From the IMG/VR virus record IMGVR_UViG_3300008954_000020, positions 1 through 64,000 of that record: a stretch of DNA of 64,000 nt; one strand, 5' to 3'. Position numbers and translations under genes: made by a program. This stretch comes from a virus. This document shows positions 1 to 64,000 of the stretch, piece after piece; the first letter of the stretch is position 1, and each line of letters starts with the position of its first letter. A model generated the notes under the pieces. It had not been told where the DNA came from and ran no database searches. It was given only the letters and a program-made list of their open reading frames with translations.

Positions 1-2
1 AA

Positions 3-950
3 CTAAAAGGAAAACTTGGAATTATTGAAGTTCCACTTGGTGCAAATATCGTGAGTAATCAAATGAAAAGATTTGGTAAAATCGAAGTTGTAAAAGAATC
101 CGTTGAACAACTGGATGAAGGCAAAATGAAAGAACTTCATATGCTTATCAAGCAAGGAAAGAGTGCCGAACAAATTGCTAAGATTATGAAAGTAGATGCC
201 CATACAATTGAAGTTCTTATGCGTGGGAATTTAAAACCCTCATTGAAGAAAGAAGCAAAACTGGATGATTTGTGGGCACTGGCATGGCACTTAAAGGAAA
301 AACAAATGAAAACAAATAGAGAACAATGGGAAAGGGCTGCAACTATGCAAGAAGGCAAATCGGGCCCCTACGACAGCGACCCACGAATCCCGAAGATGAG
401 TGACAAAGGCAAAGAACTTCTTGCATGGATGGCTAATTCATTCGAAGAAACTGGTGGCCCATACCTAGACAAAAATAATGTTCAGTATTTAACTAAACAT
501 GCCGTTGATAGGATTATGAAGAAGTTAAAGAAACTAAAAAACCTTCCACCCGACAAGAAGAAAGAAATGAAACTTGTCATGAAAGAACTTGGTGAAGGTG
601 TCGAAGAAGAAATTTCAACAACTACAGGAAGTGTTGGTACACTTACTGACCCAACAGATATGGGCAAGAAGAAGAAGAAGAAACGATGTGATGAATTAGA
701 TAAGTATACCGATTCTCAAATCTTTACGGTAAGTAACGCAGACTTCAATAGATGCAGTAAAGGCCGAAGAAAGAATGAAAGATGGAATAAGTTCTTTGCT
801 CAAGAATCAGAACAAGGTGCGACCATCAAGAGATATTCTTTAAGAAATCCGAAGTCTCCAATCATTATCAAGAATGAAGAAACTGGTGACCTGATGTTCC
901 TTCGCCGTAGATTAAACGACCAAAGACTCAAACACAATAGAAGAAAGTAA
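3..950 (+). CDS. Putative internal head protein, 5'-truncated by the window
   Basis: The frame is open from nt 3, so the true start lies upstream. K/E-rich with repeated [LIVM]xE motifs (LDE, MQE, VEE) resembling gp21 cleavage sites. It is the only credible + strand gene. Confidence 0.5.
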   Translation, partial: LKGKLGIIEVPLGANIVSNQMKRFGKIEVVKESVEQLDEGKMKELHMLIKQGKSAEQIAKIMKVDAHTIEVLMRGNLKPSLKKEAKLDDLWALAWHLKEKQMKTNREQWERAATMQEGKSGPYDSDPRIPKMSDKGKELLAWMANSFEETGGPYLDKNNVQYLTKHAVDRIMKKLKKLKNLPPDKKKEMKLVMKELGEGVEEEISTTTGSVGTLTDPTDMGKKKKKKRCDELDKYTDSQIFTVSNADFNRCSKGRRKNERWNKFFAQESEQGATIKRYSLRNPKSPIIIKNEETGDLMFLRRRLNDQRLKHNRRK

Positions 951-1202
951 TTACTTCTTTTTGAATGTACGGTAGGTTGCGTATCCCGCAATCGCAATCG
1001 AACCCAACCACAACACTATCCAATTATTGGATGGTGTTGTTTCTTTTGGTTGTATTTCGTTTGGTGTGTTATAGTTGCTAGATGTGGGAGGTTGTAGGTT
1101 ATAATTTCTAGGAATTTGCCCTACGGGTTCTGAAGGGACAACTTTAATTGCTCCACCACAACCACACAACAATAAAGTCATTACAAATAATAGGTTTCTC
1201 AT
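951..1202 (-). CDS. Lipoprotein with C-terminal TM helix (u-spanin-like)
   Basis: Signal peptide with lipobox LLCGC, Pro/Ser/Thr/Asn linker, C-terminal hydrophobic WIVLWLGSIAIAGYATY and basic tail. ATGA overlap with the holin-like gene. Confidence 0.5.
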   Translation of the reverse strand: MRNLLFVMTLLLCGCGGAIKVVPSEPVGQIPRNYNLQPPTSSNYNTPNEIQPKETTPSNNWIVLWLGSIAIAGYATYRTFKKK

Positions 1203-1645
1203 GTCGAGGCCTTCCCTGCCGCATTACCAAAATAGAATCCTACAACAGTCAATAGAATTTGTCGGTTCTCTTCTGTAAAGAGATATCCATATACTTCTTG
1301 GAACTTGATGGAAGTATCTCCACCAAACACCCACAAGAATGTTCCTGTTGTTTCAGTTACTTCAACCACGGTTGGAATGCCAAAGAAAGGAAGAATAAAT
1401 GGAGCGATAATAGTACCGAACAATATTGTAACAACAATGGTACGGCGAACTACTTTACCAGCATCAACACTTACTCGTTGTACTGCTAAATCAGCACTTT
1501 CATCTTGTCGTTGTGACCTAGCCATTGCTCGTTCGAACAATGCTTTTTGATCTTTTCTTTTCTCTGACCAAAAACGAAACAGGAATCCTGTTGCGCTACT
1601 TGCAATCAGTGTTAAAAATTCTGGTGTTAGGAATGCCGATAACAT
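1199..1645 (-). CDS. Holin-like membrane protein (3TM/GTA-holin type)
   Basis: Three hydrophobic segments and a terminal GFYFG motif typical of 3TM holin-like proteins. Confidence 0.55.
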   Translation of the reverse strand: MLSAFLTPEFLTLIASSATGFLFRFWSEKRKDQKALFERAMARSQRQDESADLAVQRVSVDAGKVVRRTIVVTILFGTIIAPFILPFFGIPTVVEVTETTGTFLWVFGGDTSIKFQEVYGYLFTEENRQILLTVVGFYFGNAAGKAST

Positions 1646-1830
1646 TATTTCTCTCCCATTTCATCGATGTCTTCTTCTATGTCATCGATATCTCTTCTAA
1701 TCTCTTTAATATCTGATTCTAGATTAGAGATGATCACACGAAGTCTGGTCAATTCGATTCCAATTTTCCATAACATGGCTACACCACCAACTACGGCTGC
1801 AGCAACTATACTATTTAGTACTTCTATCAT
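1645..1830 (-). CDS. Small membrane protein, N-terminal TM plus coiled coil
   Basis: IVAAAVVGGVAMLW followed by heptads (IKEIRRDIDDIEEDIDE). Coupled to both neighbours. Confidence 0.55.
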   Translation of the reverse strand: MIEVLNSIVAAAVVGGVAMLWKIGIELTRLRVIISNLESDIKEIRRDIDDIEEDIDEMGEK

Positions 1831-2390
1831 TTCATTAACTTCCGTTCTGCTATTTCATAAAACAACTTCTTACATATGTAGTAGGCATCAACAATATCAG
1901 ATACGGGATTTCCTATCTTTTTGGCCTTGGGCATGATAGGATACATTATTTGTTTATTGGTTTCTTTTACAAACGCTTCATACATTTGCTTTTTGTCAGC
2001 ATTACCTTTTGTGGTTGCAAACTTTTTAATTTCTGCGGGAGTATAAACCGTTACAGGAATTCCATCTTTGTACATTTTATATTTAAGAATCCCTGTATTT
2101 TCGGCAATATGAAATACTTTTCCTTGTGAACCGTAAGAATATCCTTCGAGCGAAATTTCTTGACAACCCAGAACCTTTTCTTGGGCCCAATCGGCAATAG
2201 AACAATATCGTTCTGCATCGTGATTCCACGAACACAATCTCTCACCATGAATGTTGTGAATAAAGGTTTTAGCTTTTGAATTTTGGTCTGTGAGAAAATA
2301 AAAGGATAAATTTCTCCACTCCCATTTCTTACCATGCAAACAACAAATAGCAGGGCTTCTTAAACTATAATCTATTCCGGCAATGTTCAT
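1827..2390 (-). CDS. RuvC-like Holliday junction resolvase
   Basis: IAGIDYS, ISLEGYSY, IKKFATTKGNADK and SDIVDAYY give the RuvC catalytic pattern. SD AGGAG. Confidence 0.85.
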   Translation of the reverse strand: MNIAGIDYSLRSPAICCLHGKKWEWRNLSFYFLTDQNSKAKTFIHNIHGERLCSWNHDAERYCSIADWAQEKVLGCQEISLEGYSYGSQGKVFHIAENTGILKYKMYKDGIPVTVYTPAEIKKFATTKGNADKKQMYEAFVKETNKQIMYPIMPKAKKIGNPVSDIVDAYYICKKLFYEIAERKLMK

Positions 2391-2408
2391 GATATAATCT
2401 CCTAGTAC

Positions 2409-2416
2409 TATTTATA
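2409..2416 (-). promoter_or_regulatory. T4-type late promoter TATAAATA
   Basis: Exact consensus just upstream of the ruvC SD. Confidence 0.75.
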
Positions 2417-2555
2417 TTACTTGGAGGAGGAGCCGTCCGACATGCAATCCGATAAGAAAACCAATGATAATAATAACAGCAGTTCCAATACGCTCTGTGA
2501 CATTTCCATCCATCCGTAATAATTTTAACAATCTATCTATTCTCTTTTTCATCAT
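2412..2555 (-). CDS. 47-aa single-TM peptide (not in ORF track)
   Basis: MMKKRIDRLLKLLRMDGNVTERIGTAVIIIIGFLIGLHVGRLLLQVI*. ATGA overlap with the upstream peptide gene. Confidence 0.6.
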   Translation of the reverse strand: MMKKRIDRLLKLLRMDGNVTERIGTAVIIIIGFLIGLHVGRLLLQVI

Positions 2556-2683
2556 AATGATAATAAAATTAATCTTCCTATTAATATTCCTACAGCAAAA
2601 GATAATATACCCACACCAGCACCAACAGGCGTTGAAATCAAGTATATCTTATTATCCAACCACTCTTTCCACTTGTCGTTCAT
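2552..2683 (-). CDS. 43-aa single-TM peptide (not in ORF track)
   Basis: MNDKWKEWLDNKIYLISTPVGAGVGILSFAVGILIGRLILLSL*. GAGG lies upstream and the ORF overlaps the protease 3' end. Confidence 0.6.
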   Translation of the reverse strand: MNDKWKEWLDNKIYLISTPVGAGVGILSFAVGILIGRLILLSL

Positions 2684-3434
2684 CAATAACCTCTTCCTCA
2701 CAGACCGATTTGTCCGTGATATTAGAATTCAACCAATCGTATATTTTGTCAACTCTAGAAAATGAATTTTCTATTATGACACCGTTACTAAATGTAAAGC
2801 TGGCAATGACGCCAACAATATATTTACTATCATTTAAAACAGCAATTGCTGGGCCACCAGAATCGCCAAACCATATGGTAGATTTAAATGGTATTGTTTT
2901 AAAATATGATTCCTCTCCAACCAAAACACCATAATACCAAAACTCGCCTGGGATGCTGTGTTTCTTCCATCCACCACCATATCCTACAACCTCTATTGGA
3001 TATCCTTTAGTCATAAAATTTTCTGATGCGATATTCAATGGGTCGATATCGTAAATTGATTCTTCTAAAACCAAAAGAGCACAATCGTTGTGTATTATAT
3101 CAAATATGTTTTCTGGATATTTAATAATTTCTTGTATTTTATACAACCTTCCATCAAACAATTCAAAATAATAATCATGTTCATCAATGATGCAATGGTG
3201 GGCAGTTAAAACAATATTTGGTGCAACCAGTGTCGCAGTACATGAGGTCTGCATATCTTCATCCAGTAAAACCCCAACTTGTGGCCATGGGTCATTGGTA
3301 GGATCAGTATTTACAAATCCTGTTACTGAGAGACTTTCTTCTGGTTCAGATATAAATGCCGGACTACTTACAGTTGGTGTATTAACGCAGGCAGTCATGG
3401 CAAGCATTACAAACAGGATTAAGTACCTGCACAT
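2652..3434 (-). CDS. Trypsin-like (S1) serine protease, probable lipoprotein
   Basis: CTATLV...LTAHHC (His), NDCALL (Asp), GDSGGP (Ser). Hydrophobic signal with MTAC lipobox. Start refined to 3434 by the GGAGG SD. Confidence 0.85.
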   Translation of the reverse strand: MCRYLILFVMLAMTACVNTPTVSSPAFISEPEESLSVTGFVNTDPTNDPWPQVGVLLDEDMQTSCTATLVAPNIVLTAHHCIIDEHDYYFELFDGRLYKIQEIIKYPENIFDIIHNDCALLVLEESIYDIDPLNIASENFMTKGYPIEVVGYGGGWKKHSIPGEFWYYGVLVGEESYFKTIPFKSTIWFGDSGGPAIAVLNDSKYIVGVIASFTFSNGVIIENSFSRVDKIYDWLNSNITDKSVCEEEVIDERQVERVVG

Positions 3435-3452
3435 TTTATTATCCTCCATTAA

Positions 3453-3460
3453 TATGTATG
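3453..3460 (-). promoter_or_regulatory. Late-promoter variant CATACATA
   Basis: Sits directly upstream of the protease SD. The same octamer precedes gp3. Confidence 0.55.
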
Positions 3461-3487
3461 GAGAAAATACAGAAAATCAACAATTTG

Positions 3488-3523
3488 TAAAAAAGAAACG
3501 GCCGCACATAAAAGAACGACCGA
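3488..3523 (-). terminator. Probable intrinsic terminator after nrdJ
   Basis: CGGTCG...CGGCCG stem followed by TTTCTTTTTT on the minus strand. Confidence 0.5.
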
Positions 3524-3556
3524 TTCGGGAGGATAATAAAATAGTTTTCTATTTTA

Positions 3557-5494
3557 TCAATTTATAATATCTACTAGTTCACATGACCCAGCGCTACACG
3601 CAAGTTCTTGCATTCCTGTTGTGTTATCTTCTTGTTCTGTATCACTTAATTCACTCCAATCGATTTCCTTGGGCATTTTTTTAAGGAGTGATTTATATTC
3701 CTTGGATGTACACTCTTGGTATGGTGCTTGTCTATAAATATGTTCACTGTGTGGCAAGAACGAAACACCACTCACTTCATCAAAGTATTTATACACCCAC
3801 GCACCAACCGCAAACCATTCATCTTCTCGTACAGAAATTGTCACAGATGGTTTATGTTCACACCAATGTCGTTGATAAATTAACCAATGTTCCAATTGTT
3901 CAATAGCCGTTTTGTCATTGCGGAAAATTGAAGACTCTGGCGATTTTATAGGGAAAGAAAATACCATTGTGTGTTCTGGTTTGGTTACATCTGGTTCACA
4001 AGGAAACCCTTTCTGTTGCATGAATTGACACAATGGGTCTTTAATATCTGCACGAACAGTACGAATATAATGCTCTGCATGTCGGGTATGAATACCAGAT
4101 GATGCATCAACTAATTGGCTGACAGTACCCGATGGTTTAACACAAGTAATGGCAGCCGATTCGTTGATTTTGAATTTCTTTGCCCATACTTTATTTGTAT
4201 CAATTGCAACCTGACGAAGTTCTTCTAGTGACTCAATCAGTTTCTTTTCACCTTTGTTACCATTTGTTAAGTCGTTGTCCATAATACCTGTCAAAGAAAC
4301 ACCAAGTAATCTTTCTTCTTCACAGTTCTTTTTCCATTCACTCGACAAGTATCGGAAATTTGTTAGCGTGCATTGCCAAGTTCCAAGAATTGTTGCTAGT
4401 CGCACCTTCTCTTTGAGTGTTTCGATTGTATCTTCTTTTCTGATTACCACCTCAGACAAATTACAAAACTGTCTGTCACGCAAAATAATTTCTGAACACG
4501 GATTAACTCCGAAGTCGTGATTCGCATCTCTGCGTTCTCCGAGTTTCTCAACCGTTTTCTGTGCGGCTTCTCTATTATAGATTCCTCGTTCTCCAGATTT
4601 AGATTTATACAACGACAACCATTCTTCCATAAATGTTCCCATCTCTGGTTTACATTTATATGCAACAGAGTTGTTTGCTAATGCTCGTTGTCCGTTCTCA
4701 TACCACCACTGTCCTGTTTTTGCACCACGCATTCGTTCATCCGTCAATGAGGATAAAGAAATTAATGCAGACCTACGAACACCACCAACAACTACAATCT
4801 CTGCAATCTTACAAATAATATCATGGCTTTCAATTGATGTTAGTTTTCTTCCTCTTGCATTTTGATACATGTTTGTGGTGAAGTTGAATAAATCTTCAAG
4901 GGGGCCTGGGCCCGAAGCTCGTCCACCAAATGTTTTTAGTCTTGAACCTGCTTCTCTAATTTTTGACAAGTCCCATTTTGGAACTTGACCACCAATTAAA
5001 AGCGATGTTAGTTCTTTGTATGCTTTTGCCCAACCAATTTTGCTGTCTTGAACAACTATGGTTGTGTCTGATTTTTCAAAGTCTTCAGAAATTGTTGGGA
5101 GTTTGTCGAGGAATCCTCGTTCTACACTAAACCCCATTCCTGTTCCACACATTAAAATATAAACTATTTCATCAAACGACCGTACCCTACCAGCAGTACA
5201 ATACGCACAGTTGTATCCTGCAACATTATCTCGTTTGAGTGCATCACCTGCTGTCATAAGAGAGCGCATAGAAGGCATTACCGATTGATTAAGGATTGCT
5301 TCTTCAAGTTCCTTGCGGTCATTCTTTGTTACTTTGTAGTTGTTATTTTCTTTTAGATGTTCTTCGAAGAAATCAAAATATCTTGATACGGTTTCGTTCC
5401 AAGTTTCTCTGCGACCCTCTTCTTCTATCCATCTGGAATATCGGCTAAGGTGTATAAAATTCTGGTACTCTGTTGGTAAATCATTATTATTCAT
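3557..5494 (-). CDS. nrdJ: Class II (adenosylcobalamin-dependent) ribonucleotide reductase
   Basis: YNCAY, GGVRRSA, NPCSEI, TCVKPSGTVS and C-terminal ACSAGSC. About 645 aa, with no small-subunit gene adjacent. Confidence 0.9.
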   Translation of the reverse strand: MNNNDLPTEYQNFIHLSRYSRWIEEEGRRETWNETVSRYFDFFEEHLKENNNYKVTKNDRKELEEAILNQSVMPSMRSLMTAGDALKRDNVAGYNCAYCTAGRVRSFDEIVYILMCGTGMGFSVERGFLDKLPTISEDFEKSDTTIVVQDSKIGWAKAYKELTSLLIGGQVPKWDLSKIREAGSRLKTFGGRASGPGPLEDLFNFTTNMYQNARGRKLTSIESHDIICKIAEIVVVGGVRRSALISLSSLTDERMRGAKTGQWWYENGQRALANNSVAYKCKPEMGTFMEEWLSLYKSKSGERGIYNREAAQKTVEKLGERRDANHDFGVNPCSEIILRDRQFCNLSEVVIRKEDTIETLKEKVRLATILGTWQCTLTNFRYLSSEWKKNCEEERLLGVSLTGIMDNDLTNGNKGEKKLIESLEELRQVAIDTNKVWAKKFKINESAAITCVKPSGTVSQLVDASSGIHTRHAEHYIRTVRADIKDPLCQFMQQKGFPCEPDVTKPEHTMVFSFPIKSPESSIFRNDKTAIEQLEHWLIYQRHWCEHKPSVTISVREDEWFAVGAWVYKYFDEVSGVSFLPHSEHIYRQAPYQECTSKEYKSLLKKMPKEIDWSELSDTEQEDNTTGMQELACSAGSCELVDIIN

Positions 5495-5514
5495 GATATA
5501 TCCTTTGTTAATTT

Positions 5515-6867
5515 CTAAAGTTCGCCGCCATCGACAACAGTATCTCCGTCTTCAGCAAGGCCGGATATAGACGAGGTGTTTGCTGCAATTGCATCACGGG
5601 TTTCCTTCTGCACCGTTATCGTGTACTTGACGCCGGAGCTTGGACTAGTCATGCTTATATCAATTGCTGCGCCTTCTTGTATATTAAACTCGCCGACATC
5701 AGTATTAAAAAAGACTTGGGATAGTTCAATCGGATCACCAGAATAAAGGCCCGCAGTAAATCCACCATCGGCATCTCCGCCGGGAATATTAATATCAACT
5801 TTGCCTCGGTTGCCTTTAGTCACTGAAACACCAGCACCCGTAAAGTTTATGTGCCTTGCATCTTTGTTTATCGTAGTTCCGTCTGCCATAACAGCAGTAA
5901 GGTTACCACCCCCACCCTGCATGGTAATTTTGCCAGCGCCACCGGCTTTAGAAAGTTGTTCTATGAATTTTTTATCGAGGGATAGAATTCCATCTTCTTT
6001 AATTTGTAGGGGATAAGTTGCTGTGGCGATGCCTGAGTCCCCTGTATCACCTTGAAGTCCTTGTTCACCTTGAAGTCCGATTGGGCCTTGTTCGCCTTGA
6101 AGACCACCAACACCGTCTTGGCCGTCTCGACCATCCACACCATTGACTCCATCTCTACCAGCAAGTCCGTCTTTACCATCTTGACCATCTTTGCCCGCAA
6201 GTCCCTGTTCACCCTGTGGGCCTTGTGGGCCTTGTATTCCTTGGCGACCGTGAGTACCCTGTTCACCTTGAGGCCCCTGAAGACCCTGTTCACCTTGAAG
6301 ACCTTGTTCGCCTTGAGTTCCTCGTATTCCTTGAGGGCCTTGTTCGCCCTGAATTCCTGTTGCACCATCGAGTCCATCTCGGCCATTGATTCCATCTTTA
6401 CCATCTGCCCCATCTTGGCCGTCTTTACCCGACTCACCTTGCAAACCTTGTGGCCCAATATCTCCATCTCGACCATCTATACCATCTGCCCCTGCATAAC
6501 CTTGATCACCTTTGATCCCAGCCGGCCCAGCTGGCCCTGTAACATATTCAATAATATTGTTTGCTTCTTCTTTTGCTGTTTCTTCAACTATAGGTTTCGC
6601 TGATACAGAATCAAAATATGAATTAATTTGATCGGAATCACCTGTCAATTTGACATCCATACCATAGGAATCCATCAATACAATAGAATTGTTTCCAGTT
6701 CCTATTTGAATAGTCTTATGAATATTTGTAACATCTTCTGTGAAGATAAAGGTTGATGATGCAGAATAATCATCAAGAGTTCTTAATAGAACAAACTCAT
6801 CTCCGTATTCGTGTACATTAGAGAATAAATTCGCATTACCATCAAACCTTTGAAACCTATCAACCAT
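5515..6867 (-). CDS. Collagen-like protein
   Basis: 57 uninterrupted G-X-Y triplets between N- and C-terminal non-repetitive domains. Confidence 0.85.
6025..6537 (-). repeat. Collagen G-X-Y coding repeat
   Basis: GPA...GIA with GEQGLQ and GKDGQD blocks; 9/18-nt degenerate DNA periodicity. Confidence 0.9.
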
Positions 6868-7546
6868 TTAAAATATCTTCCCAAGATTTTAGTGACTTAG
6901 TTTCTTCTTCATTAAGAATAGGAAATAGAATACCATGTGATTTCATCACTCGATTACCTATACTAGAACCTGGCACCTCAACACCTTCAAATGTGAATGG
7001 AACATTCATCTTCTTAACATGTTGACTATAACCTTGCGCTATCTTTCCTAATGAAACTCCAGCCCCAATTTTAAATTTAGTTCCGCTGGGTTCTATAATT
7101 TGGATATTACCTTTTTGACCTATGACTGCTCCATCTTGCTGGAATTTCTTACACAGATTTTTGATAATATCTTCAAACTCAGAACTGTCCATGTCTTCTC
7201 TCTTTGGAACAAAATATGACCGTTCAACAACATCTTTAAGTTTGTCTGCTGGACAAGATTCGTATGGGACATCTTCTAATTCACACTCTTGCCAATGACC
7301 AACAAGTTGATATGGGCCTAACTTATTATTGTTCAATTCCCCACGGAGATTTCTATTTCGTTGAATATTTTGTTTCTTACTATAGTTGCCTCGGTATGCC
7401 GTAATGATCGCAAAGTCTCCCCCTGATTCATACTTACGCATGAGTCGGGAAAGACCTGCCTCGGAGATGAGGTTTTGATTGTCTGAGTTTGGGCCCCAAT
7501 CATCGTATTGTGTTGGGGGTTCATTGTAATCTGTAAATCGCAACAT
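6860..7546 (-). CDS. Conserved T4-like hypothetical protein, possible internal head protein
   Basis: [10 protein letters not shown]-terminus and ISE/AGLSRL motif; FAIITAYR...N..RN..L pattern. CTAAATA lies upstream at 7578-7584. Confidence 0.5.
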
Positions 7547-7576
7547 TGTAATTACTCCAAAATAATGTGGTTACTA

Positions 7577-8296
7577 TTATTTAGGTTCTTCAGTTAATTG
7601 AGTCCACGAAACAGGAAACAATGGTTGAATGATTTTTCCAACTGCTTCAGCATATTGCCGAATTTCCCATTGTGCATGATCATCAATTCGTTGTTTGTAA
7701 AATCTTGCATATGCGGCCAGCGAACCCGTCCAATACCATTCCGTATACATTCCTTGTGGTAAACAGAACCGTGCTTGTTCTGGTGCAACATTCGATGTAA
7801 GCAATTCTTCATATGTTCTTAGTGCATTATTCATCAAATGTTTGTATGATTCATAAAGAGGGTGCGTTGCAAATCCCCCAGAAGTTTCTCCACCACCATC
7901 AACACATTCTAACCAACCATCACTGCCTTGTTTGGCATTACCGTCTGGTTTATGTCTCCATTTTGGATGGTAAAACTCTGGTGGGTTGTCCACATATCTT
8001 CTACTAACTTCATTTTCTACAAATCCCTGTTTGTGTTTAAAACATTGTGTTCGGATTGAAACTGGTGCTTTGATTCGTAGAGTAATTTGTGGATGTGCAA
8101 ATGGTGTCCAGTGATTGTGCTTTGCAAGATAACGAATAAGTTTTATATCTCTTTCGGACAATACACCGTGGCCATGTCCGTCAATATGTCCCCATTTACT
8201 TTCGTTATCAAAAGAGACTCTTGCAGCATTCGCTACAGTCAAATCACTTCCCATATGGTCAACAAGTTCTACATGTCCGGCATCTAATACTTTCAT
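7577..8296 (-). CDS. thyX: Flavin-dependent thymidylate synthase
   Basis: NAARVSF, HWTPF, KHKQGFVENEVSRRY, PEQARFCLP and HAQWEIR. Start refined to 8296. Confidence 0.92.
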   Translation of the reverse strand: MKVLDAGHVELVDHMGSDLTVANAARVSFDNESKWGHIDGHGHGVLSERDIKLIRYLAKHNHWTPFAHPQITLRIKAPVSIRTQCFKHKQGFVENEVSRRYVDNPPEFYHPKWRHKPDGNAKQGSDGWLECVDGGGETSGGFATHPLYESYKHLMNNALRTYEELLTSNVAPEQARFCLPQGMYTEWYWTGSLAAYARFYKQRIDDHAQWEIRQYAEAVGKIIQPLFPVSWTQLTEEPK

Positions 8297-8341
8297 CTCT
8301 TCTTTCTCCGATTCCACCATAATAGTAATTTGCCCAACCAA

Positions 8342-8521
8342 TCAATTTTCATATGCATTTGCCTTATTCGATTCGTCTGGTTTAAAGTCTTTGCCGTTAT
8401 TCAATTCTTCTTTATAGAATTTGTGAAGCAAGTCCCAATCTTTTATATGTTTGGGCCGGCCCCACATCCAACCGTATTGCAATAAACTCTCAAATGTTTT
8501 TTTAATTTCTTTTTTGTTCAA
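8342..8521 (-). CDS. 59-aa hypothetical protein (TTG start, not in ORF track)
   Basis: MNKKEIKKTFESLLQYGWMWGRPK...AYEN* fills the glnII-thyX gap. Confidence 0.4.
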   Translation of the reverse strand: MNKKEIKKTFESLLQYGWMWGRPKHIKDWDLLHKFYKEELNNGKDFKPDESNKANAYEN

Positions 8522-9541
8522 TTAACACACCACCATTGTTGTAGCCTTACATACAGTTTCCATTAGTTTTGAAACTGCACAATATGGATTCATGTTGGCC
8601 GCAGGCCTTCGGTCTTCGAGATATCCCTTGTATGTTTGAGCAGTGACAGGAGGAATGCGAATCGAAGCACCTCTATCTGAATCTCCAGAAGAGAAAACAT
8701 CAATGTGTTGTGTTTCGTGTTCTCCTGTGAGTCTTTGTTCATTCCCCCGACCATATTCATCAATATGTTCTTCGTGTGAATCCATTAGCTTTTTAATAAT
8801 ATGTGTAATATATTGTTTCCCGCCTTCTTCTCTGAGTCTTGCAGTTGAAAAATTAATATGTGCGCCAGAACCATTCCAATCACCTTGAATCGGTTTTGGG
8901 TCAAGACTTACACAGACACCTGCTCGTTCAGAAATCATCTCTAATATGTGTCGTGCAATCCAAATGTCATCACAGACATCAACGGGGCCAGCCGTTCCTA
9001 TTTGATACTCCCATTGTGAAAGCATTACTTCTGCATTTGTTCCACATATAGGAATTCCTAAACTTAGACACATCATTGCATGTTCTTCCACAATACCACG
9101 AAGACGAACAACATCCCCACCAACACCACAATAATATCTACCTTGTGGGTCGGGGAATCCAGTTTCAGGCCAACCAAATGGTCTTTTTGTTTCGGGATTC
9201 ATAAAAACATATTCTTGTTCTATACCAAACCACATTTCAGAATTTTTATATTCTTCTGCAAGTTTGCGAAGTTTCGCACGGGTATTTGATTCGTGTGGGG
9301 TTCCATCTGGATTCATAACCTCACACAGAACAATGTTCTCTCCATAAATTTTAACGGGTTTTAGAACACAATCACTATTGTCTCCATCCGCTTGCATTGT
9401 AGACGAACCATCAAATCCCCATTCTGGAACCGTGTCTAAATCTACACACGGAAGTTCAATGTATTTAACTTTACTTCTAAGGTTCGGAGTCTTATAACCA
9501 TCTAACCAAACATATTCTAATCTACGCAAATTTTCATTCAT
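8522..9541 (-). CDS. glnII: Glutamine synthetase type II
   Basis: WGFDGSST, GIEQEY, NAEVMLSQWEYQIG, DWNGSGAHINFST, RLTGEHET, RGASIRIP, YLEDRRP; about 340 aa. Confidence 0.92.
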   Translation of the reverse strand: MNENLRRLEYVWLDGYKTPNLRSKVKYIELPCVDLDTVPEWGFDGSSTMQADGDNSDCVLKPVKIYGENIVLCEVMNPDGTPHESNTRAKLRKLAEEYKNSEMWFGIEQEYVFMNPETKRPFGWPETGFPDPQGRYYCGVGGDVVRLRGIVEEHAMMCLSLGIPICGTNAEVMLSQWEYQIGTAGPVDVCDDIWIARHILEMISERAGVCVSLDPKPIQGDWNGSGAHINFSTARLREEGGKQYITHIIKKLMDSHEEHIDEYGRGNEQRLTGEHETQHIDVFSSGDSDRGASIRIPPVTAQTYKGYLEDRRPAANMNPYCAVSKLMETVCKATTMVVC

Positions 9542-10587
9542 ATCTTTCTCCAATCACGGAAACGAAGAGTTGCTTCCAATCCACTAAATGTATTATTATC
9601 AATAACTTTTTGAATTTCTCTAGTTGACATTCTATACGCCATGTCATTAATGTCTTTTTCTGTAATGTGGTCAGGCCAAATGCAAACCTCTCTACCCAAC
9701 TCAATTAACTTTTCTATGTATGCACAAATCTGTCTGTTGCGTGGTTCGTTGTCAAGGATGTATGTCATGGGCGTATCTTCAAATCGTTCGGGGATTTCCT
9801 TCAATGCTCCTGCACCAACCATTGCTGTAGCGTTTTGTAAAAACAAACTATCTAGTGGCCCTTCTACAACATATACTCGTTTATTTGGATTTACTCTCCA
9901 CAAACCATACCAGAGTCGGTCAATGCTCTTATCGTATTTAACAGTAATGTACTTAAGTGTTTCTCTTGCATTAATTTCATCTTGCATAATTAATGAACGG
10001 CCTTGACACCCCACCACATCACCATGACTATTAAAGAACGGAATTACTAATCGTTCTTCCTCGCCCATCGATAAAATCGATGGGTCAAGTTCTTTGGCAA
10101 AAGAGCCAAAATCTTCAGCATAATATAACAATCCCCAATGTTGTTTTGGAATCTTGCGTATATTTGCAAACTTGACAGCAACATGGTCTTTGGGTAAGTC
10201 CTTGATACATTCTATAGTATTTAAGACTACATCCTTCTTTTTGAATTCTGGTTTTTTACTTGCGAACTTAAACATATCTTCCTTTGATTTCTTTGGGATT
10301 GGTGACTTTTCCCCACCACGATAATTTTCAAGACTGTATTCTTTACAGAGCGAGGGTTGTACTTGCTTTAAAAAATTGTATACATTACTTCCGTGGTTAC
10401 AGTTGTGACACTTATAGAAGAAATCGTTTCCCTTTACATAAAAATATCCTCTTGCCTTTGTTTTAATCTTTGTTGAATCACCGCATATTGGACAAGAACA
10501 ATTTGCTAGTGTGTCTTTCTTCCATTTAAAATTTCTTAATTGCGATGATATACGATTTATAAAAGTCTTATCTATGTAAATAGACAT
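9538..10587 (-). CDS. gp61: DNA primase (T4 gp61)
   Basis: CPICGDS...CHNC zinc finger, VVEGPLD and DNEPRN TOPRIM motifs. Confidence 0.93.
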   Translation of the reverse strand: MSIYIDKTFINRISSQLRNFKWKKDTLANCSCPICGDSTKIKTKARGYFYVKGNDFFYKCHNCNHGSNVYNFLKQVQPSLCKEYSLENYRGGEKSPIPKKSKEDMFKFASKKPEFKKKDVVLNTIECIKDLPKDHVAVKFANIRKIPKQHWGLLYYAEDFGSFAKELDPSILSMGEEERLVIPFFNSHGDVVGCQGRSLIMQDEINARETLKYITVKYDKSIDRLWYGLWRVNPNKRVYVVEGPLDSLFLQNATAMVGAGALKEIPERFEDTPMTYILDNEPRNRQICAYIEKLIELGREVCIWPDHITEKDINDMAYRMSTREIQKVIDNNTFSGLEATLRFRDWRKI

Positions 10588-11978
10588 TAGATACTCCACG
10601 CATTAAGATTAGATTCTGTTTTTTTAAATTTATCTGTGAATGTTTCGTTGATAATTTCTTGTACACCCGACTGAAGAAGCCCCGGCTGGTCTGATTCATC
10701 AACTTCATATAATTTCATTTTAGAACGATCGATACCTAATACAAACTTTCTATTTGTTGCTAAGTCGTTATACCGATTCTTTAATTGTTTTATTAGTACC
10801 TGATTATTTTCGTCCAATTCTTCTGTGGCAATTAATGCAAACATAAAATCGGCAGTTGCAGGAAGTCCAAAAGATTCTGATGTGTCCTCTAGTCCAACAT
10901 CTGTACTAGAAAATCCTTGTCGATTGGTTTGGGTGGCCGTGAAGATTGGGATATTATTTTCAACGGCTAGTCCCCGCAATTCTTCTGCTATTGCTTTAAT
11001 AAGAGTATACGAATTAATTGTATTGCCCTGTTTATATCTGACGGATGCACAAATATTCAAGTAATCAACAAAAATGATATCGGGAATAAAACTCTTTTTG
11101 ATTTTGATTTCTTCAAGAAGATGTCTAATATGATTTACATTTGCTGTTGCTGTTGGATATTCTTTGATTAATAATCCACCCTGAATGTTTTTGGTAGCGT
11201 CATACAGTTTACGAGCATAGACCTTTTTAGACAACTCTTTCATATCATCCATTGAAATGTCCATAAGATTGGCATCTATTCGTTCGGCTATTCGTTCTTC
11301 GGCCATTTCGCATGTGATGTATAAAACATTTTTACCTTGAACCAAACAATTAGATGCATGATGACACATAAACAAAGATTTACCTACACCCGTTCCAGCC
11401 ATAACTACATTTAAAGTTTTGGGCCCAATTCCGCCATTGGTAATTCTATTCATGTATTCCAAATCAAACGGAATCTTAATCTGTTTCTGATGATAAAAAT
11501 CATATCTATCTTCAGCATCTTTTAAATAATCGTGCCCGATATTTGTATCAAAAGAAACCGCAAGTGCATCGGATAGTAATTTAGGAAGAGAATTGTTATC
11601 CTTTTCTTTAGACTTCCCATCAATGATTTGAATAGATTCCAAAATAGCATTGTAGATAGATTTGTCTTTACAGAATTTTTCACATTCATCTACCAACCAT
11701 TCTATATTATTTTGTTCATGGGGTTCAAAGATTTCGTTGATAACTTCGTGACAGGCCTCAACATCTGGCCCTGCGAGTTTCTTTTCGTCCAATATAATAA
11801 TTAGTGCCTCTCTGGTAGGAGAGTCATTATATTTTGTAAAGTATTGGTCTATTATTTCAAAAACAATCTGTTCAGATCGTTCTTGAAAGTATTCCTTCTC
11901 TACAAAAGGCAATGTTTTCCGAGTGAATTGTTCGTTGAGAACAAGATTACTCAGAATCAGTATTTCTATCCGTTCCAT
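10587..11978 (-). CDS. gp41: Replicative helicase (T4 gp41)
   Basis: AGTGVGKS, CEMAEERIAERIDAN, KEYPT, DTSESFGLP. Confidence 0.95.
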   Translation of the reverse strand: MERIEILILSNLVLNEQFTRKTLPFVEKEYFQERSEQIVFEIIDQYFTKYNDSPTREALIIILDEKKLAGPDVEACHEVINEIFEPHEQNNIEWLVDECEKFCKDKSIYNAILESIQIIDGKSKEKDNNSLPKLLSDALAVSFDTNIGHDYLKDAEDRYDFYHQKQIKIPFDLEYMNRITNGGIGPKTLNVVMAGTGVGKSLFMCHHASNCLVQGKNVLYITCEMAEERIAERIDANLMDISMDDMKELSKKVYARKLYDATKNIQGGLLIKEYPTATANVNHIRHLLEEIKIKKSFIPDIIFVDYLNICASVRYKQGNTINSYTLIKAIAEELRGLAVENNIPIFTATQTNRQGFSSTDVGLEDTSESFGLPATADFMFALIATEELDENNQVLIKQLKNRYNDLATNRKFVLGIDRSKMKLYEVDESDQPGLLQSGVQEIINETFTDKFKKTESNLNAWSI

Positions 11979-12336
11979 CTGTACTTCCTGCGGCTTGAAT
12001 TAACCCATCCTCATTTGCGATACTGTCTAGAACAACACATGTGACCAAATTTCCTAAGTATTCGTCTTTGGTGTTACCTTCTTCGTCTTTTGCTTCGAAA
12101 TCAACATTCTTTGGGTTGTCTAGAATATCAGCCGTAAAAGATACAGGAATGTTGCCAGTTTCTTCATCCACGGTTCCAAATTCAACATTGGTGTATCGAA
12201 TGATTAATCCTTTTTGGATTCCCTTTTCTTCTACCTTGACGAAAAGGCCAGATTCATCAAGCCATAGAATCTTATACCCCCTCTTTGGGATTTTCGTCTT
12301 CTTCGGTGTCTTTACTTTCGTTGTTGCTGTTGCCAT
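11947..12336 (-). CDS. gp40-like head vertex assembly chaperone
   Basis: Lies between uvsX and gp41 as in T4; acidic small protein with IIRY...SFTADI...YLGNL pattern. Confidence 0.45.
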
Positions 12337-13342
12337 ATTTAAATTCCTTTGCTGCTGCAATTTCTAATGATTTCATAATATCATCAGTAAAATATTTGTC
12401 TGCATCCTTATACAGACTCTTTTCGTATAATTTAGTTCCATTTGGAAGTTCAATTCGTGTTGAAACCTTCTTAAAAATTCCATACTTAACTCCTAGTTCA
12501 ACTAGGCCATAGTATGGGTGTAATCCTTCTTTGTAATCCAATAGAACATCAACCATTGAATTCTCTTTGGTCAATCTCCCCTTGAACAACTTACAGTGAA
12601 TGATATTACCAATAACATCAGTACCATCCTTCACCTTTTTCTTTGAGAGGTAAACAATTGTACTGGCTGCATATTTTAGTCCAGAACCACCTCCCATAGT
12701 TTTTGTTGGAAACATAGAACCTACCACATCATAGGTATGGTTGGTCATAATCATTGGAATGCCTGCCTGTCCTAATTTTAGGGTCAACACACGAAATGTT
12801 GCCTTAATCATTTGGGCCCGTGTCATATCACGGGTTCCTTTTCCGGCAGCAGTATCTTCCATTTCCTTTGTTGTAGAGAGCATACCAAGAGAATCCAAAA
12901 CAATAAGCATTGGTTTCTTATCGGCTTTCTTTAGTTCTCTATAGTTGTCAACAATTTGAATTGCTTGATGTCGAAAATCTTCAACCGTTGCAACAGGAAA
13001 TACTGCAACACGGCCGGGATCAATGCCCCGTTCAATAAACATATCCGATGTTACTGCCTGTTCGCTGTCAAAATAAAGGACAACGCCATTATCATTGTCA
13101 GCAAGAAACTTATTAACAATGCCGAGACTAAAATAGGTTTTGCCCGTAGCGCTTTCCCCAGCAAGTGCAATAATCTTATTGTCTGGTATACCACCGTAGA
13201 GGCTACCAGAAAGCAAAGCATTAAAACTAAAACTTCCAGTGTCGCAAAAGGCATGTACATCTGCTCCTTCCAGTCCTTCATCGATTGATGATGCGTATTC
13301 ATTTCCTGATGCGGAAATCATTTTTGATAACAGTTCACTCAT
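12272..13342 (-). CDS. uvsX: RecA-like recombinase UvsX
   Basis: [31 protein letters not shown]. Confidence 0.95.
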
Positions 13343-13344
13343 AT

Positions 13345-13539
13345 TTATGAATCCTCCATAATTTTATGTAATTTAGTTCTTATTATACCAAGTTTTTCAA
13401 CTTCGTCAACTATTTTTTCTACATGTTCTTGTTTTGTTGTCTTAGACAACATCATCTTTTTAATTTTTGGTTTGTGATATCCTATCGTCCTATCTAAGAA
13501 TGAAATCAAAAACTTTAATTCTTTTTTATCTAAATTCAT
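13345..13539 (-). CDS. Hypothetical protein
   Basis: ATG at 13539 overlaps the stop of the upstream gene. Confidence 0.5.
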
Positions 13540-14165
13540 TCTAAAAATCCTTCTAACGAAGATACCCCATATGTCTTCAAACACATTTTGGGTTTTGTGC
13601 CCTTTCTTCTTTTTGTCAAATCGTACAACCATATGATTTTTGGTTCTCCTGTTTTAATAATTGCTTTGCCCTGTTTAACATCTTCTCTCATCTCATACGA
13701 ATATGGTCTATCGATTGTCAATGACCGCATGTGGTATGTCTTCCCCCTCCATTCAACATATTTCGTTGGAGATGTCTTACCCGATTCAGTAAAATTTGTT
13801 GCTTTGTAAATTGTACCGATATGTCCTTGAGTTAAATCCGAGTAAGACAATACACTGTCATAATTAGTATTGGTCACCAGATATTTTATTATACTTCCTA
13901 GAAACCAACTCTCGCTGTTGTGTGGTGCTTCGTCTAAACATGCCATCCTTCTGATGTCAATACAATTGTTGTATTTGCTTTCGTGTCGTGGTTTTCCAAG
14001 AACACTTCCACCTACCAATTTACCATCGATAAGCATTGCAAAACAAACACTAATGCCACCACCCATGTGACCTTTCTTGTAATGAAAGTCTTCAAAGATA
14101 TGTCGTATATCTGAGAAGTTACATAGTTGCATCTCACAGTCGTGTTTGTTCAGTTTATTCGTCAT
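13536..14165 (-). CDS. Mom-like GNAT-fold DNA adenine modification enzyme
   Basis: IRRMAC...HNSESWFLG...SYSDLTQGHIGTIYKATNF matches the Mom-family SYAD/GHxGxIYxAxN signature. Confidence 0.75.
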   Translation of the reverse strand: MTNKLNKHDCEMQLCNFSDIRHIFEDFHYKKGHMGGGISVCFAMLIDGKLVGGSVLGKPRHESKYNNCIDIRRMACLDEAPHNSESWFLGSIIKYLVTNTNYDSVLSYSDLTQGHIGTIYKATNFTESGKTSPTKYVEWRGKTYHMRSLTIDRPYSYEMREDVKQGKAIIKTGEPKIIWLYDLTKRRKGTKPKMCLKTYGVSSLEGFLE

Positions 14166-14502
14166 CTCTTTTAATTATAGAATAGATTTCCTCTACTAAC
14201 TTAATGTGTTCTGGTGTAAATGATGCCATGTGTTTGGCAGTTCCAATTGCGCCCGTTAAACTTCCACTAAGGTTTTTGCTCCATCTTTCTTCTATTGTGA
14301 TTTTCTTCTTTTTTCGTTTAGTTTTCTTCTTTTTCTTTTTGGGTGGTTTTTCCTCCCATCCCATCTTCTTCCATTCTGTCTTCTCGGCATCGGTGATGGA
14401 AAGTTCAGCAATTTGCTTTTTCCTTCCCCGTTTACCAAGGACAGTTCCATTCATTCCACGAACATCACATAGAGATTTTCCCCAGTTTCCTCTCTTACTC
14501 AT
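14155..14502 (-). CDS. Basic, Lys-rich hypothetical protein
   Basis: Coupled to the gp43 stop (ATGA); poly-Lys tract. Confidence 0.55.
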   Translation of the reverse strand: MSKRGNWGKSLCDVRGMNGTVLGKRGRKKQIAELSITDAEKTEWKKMGWEEKPPKKKKKKTKRKKKKITIEERWSKNLSGSLTGAIGTAKHMASFTPEHIKLVEEIYSIIKRDDE

Positions 14503-17051
14503 GAGAACAATCCCTCTAGTGTGGTTCGTCTTTCATGTGACCATCCAATTGCATCGAGGATATTTTTTATAGGGTCGATAAATGATTTGGTAAACTGTTC
14601 ATCGTAATGTACAAACCCTGTTAAGTTTAATTCTTTCGGTAATGAATTAGAGAAAGAAATGACTTTATCATGAATCGGATTTGGAATCTTTAGATACAAG
14701 AATTTTATTTTATCACCTTCCATAATTCTTTGATATTTTCGTTGCACTCCTTTTTCTTTAGTCCAGTGATTAAAGAGTAATGCCCCCTTGACCGCAATTG
14801 GAGTTGACTTTTTATAAATTGTGGTGTTATCTTTATATCGACTTAATCCATTAACCCCTCTTGGAAAAGCAATATCTTCTGGAGGCAGTTTCATAAACTC
14901 ATCTCGAAAATTTTCAATGTAATTGATAACAGTTTCTTTATCGGTTTGTAGAATTAATCTAATGGATTCTTTTAACTTGTCTCGTACTGCTTGTGGAGTA
15001 GATGAACGAGTAGTTTCAATTCCCATAATTTTGGGTTTTGGTTTTGAATACCTAACACCTTCGGTATCATACACATTTAGGGCATATCGTTTCTTCGCTG
15101 TCCAGAGGCCTTTGTCTGCAATACACTCTCTGTCCATCACCATCTTATTTTCATATGCATTCATCAACTTTGCAAGTTTGTCATATTCCTTTTTGATGAA
15201 GGGTAAGATAATTTCTTCTGTTGATTTGTTTAGGAAGTCCACCACCTTCGACTTCGATGAAGAGGGACAAACTTTATCCACAAGATTCCCAAGACGCAGA
15301 TAAACACTATCTGTATCAGATGCGACAACATAATCATAATCCTCCGTACCAATTGTTTTATTTAAAAATTCATTTAGTTTATCTGCAATCCAACGGATAC
15401 TCAACTGACCCGACAAAGTAATTGCTTCTGCCATGTCAACATCATAATAACGAAACCATTCATTACCAATTGCACCATACGCTGAGTTCAACTGAATCTT
15501 TCGAACCTGTTGGAAATTGTGGTACTTTGCAATTTCATAATCTTTTTCAGCGAGTAACTTCGAAACATCACCACCAAGGGCGCCAGATTTTAAAATGGAT
15601 TGTCTTTCTTTTTGACATTCAATCATTTTCTTCTTGAACATCTTTCGCTCTTTGTACATCTTCTCCATGAGTGCAGGAAGAAACCCCTGATGTTCTCTGG
15701 TGTAACAAGTTCCATTTGCAGCGACCGAGTAATTTTTGTCTGTATGCGTTTTAAGTGCATCCGTAAAATGGTCAGACTGTTCACCAAGAACGCCATTGGG
15801 TGTAATCATATAATCTTGCATCTGGTCAATCTTAGTTTCGGGACTAATGTTGTATTGCATGATTAAATGAGGATACAAACTATTCAAGTCAAGAGATACA
15901 ACCCAATCGTGCATACCAACAATCGGGTCTTTCACATATGCGCCTGCATACTTAGAATCTTTATGACCATGTGACTTCATGGGAATTACAATTTTCTTTG
16001 AACTGAGATAATGGTAGATAATTTGATCCCAAGTTTTAACTTGAGAAAATACATCTGGAATATTTACTTTCGCTGAATATGCCATAGCAAGTGCAAGTTC
16101 AATGAGTTTAAGTTTGTCTTCCAACTTTTGAATTAGTTCAGTATCTTTGATGTTGTATTCAATGAACTTTTGAAAATCCTGTTTATAAAATTCTGACATA
16201 CTATCGAATTCTTCATAGGACAACTTTCGTTCTCCTAATTCAACAAAAGCGATATGGTCAAGACGATATGATTCTTGATTTACATAAGTAAATTTTTGAT
16301 AGAGGTCGAGATAATCTAAAGTTGAAATGCCTTCCAAAATATAAACGGGAAGTTCTCGATTCATCTTGTGTACTGTTCTTTTTATAACTCTGCCCCAAGG
16401 GGATAGTTTGTTTGTGATATCATCACCAAGAAGTTTCTTGCACCGATTTACGATATATGGAATATCAAAGAACTTTACATTCCAACCTGTAATAACATCG
16501 GGGGCGATTTCACTCCATGTTTGGATAAATTCTCCAAGAAGAAGTTCCTCATCATCGAATGATTTCCAAATTAGATTTGGTTCATCGGGAAGAGTAAATT
16601 CTCCCAACCCATACACATACTTGGTGCCACCAACAATCAGTGTTATTGCATTTATTTGTTCTATGGCATCTTCAACTTGAGGGAAACCATTATCACATGT
16701 AGTTTCGATATCAATATATGCGATATGAATTTTATCCATATCATAGGTAACTTCATCGGGATGGAGTTCACCAATAAATTGATAGATGTAATCTGTATTA
16801 CCAAAAATTTCAAACCCATTAACGGATTTGTATTTTTCGATAAACTCACGGGAGTCCGACATTGTGCCGGGCGTTATTGGTTCTACCGATTTCCCGTCTA
16901 GAGTTTTCCAGTCATTCGGTGATGGTCTTTTCTTCGGAACAAATAGGGTGGGTTGAAAATCAACCTCAAACTTTTTGCGTTTACCATCGCAAACGGCCCG
17001 ACAAAGAATTTTATTTCCTCGCCGAGAAATGTTGGTATAGAAATTAGACAT
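14499..17051 (-). CDS. gp43: Family B DNA polymerase (T4 gp43)
   Basis: DIET exonuclease, DLNSLYPH, KIQLNSAYG, SDTDS, KKRYA. Confidence 0.97.
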   Translation of the reverse strand: MSNFYTNISRRGNKILCRAVCDGKRKKFEVDFQPTLFVPKKRPSPNDWKTLDGKSVEPITPGTMSDSREFIEKYKSVNGFEIFGNTDYIYQFIGELHPDEVTYDMDKIHIAYIDIETTCDNGFPQVEDAIEQINAITLIVGGTKYVYGLGEFTLPDEPNLIWKSFDDEELLLGEFIQTWSEIAPDVITGWNVKFFDIPYIVNRCKKLLGDDITNKLSPWGRVIKRTVHKMNRELPVYILEGISTLDYLDLYQKFTYVNQESYRLDHIAFVELGERKLSYEEFDSMSEFYKQDFQKFIEYNIKDTELIQKLEDKLKLIELALAMAYSAKVNIPDVFSQVKTWDQIIYHYLSSKKIVIPMKSHGHKDSKYAGAYVKDPIVGMHDWVVSLDLNSLYPHLIMQYNISPETKIDQMQDYMITPNGVLGEQSDHFTDALKTHTDKNYSVAANGTCYTREHQGFLPALMEKMYKERKMFKKKMIECQKERQSILKSGALGGDVSKLLAEKDYEIAKYHNFQQVRKIQLNSAYGAIGNEWFRYYDVDMAEAITLSGQLSIRWIADKLNEFLNKTIGTEDYDYVVASDTDSVYLRLGNLVDKVCPSSSKSKVVDFLNKSTEEIILPFIKKEYDKLAKLMNAYENKMVMDRECIADKGLWTAKKRYALNVYDTEGVRYSKPKPKIMGIETTRSSTPQAVRDKLKESIRLILQTDKETVINYIENFRDEFMKLPPEDIAFPRGVNGLSRYKDNTTIYKKSTPIAVKGALLFNHWTKEKGVQRKYQRIMEGDKIKFLYLKIPNPIHDKVISFSNSLPKELNLTGFVHYDEQFTKSFIDPIKNILDAIGWSHERRTTLEGLFS

Positions 17052-17059
17052 ATGTTGTA

Positions 17060-17389
17060 TCAGTCAGCCGGCGAATTATCTTTACTAGAAACAAACCCAT
17101 CAAACAAGATACAATAATTGATTATATCTAAAATGGCGTCATGATATCCTTCGTTTTCGACTCTTAGTTCTCCCGCAGTTGCGAAAGTGGATAGGCGGGA
17201 AAGTTTGTCGCAGAGTCGCACCAAGAATCCTTGTTCTGTGGTACAGATTCCCATATCTTCCGACCTAGTGAAATTAGCAAATGGTGAACCGCCATCTTTC
17301 CCCGCATAGTCATGATTTTTCTTTTCCATAATTTCAAGTGCCTCTTTACAGAGGGCCTTATGATGTTTAAATAGTTCTTCACGATTCAC
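17060..17389 (-). CDS. DUF1599 / nucleotide-modification-associated helical NTP pyrophosphatase-like protein
   Basis: KKNHDYA...FANF...VRLCDKLSRL...DAILDIINY. Confidence 0.7.
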   Translation of the reverse strand: MNREELFKHHKALCKEALEIMEKKNHDYAGKDGGSPFANFTRSEDMGICTTEQGFLVRLCDKLSRLSTFATAGELRVENEGYHDAILDIINYCILFDGFVSSKDNSPAD

Positions 17390-17571
17390 TTAATTCTCCT
17401 TGCTTCATAAATATGTTTTCTACCACGCCACATTGTATTGAAGTCGTTTGCTTCTTTTGCGGCATCTCTTTTCAATTCGTATCTTGCTTTTCTTTTACCG
17501 CCATCTGTTGTCATCCATTGTTTACTGGATGTTACCCAAATGCCCCACGGTTTGGGTTTTCGTTTTGCCAT
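17386..17571 (-). CDS. Small basic hypothetical protein
   Basis: Overlaps both neighbours (TAATG at its start). Confidence 0.55.
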   Translation of the reverse strand: MAKRKPKPWGIWVTSSKQWMTTDGGKRKARYELKRDAAKEANDFNTMWRGRKHIYEARRIK

Positions 17572-18083
17572 TATTTCGTTCCCGTGCTACCAAATCCACC
17601 TGTACGAACAGACTCGATGTTTTGTATATTATACTCTATGTTTAATGTATAGTCAAGACTTTTTATTAGTTCTCCTTGACAAATTCGCACATCATCACAC
17701 GCCCAAACATTACCATATGAAGCGTTATGAAGTAACACAAATACCTCATGGTGGTAGTCAGCATCAATCACCCCTTCACCGTTTGCTAATCGTAATCCAT
17801 GTTTCCATGCAAGACCAGACCGAGGGTGTATGCGAATTGAATGTCCCACAGGAATATTGAATACTATTCCTGTTGGAACTTTTAGTCTTTCTCCCGGCAT
17901 TAGTAAAATGCCCATAGAACCATCGTCCCGTTCTTCGGGAGTAAATATCTTTTTTAAGTTATGTGGACTGTACCCCTCGATTTCGGGGGTAAAGTTCGAC
18001 CGAATATCAAAACAAGCCGAATGGTTTGTTGCGAATTCTAGGTCTTGTACATTGTCACGAAGTTTTACATAATCTAATTTCAT
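17571..18083 (-). CDS. dut: Trimeric dUTPase
   Basis: SACFDI, PRSGLA, GVIDADY, RICQG, RTGGFGSTG. Confidence 0.93.
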   Translation of the reverse strand: MKLDYVKLRDNVQDLEFATNHSACFDIRSNFTPEIEGYSPHNLKKIFTPEERDDGSMGILLMPGERLKVPTGIVFNIPVGHSIRIHPRSGLAWKHGLRLANGEGVIDADYHHEVFVLLHNASYGNVWACDDVRICQGELIKSLDYTLNIEYNIQNIESVRTGGFGSTGTK

Positions 18084-18093
18084 AATTTTCTAC

Positions 18094-18603
18094 TCACTCA
18101 TGTTCCCATACACCAATCCAATTACAATATGTTTCGTACTTTTTCACCTGTTCTTCATAATAATTTTCGTATGTTCCTTGGTCATTATCAATCCATGTAT
18201 CCAACCATATACAATCAAATTTTTGTGTTGGTTGCCATGTATCAATATCTGCATGAATTAAGGTGAATGTATCATCTTTAGGACAATGCGGCCATACTAG
18301 GTCAATCACTTCTTGGTGTTTTTCAACTATGGTAACTGATGTAACATCGGGGTTGTCTATAAGTTTTTGATTTACAAACCCAATGCCCAGTCCACCAATT
18401 AGAACATCACCTGTTGCATTGTCCCACAATAATTGATGCTCACGATATTCCTTTGTTGTATCTTGCATTATGGGTAAATCATTGTGGTACAAAATTGTAT
18501 ATGTGTCGAGTGGTTCTTTTGTGTTTGCAATAATATCTGTAGTAGCTTTTTTTATTTCGAAATTATCACTTACTGCTTCTAGAATATCAAATGTTAATTT
18601 CAC
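18094..18603 (-). CDS. Class I SAM-dependent methyltransferase (spermidine-synthase-like)
   Basis: VLIGGLGIG, VTIVEK, HAD, FDCIWLDTW. Confidence 0.75.
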   Translation of the reverse strand: MKLTFDILEAVSDNFEIKKATTDIIANTKEPLDTYTILYHNDLPIMQDTTKEYREHQLLWDNATGDVLIGGLGIGFVNQKLIDNPDVTSVTIVEKHQEVIDLVWPHCPKDDTFTLIHADIDTWQPTQKFDCIWLDTWIDNDQGTYENYYEEQVKKYETYCNWIGVWEHE

Positions 18604-19367
18604 CCATATGCCTTTACAATAACTCTTCCATCTGCGCCAATTCCACCATCACCAGTATTTACTCCTTTTGCACCACCGCCGCCACCGCCTGGTGCGGTTC
18701 CCGCATCTCCATCAATTTGGCCCGCATTACCGCCATCGCCGCCGGCACCACCGTCTGGGTCTGCACCATCACCACCATCGCCACCTTGGACATCATTATG
18801 ACTTCGGCCACCATTGTTGCCGGTGTTACCAGTTATTATATCTGAGTTTGATCCTGCAATGCCGCCAAGACCACCAGTAGAATAATCATCAGTTTCACCA
18901 TCCGTTTGGCCACCTTCTCCACCTTGACCACCGCCGGCATATACATTTGTGAATGTATACATTTGTCCAAGACCTCTGCCGTGGATGGTAAGAGTTGTGT
19001 CACCACCAGTTTCGCCTCTTCCGGCATTCTCGCCGTTTCCGCTCGTAACTGCTCCACCTTCACCGATATCAAAATTTATAGTATCTGATACTCGTAGGTC
19101 TGGTGCGTTCCCCGCAGCGGTGACACCATAATAACGGTATAACACATATGCACCGCCGCCTCCGCCGGCGCCTGGGGTTATTTCGGCAGTTCTACCACTT
19201 CCGATAGTTCCTCTGTGTCCACCTGCACCACCGCCACCATACATCTCTATCTCAAGATATCGAACACCTGCGGGAACAGTATAAGTTTGTGTGCCAGTTG
19301 ATGTGATGCTAGTGGTACTAAGTAACTGGAATTCTCTTGTGGTTGTTGCTTTGCTTGCACCTATCAT
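18600..19367 (-). CDS. Glycine-rich virion/fibre-associated protein
   Basis: TYTVPAGV...GGGGAGG...GGGGGAY...GADGRVIV glycine-rich domain. Confidence 0.7.
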   Translation of the reverse strand: MIGASKATTTREFQLLSTTSITSTGTQTYTVPAGVRYLEIEMYGGGGAGGHRGTIGSGRTAEITPGAGGGGGAYVLYRYYGVTAAGNAPDLRVSDTINFDIGEGGAVTSGNGENAGRGETGGDTTLTIHGRGLGQMYTFTNVYAGGGQGGEGGQTDGETDDYSTGGLGGIAGSNSDIITGNTGNNGGRSHNDVQGGDGGDGADPDGGAGGDGGNAGQIDGDAGTAPGGGGGGAKGVNTGDGGIGADGRVIVKAYG

Positions 19368-19368
19368 A

Positions 19369-19611
19369 CTATAATTCTACCCAAACGCCTTCTTCTTCCA
19401 AATATGTGTAGGTTATGTCGGTGTTTGTGTCTTCCCACTTATCTCCGCTCGATGGGGATGAAGGTTCGGACGAAGACTTAGTAAAAACTGGGCCAGAAAT
19501 CGGCACTTCAACGGACTTCCATCCTGTTCCGTCCCATTCCCAAGTGCGTTCACCGACTGAGTGTTGTGTTCCAACTGGAACTGATTCTGGAAAATTAATT
19601 ATTTTTGTCAT
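19369..19611 (-). CDS. Small fibre-associated protein
   Basis: NFP...TWEWDGTGW and PSSPSSGDKW modules typical of fibre proteins. Confidence 0.6.
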   Translation of the reverse strand: MTKIINFPESVPVGTQHSVGERTWEWDGTGWKSVEVPISGPVFTKSSSEPSSPSSGDKWEDTNTDITYTYLEEEGVWVEL

Positions 19612-19623
19612 TGTTTATGATTC

Positions 19624-21504
19624 CTATGAGAAGTTGATTCCACCAACGAATCCGTAAATTGTAGTTCCTGCATCGATTGTCATAAATGATACAATATCCG
19701 TACCAGACGCTGTAAGTGCAGGAGCATTATCTCCTGGCCATTTCACAGATGAATGCCAAGTTGTTGTGTTTGCACCACCGTTTGTAATAATGAGTGTAAC
19801 CGTTCCTGCTTTACCAGATGCGGGAGGATTGGTGAAAGTGAATTCACAGTCCCCGTTTCCAGTTACGGTCTGAACATTACCATTTTCGAAATCAATCGCA
19901 GTATTACCAGTAATAGTTCCGATAGCATTTACAGTTTCAGCATAATCTTTAAGTTCTGGACGAGTTATTTGAAGGTCGGCAAAGTTCGTGCCGGTAGTAG
20001 TTATTGCCTGTCCAGTAACTCCGCCCGCAAGCAAAGAGATTGTATCAGCACCAAAAGTAAGTTTAGTGTGGCCATCCCCTTTATGCGTTAAGTTCTCTGG
20101 TATGTAAACAGTGGGACTATTTAAATCGATTTGCATACCAGCTGTCATATTAATAGATGAATGACTATCCCGAATGTATATTGTGGAATCATTACCGGCA
20201 CTATCAATATCGCCAACTTTAAAGTTTCTATCACCCTCAAAGTCCATAATAGATGCGCCGGCTGAATTTCGAATGTGATAATTACCGCCCATATAGATGT
20301 CATTGCCAAATGTTACACCACCATACAACTGCGATGCTCCTGAAGCAGAAAGTCCAGCGGATAACTGAGGAACAGAAGAGAAAGTTTTAGTTCCTGATAT
20401 AGTTTGATTGCCTGAAGTAACTACAACAGACGAACCTGTTTGTATTCCTACACCATCGGCAAAGGTAATTCCTTCGGCTCCTAATGTTATTCCAGCAGAT
20501 GCTACAACATTACCACCGAATGTTGCGACTGGTGCAACATTAAATGTTTCACCGCCGGCAGATATACCAGACGAATCCATTGTTAGATATTCTGTACCAC
20601 TGACTTTGAAATTGATATTGCCAGCAGTCACGCCCATATAAGTTGAGGCTGCGTGGTCGAGAGATGCCAGTAATACTTCAACCGCTGAGTGTCCTGCATA
20701 TCTGTTAGAACCTATGGGCGTGGTGAATACATTTCCACTTGCGTTGGTGAATGTATTTATCTCATCCAACTTTGGCACATTAGAGCCTAAGGATAAAATA
20801 TATCTTACAGTATTATTTGGAATGCCTGGTGCGTTGACATTTAACATTGCAATAGCGATGTCATCGGATGATATATCAATGCCTTTGATGTCAGTAATCG
20901 AGCCCTGGCCGGAATAGAACGGCGAACCATCGCCTTGCCTAGAAAAATATTCAATCGAAGCCCTACCCTGTGTATTTCCATTAGAGAATTGTAGATAGGA
21001 AGTTCCCGTAATTCCCATTACTACAGGCCCATTGAACGATGCTGTTCCCGCAGCAGAAAGACCAAGAGGAATATCAACTCCAGCGGATGTTCCTACCATG
21101 AATATGGGGCCCGCACTCAGTGTCATTGTACCACTTGTGAAAACAACTTTGGTGTTGGTATCTCCAATGTGGCGGAGTCCACCAGCCATGTATATGGTGC
21201 CATCGACATTGACATTTTCACCAAATGTTGCTGTTGAACCCACATATAATGTACTGTTTCCAGTTATACCACTAGATGCAGAAAGACCAACAACATTCAG
21301 GGTGAGTGCATCATCGATTTGGTCGTGTGTTATATGTCCTGTCAGTCCATTGAAAGACAGAACGCCAGAAAGATCAACGGTATTACCATAAGTATTACCA
21401 CAAAACAAAATTCCATCTGTAGTATTTACTGCGGGTTCGCCCCATGTCAAACCAGTAGGAATGTATCCTGCTGTTGTTCCTCTTTTTAGTCTAATTGTTG
21501 CCAT
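19624..21504 (-). CDS. Tail-fibre-like protein
   Basis: N-terminal IRLKRG...LTWGEPAVN (Mtd-N-like); G/S/T-rich beta repeats; C-terminal VKWPG..APALTASGTDIVSF domain. Confidence 0.75.
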   Translation of the reverse strand: MATIRLKRGTTAGYIPTGLTWGEPAVNTTDGILFCGNTYGNTVDLSGVLSFNGLTGHITHDQIDDALTLNVVGLSASSGITGNSTLYVGSTATFGENVNVDGTIYMAGGLRHIGDTNTKVVFTSGTMTLSAGPIFMVGTSAGVDIPLGLSAAGTASFNGPVVMGITGTSYLQFSNGNTQGRASIEYFSRQGDGSPFYSGQGSITDIKGIDISSDDIAIAMLNVNAPGIPNNTVRYILSLGSNVPKLDEINTFTNASGNVFTTPIGSNRYAGHSAVEVLLASLDHAASTYMGVTAGNINFKVSGTEYLTMDSSGISAGGETFNVAPVATFGGNVVASAGITLGAEGITFADGVGIQTGSSVVVTSGNQTISGTKTFSSVPQLSAGLSASGASQLYGGVTFGNDIYMGGNYHIRNSAGASIMDFEGDRNFKVGDIDSAGNDSTIYIRDSHSSINMTAGMQIDLNSPTVYIPENLTHKGDGHTKLTFGADTISLLAGGVTGQAITTTGTNFADLQITRPELKDYAETVNAIGTITGNTAIDFENGNVQTVTGNGDCEFTFTNPPASGKAGTVTLIITNGGANTTTWHSSVKWPGDNAPALTASGTDIVSFMTIDAGTTIYGFVGGINFS

Positions 21505-21728
21505 TATCTAACCACCTTTAAGTTCTTTTTATCATCTCGCTGTTTTACAGTTATTCGCTTGTCTGTAATCAACATCTTTACCTTTTTGGTTGTTTTGTTT
21601 TTTACCAAAACCTGATTCGATCCCGTCACGGTAAGTATGGGTTCATCATGGTATATAACAACTCTATTTGCAGATGAAGCAAACGAAAGAGTAGGTTCTA
21701 ATTTATTATGAATCACAACTCTATTCAT
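21504..21728 (-). CDS. Hypothetical beta-rich protein
   Basis: Internal repeat NRVVIH/NRVVIYH; coupled to both neighbours. Confidence 0.5.
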   Translation of the reverse strand: MNRVVIHNKLEPTLSFASSANRVVIYHDEPILTVTGSNQVLVKNKTTKKVKMLITDKRITVKQRDDKKNLKVVR

Positions 21729-22180
21729 TTAGTAATCTCCGATTGAATCTTAAATTCTCCCTCAACCAATCTAGTAATATCATCTACTCCAGAACCCAAA
21801 TCTTTAATTAATTCCAAATCATATCTGTGTTCTCCAGATAGTGCATTTGATAATGCTCCAGCATCGGCAGAAATATAAATTCCACCAGTGGTTCCTACCA
21901 CTCCAGTAGTACCCGCATTAAGTACGATTCCGCCTGTAGCGGCCACACCCGTTGTTCCTGATACATAATATCCAGTAGAACCACCACCCGTTACGCTCGA
22001 AAATGCTGTGCATCCTGCAAAACTTAAAATAATATTTGAACTAGTGGCAGATGGACGGACTTGCATCTGTGCATTATATGGTGCTAAATCGATAGCAGTT
22101 CCACCCGATGTTTGATATTCTAGGTAGAGAGTCCACTTTGTTCCCTGTTCGGCATTGATGTTATACTTTCCTGCTGGCAT
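21725..22180 (-). CDS. Fibre-attachment/BppU-like beta-sandwich protein
   Basis: AGKYNINAEQG...IDL..YNAQMQVR...YDLEL...RLVEG pattern, with a G/T-rich insertion. Confidence 0.6.
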   Translation of the reverse strand: MPAGKYNINAEQGTKWTLYLEYQTSGGTAIDLAPYNAQMQVRPSATSSNIILSFAGCTAFSSVTGGGSTGYYVSGTTGVAATGGIVLNAGTTGVVGTTGGIYISADAGALSNALSGEHRYDLELIKDLGSGVDDITRLVEGEFKIQSEITK

Positions 22181-22196
22181 AGTTATTCCTCCACCT

Positions 22197-22203
22197 TATT
22201 TAT
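22197..22203 (-). promoter_or_regulatory. Late promoter core ATAAATA
   Basis: Directly upstream of the GGAGG SD of the fibre module. Confidence 0.6.
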
Positions 22204-23414
22204 CGTTTTACTTTCTTTCTCTTTTTGAAAGTTCTGGGCTTTTTGGTTTGTTCTACGGATAAAGACATTTCTTGTTGTCTTTTTTGCCTCATAGCAGTCA
22301 TTTTTTCTTTATGTTGTTTATTGGCTGCTTCATATTGTTCTAAGTTTTTACGAAGTCGTTCCTCATATCCATCGGGGAGTTTCATTGACAATAACTTTCT
22401 GGTATGTCGCAATCCTTCATCAAATTCATGAACATAAAATGCTGTAGCAGAAAGTTCATCTAAAACCATGAAGTCGTAAACATCTTTATTTACAAACAAA
22501 ATATCCCATTCAGGAAATTTAATACTCGAAGCTATCTTTGCATACAAATATGCAAGTCTAGGTTGTTCTTTCATGCGAAGATATCTAGACAATTCGTGGA
22601 GTGATTCTGCTCGAATTGGCCGGAAATTCCATGCATTTGTCATGGCCATTACAACTTCTTCCATTGGTTTTTCCAACAACATGGTACACAATCCTATTCG
22701 ATAAAGAGAAAAGTATGTCTCTTCTTCCCATCCGCCCATTGCTGCTCTCTTTTTATATGATTCAATTGCTTTCTCATATTGATGTGAATCAAAATATGAC
22801 TGGGCCAAATAAAACTGATATCTAGAATTATTGGGTTCTTCCTTTAGGGCCTCTTCCAACATGATAGCATCTTTTGTGTATTTTTCAACGGGGGTTTGTC
22901 CCACATTTCTTGCACCCAAAGTTCTGGCCTCTACAGTCCAATCTCCAAATAGTTTTTGTAGTTGGGGTGGTCGGTTTTCTTTGAGCCGAGGGAATTCGTG
23001 TAATACACCCTCATACATCCAACTTCCATCATTCTTGAATGTTTGAATTCTCCACCATTCAAGATTTCCTCTTTTTAATCTAACTTCATAACCTTCTTGA
23101 TTCATGTCATTTGGCCATTTTAAATCACCAACAACCTTATCATCTGCATCAATCATAAAGATATAATCTGTTTTGCCGTTACAAGCATCAAGTGCTAGGC
23201 TTCTGTTGTGACTGAAGTTAACCCATTCGTGTTCTAGAAGTTCGCCAGGAATTCCCCTTTCTTCAAAGAAGTCTTTAATGATTTCTTTGGTGTTGTCGGT
23301 TGAACCTGTATCACAAATGCACCAGTAATCGATGTGGTCTGCAACCGATTCTAAACATTCATGGATGATATGGGACTCATCTTTCACTATCATTGATAAA
23401 CATATTGTACTCAT
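22200..23414 (-). CDS. GT2 glycosyltransferase with C-terminal TPR repeats
   Basis: CLSMIVKDE, DTGSTD, FSHNR, IDADD, GVLHE; TPR-like RYQFYLAQSY and YFSLYRIG helices. Confidence 0.88.
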   Translation of the reverse strand: MSTICLSMIVKDESHIIHECLESVADHIDYWCICDTGSTDNTKEIIKDFFEERGIPGELLEHEWVNFSHNRSLALDACNGKTDYIFMIDADDKVVGDLKWPNDMNQEGYEVRLKRGNLEWWRIQTFKNDGSWMYEGVLHEFPRLKENRPPQLQKLFGDWTVEARTLGARNVGQTPVEKYTKDAIMLEEALKEEPNNSRYQFYLAQSYFDSHQYEKAIESYKKRAAMGGWEEETYFSLYRIGLCTMLLEKPMEEVVMAMTNAWNFRPIRAESLHELSRYLRMKEQPRLAYLYAKIASSIKFPEWDILFVNKDVYDFMVLDELSATAFYVHEFDEGLRHTRKLLSMKLPDGYEERLRKNLEQYEAANKQHKEKMTAMRQKRQQEMSLSVEQTKKPRTFKKRKKVKR

Positions 23415-24310
23415 AATAATTCCTTTTGTTGGTTAATCCAGTCTTCTAATTCCACTTTTGGTTTCCATAATAAAAGATTCTTTGCTTTATTTATGTCAGA
23501 TAAACTGTTCTCTATTTCGGTCGGGCGGGGTTCGATAAGTCGTTGATTGTCTGAAATCATATCAGCGATTTCCTTTATAGAATAAGATGTTCCTGTACCA
23601 ACATTAATAATTTCTCCCGATTTAATTTCTTGTTTAAATGCAGCAATCATGTTTGCTTCAACAACATCTGACACATGAATAAAATCTCTTCGTTGTGTGC
23701 CATCAGGAACAATAGTCAATGGTTCATGGTTTTTCTTTTGGTCTAAAAACTTTCCAATGACTGGAACATATGGGCCACGGATAGGTTGCCGTGCTCCATA
23801 TACATTGAAGTATCGAAATATTACAGTTTCAAGTCCATACACGGACGAATACATTTTGCATAGTTCTTCTCCTGCAACCTTGGTAACTGCATACGGGTTC
23901 AAACAATCATTCTGCATATCTTCTGTGTTTGGAATATTATTTAATCCATATGCGGCCGCAGTTGATGACATTATAATTCGCTTTACTCCATTTTCTCTTG
24001 CGGCTTGAAGAATATTACATGTTCCTAATATATTGGTTTGAACTGCAAGTTGTGGATTTCCTATTGTAGATTGTATTTTTGATTCTGCAGCAAGGTGAAA
24101 CACAACATCAATATTTTCGAATGAATTTTTTATCCATCTATATTTTGCAATGTCCAAGTTTTTATATTCTGCATTTGGATTTTTGTAATATTCTTCATGA
24201 GAATCTGATGATTCGTTATCGATGACTAAAACCTTATGTCCTTCATCAATCAAGGCATCCACAATATGCGACCCGATAAATCCTGCACCGCCTGTTACTA
24301 AAAATTTCAC
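23411..24310 (-). CDS. NAD-dependent NDP-sugar epimerase (GalE-like)
   Basis: TGGAGFIG, YAVTK, RYFNVYG, RDFIHVSD. Confidence 0.9.
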   Translation of the reverse strand: MKFLVTGGAGFIGSHIVDALIDEGHKVLVIDNESSDSHEEYYKNPNAEYKNLDIAKYRWIKNSFENIDVVFHLAAESKIQSTIGNPQLAVQTNILGTCNILQAARENGVKRIIMSSTAAAYGLNNIPNTEDMQNDCLNPYAVTKVAGEELCKMYSSVYGLETVIFRYFNVYGARQPIRGPYVPVIGKFLDQKKNHEPLTIVPDGTQRRDFIHVSDVVEANMIAAFKQEIKSGEIINVGTGTSYSIKEIADMISDNQRLIEPRPTEIENSLSDINKAKNLLLWKPKVELEDWINQQKELL

Positions 24311-24337
24311 TATAATGTTTCCTTTGTCACGAATTTT

Positions 24338-25456
24338 TCAATATTTATTGATAGATTCTATTATATGATATTTTTCATTATCAGCCAACCACCAACCAAC
24401 AGGAATATTTATCATGTGTTTGGTGAACTCATCTACACCCGACAACGAGTATCGGTCAAATTCTTTAAATACAGAATAGGTATCATTCCTTACATGAACG
24501 GAGTCACAGGCAATATCGTACTTATTCATATGTGCCTTAAATTCTTCGATGTCATCTACCAACAAAGAATATATCCATGAGGATGTTTCTGCCCATTCGG
24601 GTCTATCTAGTATCCTTACTTTGTCGTTTGAAATGTTTTCATCATAGAACTTGCAATTGCCTTTGTGAGCTTGGACAATGCCATCGATATATTTTAATTG
24701 TTCTAACCCGATGACAGCATTTATATTATTCATGTGAAACTTATATCCACATTCGAGGATATCTTGTTCCCATTTTGGGCCTTGGTATTTTCTATCAAGA
24801 CCAAACCATCTTAATTTTTTTCCTCTTTCGTATTGCGATTCATCTTTACAATACAAAGCACCACCATCTACTGTTGTCAAGTGCTTGATTGCCTGAAACG
24901 AAAAACAACCATAGTCGCCCACAGTTCCCACAGGTTTACCTTTATACTTTGCACCTATAGCATGAGCAGCATCTTCAATTACTGGAATGTGTTCATCATA
25001 CCATACAGGATAATTCATTTCTTGTACGGTTCTGTCGAAATTCATTAAGGCGTCAACATCAAATGGTTGTCCTGCCCAATGAACACCAACAATTGCTTTA
25101 GTTTTATCGGTGATTCTATTAGCAACATCCTTGGGGCAAATGTTTCCTGTTCTTGGGTCAATATCTGCCCAAACAATCTTCGCACCCCTATGAATTATAG
25201 GTTCATTAGTTGCCATACAAGTCATGGGAGATGATATTACTTCATCGCCAGGCTGAACATCTGCTAGATGATACGCAAGAGATAAAGAAGAAGTTCCGCT
25301 GTTTGTTAATAAAACTGTTTGAGAATCTATAAATTTTTGAAACTCTGATTCAAATCTATCAGAATATTCTCCTTCAGTAATAAATCCACCTTCGAATACT
25401 TCTTCAATTTTTTGACCGATACCTTTTGGGTGGTGAATTTTAAATAATGATATCAT
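24338..25456 (-). CDS. DegT/DnrJ PLP-dependent sugar aminotransferase
   Basis: NSGT, EDAAHA, SFQAIKHLTTVDGG, GYKFHM. Confidence 0.92.
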   Translation of the reverse strand: MISLFKIHHPKGIGQKIEEVFEGGFITEGEYSDRFESEFQKFIDSQTVLLTNSGTSSLSLAYHLADVQPGDEVISSPMTCMATNEPIIHRGAKIVWADIDPRTGNICPKDVANRITDKTKAIVGVHWAGQPFDVDALMNFDRTVQEMNYPVWYDEHIPVIEDAAHAIGAKYKGKPVGTVGDYGCFSFQAIKHLTTVDGGALYCKDESQYERGKKLRWFGLDRKYQGPKWEQDILECGYKFHMNNINAVIGLEQLKYIDGIVQAHKGNCKFYDENISNDKVRILDRPEWAETSSWIYSLLVDDIEEFKAHMNKYDIACDSVHVRNDTYSVFKEFDRYSLSGVDEFTKHMINIPVGWWLADNEKYHIIESINKY

Positions 25457-26448
25457 AAGGTTTCCAACCATTCAGGATGTTCTAAAGTCCATTGTATAGT
25501 ATTACGAAAAGATTCTTCAAAGTTTACAGGCAATTCCCAACCCATAGATTTCATCTTCTCTCCACTTAAACTATATCTAAGATCATGGCCGGGACGGTCA
25601 CTATGAAAATCTACCATTTCATATTTTAAAGGTTTTCCAATTATATCAGCAATTAATTTTGCCAATTCTAAATTGTCTACTTCTTTCTCACCAACTACAT
25701 TGTACTTTTCTCCCACTTCTCCCTTTTCAAGAAGGAACAAAACAGCGGCAGCAATATTACGAGCATGAATATAGAAACGACTACCTGCTCTTTTCTTATC
25801 TGGATATGAATGAATCATTACTGTTTCGTCATTCAGAACCTTTTTGATTACAAGCGGAATGTACTTTTCTACATGTTGTCTTTCACCGAAGGCATTCATG
25901 ACATTAATACTCATAAGAGGAATCTTATATGTGTTTTCGTATGCAACACAAATCTGTTCTGCGGCTGACTTACTTGCAGAATAAGGATTTGTTGGTTTGT
26001 GTCTATCCCACTCACCAAACGCAAAATCATCTGGAGCAGAACCATATACTTCATCCGTGCTAAAGTAGAAAAACATTTCAAGATTCGGTAGGGATTTAGC
26101 ATACTCTAACATCTCTACTGTGCCGTCAATATTATTCCTGAAAAATTCTCTAGGTTGACTTATACTATTGTCAACATGAGACTCAGCAGCCATATGAACA
26201 ATAACATCAACATCACCAAGTTCTTTTCTCAATCCTTCTGTCATCGGTAATGTAACATCATTACAGAATACTTTAAGTCTTGGATTGTCCAGTGCAGGAA
26301 TAGAACGAAGTCTTTCTAATCCCATACTAGCATAACTTAGTTTATCAATAACGACAATATCCCAATCCGTATTTATTAGTAAATGTTCTACCACATGATG
26401 ACCAATGAATCCACATCCGCCTGTCACTATTACTTTTTTCTTTTTCAT
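25453..26448 (-). CDS. rmlB: NDP-glucose 4,6-dehydratase (RmlB-like)
   Basis: TGGCGFIG, AAESHVDNS, STDEVYG, YSASK, DRPGHDLRY. Confidence 0.9.
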   Translation of the reverse strand: MKKKKVIVTGGCGFIGHHVVEHLLINTDWDIVVIDKLSYASMGLERLRSIPALDNPRLKVFCNDVTLPMTEGLRKELGDVDVIVHMAAESHVDNSISQPREFFRNNIDGTVEMLEYAKSLPNLEMFFYFSTDEVYGSAPDDFAFGEWDRHKPTNPYSASKSAAEQICVAYENTYKIPLMSINVMNAFGERQHVEKYIPLVIKKVLNDETVMIHSYPDKKRAGSRFYIHARNIAAAVLFLLEKGEVGEKYNVVGEKEVDNLELAKLIADIIGKPLKYEMVDFHSDRPGHDLRYSLSGEKMKSMGWELPVNFEESFRNTIQWTLEHPEWLETL

Positions 26449-26463
26449 AACATATTCTCCTTC

Positions 26464-27291
26464 TTAACAATATCCATAGTAATCCTTATGGGCAACATCA
26501 CTCGTTGCATTCAAAAATTCATACGCTTCATCGAAATCAACCCCGAAGAAATTTCCGCCCGCATGGTGCAACCTAGTAGGGAATCCCACTTCTCCAAAAA
26601 AGATTCCGTGACGGCCATGCCTGTACCTCTCTTCATCTGGCGCAAGCGTAAACTTACCTATTAGGGATTCTATCTTCTCAAGATTTTCATATTTCATAAC
26701 ATACGGGTCTTCACACCACCAATAATTGTGATGCAATTGCGTCTGACATGTCTCTTTGTTGCGTGGTGTTTCATATTCCACCCATCTGTCGGGTTTTCGG
26801 CCTAGAGGGAAAGTCTTCTTCCCAATTTTTCTAAACTTTTCAGGAGATGCTTTAAACCATTCATCGTGCCACATTGAACCAACGAATAAACAACCTTCAT
26901 CAAAATGATGTTTTATGTCATCGATGTATGTTGGTTTTGCAAACACAAAATCATCTTCCCATGTTCCAAAATACTCACTGACTATGGATTTCTTTTGGAG
27001 CAAATGTTTGTAGACATTCCACATTGATTTCACTGTCCCACCACTATTGGGTTGGGGAAAGACTACCACATCCAGTATATCATCTTGCACTTCCATTATC
27101 TGATTCACTGATTTCATCAACATCATCTCATCTTCGTCACACATCAAAGAAATAACAAGAAGATTCTTGTCATATTCCTTGTCGGTCAAATCAATTGATT
27201 TTACTTTATCAGCATGTTTCCATAGATTTTCGGGCCTATCGTTACCATGCCAATAACACACATTATGAATGTAGTAATACTTGGTGTTCAT
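26464..27291 (-). CDS. Hypothetical protein, probable divergent GT-A glycosyltransferase
   Basis: PNSGGT and WEDD (DxD-like) motifs; lies within the glycan locus. Confidence 0.45.
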   Translation of the reverse strand: MNTKYYYIHNVCYWHGNDRPENLWKHADKVKSIDLTDKEYDKNLLVISLMCDEDEMMLMKSVNQIMEVQDDILDVVVFPQPNSGGTVKSMWNVYKHLLQKKSIVSEYFGTWEDDFVFAKPTYIDDIKHHFDEGCLFVGSMWHDEWFKASPEKFRKIGKKTFPLGRKPDRWVEYETPRNKETCQTQLHHNYWWCEDPYVMKYENLEKIESLIGKFTLAPDEERYRHGRHGIFFGEVGFPTRLHHAGGNFFGVDFDEAYEFLNATSDVAHKDYYGYC

Positions 27292-27707
27292 TTTTTAAGT
27301 TTATTTCTAATTTCGGTTGTTGATGTTTGTTTCGAATATGGAAAATATATGATTTTTACTCCATAATTTTTTAATGTGTTTTCATACTCTATCCATTTGG
27401 ATGATTCATACCAATCATCCCCAACAAATAATATATCATATTTAATTTTTTCGTATGCCTTTACTTTGTCTATTTCATTCTGAGGAATAACAGTATCGAC
27501 ACACCGTATATTACGAACTATTTCAACACGATGCTCATATGGTATAATACACTTTTCCTTTTTGTGTGAAACTATATCATCTATCGTAACGGCCACAATT
27601 AAATGGTCACACATCGATTTTGCATTTCTTAATATATTTAAATGTCCCACATGGAACATATCAAATGAACCACAAGTATATCCTATTATTTTCTTATCTG
27701 GATTCAT
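27288..27707 (-). CDS. tagD: Glycerol-3-phosphate cytidylyltransferase-like (TagD)
   Basis: GSFDMFHVGH (HxGH), VGDDW, TSTTEIR. Confidence 0.88.
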   Translation of the reverse strand: MNPDKKIIGYTCGSFDMFHVGHLNILRNAKSMCDHLIVAVTIDDIVSHKKEKCIIPYEHRVEIVRNIRCVDTVIPQNEIDKVKAYEKIKYDILFVGDDWYESSKWIEYENTLKNYGVKIIYFPYSKQTSTTEIRNKLKK

Positions 27708-28620
27708 TAGTTTTCTTTATCTCCTCTAAGACCATTTCACAAAGAGCATCATAAGTGAAATTTTCTCTAGCGTTTTCGTACCCTTGTTGAGCAATTTTCT
27801 TGGCCTCATTTTCATTTTTTAAATAATACAAAAGCATTTCATTTAATTCGTCTAAGTTTTTGTAATAAATCAAATGTTCTTTGTGATTCAGTCCTCTACT
27901 TTTTGGCACAAGCATATCGTCCACAAAAACCAAAGCTTTTCCAGCCAAAGATTCAAAAAGTCTGAAATCTCCTTCCCAACCGTCTGGATTACAAGAAACA
28001 ACTATTTTGCTATTCTTTATTTGATTGAAATAATCTTTTCCTCCCTCGTAACTATATCCTACACCAACTCTTCCTGCATGGACATTATATTCTGAATGTT
28101 CTTGAGCAAAGTGTTGTGTAAATCTGGATATAACACTTCTATTGTGTCCGTTGTCTTGTTGATTAAAGAAACAACTAACATCAATTTCTCTCTTCCTGTC
28201 CTCTGGTGGATTGTTAAGATAAGAATCCTTTATTGCATAAGTAAGTGGGATATATGGAGAATCATATTTTTTATATTCATAGGGGCTTTTGCTTTTGTCA
28301 ACGCAACTTCTTTTGAAATATAACAGCGGATTACGGCTCATTATACAATTCGTATCACACCCTAAAACATTTCTTTGTTGTTCGTCCGAATCAAAATAAT
28401 CAATAATAATTTCCCTATCTGGATTAAGCGACTCGTTTTGTATTCCTATATCTGGATGCCTGATGATATAGTCAGCCTCATCCTCGTTGGTTACCATTAT
28501 AACTTTTGAGTTTTTTGAAAAAGCATAAGCCATATGGTCTGTGCTATTTTCAAATTGTTCAGGAGTCTGTTGGCCTAAGGCGTTCTCACTATTTTGAAAA
28601 TATATCTTTACTTTATTCAT
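27694..28620 (-). CDS. GT-B glycosyltransferase (CgeB-like C-terminus)
   Basis: SKIVV...FRLFESL...YYLKNENEAKKIAQQG. Confidence 0.75.
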   Translation of the reverse strand: MNKVKIYFQNSENALGQQTPEQFENSTDHMAYAFSKNSKVIMVTNEDEADYIIRHPDIGIQNESLNPDREIIIDYFDSDEQQRNVLGCDTNCIMSRNPLLYFKRSCVDKSKSPYEYKKYDSPYIPLTYAIKDSYLNNPPEDRKREIDVSCFFNQQDNGHNRSVISRFTQHFAQEHSEYNVHAGRVGVGYSYEGGKDYFNQIKNSKIVVSCNPDGWEGDFRLFESLAGKALVFVDDMLVPKSRGLNHKEHLIYYKNLDELNEMLLYYLKNENEAKKIAQQGYENARENFTYDALCEMVLEEIKKTNESR

Positions 28621-30145
28621 ACCAATCATCCCTTAAAACATCTCCGCCGGGTTTTCCATTTCTAATTGGATTACCATCAACGGAATCTTTACCATATCTT
28701 GCATCTTGTGTTACATATTCAAAGGGGTTTGATGGACATTTAAATTTGAAACCTTCTAACATTATTTCTTCTAAATCATTATCAAAATATTTCTTATCAA
28801 CCGCTCTTTTCATTTTCAATCCAGAAACACCATGTGCCTCACTAACCAAATCGTCTTTGACTGATATGTACTTATTCTCATGTTCAACATAACATCTGCA
28901 TTCTGTGCCTGTTATATTTCCGCTGGTGAACATATAATTTATTTCTTCAATTTGTTCGACATGTTCATGGAGTTTACCAGCATAGAATTTTTCTGCATTA
29001 AAATCAGTCATATACCTAATACTATCGTTGATAATGTCATTGGGGTTGTCTACTTGGAATAAACCAATATCTGTATCATCATCAAACAAAGGTATCCTTC
29101 CATTTCTTACTGCCCCAAGTAGCGTGCCGCAATCAATCCAACATTTGATTCCTTTATCGGTAAGATTTTCGCATGTTTTCTTAAGATGTTCAACCATAAT
29201 TTTCTTACAATAACGAGATGTATATGGTGACCAAGAATTGTAATAACAATCATATAACCTTTTTGGTGTTTTAATTATACCAGAAAAAGAATCAATGTCA
29301 ATTCTCATTTCCCTAAAAACTTTGTCACCAAAAATACGATAAAGATATGGAATGGGATTTCCTAAACTGAATACTTTAATTGGCCCATAACTATAAATTT
29401 TCAGTTCTGATTTTTCCTCTACAGTAACATCAGGATTGTAATCTATTTGAATATAAACATCATCCGTCAAAATAATCTTTTCTCCAGATAAAGTTATGTT
29501 ATTTTCTTTAAATGTATTTCGTAAATTTTCAATTGTATCTTTATACTTAGAATCACAACCGATATGAATGCATTTATCATACACTATATGATTTCTATTT
29601 CTTACTGCCCCTAAACACGAACTCTTTGTGAGAAAATATTCAACTCCAGCATCAACCAAAATATCATGAGTTGCACTCATAAGTTCATAAAAATTATAGA
29701 CAAGACTATGAGAATTAATACTATATTCAGCAGGGGCATATTCAAGAATATAACAATCATCTTCTTCAGTAATTTCCCAGTCCTTCAGGTCTATCAATTT
29801 ATCTACACCATCTATCTTACTGATGAAAATTATATCACTAACATGAGAACTGTATTTTAGAATATTCTTTTCTAGATAATCTAAATCCGTACTATCCAAA
29901 ACTAACAAATCACATTCAATAGGACTTGAAGGATTTAAAGTAACTTTCTTTTCTATAGAAAATTCATTTAAATGACTATACATTTCCTTCCCAAGAAGAT
30001 TATCAACAGTACTCATACCTTGCTCGGTTGTATTGTAAATTGATTCACCATGAGGTTGGTCTGATACAATTACGGCATTTATGGAATCTACTGCATAATA
30101 TTTTAGTAGATTTAACATCTTTTGGTTATGACTTAACATTTTCAC
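28613..30145 (-). CDS. Tandem LicD/fukutin-family phosphotransferase
   Basis: Intact WIDCGTLLGAVRNGRIPLFDDDTDIG plus a degenerate copy YFLTKSSCLGAVRNRNHIVYDKCIHIG. Confidence 0.8.
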   Translation of the reverse strand: MKMLSHNQKMLNLLKYYAVDSINAVIVSDQPHGESIYNTTEQGMSTVDNLLGKEMYSHLNEFSIEKKVTLNPSSPIECDLLVLDSTDLDYLEKNILKYSSHVSDIIFISKIDGVDKLIDLKDWEITEEDDCYILEYAPAEYSINSHSLVYNFYELMSATHDILVDAGVEYFLTKSSCLGAVRNRNHIVYDKCIHIGCDSKYKDTIENLRNTFKENNITLSGEKIILTDDVYIQIDYNPDVTVEEKSELKIYSYGPIKVFSLGNPIPYLYRIFGDKVFREMRIDIDSFSGIIKTPKRLYDCYYNSWSPYTSRYCKKIMVEHLKKTCENLTDKGIKCWIDCGTLLGAVRNGRIPLFDDDTDIGLFQVDNPNDIINDSIRYMTDFNAEKFYAGKLHEHVEQIEEINYMFTSGNITGTECRCYVEHENKYISVKDDLVSEAHGVSGLKMKRAVDKKYFDNDLEEIMLEGFKFKCPSNPFEYVTQDARYGKDSVDGNPIRNGKPGGDVLRDDWYE

Positions 30146-30151
30146 TGTCTC

Positions 30152-30799
30152 CTAAACGGAATAATTTATTCCTGCCACTACATCGTTCCATATAATCCCT
30201 GCATCATAGACACCTCTATATGATATACCACGGGATTCTATAAAATTTCTAATATGGAATTCAATTGAAATACTTTCATTACACAGGGTATCCAAATCAA
30301 CCTCATCTAAATAATCTATTAAATTCTTCGTGTGTATAAAGAATGTTCCAGTCCAAAAAGAATTCTCATTGGGATTGGCAGGGCTCCCAACTTTAAAAAG
30401 ATTACTTGGTTCAGACAAAAACGAATCAAACATTCCACTGTGTCGTATAACCGTTCTTGGTTCATGGTGAACATACCAATCATAATTCTTCATCTTATCT
30501 TTGACATAACGCATCATTTCAATACAACCAGCACCTTTATTAATTTTTCCATAAGAATTTAGTTTGGTATTGTATATTTTTTCGGCAGACTTTGGTATCA
30601 AGTTTATAATGGATTCTGGTAGTTCTTCTTCACTGTTCACTGTATTATCAAAATAATAACAATCAGAATTTTCAATAAAATCTTTAATCTTTGACAAAGA
30701 AGAAAGACCATCACAAATCCACCCCCTCCGATGTTTTAATACATCTTCGTTGTTAATGGTTTTGTAAGATGTTTGTAGTCCTAACAATATGTGTTTCAT
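30152..30799 (-). CDS. Hypothetical protein in glycan locus (possible GT)
   Basis: FDNT...NKGAG...SIE pattern; location within the locus. Confidence 0.45.
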   Translation of the reverse strand: MKHILLGLQTSYKTINNEDVLKHRRGWICDGLSSLSKIKDFIENSDCYYFDNTVNSEEELPESIINLIPKSAEKIYNTKLNSYGKINKGAGCIEMMRYVKDKMKNYDWYVHHEPRTVIRHSGMFDSFLSEPSNLFKVGSPANPNENSFWTGTFFIHTKNLIDYLDEVDLDTLCNESISIEFHIRNFIESRGISYRGVYDAGIIWNDVVAGINYSV

Positions 30800-31377
30800 A
30801 ATATTGTCTTTGATAATGAGGGGTAATATGTTCTATCACCACCATCGATGACTTCTTTACAAAGAAGTTCAAAATTGATATTGTTTTCTTTTAGGGTCGG
30901 TGCAATTTTCTTTTTGTTGTACTTCAACATCCAATCTTGGTTGTCTCTCTTTTCCCAACCACCTTCAAACAAAACCACTGGATTACCTGTCACTTTGTCG
31001 AAGAAATCAATCAGAGTTTCACCCGTATTTGAAATATCAAGATGTATAAATTCACTGGGGACATTTAAATCCAACCAACTATCCACTGACATCTTTTGCA
31101 CTGTGATTGTATCCATCAAACCCAATGCATCCATATTGGATTCGAACTGTTCCTGAGAAACACTAGAGTACTCATACAAATCAAACAAATCTATTGCGAT
31201 AACATTCGCCCCGACTTCTTTGGCAGCCATGGTAAGATACGCAGTAGAAAATCCATTCAGAACACCGATGTCATGAATTATTTTGGGCCGATGCTTCAAT
31301 ACCTGTTCATACATTACAACACCAAACTGGTGGGTGTATGAAGAGGGAAGATTTATATGTTTAAGTTCTCTGGTCAT
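30796..31377 (-). CDS. Class I methyltransferase (Methyltransf_24-like)
   Basis: DIGVLNGFST, AIDLF, FIHLDISN. Confidence 0.75.
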   Translation of the reverse strand: MTRELKHINLPSSYTHQFGVVMYEQVLKHRPKIIHDIGVLNGFSTAYLTMAAKEVGANVIAIDLFDLYEYSSVSQEQFESNMDALGLMDTITVQKMSVDSWLDLNVPSEFIHLDISNTGETLIDFFDKVTGNPVVLFEGGWEKRDNQDWMLKYNKKKIAPTLKENNINFELLCKEVIDGGDRTYYPSLSKTIL

Positions 31378-32197
31378 TACAAAATTCCAATAACGAAATA
31401 TATTCACTCGCACACTTTTCTAGTGTAAGGTTCTCTAGTATGTATTCTCTTGGTTTGAATGATTGTAGTTGGTTCAAGAAGAGATTAAAACAACCCAAAT
31501 CTGGTGACTTGATTCCGCATCGACCATCGAAATATGGAGCAGAAGATGCAGGAGCAGAAATGCCGGGCCTATCATCCCAAACCTGTTTGTCTAGAACATA
31601 CAAAGGAAGATTCATGGATAACATTTCTTGATATGCTATACCTTGACTTTCTGTTGCAGTTATTGTTACACCAAATCTTGAAGATTGCGCCAACTGAATA
31701 AATTCATCTTCACTATAACTTCCATATGTTATTTGTTTATAGGTCAATGACTTTTCTTCTAATATGGAAATTAATTCTTCCAGTTTTTCGGCCGGCCCGT
31801 TCTTAAAATAAATCAAACAATCGCTGGTTGGTTCGCTATCAGAAGGTATGAATCTTTCAGTTTCTACACCAGAGGCCCAGACATCAATGGTGTGTTTTGA
31901 ATCTAGGTATTCGTAGTAAACATCTTTTACCCACTGTGATGGGACAACTAATCTTCTTGGTGTTTCCCAAAAAGAAGGATTTACATCACACGGCAAAACA
32001 AACAGATTTGGCCCTAATAAAAAATTATCTCCGCAATCTTGGGGGACATTTTGTAGACATCCCGTATAATCTGTTGTAACATTTTCTTTATAATCAACCC
32101 CCAACCGTTCAAGTCCGAGTAATAGATTCGAACAAACTTTGCCTGGGCCATTTGTGGGTGTAGTATTATTAAAATATAATCCTACCTCATTTAACAT
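31361..32197 (-). CDS. GT-B (GT4-like) glycosyltransferase
   Basis: VVPSQWV, GVETERF, ESQGIAYQE (EX7E). Confidence 0.75.
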   Translation of the reverse strand: MLNEVGLYFNNTTPTNGPGKVCSNLLLGLERLGVDYKENVTTDYTGCLQNVPQDCGDNFLLGPNLFVLPCDVNPSFWETPRRLVVPSQWVKDVYYEYLDSKHTIDVWASGVETERFIPSDSEPTSDCLIYFKNGPAEKLEELISILEEKSLTYKQITYGSYSEDEFIQLAQSSRFGVTITATESQGIAYQEMLSMNLPLYVLDKQVWDDRPGISAPASSAPYFDGRCGIKSPDLGCFNLFLNQLQSFKPREYILENLTLEKCASEYISLLEFCNDQRT

Positions 32198-32831
32198 AAA
32201 ATGCATCTCCCCATGTCCCGCCGGCCCAATTCTCTACTACTTTTTTAAATCCGTAGGTTGATAGACATTCATCTATCTCAGAAACCAATGGACATTTTTC
32301 ATAAACTTCATCTCTGTTTACTTCGGAGTAGATACAATCTATGTGTTGTAAAGAATTGACAGCACCTTTGAATACTTCTAATTCATATCCTTGAACATCA
32401 ATATTAATCATATTGTATTTTTGGATATCAATGTCTTCATTCTCGATTAGGGTATCCAATGTTGTCATGTTTACTTTTATTTTATCTTTGAATTGTATGT
32501 GTGGATATTGTTCTAGGTGTTTCTTTGGTGCAAGAATAGAACTAGACTGGCCCCGATATAATTCTGCATTAGCACCTTCAAATTCAGAAATATACATTTC
32601 AATTTCTTTTGTTTCTGACCCCAGTGCAGTTTCAAACATCAATGCGTTTTTGTCTACAATAGTTTCCTTCATCTTTTTAAAATGTCTAGGAACAGGTTCA
32701 ATTAAAATAAAATCTTTTACTCCAGATTGTCTTAATGGAAGATATTCTTGGCCGTAATGGGCACCAATTTGTATTACACCTCGGACATTTATATTAAAAT
32801 GAGAAAGCAGTTGTGGTATATCAATTAACAT
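32187..32831 (-). CDS. FkbM-family O-methyltransferase
   Basis: IGAHYG, IEP, SSSIL, TLD, IDVQGYELEV. Confidence 0.88.
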   Translation of the reverse strand: MLIDIPQLLSHFNINVRGVIQIGAHYGQEYLPLRQSGVKDFILIEPVPRHFKKMKETIVDKNALMFETALGSETKEIEMYISEFEGANAELYRGQSSSILAPKKHLEQYPHIQFKDKIKVNMTTLDTLIENEDIDIQKYNMINIDVQGYELEVFKGAVNSLQHIDCIYSEVNRDEVYEKCPLVSEIDECLSTYGFKKVVENWAGGTWGDAFYVK

Positions 32832-33664
32832 TAAATTTGAATCCAATCTTCGGGGAACATATCTTTCGTATCTTTAGATGGGTCGGTAAACCATTTCGAT
32901 GGATACATCACAATTTTATCTTCATTCTTGTTTAACCATGATGCCCACCAAGCGAAGGTGCTATTAGGAATTATATCATGTTTACAACAAGACATCAAGT
33001 GTAAATAGTCAATATATTTGTGTCCTGCATAAGATTTGTCAACTATAAAGAATCGGTCTTGCCATGTCTTAAAGTTTTCTTTGCACCATTCTATATCATC
33101 TGAGAAAACATAGAAATATGCATTGTCTACTTTTTTGCTGATTTCATCAATACATTTATTAAAGTAGTCCATTCCCAAATTTTCGAAGAGGTTATCTGTT
33201 AGATAATCTGCTCTTCTAACATTAATCATAACTGAATTACAAGAAAGAATTTCTTCTTTCAATTTAAGAGTTTTGGGTTCAACTATATCGGGGAATGTGA
33301 ATTCCTCTCGAATAGAATCGGAAATGTTTTCAAAATACTTGTGTGTTTGCCAATATCCAATAAGAAGATAATCATTCTCACCCGATAGTGTTGCATCCAT
33401 CAACATATCACAAAAATGAAAATATGGTTCTTGTACTGGAATAACATTAGAAGGTGCATTTTCAGTAGTAACCATCTTTTCTTTTAACTTGGGAAAGAGA
33501 TTAAGTTCATAATCTCTAAAAACATGCACAAAACCCGGCGTTCTATTTTCTAGAAACGAAGTGTCTAGTAACATTTCATTATTGTTTTTTTCTTCTAGAC
33601 TTCTGCCCAGTGCATATTGGAACATTTGATTTCCAAGTCCGCCCATTAATCTAACAATTATCAT
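32831..33664 (-). CDS. GT11 alpha-1,2-fucosyltransferase-like
   Basis: GGLGNQMFQYA, GYWQ, NVRRADY, FSDD, NSTFAWW. Confidence 0.88.
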   Translation of the reverse strand: MIIVRLMGGLGNQMFQYALGRSLEEKNNNEMLLDTSFLENRTPGFVHVFRDYELNLFPKLKEKMVTTENAPSNVIPVQEPYFHFCDMLMDATLSGENDYLLIGYWQTHKYFENISDSIREEFTFPDIVEPKTLKLKEEILSCNSVMINVRRADYLTDNLFENLGMDYFNKCIDEISKKVDNAYFYVFSDDIEWCKENFKTWQDRFFIVDKSYAGHKYIDYLHLMSCCKHDIIPNSTFAWWASWLNKNEDKIVMYPSKWFTDPSKDTKDMFPEDWIQI

Positions 33665-34725
33665 GATATCATTTCCCTGACAATCTCTCTAATGTTTTTG
33701 GTTATATTCCAATCAGGATAATCCTTCTTAAACTTATCCAAATTACTGATGTACCAAATATGGTCACCAATTCTATTTTCATCTGAGATGGTATAGTTGT
33801 TCCAATCACTCCCCATTTCTTCGTTGATAATATCAATTACTTCCATCATGGAAACTGAATTTTCTCTTCCGCCTCCCATGTTATAAACTGATGCTGGGAT
33901 TGGGTTTTGATGATAGTGCCAGAAAGCATTTACCATATCCCAAGAGTCAATGTTATCTCTTACTTGTTTTCCTTTGTAACCAAAGACAGTATATGGTTTA
34001 TCGTTCTTCATGCACTTGATTAGATAAGACAAAAATCCGTGAAGTTCTGCACCCGAATGTTTTGAACCTGTCAAACACCCACCACGAAAACAAACCGTGT
34101 TCATATCATGGTATCTACCATATTCCTGAACCATTACATCTGCTGCAACTTTCGATGCACCAAATACAGAATGTTTACAACCATCAATTGACATGTCTTC
34201 ATCTACAGAATAAAGTTCACCTGTCTTTTTATCATATGCTTCGTATCGGGTATCTAATTCTTTAATTTCAAAATCACAATTATAAATTGCATTCGGTCTA
34301 TCACCATACACTTTATTTGTTGATGTGAAAATAAAGGTTGCATCTTTGCAATGTTTCCTTGTCAATTCTAAAAGATTCAAAGTTCCAAGTGCGTTAATAG
34401 TAAAATCTGTAATGGGTTCTTTCACGGCCCAATCATGAGAAGGTTGTGCTGCTGTGTGAATAACACATTCTATATTAGAACCATACTGTTCGAACACCCG
34501 CTCCATAGATACCATATCTCTAATATCAAAATCATATTGTTTATAGTTTTTAATTGTTCCCATGAGATGTTTCAAATTCTTTCTAGTTGAAGCACCATCT
34601 CCAAAAAAGTATGACCTCATATCATTATCGATACCAAGGATGTCATATCCTTTTTTATCGAAGAACAAACAAGATTCAACACCAATCAAACCACAAGACC
34701 CAGTGACTATAACATATTTTTTCAT
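33661..34725 (-). CDS. NDP-sugar 2-epimerase (CDP-paratose/tyvelose epimerase-like)
   Basis: TGSCGLIG, HTAAQPSHD, STNKVYG, QEYGRY, GKQVRD, RIGDHIWY. Confidence 0.82.
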   Translation of the reverse strand: MKKYVIVTGSCGLIGVESCLFFDKKGYDILGIDNDMRSYFFGDGASTRKNLKHLMGTIKNYKQYDFDIRDMVSMERVFEQYGSNIECVIHTAAQPSHDWAVKEPITDFTINALGTLNLLELTRKHCKDATFIFTSTNKVYGDRPNAIYNCDFEIKELDTRYEAYDKKTGELYSVDEDMSIDGCKHSVFGASKVAADVMVQEYGRYHDMNTVCFRGGCLTGSKHSGAELHGFLSYLIKCMKNDKPYTVFGYKGKQVRDNIDSWDMVNAFWHYHQNPIPASVYNMGGGRENSVSMMEVIDIINEEMGSDWNNYTISDENRIGDHIWYISNLDKFKKDYPDWNITKNIREIVREMIS

Positions 34726-35351
34726 ACTGATTCTTTCTTTCTAAAATGTATTTTTGTCCACGGAAGATTTGCCATATCATTTTGATAAAACCAAACCGTT
34801 CCTTCGGGTAAAATAACAGTAAAGTCTTTTTGTATTTCTGCTGTTGCGACATCACAGTGCCACTTTTTATTAACAACCCATTCATGCATTTCTTCTATAC
34901 ATCTTTTTACATATTCTTCACTCATATAAACAACAGCATGAAGTGATGTCATATATGAAATTTTTAAAAAGTTTTCTTTATATTGTTCTATAGTAAGTGG
35001 GTGTGACATTCTGGAAGCCCTTGCATTTGCTTCATTTATTGGCCAAGAAGTAGAACCAAGATATACAGCATCTACTCCATCGGGGACATCTAGAACTTGT
35101 GAACAACTGTCGGTGTATGCGACATCATCTTCTAAAATTAAAAACGGAAGTCCGTTAGCTAGTCCCCTTTCTAATGTTTTGATATGACTCATACCGCAAC
35201 CATAAAAATATGGTTGTGCTTTTATAGCGGAAACTCGTTCATGATTTTTTATATTTAACTCTTCGAAAAGATTTTCCATGTTCTCTTTTCTATCAGTTTT
35301 CTCGTCCAAGTTTATCCAATATGTTTTTAATGTTTGAAGGTCAAGTTTCAT
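34722..35351 (-). CDS. GT25-like glycosyltransferase
   Basis: YWINL...R, GCGMSH, LILEDD, VYLG. Confidence 0.8.
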   Translation of the reverse strand: MKLDLQTLKTYWINLDEKTDRKENMENLFEELNIKNHERVSAIKAQPYFYGCGMSHIKTLERGLANGLPFLILEDDVAYTDSCSQVLDVPDGVDAVYLGSTSWPINEANARASRMSHPLTIEQYKENFLKISYMTSLHAVVYMSEEYVKRCIEEMHEWVVNKKWHCDVATAEIQKDFTVILPEGTVWFYQNDMANLPWTKIHFRKKESV

Positions 35352-35997
35352 ATTGCATACCCACTTTACCCCGTTCGGTTTCCGTGCTTCCCCAAAACTG
35401 GTCAGCATATGGTTTAAAAGGCCCTTGGTATGGGTGTAATTTGGTATAATGATTTGGAATAAAATAGAAACTAGGATATATTGCTAGTTTATTATATTTT
35501 AATTCATGAACCGACTGTGTTAAGAATAGTGGGCCCACTGTCTTCCACGCTGTTAACGGGCCACAATGAAGCGCTTCTCCATAAAGATTGTGTACTTTGT
35601 TTACTAGATGCCACATCAATTCGCACCCCTGTACACAACCCAAATAACCAGCAGCAATCAACTGTCCACGAATTAATTCGTTTTCGTAACAACTGAAACT
35701 ATCATTCTCTAAAAGATAATCATCTAAAGGCCTCAAACAAACACAATCTGCATCGAGAAAAAACCCACCAAACTTTTGGAGGATTTCATATCGTGCTATA
35801 TCGCACTTACCATTCCACTCGGGCATGGCATCGTATTGTTGTTGGTTGTGGAGTCCTTTTGGAAAATGTTCTGCTATTGTTTCTTCGTTCCAGAACATAT
35901 AATCCCAATCGGGGTGGGATTCTTTCCATGTATTCATCATTTCAACGGGGGCTTGTTTAGGGCCTACCCATAACTGGTGCATCACTTTTGGTATCAT
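35341..35997 (-). CDS. GT32 (OCH1-like, DxD) glycosyltransferase
   Basis: IPKVMHQLW, DIARYEIL..FGGFFLDAD, TVGP. Confidence 0.88.
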   Translation of the reverse strand: MIPKVMHQLWVGPKQAPVEMMNTWKESHPDWDYMFWNEETIAEHFPKGLHNQQQYDAMPEWNGKCDIARYEILQKFGGFFLDADCVCLRPLDDYLLENDSFSCYENELIRGQLIAAGYLGCVQGCELMWHLVNKVHNLYGEALHCGPLTAWKTVGPLFLTQSVHELKYNKLAIYPSFYFIPNHYTKLHPYQGPFKPYADQFWGSTETERGKVGMQYET

Positions 35998-36012
35998 AAT
36001 ATAAAATCCTAA

Positions 36013-36411
36013 TTATTTGCGGCCGATATGGTATTTAGGTACTAACTCCCATTCATCTTTTTCTTTGTATGAGATGATTTTGATTTGGTTTAATGGTGCA
36101 ATTGGTTCTTCGCAACATTCGGGGTCTACTATTTCTAATAGTTCCCATTCTTCTAAAAGGCCAACTATCGCATTTCGTCTAGCGATATCATTGTCGGCTA
36201 TATCGGTTGGTAAACCATCGAGGGCAAACAGTTCTTTAAAATGAACGATATAATATTTGCCCTTTTTGTGCAGGATGTGGCAACTTTGATATAATTTTTG
36301 TTCTTTTCGGGAGGAAACGCCAATGCGTGTTAAGGTTTCTCTCACCTTTAAAAAATCTTCATCTTGCGCTAATTCTATTTCTACTAAGTCATCTATTGAT
36401 ATTGTACTCAT
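36013..36411 (-). CDS. regA: Translational repressor RegA
   Basis: FLKVRETLTRIG, LYQSCHILHK, HFKELF. Confidence 0.95.
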   Translation of the reverse strand: MSTISIDDLVEIELAQDEDFLKVRETLTRIGVSSRKEQKLYQSCHILHKKGKYYIVHFKELFALDGLPTDIADNDIARRNAIVGLLEEWELLEIVDPECCEEPIAPLNQIKIISYKEKDEWELVPKYHIGRK

Positions 36412-36453
36412 GATTTATCTCTTCTTCCATGATTAATGTTCAAACACTTCCCT

Positions 36454-36837
36454 TTATTTAGGGTTTTCAGTACTTGACCACAGTTTACGAAGAGATATGA
36501 TGTTTTCTTTTGTCATTAACTTTTTATATTCCCGAGCCCTTCGGGTGTTTATGTTATAGTGTTGTTTTATTAATTCAACATCGGGGTCGTTTTCTATCTT
36601 AAACCACTTACTAAATCTTCTTCTTGACCGTGTAGAGTTTAAAAGATAATCATATTGAACCTTGTTGTCCAAGTGACTGGACATATTCATTTCATTTGAT
36701 TGCATAATGGTGTCTGGGAAATAAGACAAACATCGATTTATTACAAAGGGTGTATATAATCGTTCTGCTTCTGGACAGTTGTCCAAAGCGTTCTTCTTGG
36801 TAGAATTAATCGAATTAAGAAAATCGCCAAGTTTCAT
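36454..36837 (-). CDS. gp62: Clamp loader small subunit (gp62)
   Basis: PFVINRCLS, NEMN, QYDY, RRFSKW; lies next to regA. Confidence 0.9.
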   Translation of the reverse strand: MKLGDFLNSINSTKKNALDNCPEAERLYTPFVINRCLSYFPDTIMQSNEMNMSSHLDNKVQYDYLLNSTRSRRRFSKWFKIENDPDVELIKQHYNINTRRAREYKKLMTKENIISLRKLWSSTENPK

Positions 36838-37940
36838 CGGATAATATCAATCTCATCCATCTTATTTGCATCCCAAATTTCCATTTCGGTACGCAATCTG
36901 CCATCTGCAATTAAATTATTGTATCGATTGGTTGCTTTATTCTTCCACCACCCAATCAAATTATCAAAAGAATATCGGTCGTAATTCTCTTTCTTGATTA
37001 ATTTATCATCCTTACCAAGAATATAATCTACGGCATTAGCAAAACCATAATCGGTAGTATATGCTCTCTTCTTTGTTGTCAGTCCTTGGGCATGTTTTAG
37101 AAATCCAACGAACTCATCGTAGTCATCTGTTCTTCCTGATTCCTTCAAACTTGCCTTAACGATGGATATCATCTTAGTTTGTGTTTTAAGTTTTCTACTC
37201 GATGCTTCTTTATGAATTAGGGGCCCGTCATTCTTTTCGGTAAAGAACTTATTCAGTTCTTTGTAAATCTCGTCTGACATTGTAAGTAAAAATTTACTTT
37301 CTGTATTTCCACGATAACGAATAAATGGTTTCAACCCATCATATTGACTCGATGGTTTAATACTGCCGTAAAGAGATGTAGTTTCAAACATACAAATATC
37401 ACTGTTCCACTTTTCATTCATCTTCTTTCGAACTTCGTGACTACAACAAATCAAAGACAGAAGTTTACCACCAAGATAATTGAAACCAAATGGTTGCGTT
37501 GGCACAATAACAAATCCCATGATAATATGTTTATTTACTTTATCGAGTGGAGGAACTTCTCCAAACAAAACATTTCTTGGTTTGGAATTGATTGTCGGAG
37601 AACCCAATCGAATAAATCCAACATACTTTCCTGTGTTGGATTCTCTAACAGCAATCGGTAGACTTTTGCCTGGATTGATATCGTTGGAGTGAGATGAAAT
37701 GTGTTCAAGATAATTATCCCATTGATTATATGGTAGGTCAACCAATTCAAAATTCATATCTTCGGGAGACATAGAAAAATCTGAAAACAAATCATCATCG
37801 ATTGAAAATAGACTCATCGGTAATTTGTCGAGTCTTTGCTTCTTTCTCTCACGAAAGTAAGTATCGATTCGGTCAAAACTGCCGTAATATCCATTCAGTC
37901 GATTAACAACATAATCTAAATCTTTTCCTTCAAGAATCAT
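36834..37940 (-). CDS. DUF4338 / DruA-like protein
   Basis: GFIRLGSP, VPTQPFGFNYLGGKLL, FETTSLYG, SQYDG. Confidence 0.7.
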   Translation of the reverse strand: MILEGKDLDYVVNRLNGYYGSFDRIDTYFRERKKQRLDKLPMSLFSIDDDLFSDFSMSPEDMNFELVDLPYNQWDNYLEHISSHSNDINPGKSLPIAVRESNTGKYVGFIRLGSPTINSKPRNVLFGEVPPLDKVNKHIIMGFVIVPTQPFGFNYLGGKLLSLICCSHEVRKKMNEKWNSDICMFETTSLYGSIKPSSQYDGLKPFIRYRGNTESKFLLTMSDEIYKELNKFFTEKNDGPLIHKEASSRKLKTQTKMISIVKASLKESGRTDDYDEFVGFLKHAQGLTTKKRAYTTDYGFANAVDYILGKDDKLIKKENYDRYSFDNLIGWWKNKATNRYNNLIADGRLRTEMEIWDANKMDEIDIIR

Positions 37941-38230
37941 CCGAATTTAACATCTTTACCTATAACAGCAACTATTTTTTCGATATCAACAATCATATAA
38001 TCCTCCACAGACCACCACACTGCTTGCTTGATTATTACTCTATCGCCTACTGTAAACGGCGGTTCGGGCATTTCTATACCTTTGCTATTTATGGGTGGTG
38101 GGCCAATGGCCGCTACAACACCTGTGGTATATTTCGGGCCTCTCTTTTGTTGATATATAATCAATCCTTCGTGAGTTCGAAATTCATCTTCCTTGATGGC
38201 AACTTTGCCGGCATACGGAATAAATTTCAT
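37937..38230 (-). CDS. GroES-like co-chaperonin
   Basis: 97 aa; P..GKVAI, GLII, GVVAAIGP, VGDRVI, IVAVI. Confidence 0.7.
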   Translation of the reverse strand: MKFIPYAGKVAIKEDEFRTHEGLIIYQQKRGPKYTTGVVAAIGPPPINSKGIEMPEPPFTVGDRVIIKQAVWWSVEDYMIVDIEKIVAVIGKDVKFG

Positions 38231-39171
38231 TTGAATTCACACTCCATCATTAATTGAACTAAACATGCAGTAATATTAATCTCAGGGTCGGCAACAAATG
38301 CAGCCTTATACTGATAATCTCCGAGAATCAAGATGGCCATCGGAATGGTTTTTGATTCAAGGTGGTCGTATAATCCATCATATATGGTTCGAAAGATTTT
38401 TGTTTGGTCATTGTCGATATTATCAACAACCCACTTACGAACTTCATTAAAGTTTTTTGTCTTCATATTATCCATTAAAGAATCAATACGAAGGTCGCCT
38501 GTGGAAGAAAGAATACCAACATCGATTTTTCCTGAAACAGAATATCGTTGAAGTTCATTAAGAACCCTACGAAAATCGGGAAAGTGTTTCATGATTAATT
38601 CTGCAAGAACCTTGTCGTTGTATTCGATATTTTCAGTTTCTAAAATTAACTTACATCTATCAAAAACCTGTTCTGCAAGAACCTTTTTCTCTTTGCCGGG
38701 AATACGAAATTCTACAGTTGTACATCGTGAATGTAAAGGTTCGATGATTCTATTTTTAAAATTGCATGTTAGAATAAATCGACAGTTCGATGAGAACTCT
38801 TCAATAAATCCACGAAGTGCGGGTTGGGTTGACTGTGCATTTGAATAATCAAATTCATCAAGGATGACTACTTTTTGTCCACCAGCAATTGAAACCGTAC
38901 TTGCAAAGTTTCGAATCTTTGTTCGAAGGGTATCAATATTACCATCCTCGGAACAGTTAATTAGAATATAATCTAACTCAAGTTCATGACACAGTGCTCG
39001 AGCCACTGTTGTCTTTCCACATCCTGCACCGCCCGACAAGAGAAGATTTTGCATCTCTCCTGAATTAATAATTTCTTGAAATGTTTCTTTAATAGAATAA
39101 GATAGAATGCAATCTTTGACTCTTTGAGGACGATATTTTTCGACCCACAAAGTGTTTTCAATAGTTTTCAT
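38227..39171 (-). CDS. gp44: Clamp loader large subunit (gp44)
   Basis: WVEKYRP, GCGKTT, DEFD, HSRC. Confidence 0.95.
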   Translation of the reverse strand: MKTIENTLWVEKYRPQRVKDCILSYSIKETFQEIINSGEMQNLLLSGGAGCGKTTVARALCHELELDYILINCSEDGNIDTLRTKIRNFASTVSIAGGQKVVILDEFDYSNAQSTQPALRGFIEEFSSNCRFILTCNFKNRIIEPLHSRCTTVEFRIPGKEKKVLAEQVFDRCKLILETENIEYNDKVLAELIMKHFPDFRRVLNELQRYSVSGKIDVGILSSTGDLRIDSLMDNMKTKNFNEVRKWVVDNIDNDQTKIFRTIYDGLYDHLESKTIPMAILILGDYQYKAAFVADPEINITACLVQLMMECEFK

Positions 39172-39172
39172 A

Positions 39173-39865
39173 TTATTCTCCGTAGTGAGAATCAGATTCC
39201 ATAGCAATATAATACTTCAAATCGATTGATTTGTGATTAAATTGTGATACAATCTTTTCTGTGATACTTACATCATAATCGCCGGGAAGGATTTTAAGAT
39301 TTTCTACCTTGAAGTAAAATTCGAAATCCTCACTTGTTCCAAGTTCGCCCAAATCAATAGAGTAACTATTACTGCCACGGTCAGCCTTATCCAGAGCAAC
39401 AAGTTGTAAAACCTCGCCGTCATTTCGGACACAGATATCAGGAACCTGAAGAACTGCAGCCGCCTTTTGGATTTCATTGAATTGTTTTTGAGTTAATTCA
39501 AAAGAAACAACAGGTTCCGGCATATTAAGTTCTTTTGTTGCTGACAACAAAAGCGATGGGTCAGAATAATGATATCGAACAGATGCACCACCGCTTTCAC
39601 TGATGGTCACATACTTTTCTTCAAACATCAATTCGGGATTATTAAATAATGAAATAGTTCCAAGGAACTTGTTCAAATCCCAAACGCCAAACGGAATATC
39701 AAAATCTTCAGACACAGTTGCTTCTGCCATGATATTTTTCATGGGAGATAATGTCTTGATTGTATTTCCTGTTTCGACCAGAAGGTTCGTATTAATTGTT
39801 GCAAAGTTTTTGAGAATGTCGAATGTATTTCGACTCAATTTCACTGTATTCATAGTTGTAGTCAT
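39173..39865 (-). CDS. gp45: Sliding clamp (gp45)
   Basis: LKNFATIN, DLNKFL, KVENLKILPGDY, YYIAME. Confidence 0.93.
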   Translation of the reverse strand: MTTTMNTVKLSRNTFDILKNFATINTNLLVETGNTIKTLSPMKNIMAEATVSEDFDIPFGVWDLNKFLGTISLFNNPELMFEEKYVTISESGGASVRYHYSDPSLLLSATKELNMPEPVVSFELTQKQFNEIQKAAAVLQVPDICVRNDGEVLQLVALDKADRGSNSYSIDLGELGTSEDFEFYFKVENLKILPGDYDVSITEKIVSQFNHKSIDLKYYIAMESDSHYGE

Positions 39866-40096
39866 TCACCAATCCTTATCTAAGGTGTCTCCATACCAAT
39901 CGTTTATATCATCGAGGTCTTTGGAACTACGCAAGTTGTTTCCATAGTCCTTAAAATCTCGAAGTATATGTTTAGTGTCCTTCCGCTTTCTTCGGGACTT
40001 ACTTTTCTTTTGACTACGAGCCGAACTAATATCATAATAATCTTCGTACTCGTTGTGTGTTTCTTTTTTGTTTTTCTTACTCATCTCAAATATCAC
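39866..40096 (-). CDS. Small charged hypothetical protein
   Basis: First gene after the 40103-40130 promoter. Confidence 0.55.
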   Translation of the reverse strand: MIFEMSKKNKKETHNEYEDYYDISSARSQKKSKSRRKRKDTKHILRDFKDYGNNLRSSKDLDDINDWYGDTLDKDW

Positions 40097-40102
40097 GCAT
40101 GT

Positions 40103-40130
40103 ATTTTACCACAAATACACAAGATGTCAA
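40103..40130 (-). promoter_or_regulatory. Sigma70-type promoter TTGACA-N16-TAAAAT
   Basis: Consensus -35 and extended TGn -10, intergenic. Confidence 0.75.
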
Positions 40131-40157
40131 GTGTATTATTTTGTATTTGTGTGGGCA

Positions 40158-40991
40158 TCAAACAAACTCCTGAATGTTTTCCATAAGGTTCCGCAATCGT
40201 TTTTCAATAAAGTAAGAAAGGATTTTACTTCCATCAGTTTCGGTAGTTTTATTGAACTGAGAGAGTACTTCTTCTTCTATGTAGGAGGGAATCATATTAA
40301 GATTAATCATCCTATTATTTCTATCATAGTTTCTATTTTCTGTCCACTTATGTAATTCTTCTCGAATCATTTCTGCCTTTTTATTTCCACATCCCGTTTG
40401 TCGTTTTCCTTCTGTCACGAACACATCATCATCTGAAAGGATGTTGGGTATACCATCTGATGCATCACCCTTTATGATATGGTCTACAAGAAATCGTTCG
40501 GGGTCACTACAAACCAAAAACGATTTCTTCAACGGACTGTATTGTTTAACATTAGGATATCGCTGTAATTGTTGAAAATCTTTGTCGTTTGAAACGATAA
40601 CAATATTTTCTTGCAGATGATATTGTTTTGCAAGGATACCAATAATGTCATCTGCTTCTGCTCTGTCCACTGTGATGTTTTTGAATGGAAATATTTCTTC
40701 TACTTCTTCACGAATCGTATTCAAACATTTATAAATTACATTCCAGTCAAACTTAGATTCTTTTTGGTCTTTCCTGCGACTAGCTTTATAGTGTGGGAAT
40801 ATATCTCTTCGCCAACAATGCGGAGAGTCGTTTGCAATTACAAGTTCGCCATACTTATTCTTGAATTTATTTCGATACATTCGATATGTGTTCAATACTA
40901 AATGCCTAAGAATATCTTCATCAACTTCTCCATTACGAATGGTTGTAAAAATAGCTGCTAAAATAATTTGGTTGTTATCAATAATAATCAT
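40158..40991 (-). CDS. rnh: T4 RNase H (5'-3' exonuclease)
   Basis: WRR...YKASR, EADDII, SNDKDFQQL, GDASDGIPN. Confidence 0.93.
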   Translation of the reverse strand: MIIIDNNQIILAAIFTTIRNGEVDEDILRHLVLNTYRMYRNKFKNKYGELVIANDSPHCWRRDIFPHYKASRRKDQKESKFDWNVIYKCLNTIREEVEEIFPFKNITVDRAEADDIIGILAKQYHLQENIVIVSNDKDFQQLQRYPNVKQYSPLKKSFLVCSDPERFLVDHIIKGDASDGIPNILSDDDVFVTEGKRQTGCGNKKAEMIREELHKWTENRNYDRNNRMINLNMIPSYIEEEVLSQFNKTTETDGSKILSYFIEKRLRNLMENIQEFV

Positions 40992-41392
40992 TTCTTTTTC
41001 TTCTTTAGTTTTTTCTTGCCTCGTTGAACAGCATCATGAAAACATTTTAGTTTTTGGTCTGCGTGGCTTCGCATCCAATTGCGGTCTTCTTTGTTGCCAT
41101 TCGATTGCATCCAAAAAGCCAGTTCTATTAGAAATTCACTTCCTTCAACATATTTTCCATTAAAGAAAACTCGTACCCGAAGGTCTTTCCCCCGTTCAAA
41201 AAATGGATAGTCTTCTTTGGGTGCTAGTTTATATGTACGAATTGAAAATTTCGAAGAGATAATTTCCAGACCGGCTTTCATATACTTCTCGTAAGATAAT
41301 GATGTCTTAGGAGAAACTCCACTCGTCCACTCTCGTTCAACCTTTTTTGATTGAACTTTCTTTTTGGTCTTTTTCTTGGTTTTGTTTTTCAT
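40988..41392 (-). CDS. Hypothetical basic protein
   Basis: Overlaps both neighbours. Confidence 0.55.
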   Translation of the reverse strand: MKNKTKKKTKKKVQSKKVEREWTSGVSPKTSLSYEKYMKAGLEIISSKFSIRTYKLAPKEDYPFFERGKDLRVRVFFNGKYVEGSEFLIELAFWMQSNGNKEDRNWMRSHADQKLKCFHDAVQRGKKKLKKKKK

Positions 41393-43110
41393 AACATTTT
41401 GCTGAAATTATTTTGTTTTTCAAAGGTCATTTGGTTTGGAAATTTATCAGCCAATTGATCTGATTTGTGGCTGATTACGAATATATTACATCTTTGACTT
41501 AAAGAATGTATCAATTTTAAAAATTCTTCTGTACCAAAAGCATCGAGCGACGAATCAAATACTTCATCAAGAATTAAAAGATTTGTATTTGCACTATTCT
41601 TTAATCTAGCAATTTCTCGCCATGACAAAAGAAGTGATAAATCAATTCTCATTTTTTCTCCTTCGCTAAATGACATGTAACTAAAATCGTCACGGTGTCT
41701 GCTCTTGATGGTTTCATTGAATTCTTCGTCTAATGTAAATTGAGCAAAGAAGTCCATTGAAGCCAAATATTTGTTGATGAGTTTATTCATCATAGGAAGA
41801 TAGTGTTTAATGATTTTTGATTTGATACCGCCATCCTTTAACAACGAAGTGGCAATATCATAATAATACAAATCTTCAATTCGTTCTTTCTTTTCTTCCT
41901 GTTGTATATTCATATTTTGTTTGTAGGTTGTGAGTTTTTCAGTTTCACTTTTGATTTGGTCTTGGTCTTTTTTAATCAGTTCAGTTTGTTCTACTAATTT
42001 TTCCATATACCCAACGGCTGCACTAACCCACCCATTCTTAGAAGAAATGTCATCTTCCAATGCAGTAATTTCAGAAAGTTTGTTGTCTACTGTAATGGAA
42101 TGTTCTTGTATTTCTTCGTAATGAACAGCAAGTTCTTCCATTGCATTTTCAATTTCAACCAACTTATCTTTCTTCCGTTCAACAGTTTTAATTACATTGG
42201 TATTTGATTCATCAATATCTTGTGTACAGGTGGGACAAACTTCATTCATTTCAAAGAATAAAATGCCCTCTTCGGCTTTTCTTTTATTTGATCCTAGTTG
42301 TTTCTTTAGAACTTCAACCCTTCGAATCTTTGATTGTAAATCACCATACGATTTTATTTCTTTTCGTTTGTGGTCTGATGTTAATCTCAAGTCTTCGATT
42401 TTGGTTTGATGGTTTTTAATTTTCTTCTTGGTTTCTAATATTTCTTTTTCGTTTTCTGCGGAACTTTGTTCTGATTTCTTAGATACATTTTCGATATGAG
42501 ATTCTAGTATTTCGATTTTTTCTTTTAGAACTTCGATGTTAAATATAATCTCTCTGTGTTCTTCTCGACAAGTTGATATGTGGGTTTTAAGAATCGTATT
42601 CATATCAGAAAAGATATTGATATCCAGAATATCTTCAATAACTCCACGCCGGTCTGATGTACTTAATTGCATAAAAGGAACAAAGGACGAACTACCTAAA
42701 ATCACAACTTGTGTAAAAGACTTATAATTCATTTTTAGAATTTGGTCTTCCAACATTCGCTGATAATCTTTTGTCTTGGCATTTTGGTCGAATAATTCCC
42801 CGTTTCGATAAATTTCAAATTTCTTGGGTTTTATACCTCTGATAATTTTATATGAATCATCACCAATTTCAAACTCTACTTCCACCCACAAGTTTTTCTT
42901 GTTTATACTGTTAACCAATTGCGGAATATTAATTTTTCGAAATGGTTTTCCAAATAACCCAAAGGTGATAGAATCTAATAATGCAAAAGATTTTCCATGA
43001 CCGTTATTCCCTGATACAAGAGTCATAGAATGTCGGTCTAATTGTATTTCTGTAACAGCGTTTCCGAATGAACCAAAGTTTCGGAAACGAACTTTCTTAA
43101 AATTTATCAC
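41389..43110 (-). CDS. gp46: Recombination ATPase (gp46, Rad50-like)
   Basis: GNNGHGKS, CPTC hook, FSEGE, LDEVFD, ISH. Confidence 0.95.
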   Translation of the reverse strand: MINFKKVRFRNFGSFGNAVTEIQLDRHSMTLVSGNNGHGKSFALLDSITFGLFGKPFRKINIPQLVNSINKKNLWVEVEFEIGDDSYKIIRGIKPKKFEIYRNGELFDQNAKTKDYQRMLEDQILKMNYKSFTQVVILGSSSFVPFMQLSTSDRRGVIEDILDINIFSDMNTILKTHISTCREEHREIIFNIEVLKEKIEILESHIENVSKKSEQSSAENEKEILETKKKIKNHQTKIEDLRLTSDHKRKEIKSYGDLQSKIRRVEVLKKQLGSNKRKAEEGILFFEMNEVCPTCTQDIDESNTNVIKTVERKKDKLVEIENAMEELAVHYEEIQEHSITVDNKLSEITALEDDISSKNGWVSAAVGYMEKLVEQTELIKKDQDQIKSETEKLTTYKQNMNIQQEEKKERIEDLYYYDIATSLLKDGGIKSKIIKHYLPMMNKLINKYLASMDFFAQFTLDEEFNETIKSRHRDDFSYMSFSEGEKMRIDLSLLLSWREIARLKNSANTNLLILDEVFDSSLDAFGTEEFLKLIHSLSQRCNIFVISHKSDQLADKFPNQMTFEKQNNFSKML

Positions 43111-44171
43111 TGTGAAAGACTCTCCGTGTACAGGTCTTTAATTATCTTCTTCAACTTTCCTGTGTTTTCAATTTCTTCCATTGTATCAATCTCATTCAGA
43201 ATAAGTGTCAGTGTATCCTTGGACATGTCAATAACATCCTCATCATCAATTTCTTGTTGAATTATGTCTTCAATAATTGTGAGATTGCCTACTTGTGCAT
43301 TATACAGTTTATCTAAGAACCTGTCAAACAAATAAGGACTTCTTTTATATCTTACAAAAACTTTAACTTGCCCATTTTTATATTTTTTGAAATCGCCGGA
43401 CTTAATCCAATCTTCGATTTTTTCTGATTCACTATCATCATAATCGATAGCATGAAACATCCGTAATGGGTTTTCAATAAATTCAAGAGTTCTAGTTTCT
43501 GTATCAAAAACATGAAATCCCTTTCGGACATTTAAATCCGTAAAAGTAATTTGATACTGGGCTCCCAAATAATAAATGTTATCTTTATTGCTCTTTTGAT
43601 GAAAGTGTCCAGACCAAACTTGTTCAAATCGTTTTAACGGTTTATCATCCATCCCACCATCATGTCTAATGCCGGGCACAATTTCATAACCATTTAATTC
43701 AAAATGACCCACAGCAATAGGACATGCCGTAGAGTCCAATAACTTTAAACACTTGTCTTTGTTTGATTTATTTATCCACGGAACCATAACAAAACCTTCT
43801 TTATCTAACCACAGTTCTTGTGGTGTTTCGATGATATTAAAGTTTTTGTAACGGTTACCTAACAATTCACGAACAGAATTTAGTTCGTTAGTATTTTTGT
43901 AATAGGTATCGTGATTACCAAGAATAATATGAGTTTCTATACCGATATCTTCTAACGGTTCTAGAAATCTTTTTCTGGTATTATTAAGTGTATTGAAATT
44001 TACAAATTTCCTTCTGTCCATCAAATCGCCCAAGTGAAAAATAGCGTCTATTTTATTCTCTTGGATGTAGGGAAAGAAGGTTTCTTCAAAAAACTGAAAG
44101 AAGTAATCTGCAAATATTTGGGAGTCCGCTCGAGCCCCAAAGTGCGTGTCATTAATCAGTGCTATCTTCAT
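43107..44171 (-). CDS. gp47: Recombination nuclease (gp47, Mre11-like)
   Basis: DTHFG, GDLMD, GNHD, SGHFH. Confidence 0.95.
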   Translation of the reverse strand: MKIALINDTHFGARADSQIFADYFFQFFEETFFPYIQENKIDAIFHLGDLMDRRKFVNFNTLNNTRKRFLEPLEDIGIETHIILGNHDTYYKNTNELNSVRELLGNRYKNFNIIETPQELWLDKEGFVMVPWINKSNKDKCLKLLDSTACPIAVGHFELNGYEIVPGIRHDGGMDDKPLKRFEQVWSGHFHQKSNKDNIYYLGAQYQITFTDLNVRKGFHVFDTETRTLEFIENPLRMFHAIDYDDSESEKIEDWIKSGDFKKYKNGQVKVFVRYKRSPYLFDRFLDKLYNAQVGNLTIIEDIIQQEIDDEDVIDMSKDTLTLILNEIDTMEEIENTGKLKKIIKDLYTESLSQ

Positions 44172-44706
44172 TATCTAAAAACTCGTCTAGGCTTCCTTGC
44201 TTTTTTTTAGTTTTCTTTTTCTTTGGTTCGAACTTTTCAATATCTGTTGGAGACAATCTCATCATGTCTGCAATTGGATTATCGCTATTTGTTCTGACCT
44301 TTAAATTTTCTTTAATTGAACCGTCAATATCGGTTATTTCCATCATTTTGTATTTGATGTAATTTTGTTTCTTTTCTTTTTGAATTCTACGCAGGAATGC
44401 ATAATAAATTATTTGAGTAAAATATGAAAATGGATTTTTAGATTTATCAGGGTCGAAATTACTGCAATACATTAAACAGTTTTCGATTCCATCCCCTATC
44501 ATTTCTTCTCGATAGGGATAATTTATAAAGTTTGGTCGCCAAGCCAAATTTGTTGCAATGTCAACAAAACATTTTCCAATATATTCGGTAACAGGAGGTT
44601 TATCTTCCCCTTGTGCCTCAGCATTTTTTACTTGTTCTTTCCATTGTTTCATTGCCGCATAAAATTCTTTATTATCAATATAATGATTTACTTTCTTTTT
44701 AGCCAT
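44152..44706 (-). CDS. gp55: Late sigma factor (gp55)
   Basis: HYIDNKEF, RPNFINY, NPFSYFTQI, RRIQKEK. Confidence 0.95.
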   Translation of the reverse strand: MAKKKVNHYIDNKEFYAAMKQWKEQVKNAEAQGEDKPPVTEYIGKCFVDIATNLAWRPNFINYPYREEMIGDGIENCLMYCSNFDPDKSKNPFSYFTQIIYYAFLRRIQKEKKQNYIKYKMMEITDIDGSIKENLKVRTNSDNPIADMMRLSPTDIEKFEPKKKKTKKKQGSLDEFLDNEDSTD

Positions 44707-44738
44707 GATTCATTCTAGAACCTCCTTCCATATCACAT

Positions 44739-44766
44739 AGTATACACCAAAAATGTACTATGTCAA
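44739..44766 (-). promoter_or_regulatory. Sigma70-type promoter TTGACA-N16-TATACT for gp55
   Basis: Consensus -35 with an AT-rich UP-like tract. Confidence 0.75.
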
Positions 44767-44869
44767 GTTTTTTTATTTAATTTTGAATTTTGTTCTTGCT
44801 TTGTGGCTTGCCAATGGTATTATCTCATTGTAGCCGTTTGTAGATTTAAATAGGTTGCCAGCCTTAAGG

Positions 44870-45502
44870 CTAGAGATAATCTTTGGGGTCGATTGGCCAA
44901 TGTCCATAATGATTTCCGAATTCATCGGGGTCATCAAATTTTTCTGGGCAATCGTCATCAAAGTCCCAATCATCTTGAGTGATTGTTTGTGTTTCATCGG
45001 TGTGTGCATCAATCAATGTCATTAAATCATTTAAAAAATCTTCAGTAATTGGCAATTGTAATTTATTCAATTTTTCCATGATTGAAGCTTCATCCATTAT
45101 GTCTCCCTCTTGATTTTTTATATCTTCTAAAAGTTCTGATAAATCTGCTTCTGAGAAGTTATTCATGGCATCTTCAACCATTTTTGAGATTTCATTTTCT
45201 TTGAAAAGGCCGGGAGCATCGTCATGATTCATTCTGCGTTCATACATTTCTGTAATTTTTGGATCGGCAGTACTGGTGTGTAAAACACGGTTCTTTTCTA
45301 TAGTTGTAGATAAATCTATTGAAAATTTCAACCAATCTCGAAGGAATATAAATTCCTTTGAATTCATGGGGTTTTCACCCATCATAAATGCATTAATTGA
45401 ATATGGTCTATTTACAGTATATTCTTTATCGTTTTCGGAAACTAGATTTCCGATTACGCTTTCTCCTGATAATAGTCGAAATATTACTGGGCCCTTTTTC
45501 AT
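44870..45502 (-). CDS. Conserved T4-like protein with Sm-like N-terminus and acidic tail
   Basis: FRLLSGESVIG; position between uvsW and gp55. Confidence 0.6.
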   Translation of the reverse strand: MKKGPVIFRLLSGESVIGNLVSENDKEYTVNRPYSINAFMMGENPMNSKEFIFLRDWLKFSIDLSTTIEKNRVLHTSTADPKITEMYERRMNHDDAPGLFKENEISKMVEDAMNNFSEADLSELLEDIKNQEGDIMDEASIMEKLNKLQLPITEDFLNDLMTLIDAHTDETQTITQDDWDFDDDCPEKFDDPDEFGNHYGHWPIDPKDYL

Positions 45503-45505
45503 GTC

Positions 45506-47005
45506 TTATCCTTCCGAATAAAGATTTATTGGTACTACACGGTATTCAAATTTTTCAGATTTGTATATCTTAAGTCGTTCATATGCGTGTCGCAATGTAT
45601 GATTATTCCATTTTTTCCAATGAAGATCATCTGCGATATCATATAGTTTTGCTTTATCTTTGTGTTCTGACTTTCTTAGTTGCCTTCCTATACTTTGTAA
45701 GACTCTAATCCTACTTTTTGATGGTGAAGAAAACACGATATTGTGTAGTCTTTTTATCGAAATTCCTGTACTAAAAGTTCCGTATGAAGCAATTATAATT
45801 GCGTTAGATTCTTTCTCTGTAATTTGACGAATCTTTTCTCTAACTTCAATATCAGTCCCTCCGTACACGAAAAATATATTTCGATTTTTACACTTGTGTT
45901 CCATTGTTTTACATAATGGTTTACCGTGTTTTGAAACAAACTGAAATAATACTAATGTATTCCCCTTTAACTTATTACAGAGATTACAAATAAAATCATT
46001 TCTCTTAGTATTTGAAAGAAGATAATCTATCTCCCCTTGATATGTAGACCTTTTAATTTCGTTGCGTATGTATTCTGGATATTTTAACAGGATACAATCT
46101 ATAGAAAAGTCACTAAGAAGGTCTTTTTCAATTAATTTTTTAGTAGTTGTTACTTTAAATATCGGCCCGAATAGACCTTCGATTACGAGTTTGTGGGTTT
46201 GAGTTCCGTCCAGTGTTCCTGTTGTGCCGAATCGGTACGGGCACTCTTCTAGTTTGGACATAATGTTTGTCAAAGATTTGGCTTTGAACAGATGGCATTC
46301 GTCCCCGACAACCATTGAAAATTCGTTGAAATAAGTTTTTGGTAATTTGTAAATACTTTGCCATGTTGAGATAACCACCCTTTTCTTTTTAATAAGTTTC
46401 TCTCTGCCAGCAAATACTTTGTGACAGTTTTTCTCTACATCCCAATCTGATTGGGAACTATAATCTGCAAAGTCATTATACATTTGGGTTACAAGTGATG
46501 TTGTTGGTACGACTATCAATACCTTTTTGTTCGATTCAATATGTTCAAGGTAATATCTCATCAACATGTAAATTATTAAAGACTTTCCTGATCCAGTGGG
46601 TGAAAGTAATAAACATCTTTCGCTGTTTACTGCATACTCAAAAGCCATAGATTGGTGTTTATGTGGTGAAACTGGTTTATCAGATATACGGATATCAAGT
46701 GAATCAATAAATTCACCGAAGTCGTTTTGTCTATCATTTAGTTGTAGGTCTGGGTCTACTTCGCAAGAGTAGTTTCTGTCTTTAGCAAACTTAACAACAT
46801 AGTCCAGAAGTCCTGCGTATATTCTTTGACTGTGTACATTATAGAGTTTAATCTGGCCGTCCCACATCTTATTTCTAAATGCGGGCATATATTCATGGCC
46901 AGGAACTTTAAATGTGAAGAAATCCGAAAGCTCTTTTGCAAGCCCTCGTTCACAGTTAACTCTTATGTTGACTGAATCAACGGGTTGTATTACCAAATCA
47001 TTCAT
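45506..47005 (-). CDS. uvsW: SF2 helicase UvsW
   Basis: WDGQIKL, PTGSGKS, DECH, QSIGR. Start refined to MNDLVI; CATAAATA at 47014-47021. Confidence 0.95.
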   Translation of the reverse strand: MNDLVIQPVDSVNIRVNCERGLAKELSDFFTFKVPGHEYMPAFRNKMWDGQIKLYNVHSQRIYAGLLDYVVKFAKDRNYSCEVDPDLQLNDRQNDFGEFIDSLDIRISDKPVSPHKHQSMAFEYAVNSERCLLLSPTGSGKSLIIYMLMRYYLEHIESNKKVLIVVPTTSLVTQMYNDFADYSSQSDWDVEKNCHKVFAGREKLIKKKRVVISTWQSIYKLPKTYFNEFSMVVGDECHLFKAKSLTNIMSKLEECPYRFGTTGTLDGTQTHKLVIEGLFGPIFKVTTTKKLIEKDLLSDFSIDCILLKYPEYIRNEIKRSTYQGEIDYLLSNTKRNDFICNLCNKLKGNTLVLFQFVSKHGKPLCKTMEHKCKNRNIFFVYGGTDIEVREKIRQITEKESNAIIIASYGTFSTGISIKRLHNIVFSSPSKSRIRVLQSIGRQLRKSEHKDKAKLYDIADDLHWKKWNNHTLRHAYERLKIYKSEKFEYRVVPINLYSEG

Positions 47006-47021
47006 TCCATTAGTATTTATG

Positions 47022-47534
47022 CTATGGAATGATGGATTCTCCGTCAAAAAGAACTTTAATGTCTTTTCTCTCAATTCGACCATCCCAATTTACTACATCA
47101 ATTCCAGCAGCATTCATTAATTCTAGGCCTCTATCGATACTTTCTTTCCATCTATTTGTGGCAAGTTCGTACATTAAATGATGGCCTACAAATTTAGAAA
47201 TACCGCTTTGAACAATTCCCCTAGCACATTCAGCGCAACACCACCAAGGACAATACATGATTAACCCAGAAGTTGAAAACCCCTTTAATGCACATCTATA
47301 AATAGCATTTCTTTCTGCATGTTCAAAGTACTCATACTTTTCGGGTCGTTCAAACATAGATTTTGTTGGATTAATACCATGTGTAAAGGTATTTGTTGCA
47401 TATGTAACCACACCCTCTGCGGGTGAAACTAATACACAACCAACTTGCGTTACGGGGTCTTGACTTTTATCTCTTGCATATTTGTATGCTTCGGTGAGAT
47501 ATACCCTATCCATAGGATCGAAAGATTCACTCAT
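47022..47534 (-). CDS. dCMP deaminase
   Basis: SQDP..QVG, HAERNAI, CAEC. Confidence 0.88.
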   Translation of the reverse strand: MSESFDPMDRVYLTEAYKYARDKSQDPVTQVGCVLVSPAEGVVTYATNTFTHGINPTKSMFERPEKYEYFEHAERNAIYRCALKGFSTSGLIMYCPWWCCAECARGIVQSGISKFVGHHLMYELATNRWKESIDRGLELMNAAGIDVVNWDGRIERKDIKVLFDGESIIP

Positions 47535-47965
47535 TGGCCACTCACAAACTTTTTCCATTCAATTGCATTTTTGATATTCCATTGGAGATTGTTAATATTT
47601 TTAAGAATTTCTTCGAGATGTTTAATCTTCTCTTCACAATAGTCCATTTTAGAACTAGAAGTAATTAAATCATCATCCGAATCTAAATATTTGTCTATAT
47701 CTTGTTTGAGGATGTGTAATTGAAACGGTTCCCAGCCCAATTCTTTCAGGGTTTCTTCGTCTAACTTGCCGGTGTAGTACTCCCATTTGACCCTGTATAA
47801 GCGCTTGTAGTCCGCCCTAAGGCGTTTGTATACCATAGTTTCATTGCGTAGGTAATTGAGGTACTTATTATGTAATTGTGGGATATTTAACGATGCAATA
47901 TCCAGTTCGGTTGGGTCTACTTGCAAGTCCCGTTCAGCCTGATTCATTATTTCTTTTAAATCCAT
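47531..47965 (-). CDS. uvsY: Recombination mediator UvsY
   Basis: IPQLHNKY, YYTGK, IKNAIEW. Confidence 0.9.
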   Translation of the reverse strand: MDLKEIMNQAERDLQVDPTELDIASLNIPQLHNKYLNYLRNETMVYKRLRADYKRLYRVKWEYYTGKLDEETLKELGWEPFQLHILKQDIDKYLDSDDDLITSSSKMDYCEEKIKHLEEILKNINNLQWNIKNAIEWKKFVSGQ

Positions 47966-47971
47966 AAACAA

Positions 47972-47999
47972 ATTATACCACAAAAAAGTGGAATGTCAA
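47972..47999 (-). promoter_or_regulatory. Sigma70-type promoter TTGACA-N16-TATAAT
   Basis: Perfect -35 and -10 with extended TG. Confidence 0.85.
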
Positions 48000-48656
48000 T
48001 CAATATCCTGAAAGAGTTGTTACAGAATATGTATCGTACTGAAACGAAACATTGGATGTAACGGGGTCTGATGTAGTATCAACACTACTAAATTCTATTT
48101 CACCCAGACTTATGGGGAATGCATTTTTAAAATCGATAACAATCTGTCCGTTTGATTGATTTGTTGTCACTACAACAGACAAATCAGAAAATCTATCGGC
48201 CGTTCGTACCATACCTGTTTTCTTACTTTCGTTTCTAACCGATAGTTGGTCGGTAGGAGTTATAGATGTCATCCAATGATATATTTCCAACCAGTTTGCC
48301 ATCTTTTCATCTACAACAAAATTTAATGTCAAGTTTTCAAATGATGCTTTGCCGCCAGGCATATGAATATCACTAAATGGGGAATCTTGTGTGATAGAAT
48401 CAATTGATATTGTGGGAAGACTTAATGATTGACAGAAAAAGGTTAAATGAGGGGCTCTCCCTAGAACAAATTTATAAGATGTAGGAAGAAGTTGATTTGT
48501 TGTTTTTGGTTGACGAGACTGGGCATTGAGTTCGAGTCCACCTTGACCAGAAATATTATATTCAATTGCTCCAGAATATGTTACACCTGTAGCGGTATCT
48601 GTAATAACATTTCCCTGATTTTCACCAGTTCCACCTTGGGTTACTGTTTGTACCAT
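48000..48656 (-). CDS. gp3: Tail completion/terminator protein (gp3-like)
   Basis: FFCQS..LP, FVVDE..NW, AFPISL; follows gp23. CATACATA at 48680-48687. Confidence 0.8.
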   Translation of the reverse strand: MVQTVTQGGTGENQGNVITDTATGVTYSGAIEYNISGQGGLELNAQSRQPKTTNQLLPTSYKFVLGRAPHLTFFCQSLSLPTISIDSITQDSPFSDIHMPGGKASFENLTLNFVVDEKMANWLEIYHWMTSITPTDQLSVRNESKKTGMVRTADRFSDLSVVVTTNQSNGQIVIDFKNAFPISLGEIEFSSVDTTSDPVTSNVSFQYDTYSVTTLSGY

Positions 48657-48696
48657 AGTGATATCTCCATGTTCATTAGTATGTATGTCCCAAATA

Positions 48697-48726
48697 AAAC
48701 AGGGGTTCCCGAAGGAACCCCTGTTT
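48697..48726 (-). terminator. Intrinsic terminator with C(UUCG)G loop after gp23
   Basis: AAACAGGGGTTCC-TTCG-GGAACCCCTGTTT followed by TATTT. Confidence 0.92.
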
Positions 48727-48751
48727 GTTAAGGTTTAATTAACTACTGGAA

Positions 48752-50227
48752 TCAGGAATCAGTACCATGAAGGTTATTGATTTTGAATACTCTGTAGTAT
48801 TGGTTGATACGAGCAGCAGCTGAAGCCTGTGGGTCGGAAGTAATCGCACCAGCGGCAGTAACCACGAATGGGTTATTTACCAGACCGTAACGAGTCTTGA
48901 ATCCGATTTTCGGCTGGAAGGTGTTCTCACCAACGGCACGAACCATTTGCAACGGAACATACGGGCAGTAGAACATACCAGCATCGTAAGGGGAACTTCC
49001 CTTATAACCGACACAACAGAAGTTCACTGAGGTAGCATATGGGTCAACATAGACCTTCATGTTACCAAGAGTACCGACCATAGTGTTGCCAGTGTCATCG
49101 ACATTCATGCCTGGGTCGAAACTAGGCGAGAAGTCAAGAACACCACTCATCGAAAGAGCAGAAGCGACATCTGCGGAACAGATGACGAAGTTACCCTTAC
49201 CACGGCGAGTGTCTTTAGCAATCTGGTTTGCTTCACGCTCGATTTGGAAGACCAAACCACGGAAGCGTTCTGCACTCCAACGGCCGTCAGAGTCAGCATC
49301 CACATCGTAGATACCACCATTACCACCAGATGAACCACCGATACCAGTTGCGGAACCAGCAGCAACAAGCATCGAAGCAAGGTCACTGTGTTGAGCACCG
49401 AGTTTTGCACCAGCATAGATGGTACGAACGACTTCACGGTTGATTTCAGCGAGAATTTCAGTGCTAAGAATATTAGCAAGTTCAGTCTCAGCGTCAAGTC
49501 CATGAACAGCCTTGAGGTCTTGTGCGAGTTCAGTAGTGTACTCAGCTTTGAGGGCACGACTCTTCGCAGTAACGGCTGTCTTCTCGATTGAGAATGTCAT
49601 TTCTTGGAATTGCGTAGTTGCAGAACCAAGAGTTTCAGCAGTAGCAGTGGTCATTCGTGTACCAACAGCATCCGCACTCATATCAGAACCATCTGCATGG
49701 AAGATTGAGTCAACAGCGGAACCGAAGATGTCTGCGTTAGAAGCAGTTACACCTGCGGAACTTGAAGTTGCGGCTTGACCTGCATATCCGATACGAGCTT
49801 CGTTGAACATTGCTTCGTTGTCAGAAGTGCCGCCACCAGCGACTGAGTAGTTACTCTTGAGAGCAAAGATAAGACCAGTAGGGCCTGTCATTGGTTGGAC
49901 ACCGCAAACATCGTATGCCATAAGATTGGGCATTGCTCGGCGAACGAGCGAGATGAGAACAGGGTCAAAACCCTTACGGGTGCTATTGTCTGCTGAACTT
50001 GATACTGCAGCGAGTTGTCCACCGAGGTCACCTGATGTTACAGTTGTTTCGTGAAGGGGTTGAAGAGATTCGCCAGCTTCTTCACGAAGAGCACGCTCTT
50101 CGTTTTCAAGAAGAATGGCAGTTACATTCTTACGATAAGTATCCTTGATCGCCGGTAATTCGGGGTGTTCAAGAATCGGCTGCCACTTATTTTTGACAGC
50201 TTCTGATAATGCTTGTACATTGTCCAT
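48752..50227 (-). CDS. gp23: Major capsid protein (gp23)
   Basis: GVQPMTGPTG, SRALKAEY, ELAQDLKAVHG, FYCPYVPL, KTRYG. TATACATA at 50253-50260. Confidence 0.97.
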   Translation of the reverse strand: MDNVQALSEAVKNKWQPILEHPELPAIKDTYRKNVTAILLENEERALREEAGESLQPLHETTVTSGDLGGQLAAVSSSADNSTRKGFDPVLISLVRRAMPNLMAYDVCGVQPMTGPTGLIFALKSNYSVAGGGTSDNEAMFNEARIGYAGQAATSSSAGVTASNADIFGSAVDSIFHADGSDMSADAVGTRMTTATAETLGSATTQFQEMTFSIEKTAVTAKSRALKAEYTTELAQDLKAVHGLDAETELANILSTEILAEINREVVRTIYAGAKLGAQHSDLASMLVAAGSATGIGGSSGGNGGIYDVDADSDGRWSAERFRGLVFQIEREANQIAKDTRRGKGNFVICSADVASALSMSGVLDFSPSFDPGMNVDDTGNTMVGTLGNMKVYVDPYATSVNFCCVGYKGSSPYDAGMFYCPYVPLQMVRAVGENTFQPKIGFKTRYGLVNNPFVVTAAGAITSDPQASAAARINQYYRVFKINNLHGTDS

Positions 50228-50262
50228 TAATAGACTCCTTTTTAATCTAATCTATGTATAAA

Positions 50263-51417
50263 TTAGAGTTTCTTGATTTGATCTGAGATGGCAGTTGCAT
50301 ACCTGTCCATCACACTATTCCCCGAAGGTGTAGCAGATACAGCAGTATTTTCTTCTACTTCTGAATCTTCCGTAACAACAGAAACAGCATCACTGAAGTA
50401 ACTTTCACGGAGAACCGTTAACTTCTCTTTATACTGTTCCTCTGTTTCAAATTCAATACCTTCGGAGAGGGCATTGAACTTTTCAATTTCTGTATCAACA
50501 AGTCCCTTTGAAACTTCAGCAAAGATTTCAACACATCGTGCTTCAATCAATCCTTTTCGGAGTTCCACATTCTTTTCTAGGGAATCGTTTAAATGTCCTT
50601 CTAATTCTGAAACTTTACCAACGAGTTCTTCGAGAAGATCAGTCTTCTCATCAGGAACGCTGATATAATGAGACTCAAAGAGTCCATGAAGTCCAGTAAG
50701 GAAACTTTCTGCGAGTTCACTCTTAATGCCAAGTTCGAGAGCGAGTTCATTTTCTTTCATCCACTCTTCTACGACATAACCGAGATAATCATCGAGTTTC
50801 TTAGAGAGCTCTTCTTTGGTAGTTTCGATGGCCTCATCGAGCTTCTCTGCGTACTCTGTATGTAATTCTTCATTGATTGCGTTGACTCGTTCTGAAACGG
50901 CTGCTTCAAAGATAGTAGTTGCCTTGGTTCTAAACTCTTCAGAAAGTTCTTCACCACCGAAGATAGCATCAACATGCTCCTTCATCTTGGGAGTATCAAT
51001 TTTTCCTGAAGCATCAGATGCAGACATCTTAGGTTCTTTCATTTTCTTCTTGCCTTTTGGAGGTTCGGTTGCTTTGGCGCCGGGCACTTCAGCATCGTCA
51101 ACATCGATAATAGTTTCAGCCTCTTCGAGTTCGTCCTCGTTTTTGGGTTGTCCACTATGAACATCAATTTCATCAATTTTTGCTTCGTTTGCGAGGCCAG
51201 ATTCTTTCTTAAGAAGTTCTTTGATTTCCTCTTCGGTCATCTTTGCCATCTTTTCAAGAGTTTCTTTAATATCAGACTCCTCGGCTTCCCGAGCGGTCAT
51301 CATTTCACGCACTTTTTCCATTTCTTTAGTCATAGTTTTACTTTCCTCGACATTTTTTGTCTTAACCCGCTCAAGGATGTCTTTTGCGGTTTGGATTGGA
51401 TCGTTTGTATTGGCCAT
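50263..51417 (-). CDS. gp22: Prohead core scaffold (gp22)
   Basis: LSEEF..KATTIFEAAV, YVVEEW, acidic coiled coil. Confidence 0.9.
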   Translation of the reverse strand: MANTNDPIQTAKDILERVKTKNVEESKTMTKEMEKVREMMTAREAEESDIKETLEKMAKMTEEEIKELLKKESGLANEAKIDEIDVHSGQPKNEDELEEAETIIDVDDAEVPGAKATEPPKGKKKMKEPKMSASDASGKIDTPKMKEHVDAIFGGEELSEEFRTKATTIFEAAVSERVNAINEELHTEYAEKLDEAIETTKEELSKKLDDYLGYVVEEWMKENELALELGIKSELAESFLTGLHGLFESHYISVPDEKTDLLEELVGKVSELEGHLNDSLEKNVELRKGLIEARCVEIFAEVSKGLVDTEIEKFNALSEGIEFETEEQYKEKLTVLRESYFSDAVSVVTEDSEVEENTAVSATPSGNSVMDRYATAISDQIKKL

Positions 51418-51451
51418 CGATTGAGCTCCTTTTAGTGTCCTATCTAGTACT

Positions 51452-51459
51452 TATTTATA
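51452..51459 (-). promoter_or_regulatory. Late promoter TATAAATA
   Basis: Exact consensus upstream of gp22. Confidence 0.8.
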
Positions 51460-51462
51460 ATT

Positions 51463-52113
51463 TCAAATATTTCGAAGTCTATTTAAGAAATTCTCAAAAG
51501 CATTTATCTTCGCTTCTTGTAGTTCTCGGGCAGATGCCGATTCAATAGACCTTTTATATTCTTCAATTTCAACTGCTTTAATGATACCATTTTCCCAAAT
51601 CCATTCTCGTCCCTCCATAACACCTTCTACAAAAGCGTCAGGAGCAGACGGGTCAGAAACGATATCTACAGCCGCAAGCATGAAATCTTTTTGGACTTCA
51701 TTAATTCCATTCTTATTTTTTAGTGATCCCATTCCACGGGATGAAACACCTAAATTAGTACCTTCGTCAATTAAATTCTTGACGATTTTTCCATATGGTG
51801 TGTCCATGATTTTTGCTTTACCAAGGACATCAGTTCCTTCAACACGAAGTTCTTTAATAAGGTGAGATACTCGTTCTAAATTTACCGTTGGGCCTTCGGG
51901 ATGACCAAGTTCACCCATTGCTCTATTTTTATCCACATATTCTTTAACATACCGACCAACTTCTTTCATTAATGTGTCTTTTGGATATACACGACCATTT
52001 TTGTTCTTCTTTTCGGCCTGCATAAAAACACCCTCGATGAAGTATTCTTTCTTTCCGTTAGAATCTTCACAGATGAGTTGAACATTTTCAATTGTTTCGG
52101 TTATAAGTTTCAT
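51463..52113 (-). CDS. gp21: Prohead protease (gp21)
   Basis: NKNGRVYP, GELGHP, GVSSRG, DPSAP. Confidence 0.95.
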   Translation of the reverse strand: MKLITETIENVQLICEDSNGKKEYFIEGVFMQAEKKNKNGRVYPKDTLMKEVGRYVKEYVDKNRAMGELGHPEGPTVNLERVSHLIKELRVEGTDVLGKAKIMDTPYGKIVKNLIDEGTNLGVSSRGMGSLKNKNGINEVQKDFMLAAVDIVSDPSAPDAFVEGVMEGREWIWENGIIKAVEIEEYKRSIESASARELQEAKINAFENFLNRLRNI

Positions 52114-52418
52114 CAGTCTTCTTCGTTATCGCCTTTCCATTCTTTATCGACATAATTGAAGAATTCTTTCTTCTTTTCTTCGTCTTCGAATTCATCAGGA
52201 GATGAAACACCAAACTTATCTAAAGCCTTTTTAAAGAACTTTTGATATTCGGTTTCTTCTTCTACTTCTTCGTCCTTCTTTTCTAAAAGACGGAAACTTT
52301 CTTTCAGGTCATTGATTCTTACATCAACTTTTTCAAGAAGACATTGGTTGATCATCTCACGGGCTTCAGAGAGTTCATCAAGACTGACGGCATTAATGAT
52401 TGCTTTTTGTTTAAACAT
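52113..52418 (-). CDS. Prohead core protein (gp67/68 position)
   Basis: Acidic; TATAAATA at 52446-52453 supports a start at 52418. Confidence 0.6.
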   Translation of the reverse strand: MFKQKAIINAVSLDELSEAREMINQCLLEKVDVRINDLKESFRLLEKKDEEVEEETEYQKFFKKALDKFGVSSPDEFEDEEKKKEFFNYVDKEWKGDNEED

Positions 52419-52431
52419 GTGTAGTTCCCTT

Positions 52432-52905
52432 TTAGGTTTCATCCTTATTTATATTTTTCTCGTCTTCGGACGATTTTTCTTCATCTTTTTTCACGGGTTC
52501 TTTTTCCTTCAGAGTAGAAACATATTGTTTTGCTTGTTTTTCAGCAACTTTGGGGCCAGGGAATAGTTCCCACCTTTTTCCATCAACATGAACTACAATA
52601 GGTTTTGTTGGGCCTAATCCCAATTTCTTTAATGTAATTTCATGTCCTTCATGTTCAATTGTTTTAAGAAAATATTCTTTTGACATTGCGGGGTCAGCAA
52701 GGAGAGAATCATCTGCTCCACCGTCAATTTGAGGGCCTGCCTCTGCTTCTTCCTCTTGTTCGTGAACACTTTGCATAATAGAAGATTTCTTTTCTTCTAC
52801 TTTGTCAACAATTAATTCACAGATTCTCTGCTCAAAGTCTTGTTTAAACCGAGTGATATCTCCAGATTCCAGTGAATCAACCATGTTAGATGAGTGAATA
52901 GTCAT
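52432..52905 (-). CDS. Prohead core protein (gp67-like position)
   Basis: Directly after gp20; acidic helical N-terminus. Confidence 0.55.
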   Translation of the reverse strand: MTIHSSNMVDSLESGDITRFKQDFEQRICELIVDKVEEKKSSIMQSVHEQEEEAEAGPQIDGGADDSLLADPAMSKEYFLKTIEHEGHEITLKKLGLGPTKPIVVHVDGKRWELFPGPKVAEKQAKQYVSTLKEKEPVKKDEEKSSEDEKNINKDET

Positions 52906-54434
52906 TAATACATCTCCGATGCGGCGTCGTTATACATTCCTTCTTCACGCTCACGAGCAATTTGCCTGTCCATTTCTTTAACTTCTTCGTCAGTTTGTCG
53001 GAGAAGATTTTTACGAACAAATTCCAATGAATAGTACTTACCTATGTATTCAGATGCGGTTTCTAAAATGTCAAAACGATCTCTTAAAATTTCAGTTTCT
53101 TTGGATTCTGCAAAATAAGAGTCTTTTAAATATTTAAATTGAATGTCTTGTCGGATAGCAGTAAAATCTTCTTCCTTCATTACACCCTTTAAAAGAAGTT
53201 GTGATCGTAAAGTTTCAATGAAGAGTAGTGAAAATCTATTTCTCAGTCTATCAATAAACTTAGAAAATTTAAGTTCATCACGACTAATTTCAGAAGCACG
53301 GCCCATATTGAATCCGTTATCTGCTTCTAATCTTGTGGATGGAACATCTAATGCTCTATAAAGTTTCTTTTGGAAGTATTCAACATCTTCCATTTCACCA
53401 AGGTTTTGACCACCATCAAGTGTAGAAATTTCTGTACCTTTACCACCTTCTCTTCGTGGTAACCAGAAATCTTCAAGCATGGACATGTGATTAGCATCAT
53501 CTGCAATTTCACCAGTGTTTGCATTATACACCAGTTTATTACGATAACGATTCATAATATCACGAAGATATTGTTCTGCCTTCATCTTTGGAAGTGAACC
53601 AACATCGATATAGAATATTCGTCTTTCGGGAGCACGAGCAATTCTGTAGATAACAACAGAATCTTCAATCATTCTTAATTGATTAAGTGGTTTGATTGCT
53701 TTGTGTAGGTATCCAACAATTCTTTTATTCGGATAGTCATAAAGTCCTGAGTGGGTGTATATGATACTGTCGGGATAAATCTTAAGATTTGTTCCAAACC
53801 CTTCATATGGATTACCTTTATCATTAAAAATGTAATATTCAGAATGTCCTGTTATAAGCGATGTTTCACCTGAGGCACCACCTGGCCCTTTAAGAGACAT
53901 TTTATCTTTTTTAATCTCTTTAACTTTTCGAATTTTAGTTGGGTCGATAGGACGAAGTTCTTGAATACCTTTTTTTGGATGTTTTTCATCGATAATAGTG
54001 TGATAATATAGCCGACTATCAATATACCATTTTCGGAAAATCTCATCACCTCTCCGATTAAAATCTAAAAGGTGAAGAATTTTATCAAACTCTTCTGTCA
54101 TAGTCTCTTTGATATTATCAGAAAGTTCAACATCGTCTAAAACTAGTTGAACAGGTGGTTTTGATTCGGTTGTAATTACGGCTTCGTTAACAATATCGGC
54201 AACTGCAGCATCGACTTCGTGATGTAAAATCATCGAACGATATTTGATAATCATATCAATATCGTTTTTAATCGTTCCGTCTAGGTCAACATATTGACCA
54301 TAAAGACCGCCGGCTTCAATAAGAGCCGCACCATCATCTGCTTCTGGTGGAGCAAACGATTTAATAGGAGCAGTTGGGGCTTCTGGTTGTGTTTTATTTC
54401 TACTTACAGAAAAACCGAAAAAGTTAATTGCCAT
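52905..54434 (-). CDS. gp20: Portal protein (gp20)
   Basis: YRIARAPERRIFYIDVG, EDFWLPRREG, RDELKF. Confidence 0.97.
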   Translation of the reverse strand: MAINFFGFSVSRNKTQPEAPTAPIKSFAPPEADDGAALIEAGGLYGQYVDLDGTIKNDIDMIIKYRSMILHHEVDAAVADIVNEAVITTESKPPVQLVLDDVELSDNIKETMTEEFDKILHLLDFNRRGDEIFRKWYIDSRLYYHTIIDEKHPKKGIQELRPIDPTKIRKVKEIKKDKMSLKGPGGASGETSLITGHSEYYIFNDKGNPYEGFGTNLKIYPDSIIYTHSGLYDYPNKRIVGYLHKAIKPLNQLRMIEDSVVIYRIARAPERRIFYIDVGSLPKMKAEQYLRDIMNRYRNKLVYNANTGEIADDANHMSMLEDFWLPRREGGKGTEISTLDGGQNLGEMEDVEYFQKKLYRALDVPSTRLEADNGFNMGRASEISRDELKFSKFIDRLRNRFSLLFIETLRSQLLLKGVMKEEDFTAIRQDIQFKYLKDSYFAESKETEILRDRFDILETASEYIGKYYSLEFVRKNLLRQTDEEVKEMDRQIAREREEGMYNDAASEMY

Positions 54435-54471
54435 AATATAATATCCTTGATTTTACAAGACGGGGAATCCG

Positions 54472-55011
54472 TCAGTTAGTCGTATCAGACTCCCAATGGG
54501 AATACTCTAATGTCACTTCAAATTGTTCAATTTCTGCTGTAGCGTCATAACTTAATTCAATTGAACCGACCGATGAAGGCCAAACATTTTCGAAAGTATA
54601 ACTTTTGATTACATTTCCTTGTCCATCCAACTGGTCAACTGACGCTCTTTGGAAGAGGTCTGAGAAGACATTGTTGCCGGGAACTCGTTGAACATTACCA
54701 ACATGTGTGTTGATTGCATCCGACCAGTTTTCAAATGTATTACGAATATTAAAATCCGTGTCATTATAGACAGTTAAAGTCCATGCTTCAAAAGTTCTGT
54801 TGCCGGGAATTTTTAATGTTCTTCCACGGAAAGGAATTTCTCCCACTTCAATAGTCGAACCTGGCAAAGATGCCGACCGTGCTAAGAATTGAATCTCCTC
54901 GGCAGCATCTCCCTGTTGGTTAACTACGGCAGGAAAGAATACATTACAGCGGAAGAGGTTAGCACGAGCGCCTCCACCACGGAGTCTTCCTTTAAATTCA
55001 TCAATACGCAT
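54472..55011 (-). CDS. gp19: Tail tube protein (gp19)
   Basis: GARANLF, PFRGR, W.LTVYND.DF, WP. Confidence 0.93.
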   Translation of the reverse strand: MRIDEFKGRLRGGGARANLFRCNVFFPAVVNQQGDAAEEIQFLARSASLPGSTIEVGEIPFRGRTLKIPGNRTFEAWTLTVYNDTDFNIRNTFENWSDAINTHVGNVQRVPGNNVFSDLFQRASVDQLDGQGNVIKSYTFENVWPSSVGSIELSYDATAEIEQFEVTLEYSHWESDTTN

Positions 55012-55028
55012 AATTTCTCTCCTTTAAT

Positions 55029-56969
55029 TTAGCCTGTTAACTCTGAGAAGTCCACGCCAGTACGGGTTGCAATGAAGTTAAGTTGAATGAAGTTAATTGA
55101 ACGAGCAGGTTTCACATAAATGTCTGCAACAAACTCATTTCTATCTATAACCTCTCCAGTGTTGTTTGATTCGTCACACACAACTTTGAAGTCGGTGATA
55201 CCTCTTCGTCCTTGAATATCACGGAGGAAGGGTTCAACCATATTTCGGAATTGTGCTCGAGTGAATGAATCATTAAGTTCAAAGAGTTGGAATTTAGCAG
55301 CAGTTGCGATTGCCTTCTCAAGAACAATGAACAATCTACGAACATTAATTCGGTCGAATGCACTTGGTTTTACCTGAAGTGTTTTATCACCGAAGAGTAC
55401 AACACCTTGGCCGGGGAAGGAAACAACTGGGTTGACTCCTTCTTTATAAAGTGCATCACGATGTGCTTTTCTTGGATTGAATGAAAGTCGTGTGATTCTC
55501 TTGATTTGTCCTCTGTTGAATCCAGCAGGGGAGAACCAAGGGTCAGCAACTTCATCAGTCCTTACACAAAGTCCTGCAACATCACCATTAAGGGGAACAT
55601 TGCGGAAAACATCGTTGTAACGGTCGAATTGATATTTGTAACCACTATCAAGAACAGCATACGAAGAACTTCTGTTCAGTGTCGTGTTTCGATATGTGAT
55701 AACATTATCTTTTTGTGTGGTAGTGTTCAGAACATCAACAACATCTGATGACTGTGGTGAAAGGAATGCAACGCAATCTTTTCTCTTGTCGCAAACTTCG
55801 TCAATTAAGAATTGACCATTTGCGGCATTACCAGGCCCACCGAGTAGAAGTGAAACATCGACTGTTTCTGCATCTTTGAATAGGTCGTAACCTTGGTCAA
55901 CATCAAGAATATCATTGTTAATTGCAGCTGCGCCGTTGTCATCCACACCACCAGCAAGTGCTGAATAGTCTGCTGTGTCATTCGTTCCGAACACACTTCC
56001 ACCTGTCAGAGCAGAACCCCATGCGGTGTTGGTACTACCAACATGTCCACCCCAGTAGATGTACTTAGAAGCCTTGTTAAGTTTTTCTTTGTAGTAGTTG
56101 ACTCCACCTTGGTCTGTTCGTGCATTTGATGCCTTAGACATAAATGGCCACGCTTCAAGAACGGTTCCTTCTGTACCAGACCACTTACCATCTGCATCAT
56201 AGACAACTACATGAAGTTCATCGAGTGAAGTTGCATTGTTGTTCTTTGTTGACCAATCGGATGTGCCGGGAGCAGAGTCTACATTATTGTAGAATCCCCA
56301 CTTGCGAGTTACAGTTGCGCCAGCAGTTAGTGCTTTTGTTAGTGCAGGAGTGATAGTTGCGGTCGCTCCATGTGCAGCAGACGAAAGAGCAGTAACTTTT
56401 ACGGCATCATGTTCGCCTGTTGTAGCATCAACAATTACTAGAGCATCTCCAACCGACAGCGAGCCGGTCGAACCCAACCCAAGGTGGAGTGATGTTGCAC
56501 CGACTGATGCAGCTGCACATAAACCTTGAACACCCGAAAGTGAACTTGAGAATGCAGCAGAACTGTCACAGGTTGAAACCTTTAGACTGTTTCCTAGAAC
56601 GCCGGGATATTTAGCAACCCAATTGTTCGAAGTAAAGTTACTGATACTATCGTAGTGTTCATCGTTGTTGATTAATAGTCCTGCGGCATCACCAGCATTC
56701 TTTGCTGCTGCACCACATACACGGACTACTTGTAGATTATTTCCATAGGCAAGGAAATTTGCAGCGGTGAAGAAATATTCGTATGTGTCATCATTTGGAT
56801 CACCAAAGAGATCACGGAGATTTGCTTCACTATCCACAAGTATTCGTTGTTTGGCTGGCCCCCATTGGAATGCACCAGCAATACCGCCACTTGTAGTGGC
56901 CACTGCTGGGATTATGGTGGTCAGGTCAATTTCTTTTACATTTACGCCTGGGCTGACTTGGAATCCCAT
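55029..56969 (-). CDS. gp18: Contractile tail sheath (gp18)
   Basis: SPGV..KEID, WFSPAG.NRG, FDRINVRRLF, KPARSINFI. Confidence 0.96.
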   Translation of the reverse strand: MGFQVSPGVNVKEIDLTTIIPAVATTSGGIAGAFQWGPAKQRILVDSEANLRDLFGDPNDDTYEYFFTAANFLAYGNNLQVVRVCGAAAKNAGDAAGLLINNDEHYDSISNFTSNNWVAKYPGVLGNSLKVSTCDSSAAFSSSLSGVQGLCAAASVGATSLHLGLGSTGSLSVGDALVIVDATTGEHDAVKVTALSSAAHGATATITPALTKALTAGATVTRKWGFYNNVDSAPGTSDWSTKNNNATSLDELHVVVYDADGKWSGTEGTVLEAWPFMSKASNARTDQGGVNYYKEKLNKASKYIYWGGHVGSTNTAWGSALTGGSVFGTNDTADYSALAGGVDDNGAAAINNDILDVDQGYDLFKDAETVDVSLLLGGPGNAANGQFLIDEVCDKRKDCVAFLSPQSSDVVDVLNTTTQKDNVITYRNTTLNRSSSYAVLDSGYKYQFDRYNDVFRNVPLNGDVAGLCVRTDEVADPWFSPAGFNRGQIKRITRLSFNPRKAHRDALYKEGVNPVVSFPGQGVVLFGDKTLQVKPSAFDRINVRRLFIVLEKAIATAAKFQLFELNDSFTRAQFRNMVEPFLRDIQGRRGITDFKVVCDESNNTGEVIDRNEFVADIYVKPARSINFIQLNFIATRTGVDFSELTG

Positions 56970-57014
56970 ATTATCTCTCCTTAAAGTTAACTCGTCTGAG
57001 CGGGTGTTCAGAGA

Positions 57015-57022
57015 TATTTATA
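57015..57022 (-). promoter_or_regulatory. Late promoter TATAAATA
   Basis: Exact consensus upstream of gp18. Confidence 0.8.
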
Positions 57023-57041
57023 ATTTGCAACAATTCGACAT

Positions 57042-58703
57042 TTACCATTTAAAGTCATGGTCACGATCATCATCTTTGCTGATACCATACCATGCATCTC
57101 CATCAATATCTATGGTCGGCCCATTTTCCATATTAATGCCATCATCTATAAACCCGAATGGAGTTAACTCATCTTCTAATTTTTGTATTTTCTCTTGGAA
57201 TAGATTCTTTCTTAAATCAAAGTTAGTTAAATCTTTAAAGTATGATTGGGTTGTTAACCACCCAAAAAGAACCAATGTCATCATTAAATCGTCATGATGT
57301 CCTTTTTCTGCCTCATATGAATTGGCTTTTGCTACAAAGGAAACCATTTCTTCGATTGTATCAAAATCTTCAATAATTATTTTGTTTTCTTCTACCATAG
57401 ATTTTATGATAGAACATCCCAGTCTCTTGACTGCTTTTGTGGTTCTGACGCCCAATTGACTTTGTGCAGAGCCAAATCCGCCGTCAAGAGTTTGACCTTT
57501 TCTTCCACGAACAGATGTAACAAGAATATTATCATATTCTAGGTCGTGATGTAAGATATCTGCAACTTGGGCTCCAATATCATTAATTTCAATAAGTGCA
57601 TGTGCTGTATTGTATTTGTTTCCTACCATAAAGACAGCATTAGGCAAAACCATAGGAGACATTTTATTATTTTTGAAGGTACACACCACTCTATATGGAG
57701 TTTCGGTGATATCAACAACAACTATTGCATGATAATCAATTTCTTGTCCTCTTGAAACATCAACGCACATTACATATTGGTGGTCTTCTTTGGACTTTTC
57801 GTATATTTTAAGACCATCATCTGTTTTTTCAATTGGTGTCTTCCATGTTAGACACTTGAGTTTTTTGGGGTCAATAAGTGTTTGAGTACTACCAATGAAG
57901 TCACATTCAAATTCACATCGGAATTGTTCTTCGCTTGTATTGGCAATAGTTTGTTTCTTCCACTTTTCGTCCCGGCCGGGAACTTGATTCCAATGAACTT
58001 CTATCGGAATATATTCACTTCGTCCTTCTTCTGCATCAATCCACATCTTATAGAACATATTAAGTCCTTTAGGTGTTGATACGATTAGAACTTTGGTGTC
58101 TTTACCAGATGAAATTGTAGGATAAACCGAACTGAAGAATTCTTCAGCAACACCTGGCGGAACATATGCAAATTCGTCAAGGAAAATCATATTGAACGAA
58201 CCACCACGAACTGCACTAGATGAAGTCGCAGCAGCAATAACCTTGGAATGATTTTCTAATTCGATATTAGTTTTATTCCATTCTTCAATGCCCTGTTGCA
58301 ACCATTTGGGTAGATGTTCATATGCAAGTTTGAGTCGGGTTAAAAGTTCCCGTGCAGTTGCAAGTTTATTAGCAAGAATAGCAACATTCACTTCGGGATT
58401 AAATAAGATATAATGTAAAATGTATGCAACAACCGTTGTAGATTTGCCTGTTTGTCGGGGAAACTTGCAAATTACAAATCTATTATCATGAACTTTTGAT
58501 AATAAGTCTTCTTGGAAATCCCACGGTTCAAATTTTTGAAGCCCTTCATCAAGAGTAATAATTTTTACATATCTTTTAATGAAGTATAATGGGTCGGCCG
58601 CACATTTTAAATATTCCTCAACCTGTTTTTTAGTGAATTCTTGAGGAACATTTGAAGCCTTTAAATTGTGGTTACCAAGATAAAGATTACTCTTGTTTGC
58701 CAT
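57042..58703 (-). CDS. gp17: Terminase large subunit (gp17)
   Basis: RQTGKST, FLDEFA, STPKG, DVSRG, HDDL. Confidence 0.96.
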   Translation of the reverse strand: MANKSNLYLGNHNLKASNVPQEFTKKQVEEYLKCAADPLYFIKRYVKIITLDEGLQKFEPWDFQEDLLSKVHDNRFVICKFPRQTGKSTTVVAYILHYILFNPEVNVAILANKLATARELLTRLKLAYEHLPKWLQQGIEEWNKTNIELENHSKVIAAATSSSAVRGGSFNMIFLDEFAYVPPGVAEEFFSSVYPTISSGKDTKVLIVSTPKGLNMFYKMWIDAEEGRSEYIPIEVHWNQVPGRDEKWKKQTIANTSEEQFRCEFECDFIGSTQTLIDPKKLKCLTWKTPIEKTDDGLKIYEKSKEDHQYVMCVDVSRGQEIDYHAIVVVDITETPYRVVCTFKNNKMSPMVLPNAVFMVGNKYNTAHALIEINDIGAQVADILHHDLEYDNILVTSVRGRKGQTLDGGFGSAQSQLGVRTTKAVKRLGCSIIKSMVEENKIIIEDFDTIEEMVSFVAKANSYEAEKGHHDDLMMTLVLFGWLTTQSYFKDLTNFDLRKNLFQEKIQKLEDELTPFGFIDDGINMENGPTIDIDGDAWYGISKDDDRDHDFKW

Positions 58704-59151
58704 CAACTACCTCTGCATCAATCATGTTGTGTTCTATTTGTTTAACATTTTGTTTTACCATATCTTGCAATTCTTTTGTCGAACCAACAAATAAGGTATT
58801 ATTTGTGATGGTTCCTGCAAGTGGTGAATCGGGGTCTTGTTTTTTAATATCCTTCATCTTTTTATGAAGGTCAATTAAATCTTTGTTTGCATCGGAAACA
58901 CTTTTGATGAGTTGGGAAACAACTTCATATGCTCGTGGGGATTCTCCCTCCGATGCCACCCGAAGAATGCCATCGATTGCAACTTGTCCAGAGTCAATAA
59001 TGTGATGAAGATTATCTCGAACATCGGTGTAATCCTTATTAAGTTCAGGTTCATAGGCTTTAATTGCCTTTGGTTCTGACTGTTGGATTTCTTTTTCTTT
59101 ATGTTCGATATTTAATGCTTCTGAAAGTTTTTCGTCTACGCTTTTACTCAT
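58687..59151 (-). CDS. gp16: Terminase small subunit (gp16)
   Basis: SPRAYEV, NNTLFVGSTKELQ. Confidence 0.9.
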   Translation of the reverse strand: MSKSVDEKLSEALNIEHKEKEIQQSEPKAIKAYEPELNKDYTDVRDNLHHIIDSGQVAIDGILRVASEGESPRAYEVVSQLIKSVSDANKDLIDLHKKMKDIKKQDPDSPLAGTITNNTLFVGSTKELQDMVKQNVKQIEHNMIDAEVVDGKQE

Positions 59152-59981
59152 GCTAATGTGTTACCTGCTGAATCAATTCCGTCTGTTCCCGTCATACCAT
59201 GTACACGGGTTGTTATTGTATAATCATAATCACTACCATATGTAGCGCCTGCTGGATTGGGTGTAATATCAATTCGTGATAGAGCACCCGTAAGTCCACT
59301 GAAAGTAGAATCTAGAGTATTGTCATATTGAACAGTGATAGCCGTCTTGATAACACCAGATGTCTTGACTGGACTGTACATGTAAGACCTTGCAACAAAT
59401 TCAAGATTCCACATAACAGACCGAATATCATCAAATGCTCCCTCATAATCGGATTCTACACTTGTACTTTGTAAAACAATTGGAACATCTACTTTTTGAT
59501 GAAGGTCATCTACGAGATTTAAATTAACTGTAAATTCTGGTGTAAAGTATGGTGCAATCTGTTCTAATATCTGTAGTCCATCATCCACAGTTTCAGTCAT
59601 AATATACAGACCAAAGTTTAAATTGTATGGAACAGAAGAATAATTTGATTTTACTTGGGCAGTAGTGAGTGATGAATTATAGGACTTGAGCCGATTAAGT
59701 GTATTAATTTTTCTAGCAGTATCATACTCAACTGATGATAATTCAAATCCGATTCGAGGAAGCGTCATACTCACATCTGTTTTATCTGGATTGGATAAAC
59801 GGTAGTCTTCCCTTAATCTACGAATGAACTTTGCTTGGTTTCCATAGGATATTGGAACCTTAATTTGTTTGATTTCAACTCCGGCTGAATTTTTACGAGA
59901 TACCTTGATGTTGTTGAATAATGATCCAAAAGCAATTACAGTATTACGAATACTCTTGTTGTAAAAATGGTCGCCAAACAT
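59148..59981 (-). CDS. gp15: Tail sheath stabiliser/completion protein (gp15)
   Basis: FGSLFN, VPISY, LPRIGFE, QILEQI.PYF.P. Confidence 0.92.
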   Translation of the reverse strand: MFGDHFYNKSIRNTVIAFGSLFNNIKVSRKNSAGVEIKQIKVPISYGNQAKFIRRLREDYRLSNPDKTDVSMTLPRIGFELSSVEYDTARKINTLNRLKSYNSSLTTAQVKSNYSSVPYNLNFGLYIMTETVDDGLQILEQIAPYFTPEFTVNLNLVDDLHQKVDVPIVLQSTSVESDYEGAFDDIRSVMWNLEFVARSYMYSPVKTSGVIKTAITVQYDNTLDSTFSGLTGALSRIDITPNPAGATYGSDYDYTITTRVHGMTGTDGIDSAGNTLA

Positions 59982-60631
59982 TACTTATAATCACCTTCTG
60001 AGAATGGGTCGTTTTCTGTGAAGTCAAATATACCATCACCGAGTGTTTCAATAGTAGTATTATCTGCAAACGGGTCGGATGGAATTGTTATACCACCTGT
60101 GACAGAATCAACTTGGTCAGTTGTTAATGAGTCAACACGGTCATCTCCCGTGTCAAAGTCTTCGTGGGAGTATCGGAAGAGGTCACATGTAAGTTCATAG
60201 GTGTATAGTTTGCCGGCTTGATAGAATGGATTTTCTGTTTCGACATATTTTATTTCGAATAATCCATTGGTTAATGGGAAATGAATCAAATCACCCTCCC
60301 TTGGATATGTTATATCAGAAAGGTGTGCAAACTCCTCTGTGAATCGTTTCTTTGATACAACAACACTCATTGAATCGTTGATTTGAAAACCCAGTTTGGT
60401 GATTATATCACCCTCACCCTCGAATCCGTCTACATTAGATACATACATTTCAATTTCGACAGCATGTTCGAATTTCGAGATAGTGTCTTCACCGAAAAGA
60501 GTATCTTCGTTGACTAGAGTTCTTGGGATATAAAGAAAATCGAAACCATGTACCTTTATTGATTCTATTACAAGGTCTTCAATAAGATTTTGGTCAACCG
60601 ATTCTCTCTTGAAGTGTGGATTTGTTGACAT
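59981..60631 (-). CDS. gp14: Neck protein (gp14)
   Basis: ESIK.HG..YIPR, PREGDLI, PFYQ.G, DFTENDPF. Confidence 0.92.
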   Translation of the reverse strand: MSTNPHFKRESVDQNLIEDLVIESIKVHGFDFLYIPRTLVNEDTLFGEDTISKFEHAVEIEMYVSNVDGFEGEGDIITKLGFQINDSMSVVVSKKRFTEEFAHLSDITYPREGDLIHFPLTNGLFEIKYVETENPFYQAGKLYTYELTCDLFRYSHEDFDTGDDRVDSLTTDQVDSVTGGITIPSDPFADNTTIETLGDGIFDFTENDPFSEGDYK

Positions 60632-60638
60632 TATTAAT

Positions 60639-63600
60639 CTACCTCAATACTTGAGCAGTGATATATCCACCCTTGTTGAACTTTGCTGAATGATTCGTTG
60701 ATCTCAGTCTGAAACGCTTTGGTTGAGTAGTATTTCGGCGGTATATGCCTTCGAATTTACATTGTTGCATATTTGCTTCAGTTGTATCCTTGAACCATCT
60801 ATTCGACATCTCGATAGGCCTGCCCAGTTTTACAGTAAGCTCATCAGACCATCTGTTTCCTGCCGATTCATGAGCGTATTGCAGTTGACGAATAGTGAAA
60901 TGTCCAACAGCGCCCATGTAATCGTTTTGTGTATCGTGATCTTTCTGGTAGTTGACGTCCCCAACACCACCGAAGCCACCGTTCACATAGATCCCATTGT
61001 ATGTGGCCATGCAAGGAATTCCGTAATTACTCATATTGCTGAAATCAACCACTCTCAATTGCCTACTGCCATGTGCATAGTCATGATTGTTGCACCAGAA
61101 GAGTCCAGAATATCGATTGGCGCCAAAGTCTGATGTATGGACACCGTTGTCGTAGTAAGTGAAACCAGCATACCACCCCTTAGTGGTGTTCAGGCCAAGA
61201 CCGTTCCAATCAATTCGTATATCATTTGCGCCGAGATCGATTACATCTTCCAAATCGACATCAAGCGTTGTGCCACTCCTGCTGACTCGTTCTTCCACAT
61301 AAAAGACATCCGCACCAGCACGCCAATTTCCACCCTTACCACATTTAATTCCTTTGAAAGTGCCTACGGTTTGGCCATTGTAATTTGTAGCGCTGGAACC
61401 AAGGTCGAGATACCTGATATTATCCAAACGGACATCAACATCACCAAGGCCACTATCGGGATAACCGTCAAGGAGAATTAGATTGTCCTTGATCTCGCAA
61501 TAGGGGCCCCAGCCACTCGCAACCCCACTGGCATATCGCAAGACCAGGCCGCTGCCGGAAAAATATATTGCGCCGGGATTGGTGGCAGGGTCTTTCGAAC
61601 GAATTGTGTCATTTGATCCTTGCCCAATTGTAAGGGCTTCACAAGTTACCATTTGCGTTGCCCATAAATTCTCTGCGGCTAAGTTTCCGTAACAATTTAC
61701 TTTATACCCAGCATCTGGATTTCCGCCGATACCAACATTACCGATGCCGTCAATGATCATTCTGGTTTTTGCGCCCGCATCATAACTATTTGTAGTAGCA
61801 AAGGCCATTTTACTGCCGTATCCAACATCCGTAGCTACATAAATCCCCGCACTAGCCCTATTGTCCGAATCTTGAGCACCGAATGTAATTGCACCGCCTC
61901 GGCCCGCAAGGTCGGTTGAACCTCTTACATCCAAGTGCAACATGCCTTTGATGTTGCCGATGTTTGTGACGAAATGGTTCGAACCATCAGTCCAACTATT
62001 CGCACCGTCATCGGGGTCTTCTGACCAGAGGTGAAGAAGACATCCGGCCGCATTGTGAGTCGTTCCGTGTCCCGGCCCCATTGCAATCTGTCCATCAGCT
62101 CCGACAGACATATGAACGACATCTTCGTTTTCACTTGCGACTCTGAAATATCCATCAGTTCGCACTGCAATTTTGTCTTCACTCGCTAGAATTAGCGATC
62201 TATTAGTACCATCAGTGAACTCCACAAAACCATAATCATATATTCCTGCGCCATCAAAGTTCATTGATATGTGGGGAGCCGTGCCAGAGGGCTTTATCAT
62301 AAGTGGCGCATCAGGAGCATCAGTTGTACCAATGGATACACCTTGATTTTCTTCTGTACAAAGAAAAGTATCCCCCGAAATTCGACATTCACCATTAACA
62401 TCTAATAGATAATCAGCATATCGTTTATTGATTCCTACATAACCAGTTAATTTCTGAATAGAGATGTCACTAGTCGCATGAGGATTCTCACCACTTCGTG
62501 CAGTGATATACATATACTCCATATTTTCACTGCCAGACCCATAGGCACCCAACACTCCCAACGAATCCAATACGCCTTGATCCCCCACAAATACACCATT
62601 ACTATTCGTCCCTGCAATAGCAAATCCACGGGCCCACCCGCCAGTCGTGTAAGATGGTGCAGTTACAATACCATAATCACTTATCATGGATATAGAAGAG
62701 AAGCCCTCGACTCTAATGGGCCCTTGAAAGGTTTGGGCGGATGTTTCTGTCAGATATGCAATTCCAGACGGTAAGAGATCACTGTCCCAATCGGTTGATC
62801 CATCAGCATTAATTATGGCAATAAGTTGATTTGCTGTTAATTGAGCCGGAGCAGAAGAAGAACCAGCACCAAGACCGAGAATTCGGTTGGGGAAAATATC
62901 TGCCATCATTTCATGAGTAAATGCTTGGGCAGTAAATGCACCACCACCACTAGGAACCATCAAAACATCATTACCAGCAGTTGTGCCTGTGGTAACATCT
63001 GTAATATCGTTTAATACGAGAGATGCAGTAACCGATGACTGTGGAATGAATCCAAATTCTTGGTTTGTGCCATCACCAAATCGAATCATAACATGACCCG
63101 ATGCACCGTGTTGTCCCGACATGAGGTTCATTGCAGAAAGTCCTACTGCACCATCGGCAAGTTCATATGATCGAACCGAACCATCTTCAATTTCTGTATA
63201 ACCAATACCGCCTGTTTTGATTGAAACTGCACCAGAGGAAGTACTAAACATATTGGAATTAAAACTAGCAATACCCTTATTGGAAGTCGTAGCTTCTTCA
63301 CCCGAAAAGCTAACTTTATTGGACGAAACTGTTGTGCTAATCCCATCGGCACCTTCGAATGTTATTGTTTGACCAAGTGATACTGCATCGGTCGTACTGC
63401 CGTCGTATATATTAATTCCATCGTTTGCTATTTTTGCGTTTGTAACTGCATCATCTGGAATTTTTACAGTTGTAACTGCATCGTCTTGAATTTTTGCAGT
63501 TATTACGGAATCTGTTGCAAGTTTAGCAGCAACAACACCAACATCTTTGAGTCGAAGAGCATTACCACTAATTTCAAGTCCTGTACCATCTACATTAACT

Positions 63601-63998
63601 TGAAGGGTGTGGTCACCACCAAGTGTAACACCTGCACCATCCATTAATGCGCCGCCACCAGAAGAATATGTTAGTCCCGAACCCACAGGGGTTGCAAGTG
63701 TGATTCCACCAGCATTGGCCAACATGGCGTTTGTTACTTTTCCAGCGCCAATTGCCACAACACCTGTGTTATTGATAGTAATATCACCACTAATCACTCG
63801 GTTTGTAAAGGAATCATCACCACCATGGCCAATAAACATATGGCCATCGAGAATTGGTAAATTCAAACTCATTTCTTCGAGTCCGGCAATACCAGTTGCA
63901 CCTGTACCAATTTCTGTGACATTCAGCCACGCCCATGTCTTGTTATCTCCAACACCTGTTCCCGTAATGCCAAGAATATTACTAGTACCAACACCCGG
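60639..63998 (-). CDS. Long fibre-like structural protein, 5'-truncated by the window
   Basis: The frame stays open to the window end. Contains 10-aa DAVTxxKIxD repeats and GxVGI repeats, with a distinct C-terminal domain. Confidence 0.7.
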   Translation of the reverse strand, partial: PGVGTSNILGITGTGVGDNKTWAWLNVTEIGTGATGIAGLEEMSLNLPILDGHMFIGHGGDDSFTNRVISGDITINNTGVVAIGAGKVTNAMLANAGGITLATPVGSGLTYSSGGGALMDGAGVTLGGDHTLQVNVDGTGLEISGNALRLKDVGVVAAKLATDSVITAKIQDDAVTTVKIPDDAVTNAKIANDGINIYDGSTTDAVSLGQTITFEGADGISTTVSSNKVSFSGEEATTSNKGIASFNSNMFSTSSGAVSIKTGGIGYTEIEDGSVRSYELADGAVGLSAMNLMSGQHGASGHVMIRFGDGTNQEFGFIPQSSVTASLVLNDITDVTTGTTAGNDVLMVPSGGGAFTAQAFTHEMMADIFPNRILGLGAGSSSAPAQLTANQLIAIINADGSTDWDSDLLPSGIAYLTETSAQTFQGPIRVEGFSSISMISDYGIVTAPSYTTGGWARGFAIAGTNSNGVFVGDQGVLDSLGVLGAYGSGSENMEYMYITARSGENPHATSDISIQKLTGYVGINKRYADYLLDVNGECRISGDTFLCTEENQGVSIGTTDAPDAPLMIKPSGTAPHISMNFDGAGIYDYGFVEFTDGTNRSLILASEDKIAVRTDGYFRVASENEDVVHMSVGADGQIAMGPGHGTTHNAAGCLLHLWSEDPDDGANSWTDGSNHFVTNIGNIKGMLHLDVRGSTDLAGRGGAITFGAQDSDNRASAGIYVATDVGYGSKMAFATTNSYDAGAKTRMIIDGIGNVGIGGNPDAGYKVNCYGNLAAENLWATQMVTCEALTIGQGSNDTIRSKDPATNPGAIYFSGSGLVLRYASGVASGWGPYCEIKDNLILLDGYPDSGLGDVDVRLDNIRYLDLGSSATNYNGQTVGTFKGIKCGKGGNWRAGADVFYVEERVSRSGTTLDVDLEDVIDLGANDIRIDWNGLGLNTTKGWYAGFTYYDNGVHTSDFGANRYSGLFWCNNHDYAHGSRQLRVVDFSNMSNYGIPCMATYNGIYVNGGFGGVGDVNYQKDHDTQNDYMGAVGHFTIRQLQYAHESAGNRWSDELTVKLGRPIEMSNRWFKDTTEANMQQCKFEGIYRRNTTQPKRFRLRSTNHSAKFNKGGYITAQVLR

Positions 63999-64000
63999 CG

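What the first reader, a model, noticed from the sequence alone, without database searches (positions are those of the whole stretch)
18094..35997. Candidate phage virion-glycosylation system: a 15-gene glycan locus abutting the fibre module
Seen: 15 tightly packed genes (22200-35997) encoding sugar-nucleotide enzymes, six recognisable glycosyltransferases plus two GT-like unknowns, two methyltransferases, TagD and LicD. The run ends in a GT2-TPR gene that sits directly against fibre genes. No flippase, Wzy, ligase or undecaprenyl-linked initiating transferase is present, and I see no evident TM segments, so it does not look like a host O-antigen conversion locus. CTAAATA late-like motifs lie just upstream (36032-36038, 36455-36461), although both fall inside coding sequence. 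Known: GT2-TPR enzymes (SunS/flagellin type) glycosylate proteins, and virion glycosylation is described for some mycobacteriophages and giant viruses. Inference: a soluble pathway that builds a methylated, phospho-alditol-decorated glycan on virion proteins of a T4-like phage.
Basis: partly seen in the sequence, partly recalled or inferred. Interest (0 to 1): 0.88.

Follow-up and report, generated by a model that had tools for sequence, protein, structure and literature searches.

The report
Phage glycan island with protein glycosyltransferase
An uncultured marine T4-like phage carries a 16-gene sugar-building island that ends in an enzyme of the kind that puts sugars on proteins, directly before its fibre genes. 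It therefore probably sugar-coats its own particle, but no experiment has shown this.

Summary
There are 16 ORFs, not 15. All lie on the minus strand, all are soluble, and they fill 22200-35997 between regA and a fibre module that precedes gp43.

Five are glycosyltransferases above Pfam cut-offs, and two more are GT-like leads. The rest are three SDR sugar-nucleotide enzymes, a DegT aminotransferase, a TagD-like cytidylyltransferase, a LicD protein, two methyltransferases (one weak) and one unknown.

New evidence:
- The terminal GT2-TPR is closest, by profile and by fold, to the protein and peptide glycosyltransferases GmaR, SunS and ThuS.
- Its bacterial homologues sit beside Thr-rich collagen-like genes in 30 of 80 loci.
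- It is a positionally conserved anchor in this phage clade. The regA-gp43 gap is 19-31 kb in four relatives, filled with largely different glycan genes, and always ends in this enzyme followed by fibre-type genes.
- Late-promoter-like NATAAATA boxes precede the SDR/GT2-TPR pair and the next gene, a p132/BppU_N-like fibre-anchor protein.
- G-x-[ST]-[GA] is about three times over-represented in this phage's fibre and baseplate proteins, but not in T4's.

Virion glycosylation is the best reading (about 0.55) but is not demonstrated. That all 16 genes serve one target rests on position alone. The scan has noted the same arrangement on other phage DNA many times. Glycan clusters in cyanomyoviruses are already published, with a different interpretation.

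The parts
35341..35997 (-). 218-aa DXD glycosyltransferase (Gly_transf_sug / Caps_synth-like); first island gene, 15 nt after regA
   Evidence: Pfam PF04488 49.1 bits; no TM
34722..35408 (-). 228-aa GT25-like glycosyltransferase
   Evidence: Pfam PF01755 33.5 bits; phrog_24091 and phrog_2835
33661..34725 (-). 354-aa SDR nucleotide-sugar epimerase/dehydratase; specificity unassigned
   Evidence: Pfam Epimerase 120 bits; all NCBIfam equivalogs below cut-off
32831..33664 (-). 277-aa GT11 (alpha-1,2-fucosyltransferase family)
   Evidence: Pfam PF01531 114.5 bits; homologues in 103 phage records, mostly cyanomyoviruses, at 37% identity or less among named cyanophages
32187..32846 (-). 219-aa FkbM-family methyltransferase
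   Evidence: Pfam PF05050 70.2 bits; kept at 67% identity in relative L099
31361..32206 (-). 281-aa unknown; GT-B-like as a lead only
   Evidence: No Pfam or PHROG match; Atlas feature hits to viral 'glycosyltransferase' clusters at 0.99, nearest Pfam-bearing clusters Glycos_transf_1
30796..31413 (-). 205-aa probable methyltransferase (weak)
   Evidence: Pfam Methyltransf_24 23.7 bits, below the 26.3-bit cut-off
30152..30799 (-). 215-aa unknown
   Evidence: No family match; two paralogue-like matches in L004
28613..30145 (-). 510-aa LicD-family phosphotransferase; the LicD match lies in the C-terminal half
   Evidence: Pfam PF04991 32 bits at aa 331-363; 56% identical to a gene of the unrelated phage G001
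27694..28629 (-). 311-aa GT-B glycosyltransferase (Glyco_trans_1_2)
   Evidence: Pfam PF13524 48.3 bits; 72% identical to the G001 gene
27288..27707 (-). 139-aa TagD-like cytidylyltransferase (a CDP-glycerol or CDP-alditol type donor is inferred)
   Evidence: Pfam PF01467 89.4 bits; TIGR01518 95 bits, below the 165-bit cut-off; 66% identical to the G001 gene
26464..27291 (-). 275-aa unknown; GT-A-like as a lead only
   Evidence: No Pfam or PHROG match; Atlas structure rows to GT2 clusters, TM 0.54-0.58
25453..26448 (-). 331-aa RmlB-like NDP-hexose 4,6-dehydratase
   Evidence: TIGR01181 272 bits, full length, below the 365-bit cut-off; 85-87% identical in L098 and L099
24338..25471 (-). 377-aa DegT/PseC-type sugar aminotransferase
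   Evidence: Pfam PF01041 266.8 bits; 86-89% identical in L098 and L099
24342..24349 (-). AATAAATA late-promoter-like box, 39 nt before the SDR start, overlapping the last codons of the DegT gene and running into the 27-nt DegT-SDR gap
   Evidence: Same motif and spacing class as the boxes before gp18 (57022) and gp22 (51459). TATAAATA lies 30 nt before the SDR homologue in G004
23411..24310 (-). 299-aa GalE/LegB-like SDR paired with the GT2-TPR; proposed maker of the priming sugar donor (inferred)
   Evidence: Pfam Epimerase 199 bits; an SDR sits directly upstream of the GT2-TPR in most relatives, but its type varies from 23% to 57% identity
22200..23414 (-). 404-aa GT-A + TPR protein-type glycosyltransferase; the conserved anchor of the island
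   Evidence: Pfam GT2 43.5 bits plus TPR. PDB profile hits: GmaR 4.6e-17, SunS 3.5e-11, ThuS 1.3e-8. AF2 pLDDT 92.4. Foldseek top hits SunS/ThuS at 7e-17 to 3e-15, next GT2 enzymes only about 1e-6 to 1e-5. DxD IDADD invariant. Found upstream of gp43 in 21 of 80 related loci by tblastn, and as an ORF in 19 of them by HMM
22197..22204 (-). GATAAATA late-promoter-like box, 24 nt before the 151-aa gene
   Evidence: GATAAATA lies 26 nt before fibre genes in G002 and G004
21725..22180 (-). 151-aa Ig-like, p132/BppU_N-like fibre-anchor protein with a Gly/Ser/Thr-rich loop; candidate acceptor
   Evidence: AF2 pLDDT 89.9. Foldseek top hits are T5/DT57C tail-tip chains of 137-140 aa at 1e-6 to 1e-5, and BppU_N and minor tail proteins in BFVD. 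T5 p132 function from PMC10038345. Follows the GT2-TPR at 2-45 nt in 19 of 27 loci. Highest G-x-[ST]-[GA] density in the record, 6 observed against 1.2 expected
21504..21728 (-). 74-aa ORF conserved after the 151-aa gene in close relatives
   Evidence: 44-89% identical in L097-L100 and L104; no family match
19624..21504 (-). 626-aa fibre-like protein
   Evidence: C-terminus matches tail-fibre PHROGs 9017 and 7760; only 58% identical in L005, where gp43 is 96% identical; G-x-[ST]-[GA] 14 observed against 4.4 expected
18600..19367 (-). 255-aa glycine-rich tail protein
   Evidence: Pfam Gly_rich_2 60.3 bits; phrog_863 'tail fiber assembly'
18094..18603 (-). 169-aa methyltransferase-like ORF that closes the fibre module
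   Evidence: phrog_15480 at 2e-19

Best explanation
The region is a phage-encoded, cytoplasmic protein O-glycosylation system for outer virion proteins.

Proposed priming module (inferred to be late-expressed): the GalE/LegB-like SDR (23411-24310) makes or adjusts a nucleotide-sugar. The GT-A+TPR enzyme (22200-23414) uses its TPR part to hold a protein substrate and puts the first sugar on Ser/Thr in Gly-x-Ser/Thr-Gly/Ala contexts. Candidate acceptors are the fibre-anchor protein encoded next (21725-22180), the fibre proteins downstream, and baseplate and fibre proteins encoded elsewhere.

Proposed extension: the 14 upstream genes supply donors and extend the glycan stepwise on the protein, with no lipid carrier.
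- An NDP-4-amino-4,6-dideoxyhexose from the RmlB-like dehydratase plus DegT.
- A CDP-activated alditol or glycerol phosphate from the TagD-like enzyme, transferred by LicD.
- Fucosyl-type and other transfers by GT11, GT25, the DXD GT, the GT-B enzyme and two GT-like unknowns.
- O-methylation by FkbM.

The island's content differs between relatives while the anchor stays. Each phage lineage would therefore display its own glycan 'serotype' on its adsorption apparatus.

Shown: enzyme families, solubility, fold kinship, conserved position, turnover of the island, motif enrichment. Inferred: the acceptor, the order of steps, the glycan composition, the timing and the biological role.
For: 1. The GT2-TPR is nearest to known protein and peptide glycosyltransferases.
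- PDB profile search: GmaR 4.6e-17, SunS 3.5e-11, ThuS 1.3e-8.
- The high-confidence model (pLDDT 92.4) matches SunS and ThuS over the full length at 7e-17 to 3e-15. Teichoic-acid GT2 enzymes (TarS, RmlT) reach only about 1e-6 to 1e-5.
- GmaR glycosylates flagellin (PMC9638930).
- SgtA, a GT-A+TPR enzyme encoded just upstream of bclA3, O-GlcNAcylates Thr/Ser in G-x-T repeats (PMC7157674).

2. Of 80 bacterial loci with full-length homologues (23-46% identity in the best segment), 34 have a collagen-like (G-x-y) run of 8 or more within 5 kb. In 31 loci the repeat is Thr-rich, and in 30 of those 31 it lies within 1.5 kb of the GT gene, although only 32% of flank bases do.

3. Clade-wide anatomy.
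- regA-gp43 is about 1.3 kb in cyanophage S-SM2 but 19-31 kb here and in G002, G003 and G004.
- Content upstream of the anchor is almost wholly different, yet again glycan genes: SDRs, methyltransferases, GT2, GT10, GT11, GT47, DegT.
- The genes downstream are tail-fibre or collagen-like fibre genes.
- The GT2-TPR is immediately followed by the p132/BppU_N-like gene in 19 of 27 loci and in 8 of 8 closer metagenome relatives.

4. All island proteins lack TM segments. Only one TM candidate was seen in the three other islands.

5. NATAAATA boxes lie 39 nt before the SDR/GT2-TPR pair and 24 nt before the fibre-anchor gene, as before gp18 and gp22.

6. G-x-[ST]-[GA] counts against within-protein shuffles:
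- 102 observed against 33.9 expected in 10 fibre/baseplate-type proteins of this phage.
- 2 against 3.9 in 13 of its enzymes.
- 21 against 21.0 in 15 T4 structural proteins.

7. No glycocin-like Cys peptide lies nearby. No thymidylate-synthase-family gene was found in four records.
Against: - There is no chemical or proteomic evidence of any modified virion protein.
- Kinship with SgtA itself was not tested, because no SgtA sequence was at hand.
- The collagen-like fibres beside the enzyme in G002, G003 and G004 are not Gly-x-Thr type: the Y position is Q, K, D or P. The simplest 'SgtA on G-x-T collagen' picture therefore does not transfer directly.
- In one subclade the p132-like gene lies about 5 kb beyond gp43, not next to the enzyme. 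Some relatives have no fibre gene between the enzyme's neighbour and the dUTPase gene. The adjacency may therefore reflect shared synteny rather than function.
- The link between the 14 upstream genes and the GT2-TPR rests on position only. Those genes lack late-type boxes, and a perfect sigma-70-like site sits inside LicD.
- The set of 'outer' proteins used for the motif count was partly chosen after seeing their scores, and there is only one control phage.
- Soluble or peripheral GTs can also act on lipid-linked host glycans. Comparable clusters in cyanomyoviruses are conventionally read as host-surface genes (PMC1079782, PMC12801897).
- The record is only about 57% complete.
Confidence: 0.55

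Rival explanations
1. Two separate systems. The conserved SDR + GT2-TPR pair adds a simple sugar to virion or other phage proteins. The variable 14-gene block upstream is an unrelated cargo island, for example one that remodels host surface glycans or nucleotide-sugar pools during infection, and merely occupies the same permissive slot.
For: - Late-type boxes are found only before the last two island genes.
- The upstream block is mosaic and exchanges modules independently. The TagD-GT-LicD block is shared at 56-72% identity with a non-T4 phage that lacks the GT2-TPR. The same block is absent from the closer relative L099.
- GT11, GT25 and SDR homologues occur in cyanomyovirus clusters that have no GT2-TPR and lie among auxiliary metabolic genes.
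Against: - In all four complete regA-gp43 intervals, glycan genes run without a gap up to the GT2-TPR despite complete turnover of content.
- No membrane component for export was found in them, apart from one TM candidate in G003.
- A single priming GT gives no reason for the clade-wide retention of a large, diversifying glycan gene set at exactly this place.
Confidence: 0.2
2. Host cell-surface remodelling, the classical 'LPS gene cluster' reading for T4-like cyanophages. The soluble enzymes would act at the inner face of the membrane on host lipid-linked O-antigen, capsule or S-layer glycan intermediates and use the host's own export machinery. The GT2-TPR would modify a host surface protein such as flagellin or pilin. 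The effect would be to block superinfection or change grazing.
For: - Published interpretation of comparable clusters in P-SSM2, S-SCSM1 and S-SCSM2R (PMC1079782, PMC12801897).
- Many bacterial O-antigen GTs are peripheral, not integral.
- The GT2-TPR family keeps a conserved basic C-terminal tail that could bind membranes.
- Most island genes lack late-type promoters.
Against: - The anchor enzyme is nearest to protein and peptide GTs, not to polysaccharide or teichoic-acid GT2 enzymes.
- It is tied in position to phage fibre genes, not to auxiliary metabolic genes.
- No initiating phosphoglycosyl transferase, flippase, polymerase or ligase was found.
- A lytic T4-like phage gains little from a slow rebuild of the host envelope.
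- Candidate acceptor motifs are enriched in the phage's own outer proteins.
Confidence: 0.15
3. DNA hypermodification. The transferases would glycosylate modified bases in phage DNA, working with the neighbouring dUTPase-like and DUF1599 (Nmad1-like) genes and the dCMP deaminase.
For: - DUF1599 and a dUTPase/dCTP-deaminase-like gene lie between the fibre module and gp43.
- Phage GTs that build glycans on DNA are known; Pyle et al. 2024 is cited in PMC12619734.
Against: - No thymidylate-synthase/dCMP-hydroxymethylase family gene in this record or in G002 (87% complete), G003 or G004.
- The dUTPase-DUF1599-gp43 trio is conserved whatever the island holds.
- The anchor GT has a TPR protein-binding domain and protein-GT kin.
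- Sixteen genes including LicD/TagD and FkbM go far beyond known DNA glycosylation sets.
Confidence: 0.04

Closest known systems
Clostridioides difficile SgtA with BclA3 (exosporium collagen-like glycoprotein); PMC7157674
   Same: - Soluble GT-A domain followed by TPRs.
- The gene lies immediately upstream of a surface-fibre protein gene.
- SgtA is shown to add the initiating O-linked sugar to Thr/Ser in Gly-x-Thr/Ser-Gly/Ala peptides.
- Bacterial homologues of the phage enzyme sit beside Thr-rich collagen-like genes in 30 of 80 loci.
   Different: - Direct sequence kinship to SgtA was not tested here.
- The phage's neighbouring fibre genes are not Gly-x-Thr collagens.
- The phage enzyme has an extra long helix and a conserved basic C-terminal tail.
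- It heads a 14-gene extension and donor set; for BclA3, the cited paper reports that no extending enzyme could be identified in vitro.
GmaR (Listeria flagellin O-GlcNAc transferase) and the SunS/ThuS glycocin S-glycosyltransferases
   Same: These are the best sequence-profile and fold matches. They share the GT-A + helical-repeat architecture and act in the cytoplasm on protein or peptide acceptors.
   Different: - 14-19% identity in the structural alignments.
- No anti-repressor domain as in GmaR.
- No Cys-bearing glycocin precursor gene nearby.
Mycobacteriophage virion glycosylation (Freeman et al. 2023, PMC10527164; cited in PMC12619734 and PMC12801897)
   Same: Phage-encoded glycosyltransferases are proposed (here) or shown (there) to decorate the phage's own structural proteins.
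   Different: - There, as summarised in PMC12619734, glycans sit on the C-termini of capsid and tail-tube subunits, and individual phages are reported with about two GT genes (PMC11256854).
- Here there are 16 genes, with their own sugar-nucleotide and phospho-alditol branches.
- The proposed targets are fibres, collar and baseplate.
- The phage is a marine T4-like myovirus.
- The island is a hypervariable locus anchored by a TPR enzyme.
'LPS' / cell-wall synthesis and modification gene clusters of T4-like cyanomyoviruses (P-SSM2, S-SM2, S-SCSM1, S-SCSM2R); PMC1079782, PMC12801897
   Same: Large clusters of epimerases, GT11/GT25-type transferases and TagD-like genes in marine T4-like phages. 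GT11 homologues occur in 103 phage records.
   Different: - Those clusters lie among auxiliary metabolic genes (pstS, phoA and hli in S-SM2), not in the regA-gp43 slot, which is about 1.3 kb there.
- They lack the GT2-TPR: no cyanophage hit at 1e-5.
- They are interpreted as host-surface genes.
Giant-virus glycosylation machineries (chlorovirus capsid glycans; mimivirus fibril glycans with viosamine-type sugars). From my own knowledge, not checked here.
   Same: Virus-encoded soluble sugar-nucleotide pathways (4,6-dehydratase plus aminotransferase), methylated sugars, and clade-specific glycan gene clusters that decorate virion fibres or capsids.
   Different: These are eukaryotic viruses with different enzymes. 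No homology was tested.

Membership tests
GT-A + TPR protein/peptide glycosyltransferases (GmaR, SunS/ThuS, SgtA type) | N-terminal GT-A (GT2) catalytic domain with a DxD motif | tested here: met
   Pfam GT2 43.5 bits against a 23.3-bit cut-off; IDADD invariant in 29 homologues
GT-A + TPR protein/peptide glycosyltransferases (GmaR, SunS/ThuS, SgtA type) | C-terminal TPR or helical-repeat domain fused to the GT | tested here: met
   TPR Pfam matches at aa 180-225, all below cut-offs; the model shows helical repeats 175-342; TPR structures are matched
GT-A + TPR protein/peptide glycosyltransferases (GmaR, SunS/ThuS, SgtA type) | Nearest solved relatives are protein/peptide GTs rather than polysaccharide GT2 enzymes | tested here: met
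   GmaR 4.6e-17, SunS 3.5e-11, ThuS 1.3e-8 by profile; SunS/ThuS 7e-17 to 3e-15 by Foldseek against about 1e-6 to 1e-5 for RmlT/TarS. NCBIfam SunS equivalog scores only 43 bits against a 350-bit cut-off, so it is not a SunS equivalog
GT-A + TPR protein/peptide glycosyltransferases (GmaR, SunS/ThuS, SgtA type) | Gene lies next to the gene of its protein substrate | tested here: inconclusive
   Next to the p132-like and fibre genes in 19 of 27 phage loci, but separated in one subclade. Bacterial homologues lie next to Thr-rich collagen-like genes in 30 of 80 loci. Substrate identity is unproven
GT-A + TPR protein/peptide glycosyltransferases (GmaR, SunS/ThuS, SgtA type) | Transfers sugar to Ser/Thr/Cys of a protein | not testable with these tools
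   Needs an enzyme assay or mass spectrometry
GT-A + TPR protein/peptide glycosyltransferases (GmaR, SunS/ThuS, SgtA type) | Direct sequence homology to C. difficile SgtA | not tested
Clostridia homologues at 24-27% identity with adjacent collagen-like genes were found
Phage virion glycosylation systems | Phage-encoded GT genes placed with structural genes | tested here: met
Phage virion glycosylation systems | Late expression of the GT genes | tested here: inconclusive
   Late-type NATAAATA boxes precede the SDR/GT2-TPR pair and the fibre-anchor gene only; no transcript data
Phage virion glycosylation systems | Glycans detected on virion proteins | not testable with these tools
   No cultured isolate; no proteomic data
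Cyanomyovirus 'LPS/CWSM' gene clusters | Cluster of epimerase and glycosyltransferase genes in a marine T4-like myovirus | tested here: met
Cyanomyovirus 'LPS/CWSM' gene clusters | Same genomic setting (hyperplastic region with auxiliary metabolic genes) and same gene set | tested here: not met
   The S-SM2 cluster lies beside pstS/phoA/hli, 37 kb from gp43. Its regA-gp43 gap is about 1.3 kb. No GT2-TPR in cultured cyanophages
O-antigen / serotype-conversion loci (Wzx/Wzy, ABC or Gtr type) | Integral-membrane flippase, polymerase, GtrA/B/C or initiating phosphoglycosyl transferase | tested here: not met
   No TM segment in any of the 16 proteins or the flanking genes; one TM candidate among about 95 ORFs in three related islands
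Phage DNA glycosylation systems (T4 alpha/beta-GT type) | Pathway for a hydroxymethylated base (thymidylate-synthase-family hydroxymethylase) | tested here: not met
   PF00303 is absent from G000, G002, G003 and G004; the control rings in 10 of 14 genomes. The records are incomplete (33-87%)

The most novel reading that the evidence does not exclude
A whole clade of abundant, uncultured marine T4-like phages carries an O-antigen-like 'serotype' locus for its own particle. This is a 19-31 kb hypervariable, horizontally shuffled glycan island in the regA-gp43 slot. Its products would be attached by one conserved SgtA/GmaR-like priming enzyme to G-x-S/T-G/A sites on the collar, fibres and baseplate. 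Related phages would then differ mainly in the complex glycan coat of their adsorption apparatus; in this phage that coat would be methylated, amino-dideoxyhexose-bearing and phospho-alditol-bearing.
Probability: 0.4. Interest if true: 0.85.

Novelty: new variant of a known kind. Interest (0 to 1): 0.62.

Why it matters
Phage virion glycosylation has been shown experimentally only in mycobacteriophages, and there with small gene sets. Large glycan clusters in marine T4-like phages have been unexplained since 2005 and are usually assigned to host-surface change.

If this clade coats its fibres and baseplate with lineage-specific glycans, several things follow:
- Glycan diversity becomes a new axis of phage host range, particle stability and escape from whatever recognises virions in seawater.
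- It would explain why a replication-module gap has grown into the most variable part of these genomes.
- It would provide a set of soluble, lipid-independent protein-glycosylation enzymes.

The GT2-TPR family is very large in metagenomes: more than 6000 proteins at E 1e-5 or better among the 8000 candidates scored. The question therefore concerns many phages, not one.

Tried and rejected
- Megablast of 18000-36500 against the phage collection: no match.
- Single-sequence scan of viral contigs with the GT2-TPR: nothing, because the peptide patterns were too specific. Relatives were reached through gp43 instead.
Contexts of the closest GT2-TPR homologues (P0005, P0006) were reached instead by a metagenome scan.
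- Sequencing runs: no RNA holder listed, so nothing can be said on expression. Laying contigs of four marine DNA runs only showed that near-identical pieces of the island occur in other samples.
- tblastn of the 151-aa protein against the phage collection: no match.
- Glycocin reading rejected: the small neighbouring ORFs (74, 80 and 61 aa) contain no Cys.
- DNA-glycosylation reading judged unlikely.
- 'Gly-x-Thr collagen fibre' as acceptor in this clade: rejected for G002, G003 and G004, whose collagen-like fibres have Q/K/D/P, not Thr, at the Y position. The window phage has no collagen-like fibre at all.
- RmlA-type nucleotidyltransferase (PF00483): none in the 102.6-kb record. The NDP-hexose precursor must come from the host or from the missing part of the genome.
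- Literature searches for a published description of this arrangement in marine T4-like phages found none. The 'regA' term also matched 'regardless', so one search was uninformative.

Full report
**What is there.** The window is the first 64 kb of a 102.6-kb IMG/VR virus record estimated 57% complete. Nearly all genes lie on the minus strand. The order is that of a T4-like phage of the cyanophage-related branch:
- terminase, sheath, portal, protease, scaffold, major head protein and a tube-like protein;
- uvsY, dCMP deaminase, uvsW, gp55;
- gp47/gp46, RNase H, gp45, gp44, a GroES-like gene, a conserved 368-aa protein, gp62 and regA.

gp43 lies at 14499-17051 and is about 51% identical to cyanomyovirus polymerases. 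No cultured phage is close at the DNA level.

Between regA (36013-36411) and gp43 lie 19 kb that T4 lacks. In the cultured cyanomyovirus S-SM2 the same gap is about 1.3 kb.

**The island.** From 35997 down to 22200 there are 16 co-oriented ORFs with overlaps or gaps of at most 27 nt.
- Above Pfam cut-offs: a DXD transferase, GT25, GT11, a GT-B (Glyco_trans_1_2) and a GT2+TPR enzyme; LicD; a TagD-like cytidylyltransferase; an FkbM methyltransferase; three SDR epimerase/dehydratases; a DegT aminotransferase.
- One further methyltransferase match is below its cut-off.
- NCBIfam places one SDR nearest dTDP-glucose 4,6-dehydratase and the aminotransferase nearest the PseC/LegC/4-amino-4,6-dideoxyhexose transaminases. 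All scores are below equivalog cut-offs, so exact sugars cannot be named.
- Two unknowns look GT-A-like and GT-B-like only as Atlas leads. One 215-aa ORF is unassigned.
- No protein has a TM-like segment.
- No RmlA-type nucleotidyltransferase is in the record.

**The fibre module.** Nineteen nucleotides after the GT2-TPR gene comes a 151-aa ORF.
- Its model (pLDDT 89.9) best matches 137-140-residue chains of the T5 and DT57C tail tip, and BppU_N-like and minor tail proteins.
- In T5, the Ig-like, BppU_N-related p132 forms the collar that anchors the long tail fibres (PMC10038345). Assigning those chains to p132 is my inference from their length.
- It is followed by a 74-aa ORF, a 626-aa protein with a tail-fibre C-terminus, an 80-aa ORF, a glycine-rich tail protein and a methyltransferase-like ORF.
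- Then come the dUTPase-like gene, DUF1599 and gp43.
- In locus L005, where gp43 is 96% identical, these fibre genes are only 58-64% identical. This is the pattern expected of adsorption genes.

**What the terminal enzyme is.**
- A profile of 29 homologues hits GmaR (4.6e-17), SunS (3.5e-11) and ThuS among solved structures.
- The model is confident (pLDDT 92.4). Its full-length fold matches are SunS and ThuS (7e-17 to 3e-15). Teichoic-acid GT2 enzymes come about ten orders of magnitude later.
- The DxD motif and other GT-A residues are invariant.
- GmaR glycosylates flagellin (PMC9638930).

Notes from earlier agents of this scan named C. difficile SgtA as the nearest characterised case. I read the paper. 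SgtA is a GT-A+TPR enzyme encoded just upstream of bclA3. It adds O-GlcNAc to Thr or Ser in peptides such as G-A-T-G and G-P-T-G (PMC7157674). I could not align SgtA itself, so I tested the idea independently:
- A scan of representative bacterial genomes found full-length homologues, at 23-46% identity in the best segment, in Mycobacterium, Streptomyces, Bacillus, Clostridia, Chloroflexia, Chlamydiae and Proteobacteria.
- 34 of the 80 loci kept have a collagen-like run within 5 kb.
- In 31 loci the repeat is Thr-rich. In 30 of those 31 it lies within 1.5 kb of the GT gene, although only 32% of flank bases lie that near.

The family is therefore tied to Gly-x-Thr surface proteins well beyond phages.

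**Clade-wide picture.** Eighty related contigs were fetched through gp43 at 57-96% identity.
- The GT2-TPR (38-50% identical) lies upstream of gp43 in 21 of them by tblastn. Most of the rest have too little upstream sequence to judge.
- Three larger records allowed the full regA-gp43 interval to be read. It is 31, 25 and 30 kb, with 28-36 co-oriented ORFs.
- Upstream of the GT2-TPR almost nothing is homologous between the four phages. Even so, a Pfam tally of the 74 ORFs gives SDRs, several methyltransferase families, GT2, GT10, GT11, GT47, Nucleotid_trans, RXYLT1_C, DegT and a UDP-GlcNAc 2-epimerase.
- Downstream lie collagen-like and other tail-fibre genes.
- An SDR almost always sits directly before the GT2-TPR, but its type changes from 23% to 57% identity.
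- The p132-like gene follows the enzyme at 2-45 nt in 19 of 27 loci. In one subclade it lies about 5 kb past gp43.

Closer relatives (GT2-TPR 70-91% identical) show module-level mosaicism.
- L099 keeps the FkbM-281aa-MT-215aa block and the RmlB-DegT pair, but has other DNA in place of the LicD-GT-TagD-275aa block.
- That LicD-GT-TagD block recurs at 56-72% identity in a 162-kb phage that has neither gp43, regA nor the GT2-TPR.

This is the behaviour of a hypervariable surface-glycan locus with a fixed anchor.

**Timing signals.** NATAAATA occurs 15 times on the coding strand.
- It lies in the spacers before gp18 and gp22, as expected for T4-type late promoters.
- It lies 39 nt before the SDR/GT2-TPR pair and 24 nt before the p132-like gene.
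- Similar boxes precede the SDR homologue in G004 and the fibre genes in G002 and G004.
- No such box is suitably placed for the 14 upstream genes.
- A perfect sigma-70 consensus lies inside the LicD gene.

No RNA data could be found.

**Candidate acceptors.** Another first-reader note on this genome proposed a G-x-T/S motif in virion proteins. I counted G-x-[ST]-[GA] against within-protein shuffles:
- 10 fibre/baseplate-type proteins: 102 observed against 33.9 expected. The highest density is in the 151-aa protein, 6 against 1.2.
- 13 enzymes of the phage: 2 against 3.9.
- 15 T4 structural proteins: 21 against 21.0.

PHROG matches confirm that several of the enriched proteins are baseplate wedge or fibre/spike proteins. 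The set was partly chosen after seeing the scores and there is one control phage, so this is supportive, not decisive. The 151-aa family keeps an invariant Thr in a G-[VI]-T-G-G-G motif. Against a simple transfer of the SgtA picture, the collagen-like fibres of G002, G003 and G004 are not Thr-rich.

**Reading.** The best explanation (0.55) is a cytoplasmic protein O-glycosylation system for outer virion proteins.
- A conserved, probably late, priming pair (SDR + GT2-TPR) starts the glycan.
- A lineage-specific set of donor-making and extending enzymes completes it.

Rivals:
- The anchor pair and the upstream island are functionally separate (0.2).
- The classical host-surface reading of cyanophage 'LPS' clusters (0.15; PMC1079782, PMC12801897).
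- DNA glycosylation (0.04). No thymidylate-synthase-family gene is present in four records.

**Novelty.**
- Glycan clusters in marine T4-like phages are known, but in cultured cyanophages they lie elsewhere, lack this enzyme and are read differently.
- Virion glycosylation is shown for mycobacteriophages (cited).
- I found no paper describing a TPR-GT-anchored hypervariable island in the regA-gp43 slot.
- Within this scan the same arrangement has been noted on many other phage genomes, so this window is one member of a recurrent class.

Noticed in passing
window 29274-29301 (minus strand): A perfect 12/12 sigma-70 consensus (TTGACA, 16-nt spacer with TG, TATAAT) lies inside the 510-aa LicD gene, between its N-terminal half and the LicD-matching C-terminal half. 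It could drive an early internal transcript or a short C-terminal product.
   Followed up: no
window 22200-22330 (C-terminus of the GT2-TPR): The GT2-TPR family keeps a basic C-terminal tail (F-K-x-R-K-K-x-x-R) after a long helix and a variable low-complexity linker. It is conserved in 29 homologues. Its role is unknown: membrane, nucleic acid or prohead targeting are possible.
   Followed up: no
window 18094-18603: A 169-aa methyltransferase-like ORF (phrog_15480, 2e-19) closes the fibre module, with homologues in 7 related loci. It might methylate a fibre protein or a sugar.
   Followed up: no
window 36834-37940: A 368-aa protein lies between the GroES-like gene and gp62. It has a marginal Pfam DruA match (27.4 bits) but a full-length phrog_19197 match (1e-141). 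S-SM2 has a 352-aa 'putative cytoplasmic protein' in the same slot.
   Followed up: partly
L004 10007-13637 (record G001) versus window 27288-30145: A LicD - GT-B - TagD block is shared at 56-72% amino-acid identity with a 162-kb, 96%-complete phage that has no gp43, regA or GT2-TPR. There it sits inside an even larger glycan locus.
   Followed up: partly
L088/L091/L092 (G002, G003, G004), genes just downstream of the GT2-TPR: Collagen-like tail-fibre genes with 53-56 G-x-y triplets whose Y position is mostly Q, K, D or P, not Thr. This is unlike the Thr-rich collagen genes beside the bacterial homologues of the enzyme.
   Followed up: partly
G000 65939-84321 (L002) and window 19624-22180: G-x-[ST]-[GA] is about three times over composition-based expectation in fibre and baseplate proteins of this phage. 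It is at expectation in T4 structural proteins.
   Followed up: partly
L095 (Tunturiibacter phage Tunturi_5, PP885688.1 37023-38126): The only cultured-phage homologue covering 80% or more of the GT2-TPR (37% identity) is annotated 'beta-1,4-glycosyltransferase'. It lies after a nucleotidyltransferase gene and about 4 kb from a large tail-fibre gene, with four ~280-aa hypothetical genes of near-equal length between.
   Followed up: no

What the first reader, a model, noticed from the sequence alone, without database searches (positions are those of the whole stretch)
19624..63998. Recurring G-x-T / G-x-S-A motif in virion proteins: a putative glycosylation sequon
Seen: G-x-T clusters in variable extensions of conserved structural proteins. 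The last ~50 aa of gp15 carry GLTG, GATY, GMTG and GNTL. The gp3 N-extension has GGTG and GVTY, gp14 has GGITI, the gp18 insertion has GATS, GSTG, GATA and GATV, and gp23 has GVTA. The 151-aa adaptor has six (GGTA, GCTA, GSTG, GTTG x3). The 626-aa fibre has about 19 by eye plus GLSA x3, GISA, GTSA and GHSA. The long fibre has GITL, GVTL, GATG and GITG. Replication enzymes show only scattered hits such as Walker A. The fibres are G/T-rich, so part of this is compositional; the gp15, gp3 and gp18 cases are harder to explain that way. Inference: selection has placed acceptor Thr/Ser sites on exposed surfaces for the phage's own transferase.
Basis: partly seen in the sequence, partly recalled or inferred. 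Interest (0 to 1): 0.8.

Follow-up and report, generated by a model that had tools for sequence, protein, structure and literature searches.

The report
Threonine sugar-tag motif on phage virion
An uncultured marine T4-like phage carries far too many Gly-x-Thr-(Gly/Ala) sites on the outward-facing parts of its particle proteins. It also encodes a full-length relative of the bacterial enzyme that puts sugars on exactly that motif, so its virion is probably sugar-coated, though no chemistry has been done.

Summary
Taken one protein at a time, or for the conserved proteins alone, the excess is weak, and T4 fibres show the same plain G-x-T ratio. Pooled, it is real.

- **In the window:** the 10 virion proteins have 62 G-x-T against 42.7 expected, and 24 G-x-T-[GA] against 8.7.
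- **Whole contig:** in the 27 structural proteins, G.TG is the most over-represented of 4,282 gapped patterns.
- **Replication:** six other phage contigs with a GT2-TPR homologue show G-x-T-[GA] at 234 against 80.8 (z 20.7). Reverse, shifted and serine controls are flat.
- **Negative controls:** nine T4-like genomes without the enzyme show no G-x-T excess.
- **Location:** the excess sits in outward-facing parts (outer sheath-protein region, gp15 tail, gp7/gp8-like proteins, fibres). It is absent from tube, portal and hub proteins.
- **Enzyme:** the GT2-TPR (22200-23414) aligns end to end with C. difficile SgtA, which O-GlcNAcylates Thr in G-x-T-G repeats of BclA3.

**Caveats:** all enzyme-bearing phages form one clade, so the correlation rests on one origin.

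The scan has noted the same phenomenon on at least eight other genomes. I read it as a new variant of a known kind.

The parts
22200..23414 (-). GT2-TPR protein glycosyltransferase (404 aa), the candidate initiating O-glycosyltransferase
   Evidence: Pfam Glycos_transf_2 plus TPR. The DADD metal-binding motif is invariant in 25 homologues. The best PDB matches of its profile are GmaR (E 6e-17) and SunS (1e-10). It aligns end to end with C. difficile SgtA: BLASTP E 1e-24 over residues 1-349 vs 1-343, and hhalign probability 99.3%.
23411..24310 (-). SDR sugar-nucleotide epimerase/dehydratase (299 aa). Its stop overlaps the GT2-TPR start. It probably supplies the donor sugar.
   Evidence: Pfam Epimerase, E 8e-59. 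GalE-like by NCBIfam but below the cut-off. It is the commonest neighbour of GT2-TPR, with 90 homologues in 80 loci, and is 53-56% identical next to the GT2-TPR in G008, G010 and G011.
24338..35997 (-). Variable glycan island: DegT aminotransferase, dTDP-glucose 4,6-dehydratase-like SDR, cytidylyltransferase, GT1-like, LicD, methyltransferases (FkbM), GT11, SDR, GT25, DXD glycosyltransferase. These are presumed to elaborate the glycan.
   Evidence: Pfam and NCBIfam. Most of these genes are absent from the other GT2-TPR-bearing contigs.
21725..22180 (-). 151-aa virion 'adaptor' protein, starting 19 nt after the GT2-TPR stop, with six G-x-T-[GA] sites. It is the best candidate dedicated substrate.
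   Evidence: 6 G.[ST][GA] vs 1.2 expected. Homologues occur in 50 of 80 GT2-TPR loci, and 28 start less than 100 bp downstream on the same strand. Each has 3-8 G-x-T, pooled 276 vs 110.8. Atlas neighbours are viral, with weak LtfC and BppU_N leads.
19624..21504 (-). 626-aa tail fibre with 19 G-x-T and 6 G-x-S-A
   Evidence: PHROG tail fibre C-terminal domain. G.T 19 vs 11.3. G.[ST][GA] 14 vs 4.4, p<0.001.
59151..59306 (-). gp15 (tail sheath stabiliser) C-terminal tail, residues 226-277, with four G-x-T sites
   Evidence: The PHROG match ends at residue 225. In 13 relatives (68-91% identical in the tail) the G and T of all four sites are invariant while x varies. None of the six other Thr of the tail is invariant. 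gp15 in enzyme-bearing phages has 13 four-residue motifs vs 2.0 expected, against 0 vs 1.9 in phages without the enzyme. The tails of G006, G008 and G011 look unrelated in sequence yet are also motif-rich.
56295..56522 (-). gp18 sheath protein variable region (residues about 150-225) with GATS, GSTG, GATA and GATV
   Evidence: The sites map to T4-equivalent residues 166-213. Enzyme-bearing phages have 4-9 G-x-T in T4-equivalent residues 87-213, and phages without the enzyme have 0-2. In the AF2 model the Thr lie in coil or at the first residues of a strand after a turn.
60639..63998 (-). Long fibre (runs on to 64880 in the contig; 1413 aa)
   Evidence: PHROG tail fibre. G.T 23 in the full protein. 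G.[ST][GA] 10 vs 7.2, not significant on its own.
48474..48656 (-). gp3 N-terminal extension (residues 1-61) with GGTG and GVTY; weak case
   Evidence: The PHROG match starts at residue 62. In a 74%-identical relative the second site is kept (GKTV) and the first is lost. The gp3 family shows no difference between phages with and without the enzyme.
22197..22203 (-). ATAAATA late-promoter-like heptamer overlapping the GT2-TPR stop, 17 nt before the adaptor start. A second copy lies at 24342-24348, 32 nt before the epimerase start.
   Evidence: The same heptamer precedes gp18 and gp22. The heptamer is not more frequent than chance in the window (18 vs 24.8), so this is weak evidence.

Best explanation
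The phage O-glycosylates its own virion.

Proposed mechanism:
- A cytoplasmic SgtA/GmaR-type enzyme (a GT-A catalytic domain followed by a TPR domain, 22200-23414) transfers a first sugar from a nucleotide sugar to the Thr hydroxyl of G-x-T-[G/A] sites. The adjacent SDR epimerase probably supplies or converts that nucleotide sugar.
- Preferred x residues are I, A and V. Preferred residues after the Thr are G, A and F.
- The sites lie in turns, loops and tails on the outward-facing parts of virion proteins: the 151-aa protein encoded immediately downstream, the fibres, the gp15 tail, the variable region of the sheath protein, and gp7/gp8-like baseplate proteins.
- The variable 12-kb island upstream (further GTs, methyltransferases, LicD/cytidylyltransferase, amino-sugar enzymes) extends and caps the glycan.
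- Selection has multiplied the acceptor motif on exposed surfaces, so the particle carries a dense glycan coat.

Shown: the motif excess, its specificity, its location, its clade distribution, the homology of the enzyme and the gene adjacency.

Inferred: that the enzyme acts on these sites, the identity of the sugar, and the biological role (shielding, stability or adsorption).
For: 1. **Real and specific motif.** G.T ranks first of 397 patterns and G.TG first of 4,282 in the 27 structural proteins. It survives 20-aa block shuffles.
2. **Replication on other data.** In six other GT2-TPR-bearing contigs G.T is 639 vs 416.5 (z 12.4) and G.T[GA] is 234 vs 80.8 (z 20.7). Control ratios are T.G 0.92, GT 1.01, G..T 0.94, G.S 1.00 and the reverse motif 0.83. 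G.T ranks first in 5 of those 6 and third in the other. It ranks 9-246 in eight negatives.
3. **Negatives.** Nine T4-like genomes lack the excess. These are T4, HTVC008M, Melnitz-1, S-H38 and five IMG/VR contigs.
4. **Ortholog-matched comparison (enzyme-bearing vs not).** gp18 is 1.73 vs 1.09, gp15 2.31 vs 0.98, gp7-like 2.30 vs 1.14 and gp8-like 1.55 vs 0.93. There is no difference in gp19, gp5, gp6, gp13, gp14 or gp20. Non-structural proteins are 1.12 vs 1.20.
5. **Constraint.** All four gp15-tail Thr in G-x-T are invariant and 0 of 6 other Thr are (hypergeometric 1/210).
6. **Enzyme.** It is homologous over its full length to SgtA. SgtA puts O-GlcNAc on Thr of GPT repeats of BclA3 in vitro and is encoded next to bclA3 (PMC7157674). 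The BclA3 fetched here consists of G-[PAVINT]-T-G triplets. The best PDB match is GmaR, the flagellin O-GlcNAc transferase with a TPR domain (PMC9638930).
7. **Enzyme beside motif-rich genes.** The adaptor lies within 100 bp in 28 loci. Collagen-like (GNT)n proteins lie nearby in 34 of 80 loci. In two unrelated phages a G-x-T collagen-like protein lies within 4-6 kb of the GT2-TPR homologue: Tunturi_5 (79 vs 30.4) and LR756502 (55 vs 26.8).
Against: - No glycan chemistry exists for this or any member of the clade, and all members are uncultured contigs.
- All seven GT2-TPR-bearing T4-like genomes fall in one clade of the gp20+gp23 tree. Enzyme and motif excess therefore share a single origin, and clade cannot be separated from enzyme.
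- The positives were chosen by the presence of the enzyme.
- Two of four remote phages with a GT2-TPR homologue (LR756501, LR745206) have no motif-rich neighbour.
- Outside its one fibre, Tunturi_5 shows no proteome-wide excess.
- Some negatives show a mild excess of the four-residue motif (G002 1.76, S-H38 1.66).
- Identity to SgtA is only 24%.
- G-x-T at a turn followed by a strand is also a plausible purely structural element.
- Surface exposure was inferred from alignment to T4 and from recalled domain boundaries. It was not computed from coordinates.
Confidence: 0.6

Rival explanations
1. The motif is a clade-specific structural habit. G-[IAV]-T-[GA] would be a favoured turn-plus-strand element of the extra beta-rich domains that this clade has added to its outer proteins. 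It would be inherited once and be unrelated to glycosylation. The GT2-TPR would do something else, or modify only one dedicated substrate.
For: All enzyme-bearing phages are one clade. In the gp18 model the motif Thr lie at turn or strand boundaries. T4 fibres, for which I know of no glycosylation, have a 1.31 G.T ratio. Some negatives have a mild four-residue excess.
Against: - The excess appears in unrelated proteins with no shared flanks and in gp15 tails that look unrelated in sequence.
- It is Thr-specific, with G.S at 1.00, and specific in orientation and spacing. A generic turn would tolerate Ser.
- Fibres and outer domains of nine other T4-likes lack it.
- The clade is deep, at about 50-57% identity in portal plus capsid protein, so maintenance needs ongoing selection.
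- The motif equals the acceptor of the enzyme's characterised homologue.
Confidence: 0.2
2. The glycan island, including the GT2-TPR, remodels the host cell surface (O-antigen or LPS) during infection to block superinfection. This is the usual reading of glycosyltransferases in the fibre cluster of marine myophages. The virion motif would be coincidental, or only the small adaptor or collagen-like proteins would be glycosylated.
For: The pelagimyophage literature interprets such glycosyltransferases this way (PMC7029224). The island holds LPS-type families: GT25, GT11, LicD and DegT. Only the GT2-TPR and one SDR enzyme are conserved across the clade.
Against: The GT2-TPR's characterised relatives (SgtA, GmaR, SunS) all act on proteins or peptides, not lipid-linked glycans. 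This reading does not explain an excess of the SgtA acceptor motif limited to outward-facing virion proteins of exactly the phages that carry the enzyme.
Confidence: 0.15
3. The excess is chance or composition. G- and T-rich fibres give many G-x-T by themselves, and the small clusters in gp15, gp3 and gp18 are post-hoc selections.
For: Whole-protein shuffles of single proteins and of the seven conserved proteins are not significant. The gp18 sites are not conserved in 47 homologues, and gp18 homologues average 5.2 G-x-T vs 4.7 expected.
Against: The pooled and replicated statistics reach z 10-20 with local-composition shuffles, the same-composition controls are flat, and the pattern ranks first in unbiased scans.
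Confidence: 0.03

Closest known systems
Clostridioides difficile SgtA with the exosporium collagen-like glycoprotein BclA3 (PMC7157674)
   Same: - Same domain plan: an N-terminal GT-A domain with a DxD motif and a C-terminal TPR domain.
- Homology over the full length (BLASTP E 1e-24, hhalign 99.3%).
- The SgtA acceptor is Thr in G-x-T-G triplets (PMC7157674).
- In both cases the enzyme gene sits directly beside a gene rich in that motif.
   Different: - Identity is only 24%.
- SgtA serves one bacterial spore protein with a continuous collagen triple-helix repeat.
- Here the motif is scattered as single sites over many unrelated phage virion proteins, and the window's own collagen-like protein (5515-6867) has Q or D, not T, in the third position.
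- The donor sugar is unknown, and a 12-kb island suggests a larger glycan.
Listeria monocytogenes GmaR, the flagellin O-GlcNAc transferase (PMC9638930; PDB 22ao)
   Same: It is the best solved-structure match of the GT2-TPR profile (E 6e-17). It has a GT domain followed by a TPR domain that is proposed to bind the protein substrate. It acts in the cytoplasm on Ser/Thr of a surface filament protein.
   Different: GmaR is 637 aa and has an extra anti-repressor domain. I know of no reported G-x-T sequon for it. Its substrate is a single protein.
SunS/ThuS glycocin S-/O-glycosyltransferases (PDB 7MSN, 7MSP, 7MSK; NCBIfam TIGR04195)
   Same: These are the second-best PDB matches and the only NCBIfam match. 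They have a GT2 domain and act on a peptide. SunS is encoded by a prophage.
   Different: The match is far below the NCBIfam cut-off (43 vs 350 bits). Those enzymes modify one Cys or Ser of a small bacteriocin precursor.
Mycobacteriophage virion glycosylation (Freeman et al. 2023, known here only through citing papers, e.g. PMC12619734)
   Same: Phage-encoded glycosyltransferases decorate the phage's own structural proteins. It is the only experimentally established case in tailed phages that I found.
   Different: There the glycans sit on C-terminal extensions of the capsid and tail-tube subunits. Here gp23 and gp19 show no clade-specific excess. The targets are the sheath, neck, baseplate periphery and fibres, and a short sequon is evident. 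The paper itself was not available to read.

Membership tests
SgtA/GmaR-type GT-A + TPR protein O-glycosyltransferases | N-terminal GT-A (GT2) domain with an acidic DxD metal-binding motif | tested here: met
   Pfam PF00535, E 4e-11. D89-A-D91-D92 is invariant in 25 homologues and aligns with LDADD of SgtA.
SgtA/GmaR-type GT-A + TPR protein O-glycosyltransferases | C-terminal TPR or helical-repeat domain following the GT domain | tested here: met
   Pfam TPR_17, ANAPC3 and TPR_19 at residues 180-223, all weak. Designed TPR proteins match profile positions 178-300. The alignment with SgtA continues to residue 349 of 404.
SgtA/GmaR-type GT-A + TPR protein O-glycosyltransferases | Significant full-length sequence homology to a biochemically characterised member | tested here: met
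   SgtA: BLASTP E 1e-24, 24% identity over 365 columns; hhalign 99.3%, E 9e-21. GmaR GT domain: E 6e-17.
SgtA/GmaR-type GT-A + TPR protein O-glycosyltransferases | Encoded beside a gene for a surface protein rich in the acceptor motif | tested here: met
   The 151-aa protein with six G-x-T-[GA] starts 19 nt downstream, followed by the fibre. The pairing is conserved in 50 of 80 loci.
SgtA/GmaR-type GT-A + TPR protein O-glycosyltransferases | Transfers a sugar from a UDP-sugar to Thr/Ser of a protein | not testable with these tools
   Needs an enzyme assay or glycoproteomics.
BclA-type collagen-like glycoprotein substrates | Long uninterrupted G-X-Y repeat with Thr in the Y position | tested here: not met
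   In the window the motif occurs as isolated sites. The window's collagen-like protein (5515-6867) has 57 triplets with Y mostly Q or D. Its homologues in clade relatives do carry (GNT)n, as do proteins of Tunturi_5 and LR756502.
Mycobacteriophage-type virion glycosylation | Acceptor sites on C-terminal extensions of the major capsid and tail tube proteins | tested here: not met
   gp23 is 1.46 in enzyme-bearing phages vs 1.67 in those without. gp19 is 1.09 vs 1.10, with 0 four-residue motifs vs 3.6 expected in enzyme-bearing phages.
Mycobacteriophage-type virion glycosylation | Glycans detected on virion proteins | not testable with these tools
   No isolate and no mass spectrometry.
Phage glycosyltransferases that modify host O-antigen (seroconversion type) | Membrane-embedded or lipid-carrier-dependent transferases acting on LPS | not tested
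   No transmembrane prediction was run. The characterised relatives of the GT2-TPR are soluble enzymes that act on proteins.

The most novel reading that the evidence does not exclude
A deep, abundant clade of uncultured aquatic T4-like phages coats the whole outside of its tail, neck and fibres with O-glycans. At least 560 IMG/VR stretches and thousands of metagenomic homologues encode the enzyme.
- The coat is addressed by a four-residue sequon, G-x-T-[G/A], read by an SgtA-like enzyme.
- A swappable glycan island sets the sugar chemistry.
- This would be the first sequon-directed virion glycosylation system in tailed phages.
- It would also re-interpret the 'LPS genes' in the fibre clusters of marine myophages as virion-decoration genes.
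Probability: 0.5. Interest if true: 0.85.

Novelty: new variant of a known kind. Interest (0 to 1): 0.78.

Why it matters
- **A new case of virion glycosylation.** In tailed phages it has been shown experimentally only for mycobacteriophages, and no acceptor sequon is known there.
- **A directly testable prediction.** The motif, the enzyme and the named target proteins are all specified, for a large and environmentally abundant clade of T4-like phages.
- **A different reading of known gene clusters.** If the prediction holds, the glycosyltransferase clusters that sit among tail-fibre genes of marine myophages would be read differently. They are currently taken to modify the host O-antigen (PMC7029224).
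- **Possible uses and consequences.** It would give a simple sequence tag for predicting glycosylated surfaces and a compact enzyme/tag pair for glyco-engineering. It would also bear on how phage particles resist proteases, stick to particles or mucus, and recognise hosts.

Tried and rejected
1. Per-protein and small-set shuffles suggested a compositional by-product, and I held that view at first. It was overturned by the pooled, four-residue and cross-genome tests.
2. The T4 control shows that the plain G-x-T excess in fibres alone is not diagnostic.
3. The gp18 sites are not positionally conserved in 47 homologues at about 50% identity, so site-by-site conservation is not the signal there.
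4. The AlphaFold model of gp15 from 13 sequences was unusable (mean pLDDT 41). The gp18 model (pLDDT 67) gave only secondary structure. Exposure could not be computed because coordinates are not returned.
5. A single-sequence scan of IMG/VR for the GT2-TPR found nothing. The alignment-based scan worked.
7. I looked for motif avoidance in cytoplasmic proteins of enzyme-bearing phages and found none (1.12 vs 1.20).
8. Megaphages LR756501 and LR745206 have no motif-rich neighbour.
9. The late promoter TATAAATA is not found before the GT2-TPR. The shorter ATAAATA is present but is not enriched in the window.
10. The phyletic profile of clade-specific genes is partly circular, because the positives were chosen by the enzyme.
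11. Freeman et al. 2023 is not in the library.


Full report
**What the window is.** All long genes lie on the minus strand and form a T4-like late and replication layout.
- Long fibre 60639-63998; it continues to 64880 in the 102.6-kb contig.
- gp14 59981-60631, gp15 59148-59981, terminase 57042-59151.
- gp18 55029-56969, gp19 54472-55011, portal 52905-54434.
- Protease, scaffold, and gp23 48752-50227; gp3 48000-48656.
- uvsY and uvsW, then replication genes 36013-45502.
- A 14-kb glycan locus, 22200-35997.
- A 151-aa protein 21725-22180 and a 626-aa fibre 19624-21504.

The nearest cultured relatives by DNA are HTVC008M, Melnitz and cyanomyophages, at about 74-80% identity over short stretches.

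Simple tests first looked unimpressive.
- With whole-protein shuffles, only the 626-aa fibre (19 vs 11.3) and the 151-aa protein (6 vs 2.6) were nominally enriched.
- The seven conserved virion proteins gave 20 vs 15.1, p 0.13. The fibres gave 47 vs 34.8.
- T4, for which I know of no virion glycosylation, shows the same ratio in its fibres, 62 vs 47.2.

At that point I held the motif to be mostly compositional.

**What changed the reading.** I extended the test to the four-residue form noted for the overlapping window (e1-5964127) and to all 27 structural proteins of the contig.
- G.[ST][GA] is 126 vs 50.3 (z 11), and 126 vs 55.4 with 20-aa block shuffles that preserve local composition.
- G.TG is 54 vs 16.9.
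- Non-structural proteins give 19 vs 16.1, and T4 structural proteins 29 vs 26.
- Nine separate proteins are individually significant.
- The sites share no extended flanks, so this is not a repeated domain.
- An unbiased scan ranks G.T first of 397 a.b patterns. G.TG, G.TA and G.SA rank 1st, 2nd and 5th of 4,282 a.bc patterns.
- Within the finding's own coordinates, the ten virion proteins pooled give G.T 62 vs 42.7 (z 3.3) and G.T[GA] 24 vs 8.7 (z 5.3). The reverse control T.G is not significant.

**Relatives with and without the enzyme.** The GT2-TPR family is very large.
- It has at least 5,999 homologues at E<=1e-10.
- A profile scan of IMG/VR finds 560 stretches that encode a relative.

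I fetched whole contigs or genomes of both kinds.
- **With the enzyme:** six T4-like contigs, G006-G011.
- **Without the enzyme:** nine T4-like genomes. These are T4, HTVC008M, Melnitz-1, S-H38 and IMG/VR contigs G001-G005.

| Measure in homologues of structural proteins | With GT2-TPR (7, including this contig) | Without GT2-TPR (9) |
|---|---|---|
| G.T ratio | 1.39-1.70 | 0.94-1.25 |
| Four-residue motif ratio | 1.40-3.23 | 1.1-1.76 |

- G.T is the top-ranked a.b pattern in five of the six other enzyme-bearing genomes and third in the sixth. It ranks 9 to 246 in eight negatives.
- Pooled over the six other enzyme-bearing genomes with block shuffles, G.T is 639 vs 416.5 (z 12.4) and G.T[GA] is 234 vs 80.8 (z 20.7).
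- The same-composition controls give ratios of T.G 0.92, GT 1.01, G..T 0.94, G.S 1.00 and the reverse motif 0.83.
- The eight negatives give G.T 1.02.
- The consensus is G-[I/A/V]-T-[G/A/F]-[A/G/S]. Of all twenty G.b pairs only G.T is raised.
- Serine counts only as G-x-S-A, mainly in this phage: 22 vs 9.4 here, a ratio of 1.44 in the others, and 1.19 in the negatives.

**Where the excess sits.** Ortholog-matched comparison shows the difference in some families only.

| Family | G.T ratio, with enzyme | G.T ratio, without |
|---|---|---|
| gp18 | 1.73 | 1.09 |
| gp15 | 2.31 | 0.98 |
| gp7-like | 2.30 | 1.14 |
| gp8-like | 1.55 | 0.93 |

- For gp15 the four-residue motif is 13 vs 2.0 with the enzyme, and 0 vs 1.9 without.
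- There is no difference in tube gp19 (0 four-residue motifs vs 3.6 expected), hub gp5, gp6, gp13, gp14, portal gp20, gp3 or gp23.
- Homologues of non-structural proteins are alike in both groups, 1.12 vs 1.20.
- In gp18 the motif Thr map to T4-equivalent residues 87-213, with 4-9 per protein with the enzyme and 0-2 without. From memory of the T4 sheath structure (not tested here), this is the protruding outer domain.
- In an AF2 model (pLDDT 67) these Thr lie in coil or at the start of a strand after a turn.
- In the gp15 tail, 13 relatives keep the G and T of all four sites invariant while x varies. None of the six other Thr is invariant (1/210 by hypergeometric count).
- gp15 tails of other enzyme-bearing phages look unrelated in sequence yet are again packed with G-x-[ST].

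**The enzyme.**
- The GT2-TPR has a GT2 domain with an invariant DADD motif, followed by TPR repeats.
- Its profile's best solved-structure matches are GmaR, the flagellin O-GlcNAc transferase (E 6e-17), then SunS and a ThuS-like peptide glycosyltransferase. The only NCBIfam match is the SunS family, far below its cut-off.
- The literature gave a closer functional precedent. C. difficile SgtA (GT-A plus TPR, 358 aa) adds the initiating O-GlcNAc to Thr of the GPT collagen-like repeats of BclA3. It is encoded immediately upstream of bclA3 (PMC7157674).
- I recovered sgtA from a C. difficile genome using the published primer.
- The phage enzyme aligns with SgtA from residue 1 to 349 (BLASTP E 1e-24; hhalign 99.3%).
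- The adjacent BclA3 consists of G-[P/A/V/I/N/T]-T-G triplets. That is the motif found scattered on the phage proteins.

**Gene neighbourhood.**
- In 80 GT2-TPR loci the commonest neighbours are the SDR epimerase (90 homologues) and the 151-aa protein (50 loci). Another 34 loci have homologues of the collagen-like protein at 5515-6867.
- In 28 of those 50 loci the 151-aa protein starts less than 100 bp after the enzyme's stop.
- Each 151-aa homologue has 3-8 G-x-T sites.
- In those relatives the collagen-like homologues carry long (GNT)n runs, 1690 vs 604.5.
- The window's own copy of that collagen-like protein has 57 triplets with Q or D in the third position.
- In two unrelated phages with more distant homologues of the enzyme, a G-x-T collagen-like protein lies 4-6 kb away. 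These are Tunturi_5 (79 vs 30.4) and LR756502 (55 vs 26.8). Two other megaphages show nothing.

**Main weakness.**
- In a gp20+gp23 tree all seven enzyme-bearing T4-like genomes form one clade (SH-aLRT 85). One gain explains the distribution.
- The co-occurrence of enzyme and motif is therefore one evolutionary event, however deep the clade is (about 50-57% identity).
- The positives were also chosen by the presence of the enzyme, so the phyletic profile is partly circular.
- No chemistry exists.

**Verdict.** The best explanation is an SgtA-like enzyme that O-glycosylates Thr in G-x-T-[G/A] on outward-facing virion proteins, with the variable island elaborating the glycan (confidence about 0.6). 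The rivals are a clade-specific structural habit (0.2), an island aimed at the host surface, as the pelagimyophage literature assumes (PMC7029224; 0.15), and chance (0.03). The scan has noted the same phenomenon on at least eight other genomes with the same closest-known system. I reached my results before reading those notes, and they are not independent evidence.

Noticed in passing
window 5515-6867 (-): A 450-aa collagen-like protein with 57 uninterrupted G-X-Y triplets (residues 111-281), with Y mostly Q or D. Its homologues beside the GT2-TPR in relatives carry long (GNT)n runs instead.
   Followed up: partly
window 18600-19367 (-): A 255-aa protein that is 30% glycine, with weak PHROG matches to tail fibre assembly and minor tail proteins. 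It shows no G-x-T excess (7 vs 8.6).
   Followed up: partly
window 36834-37940 (-): A 368-aa protein between the clamp-loader genes and a Cpn10-like gene has a borderline Pfam match to the Druantia protein DruA (E 2e-6, 27.4 bits against a cut-off of 27).
   Followed up: no
window 37937-38230 (-): A phage-encoded Cpn10/GroES-like co-chaperonin (Pfam E 1e-6), presumably the counterpart of T4 gp31.
   Followed up: no
G002 (IMG/VR contig behind L057), structural proteins: In this enzyme-negative relative the most over-represented gapped pattern is G.KG (27 vs 3.0), followed by G.GY. This is a different glycine-based repeat in its fibres.
   Followed up: no
L256 (Tunturiibacter phage Tunturi_5) 7391-10809: Four tandem paralogous genes of about 285 aa (ORF30-33) lie between the GT2-TPR homologue and the collagen-like tail fibre ORF29.
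   Followed up: no
G007 and G010 (IMG/VR contigs behind L194, L212): These clade members have a short sheath protein (376-379 aa, 28-32% identical over part of its length) that seems to lack the variable outer region. Their portal and capsid proteins are as close to the window's as those of the other relatives.
   Followed up: no
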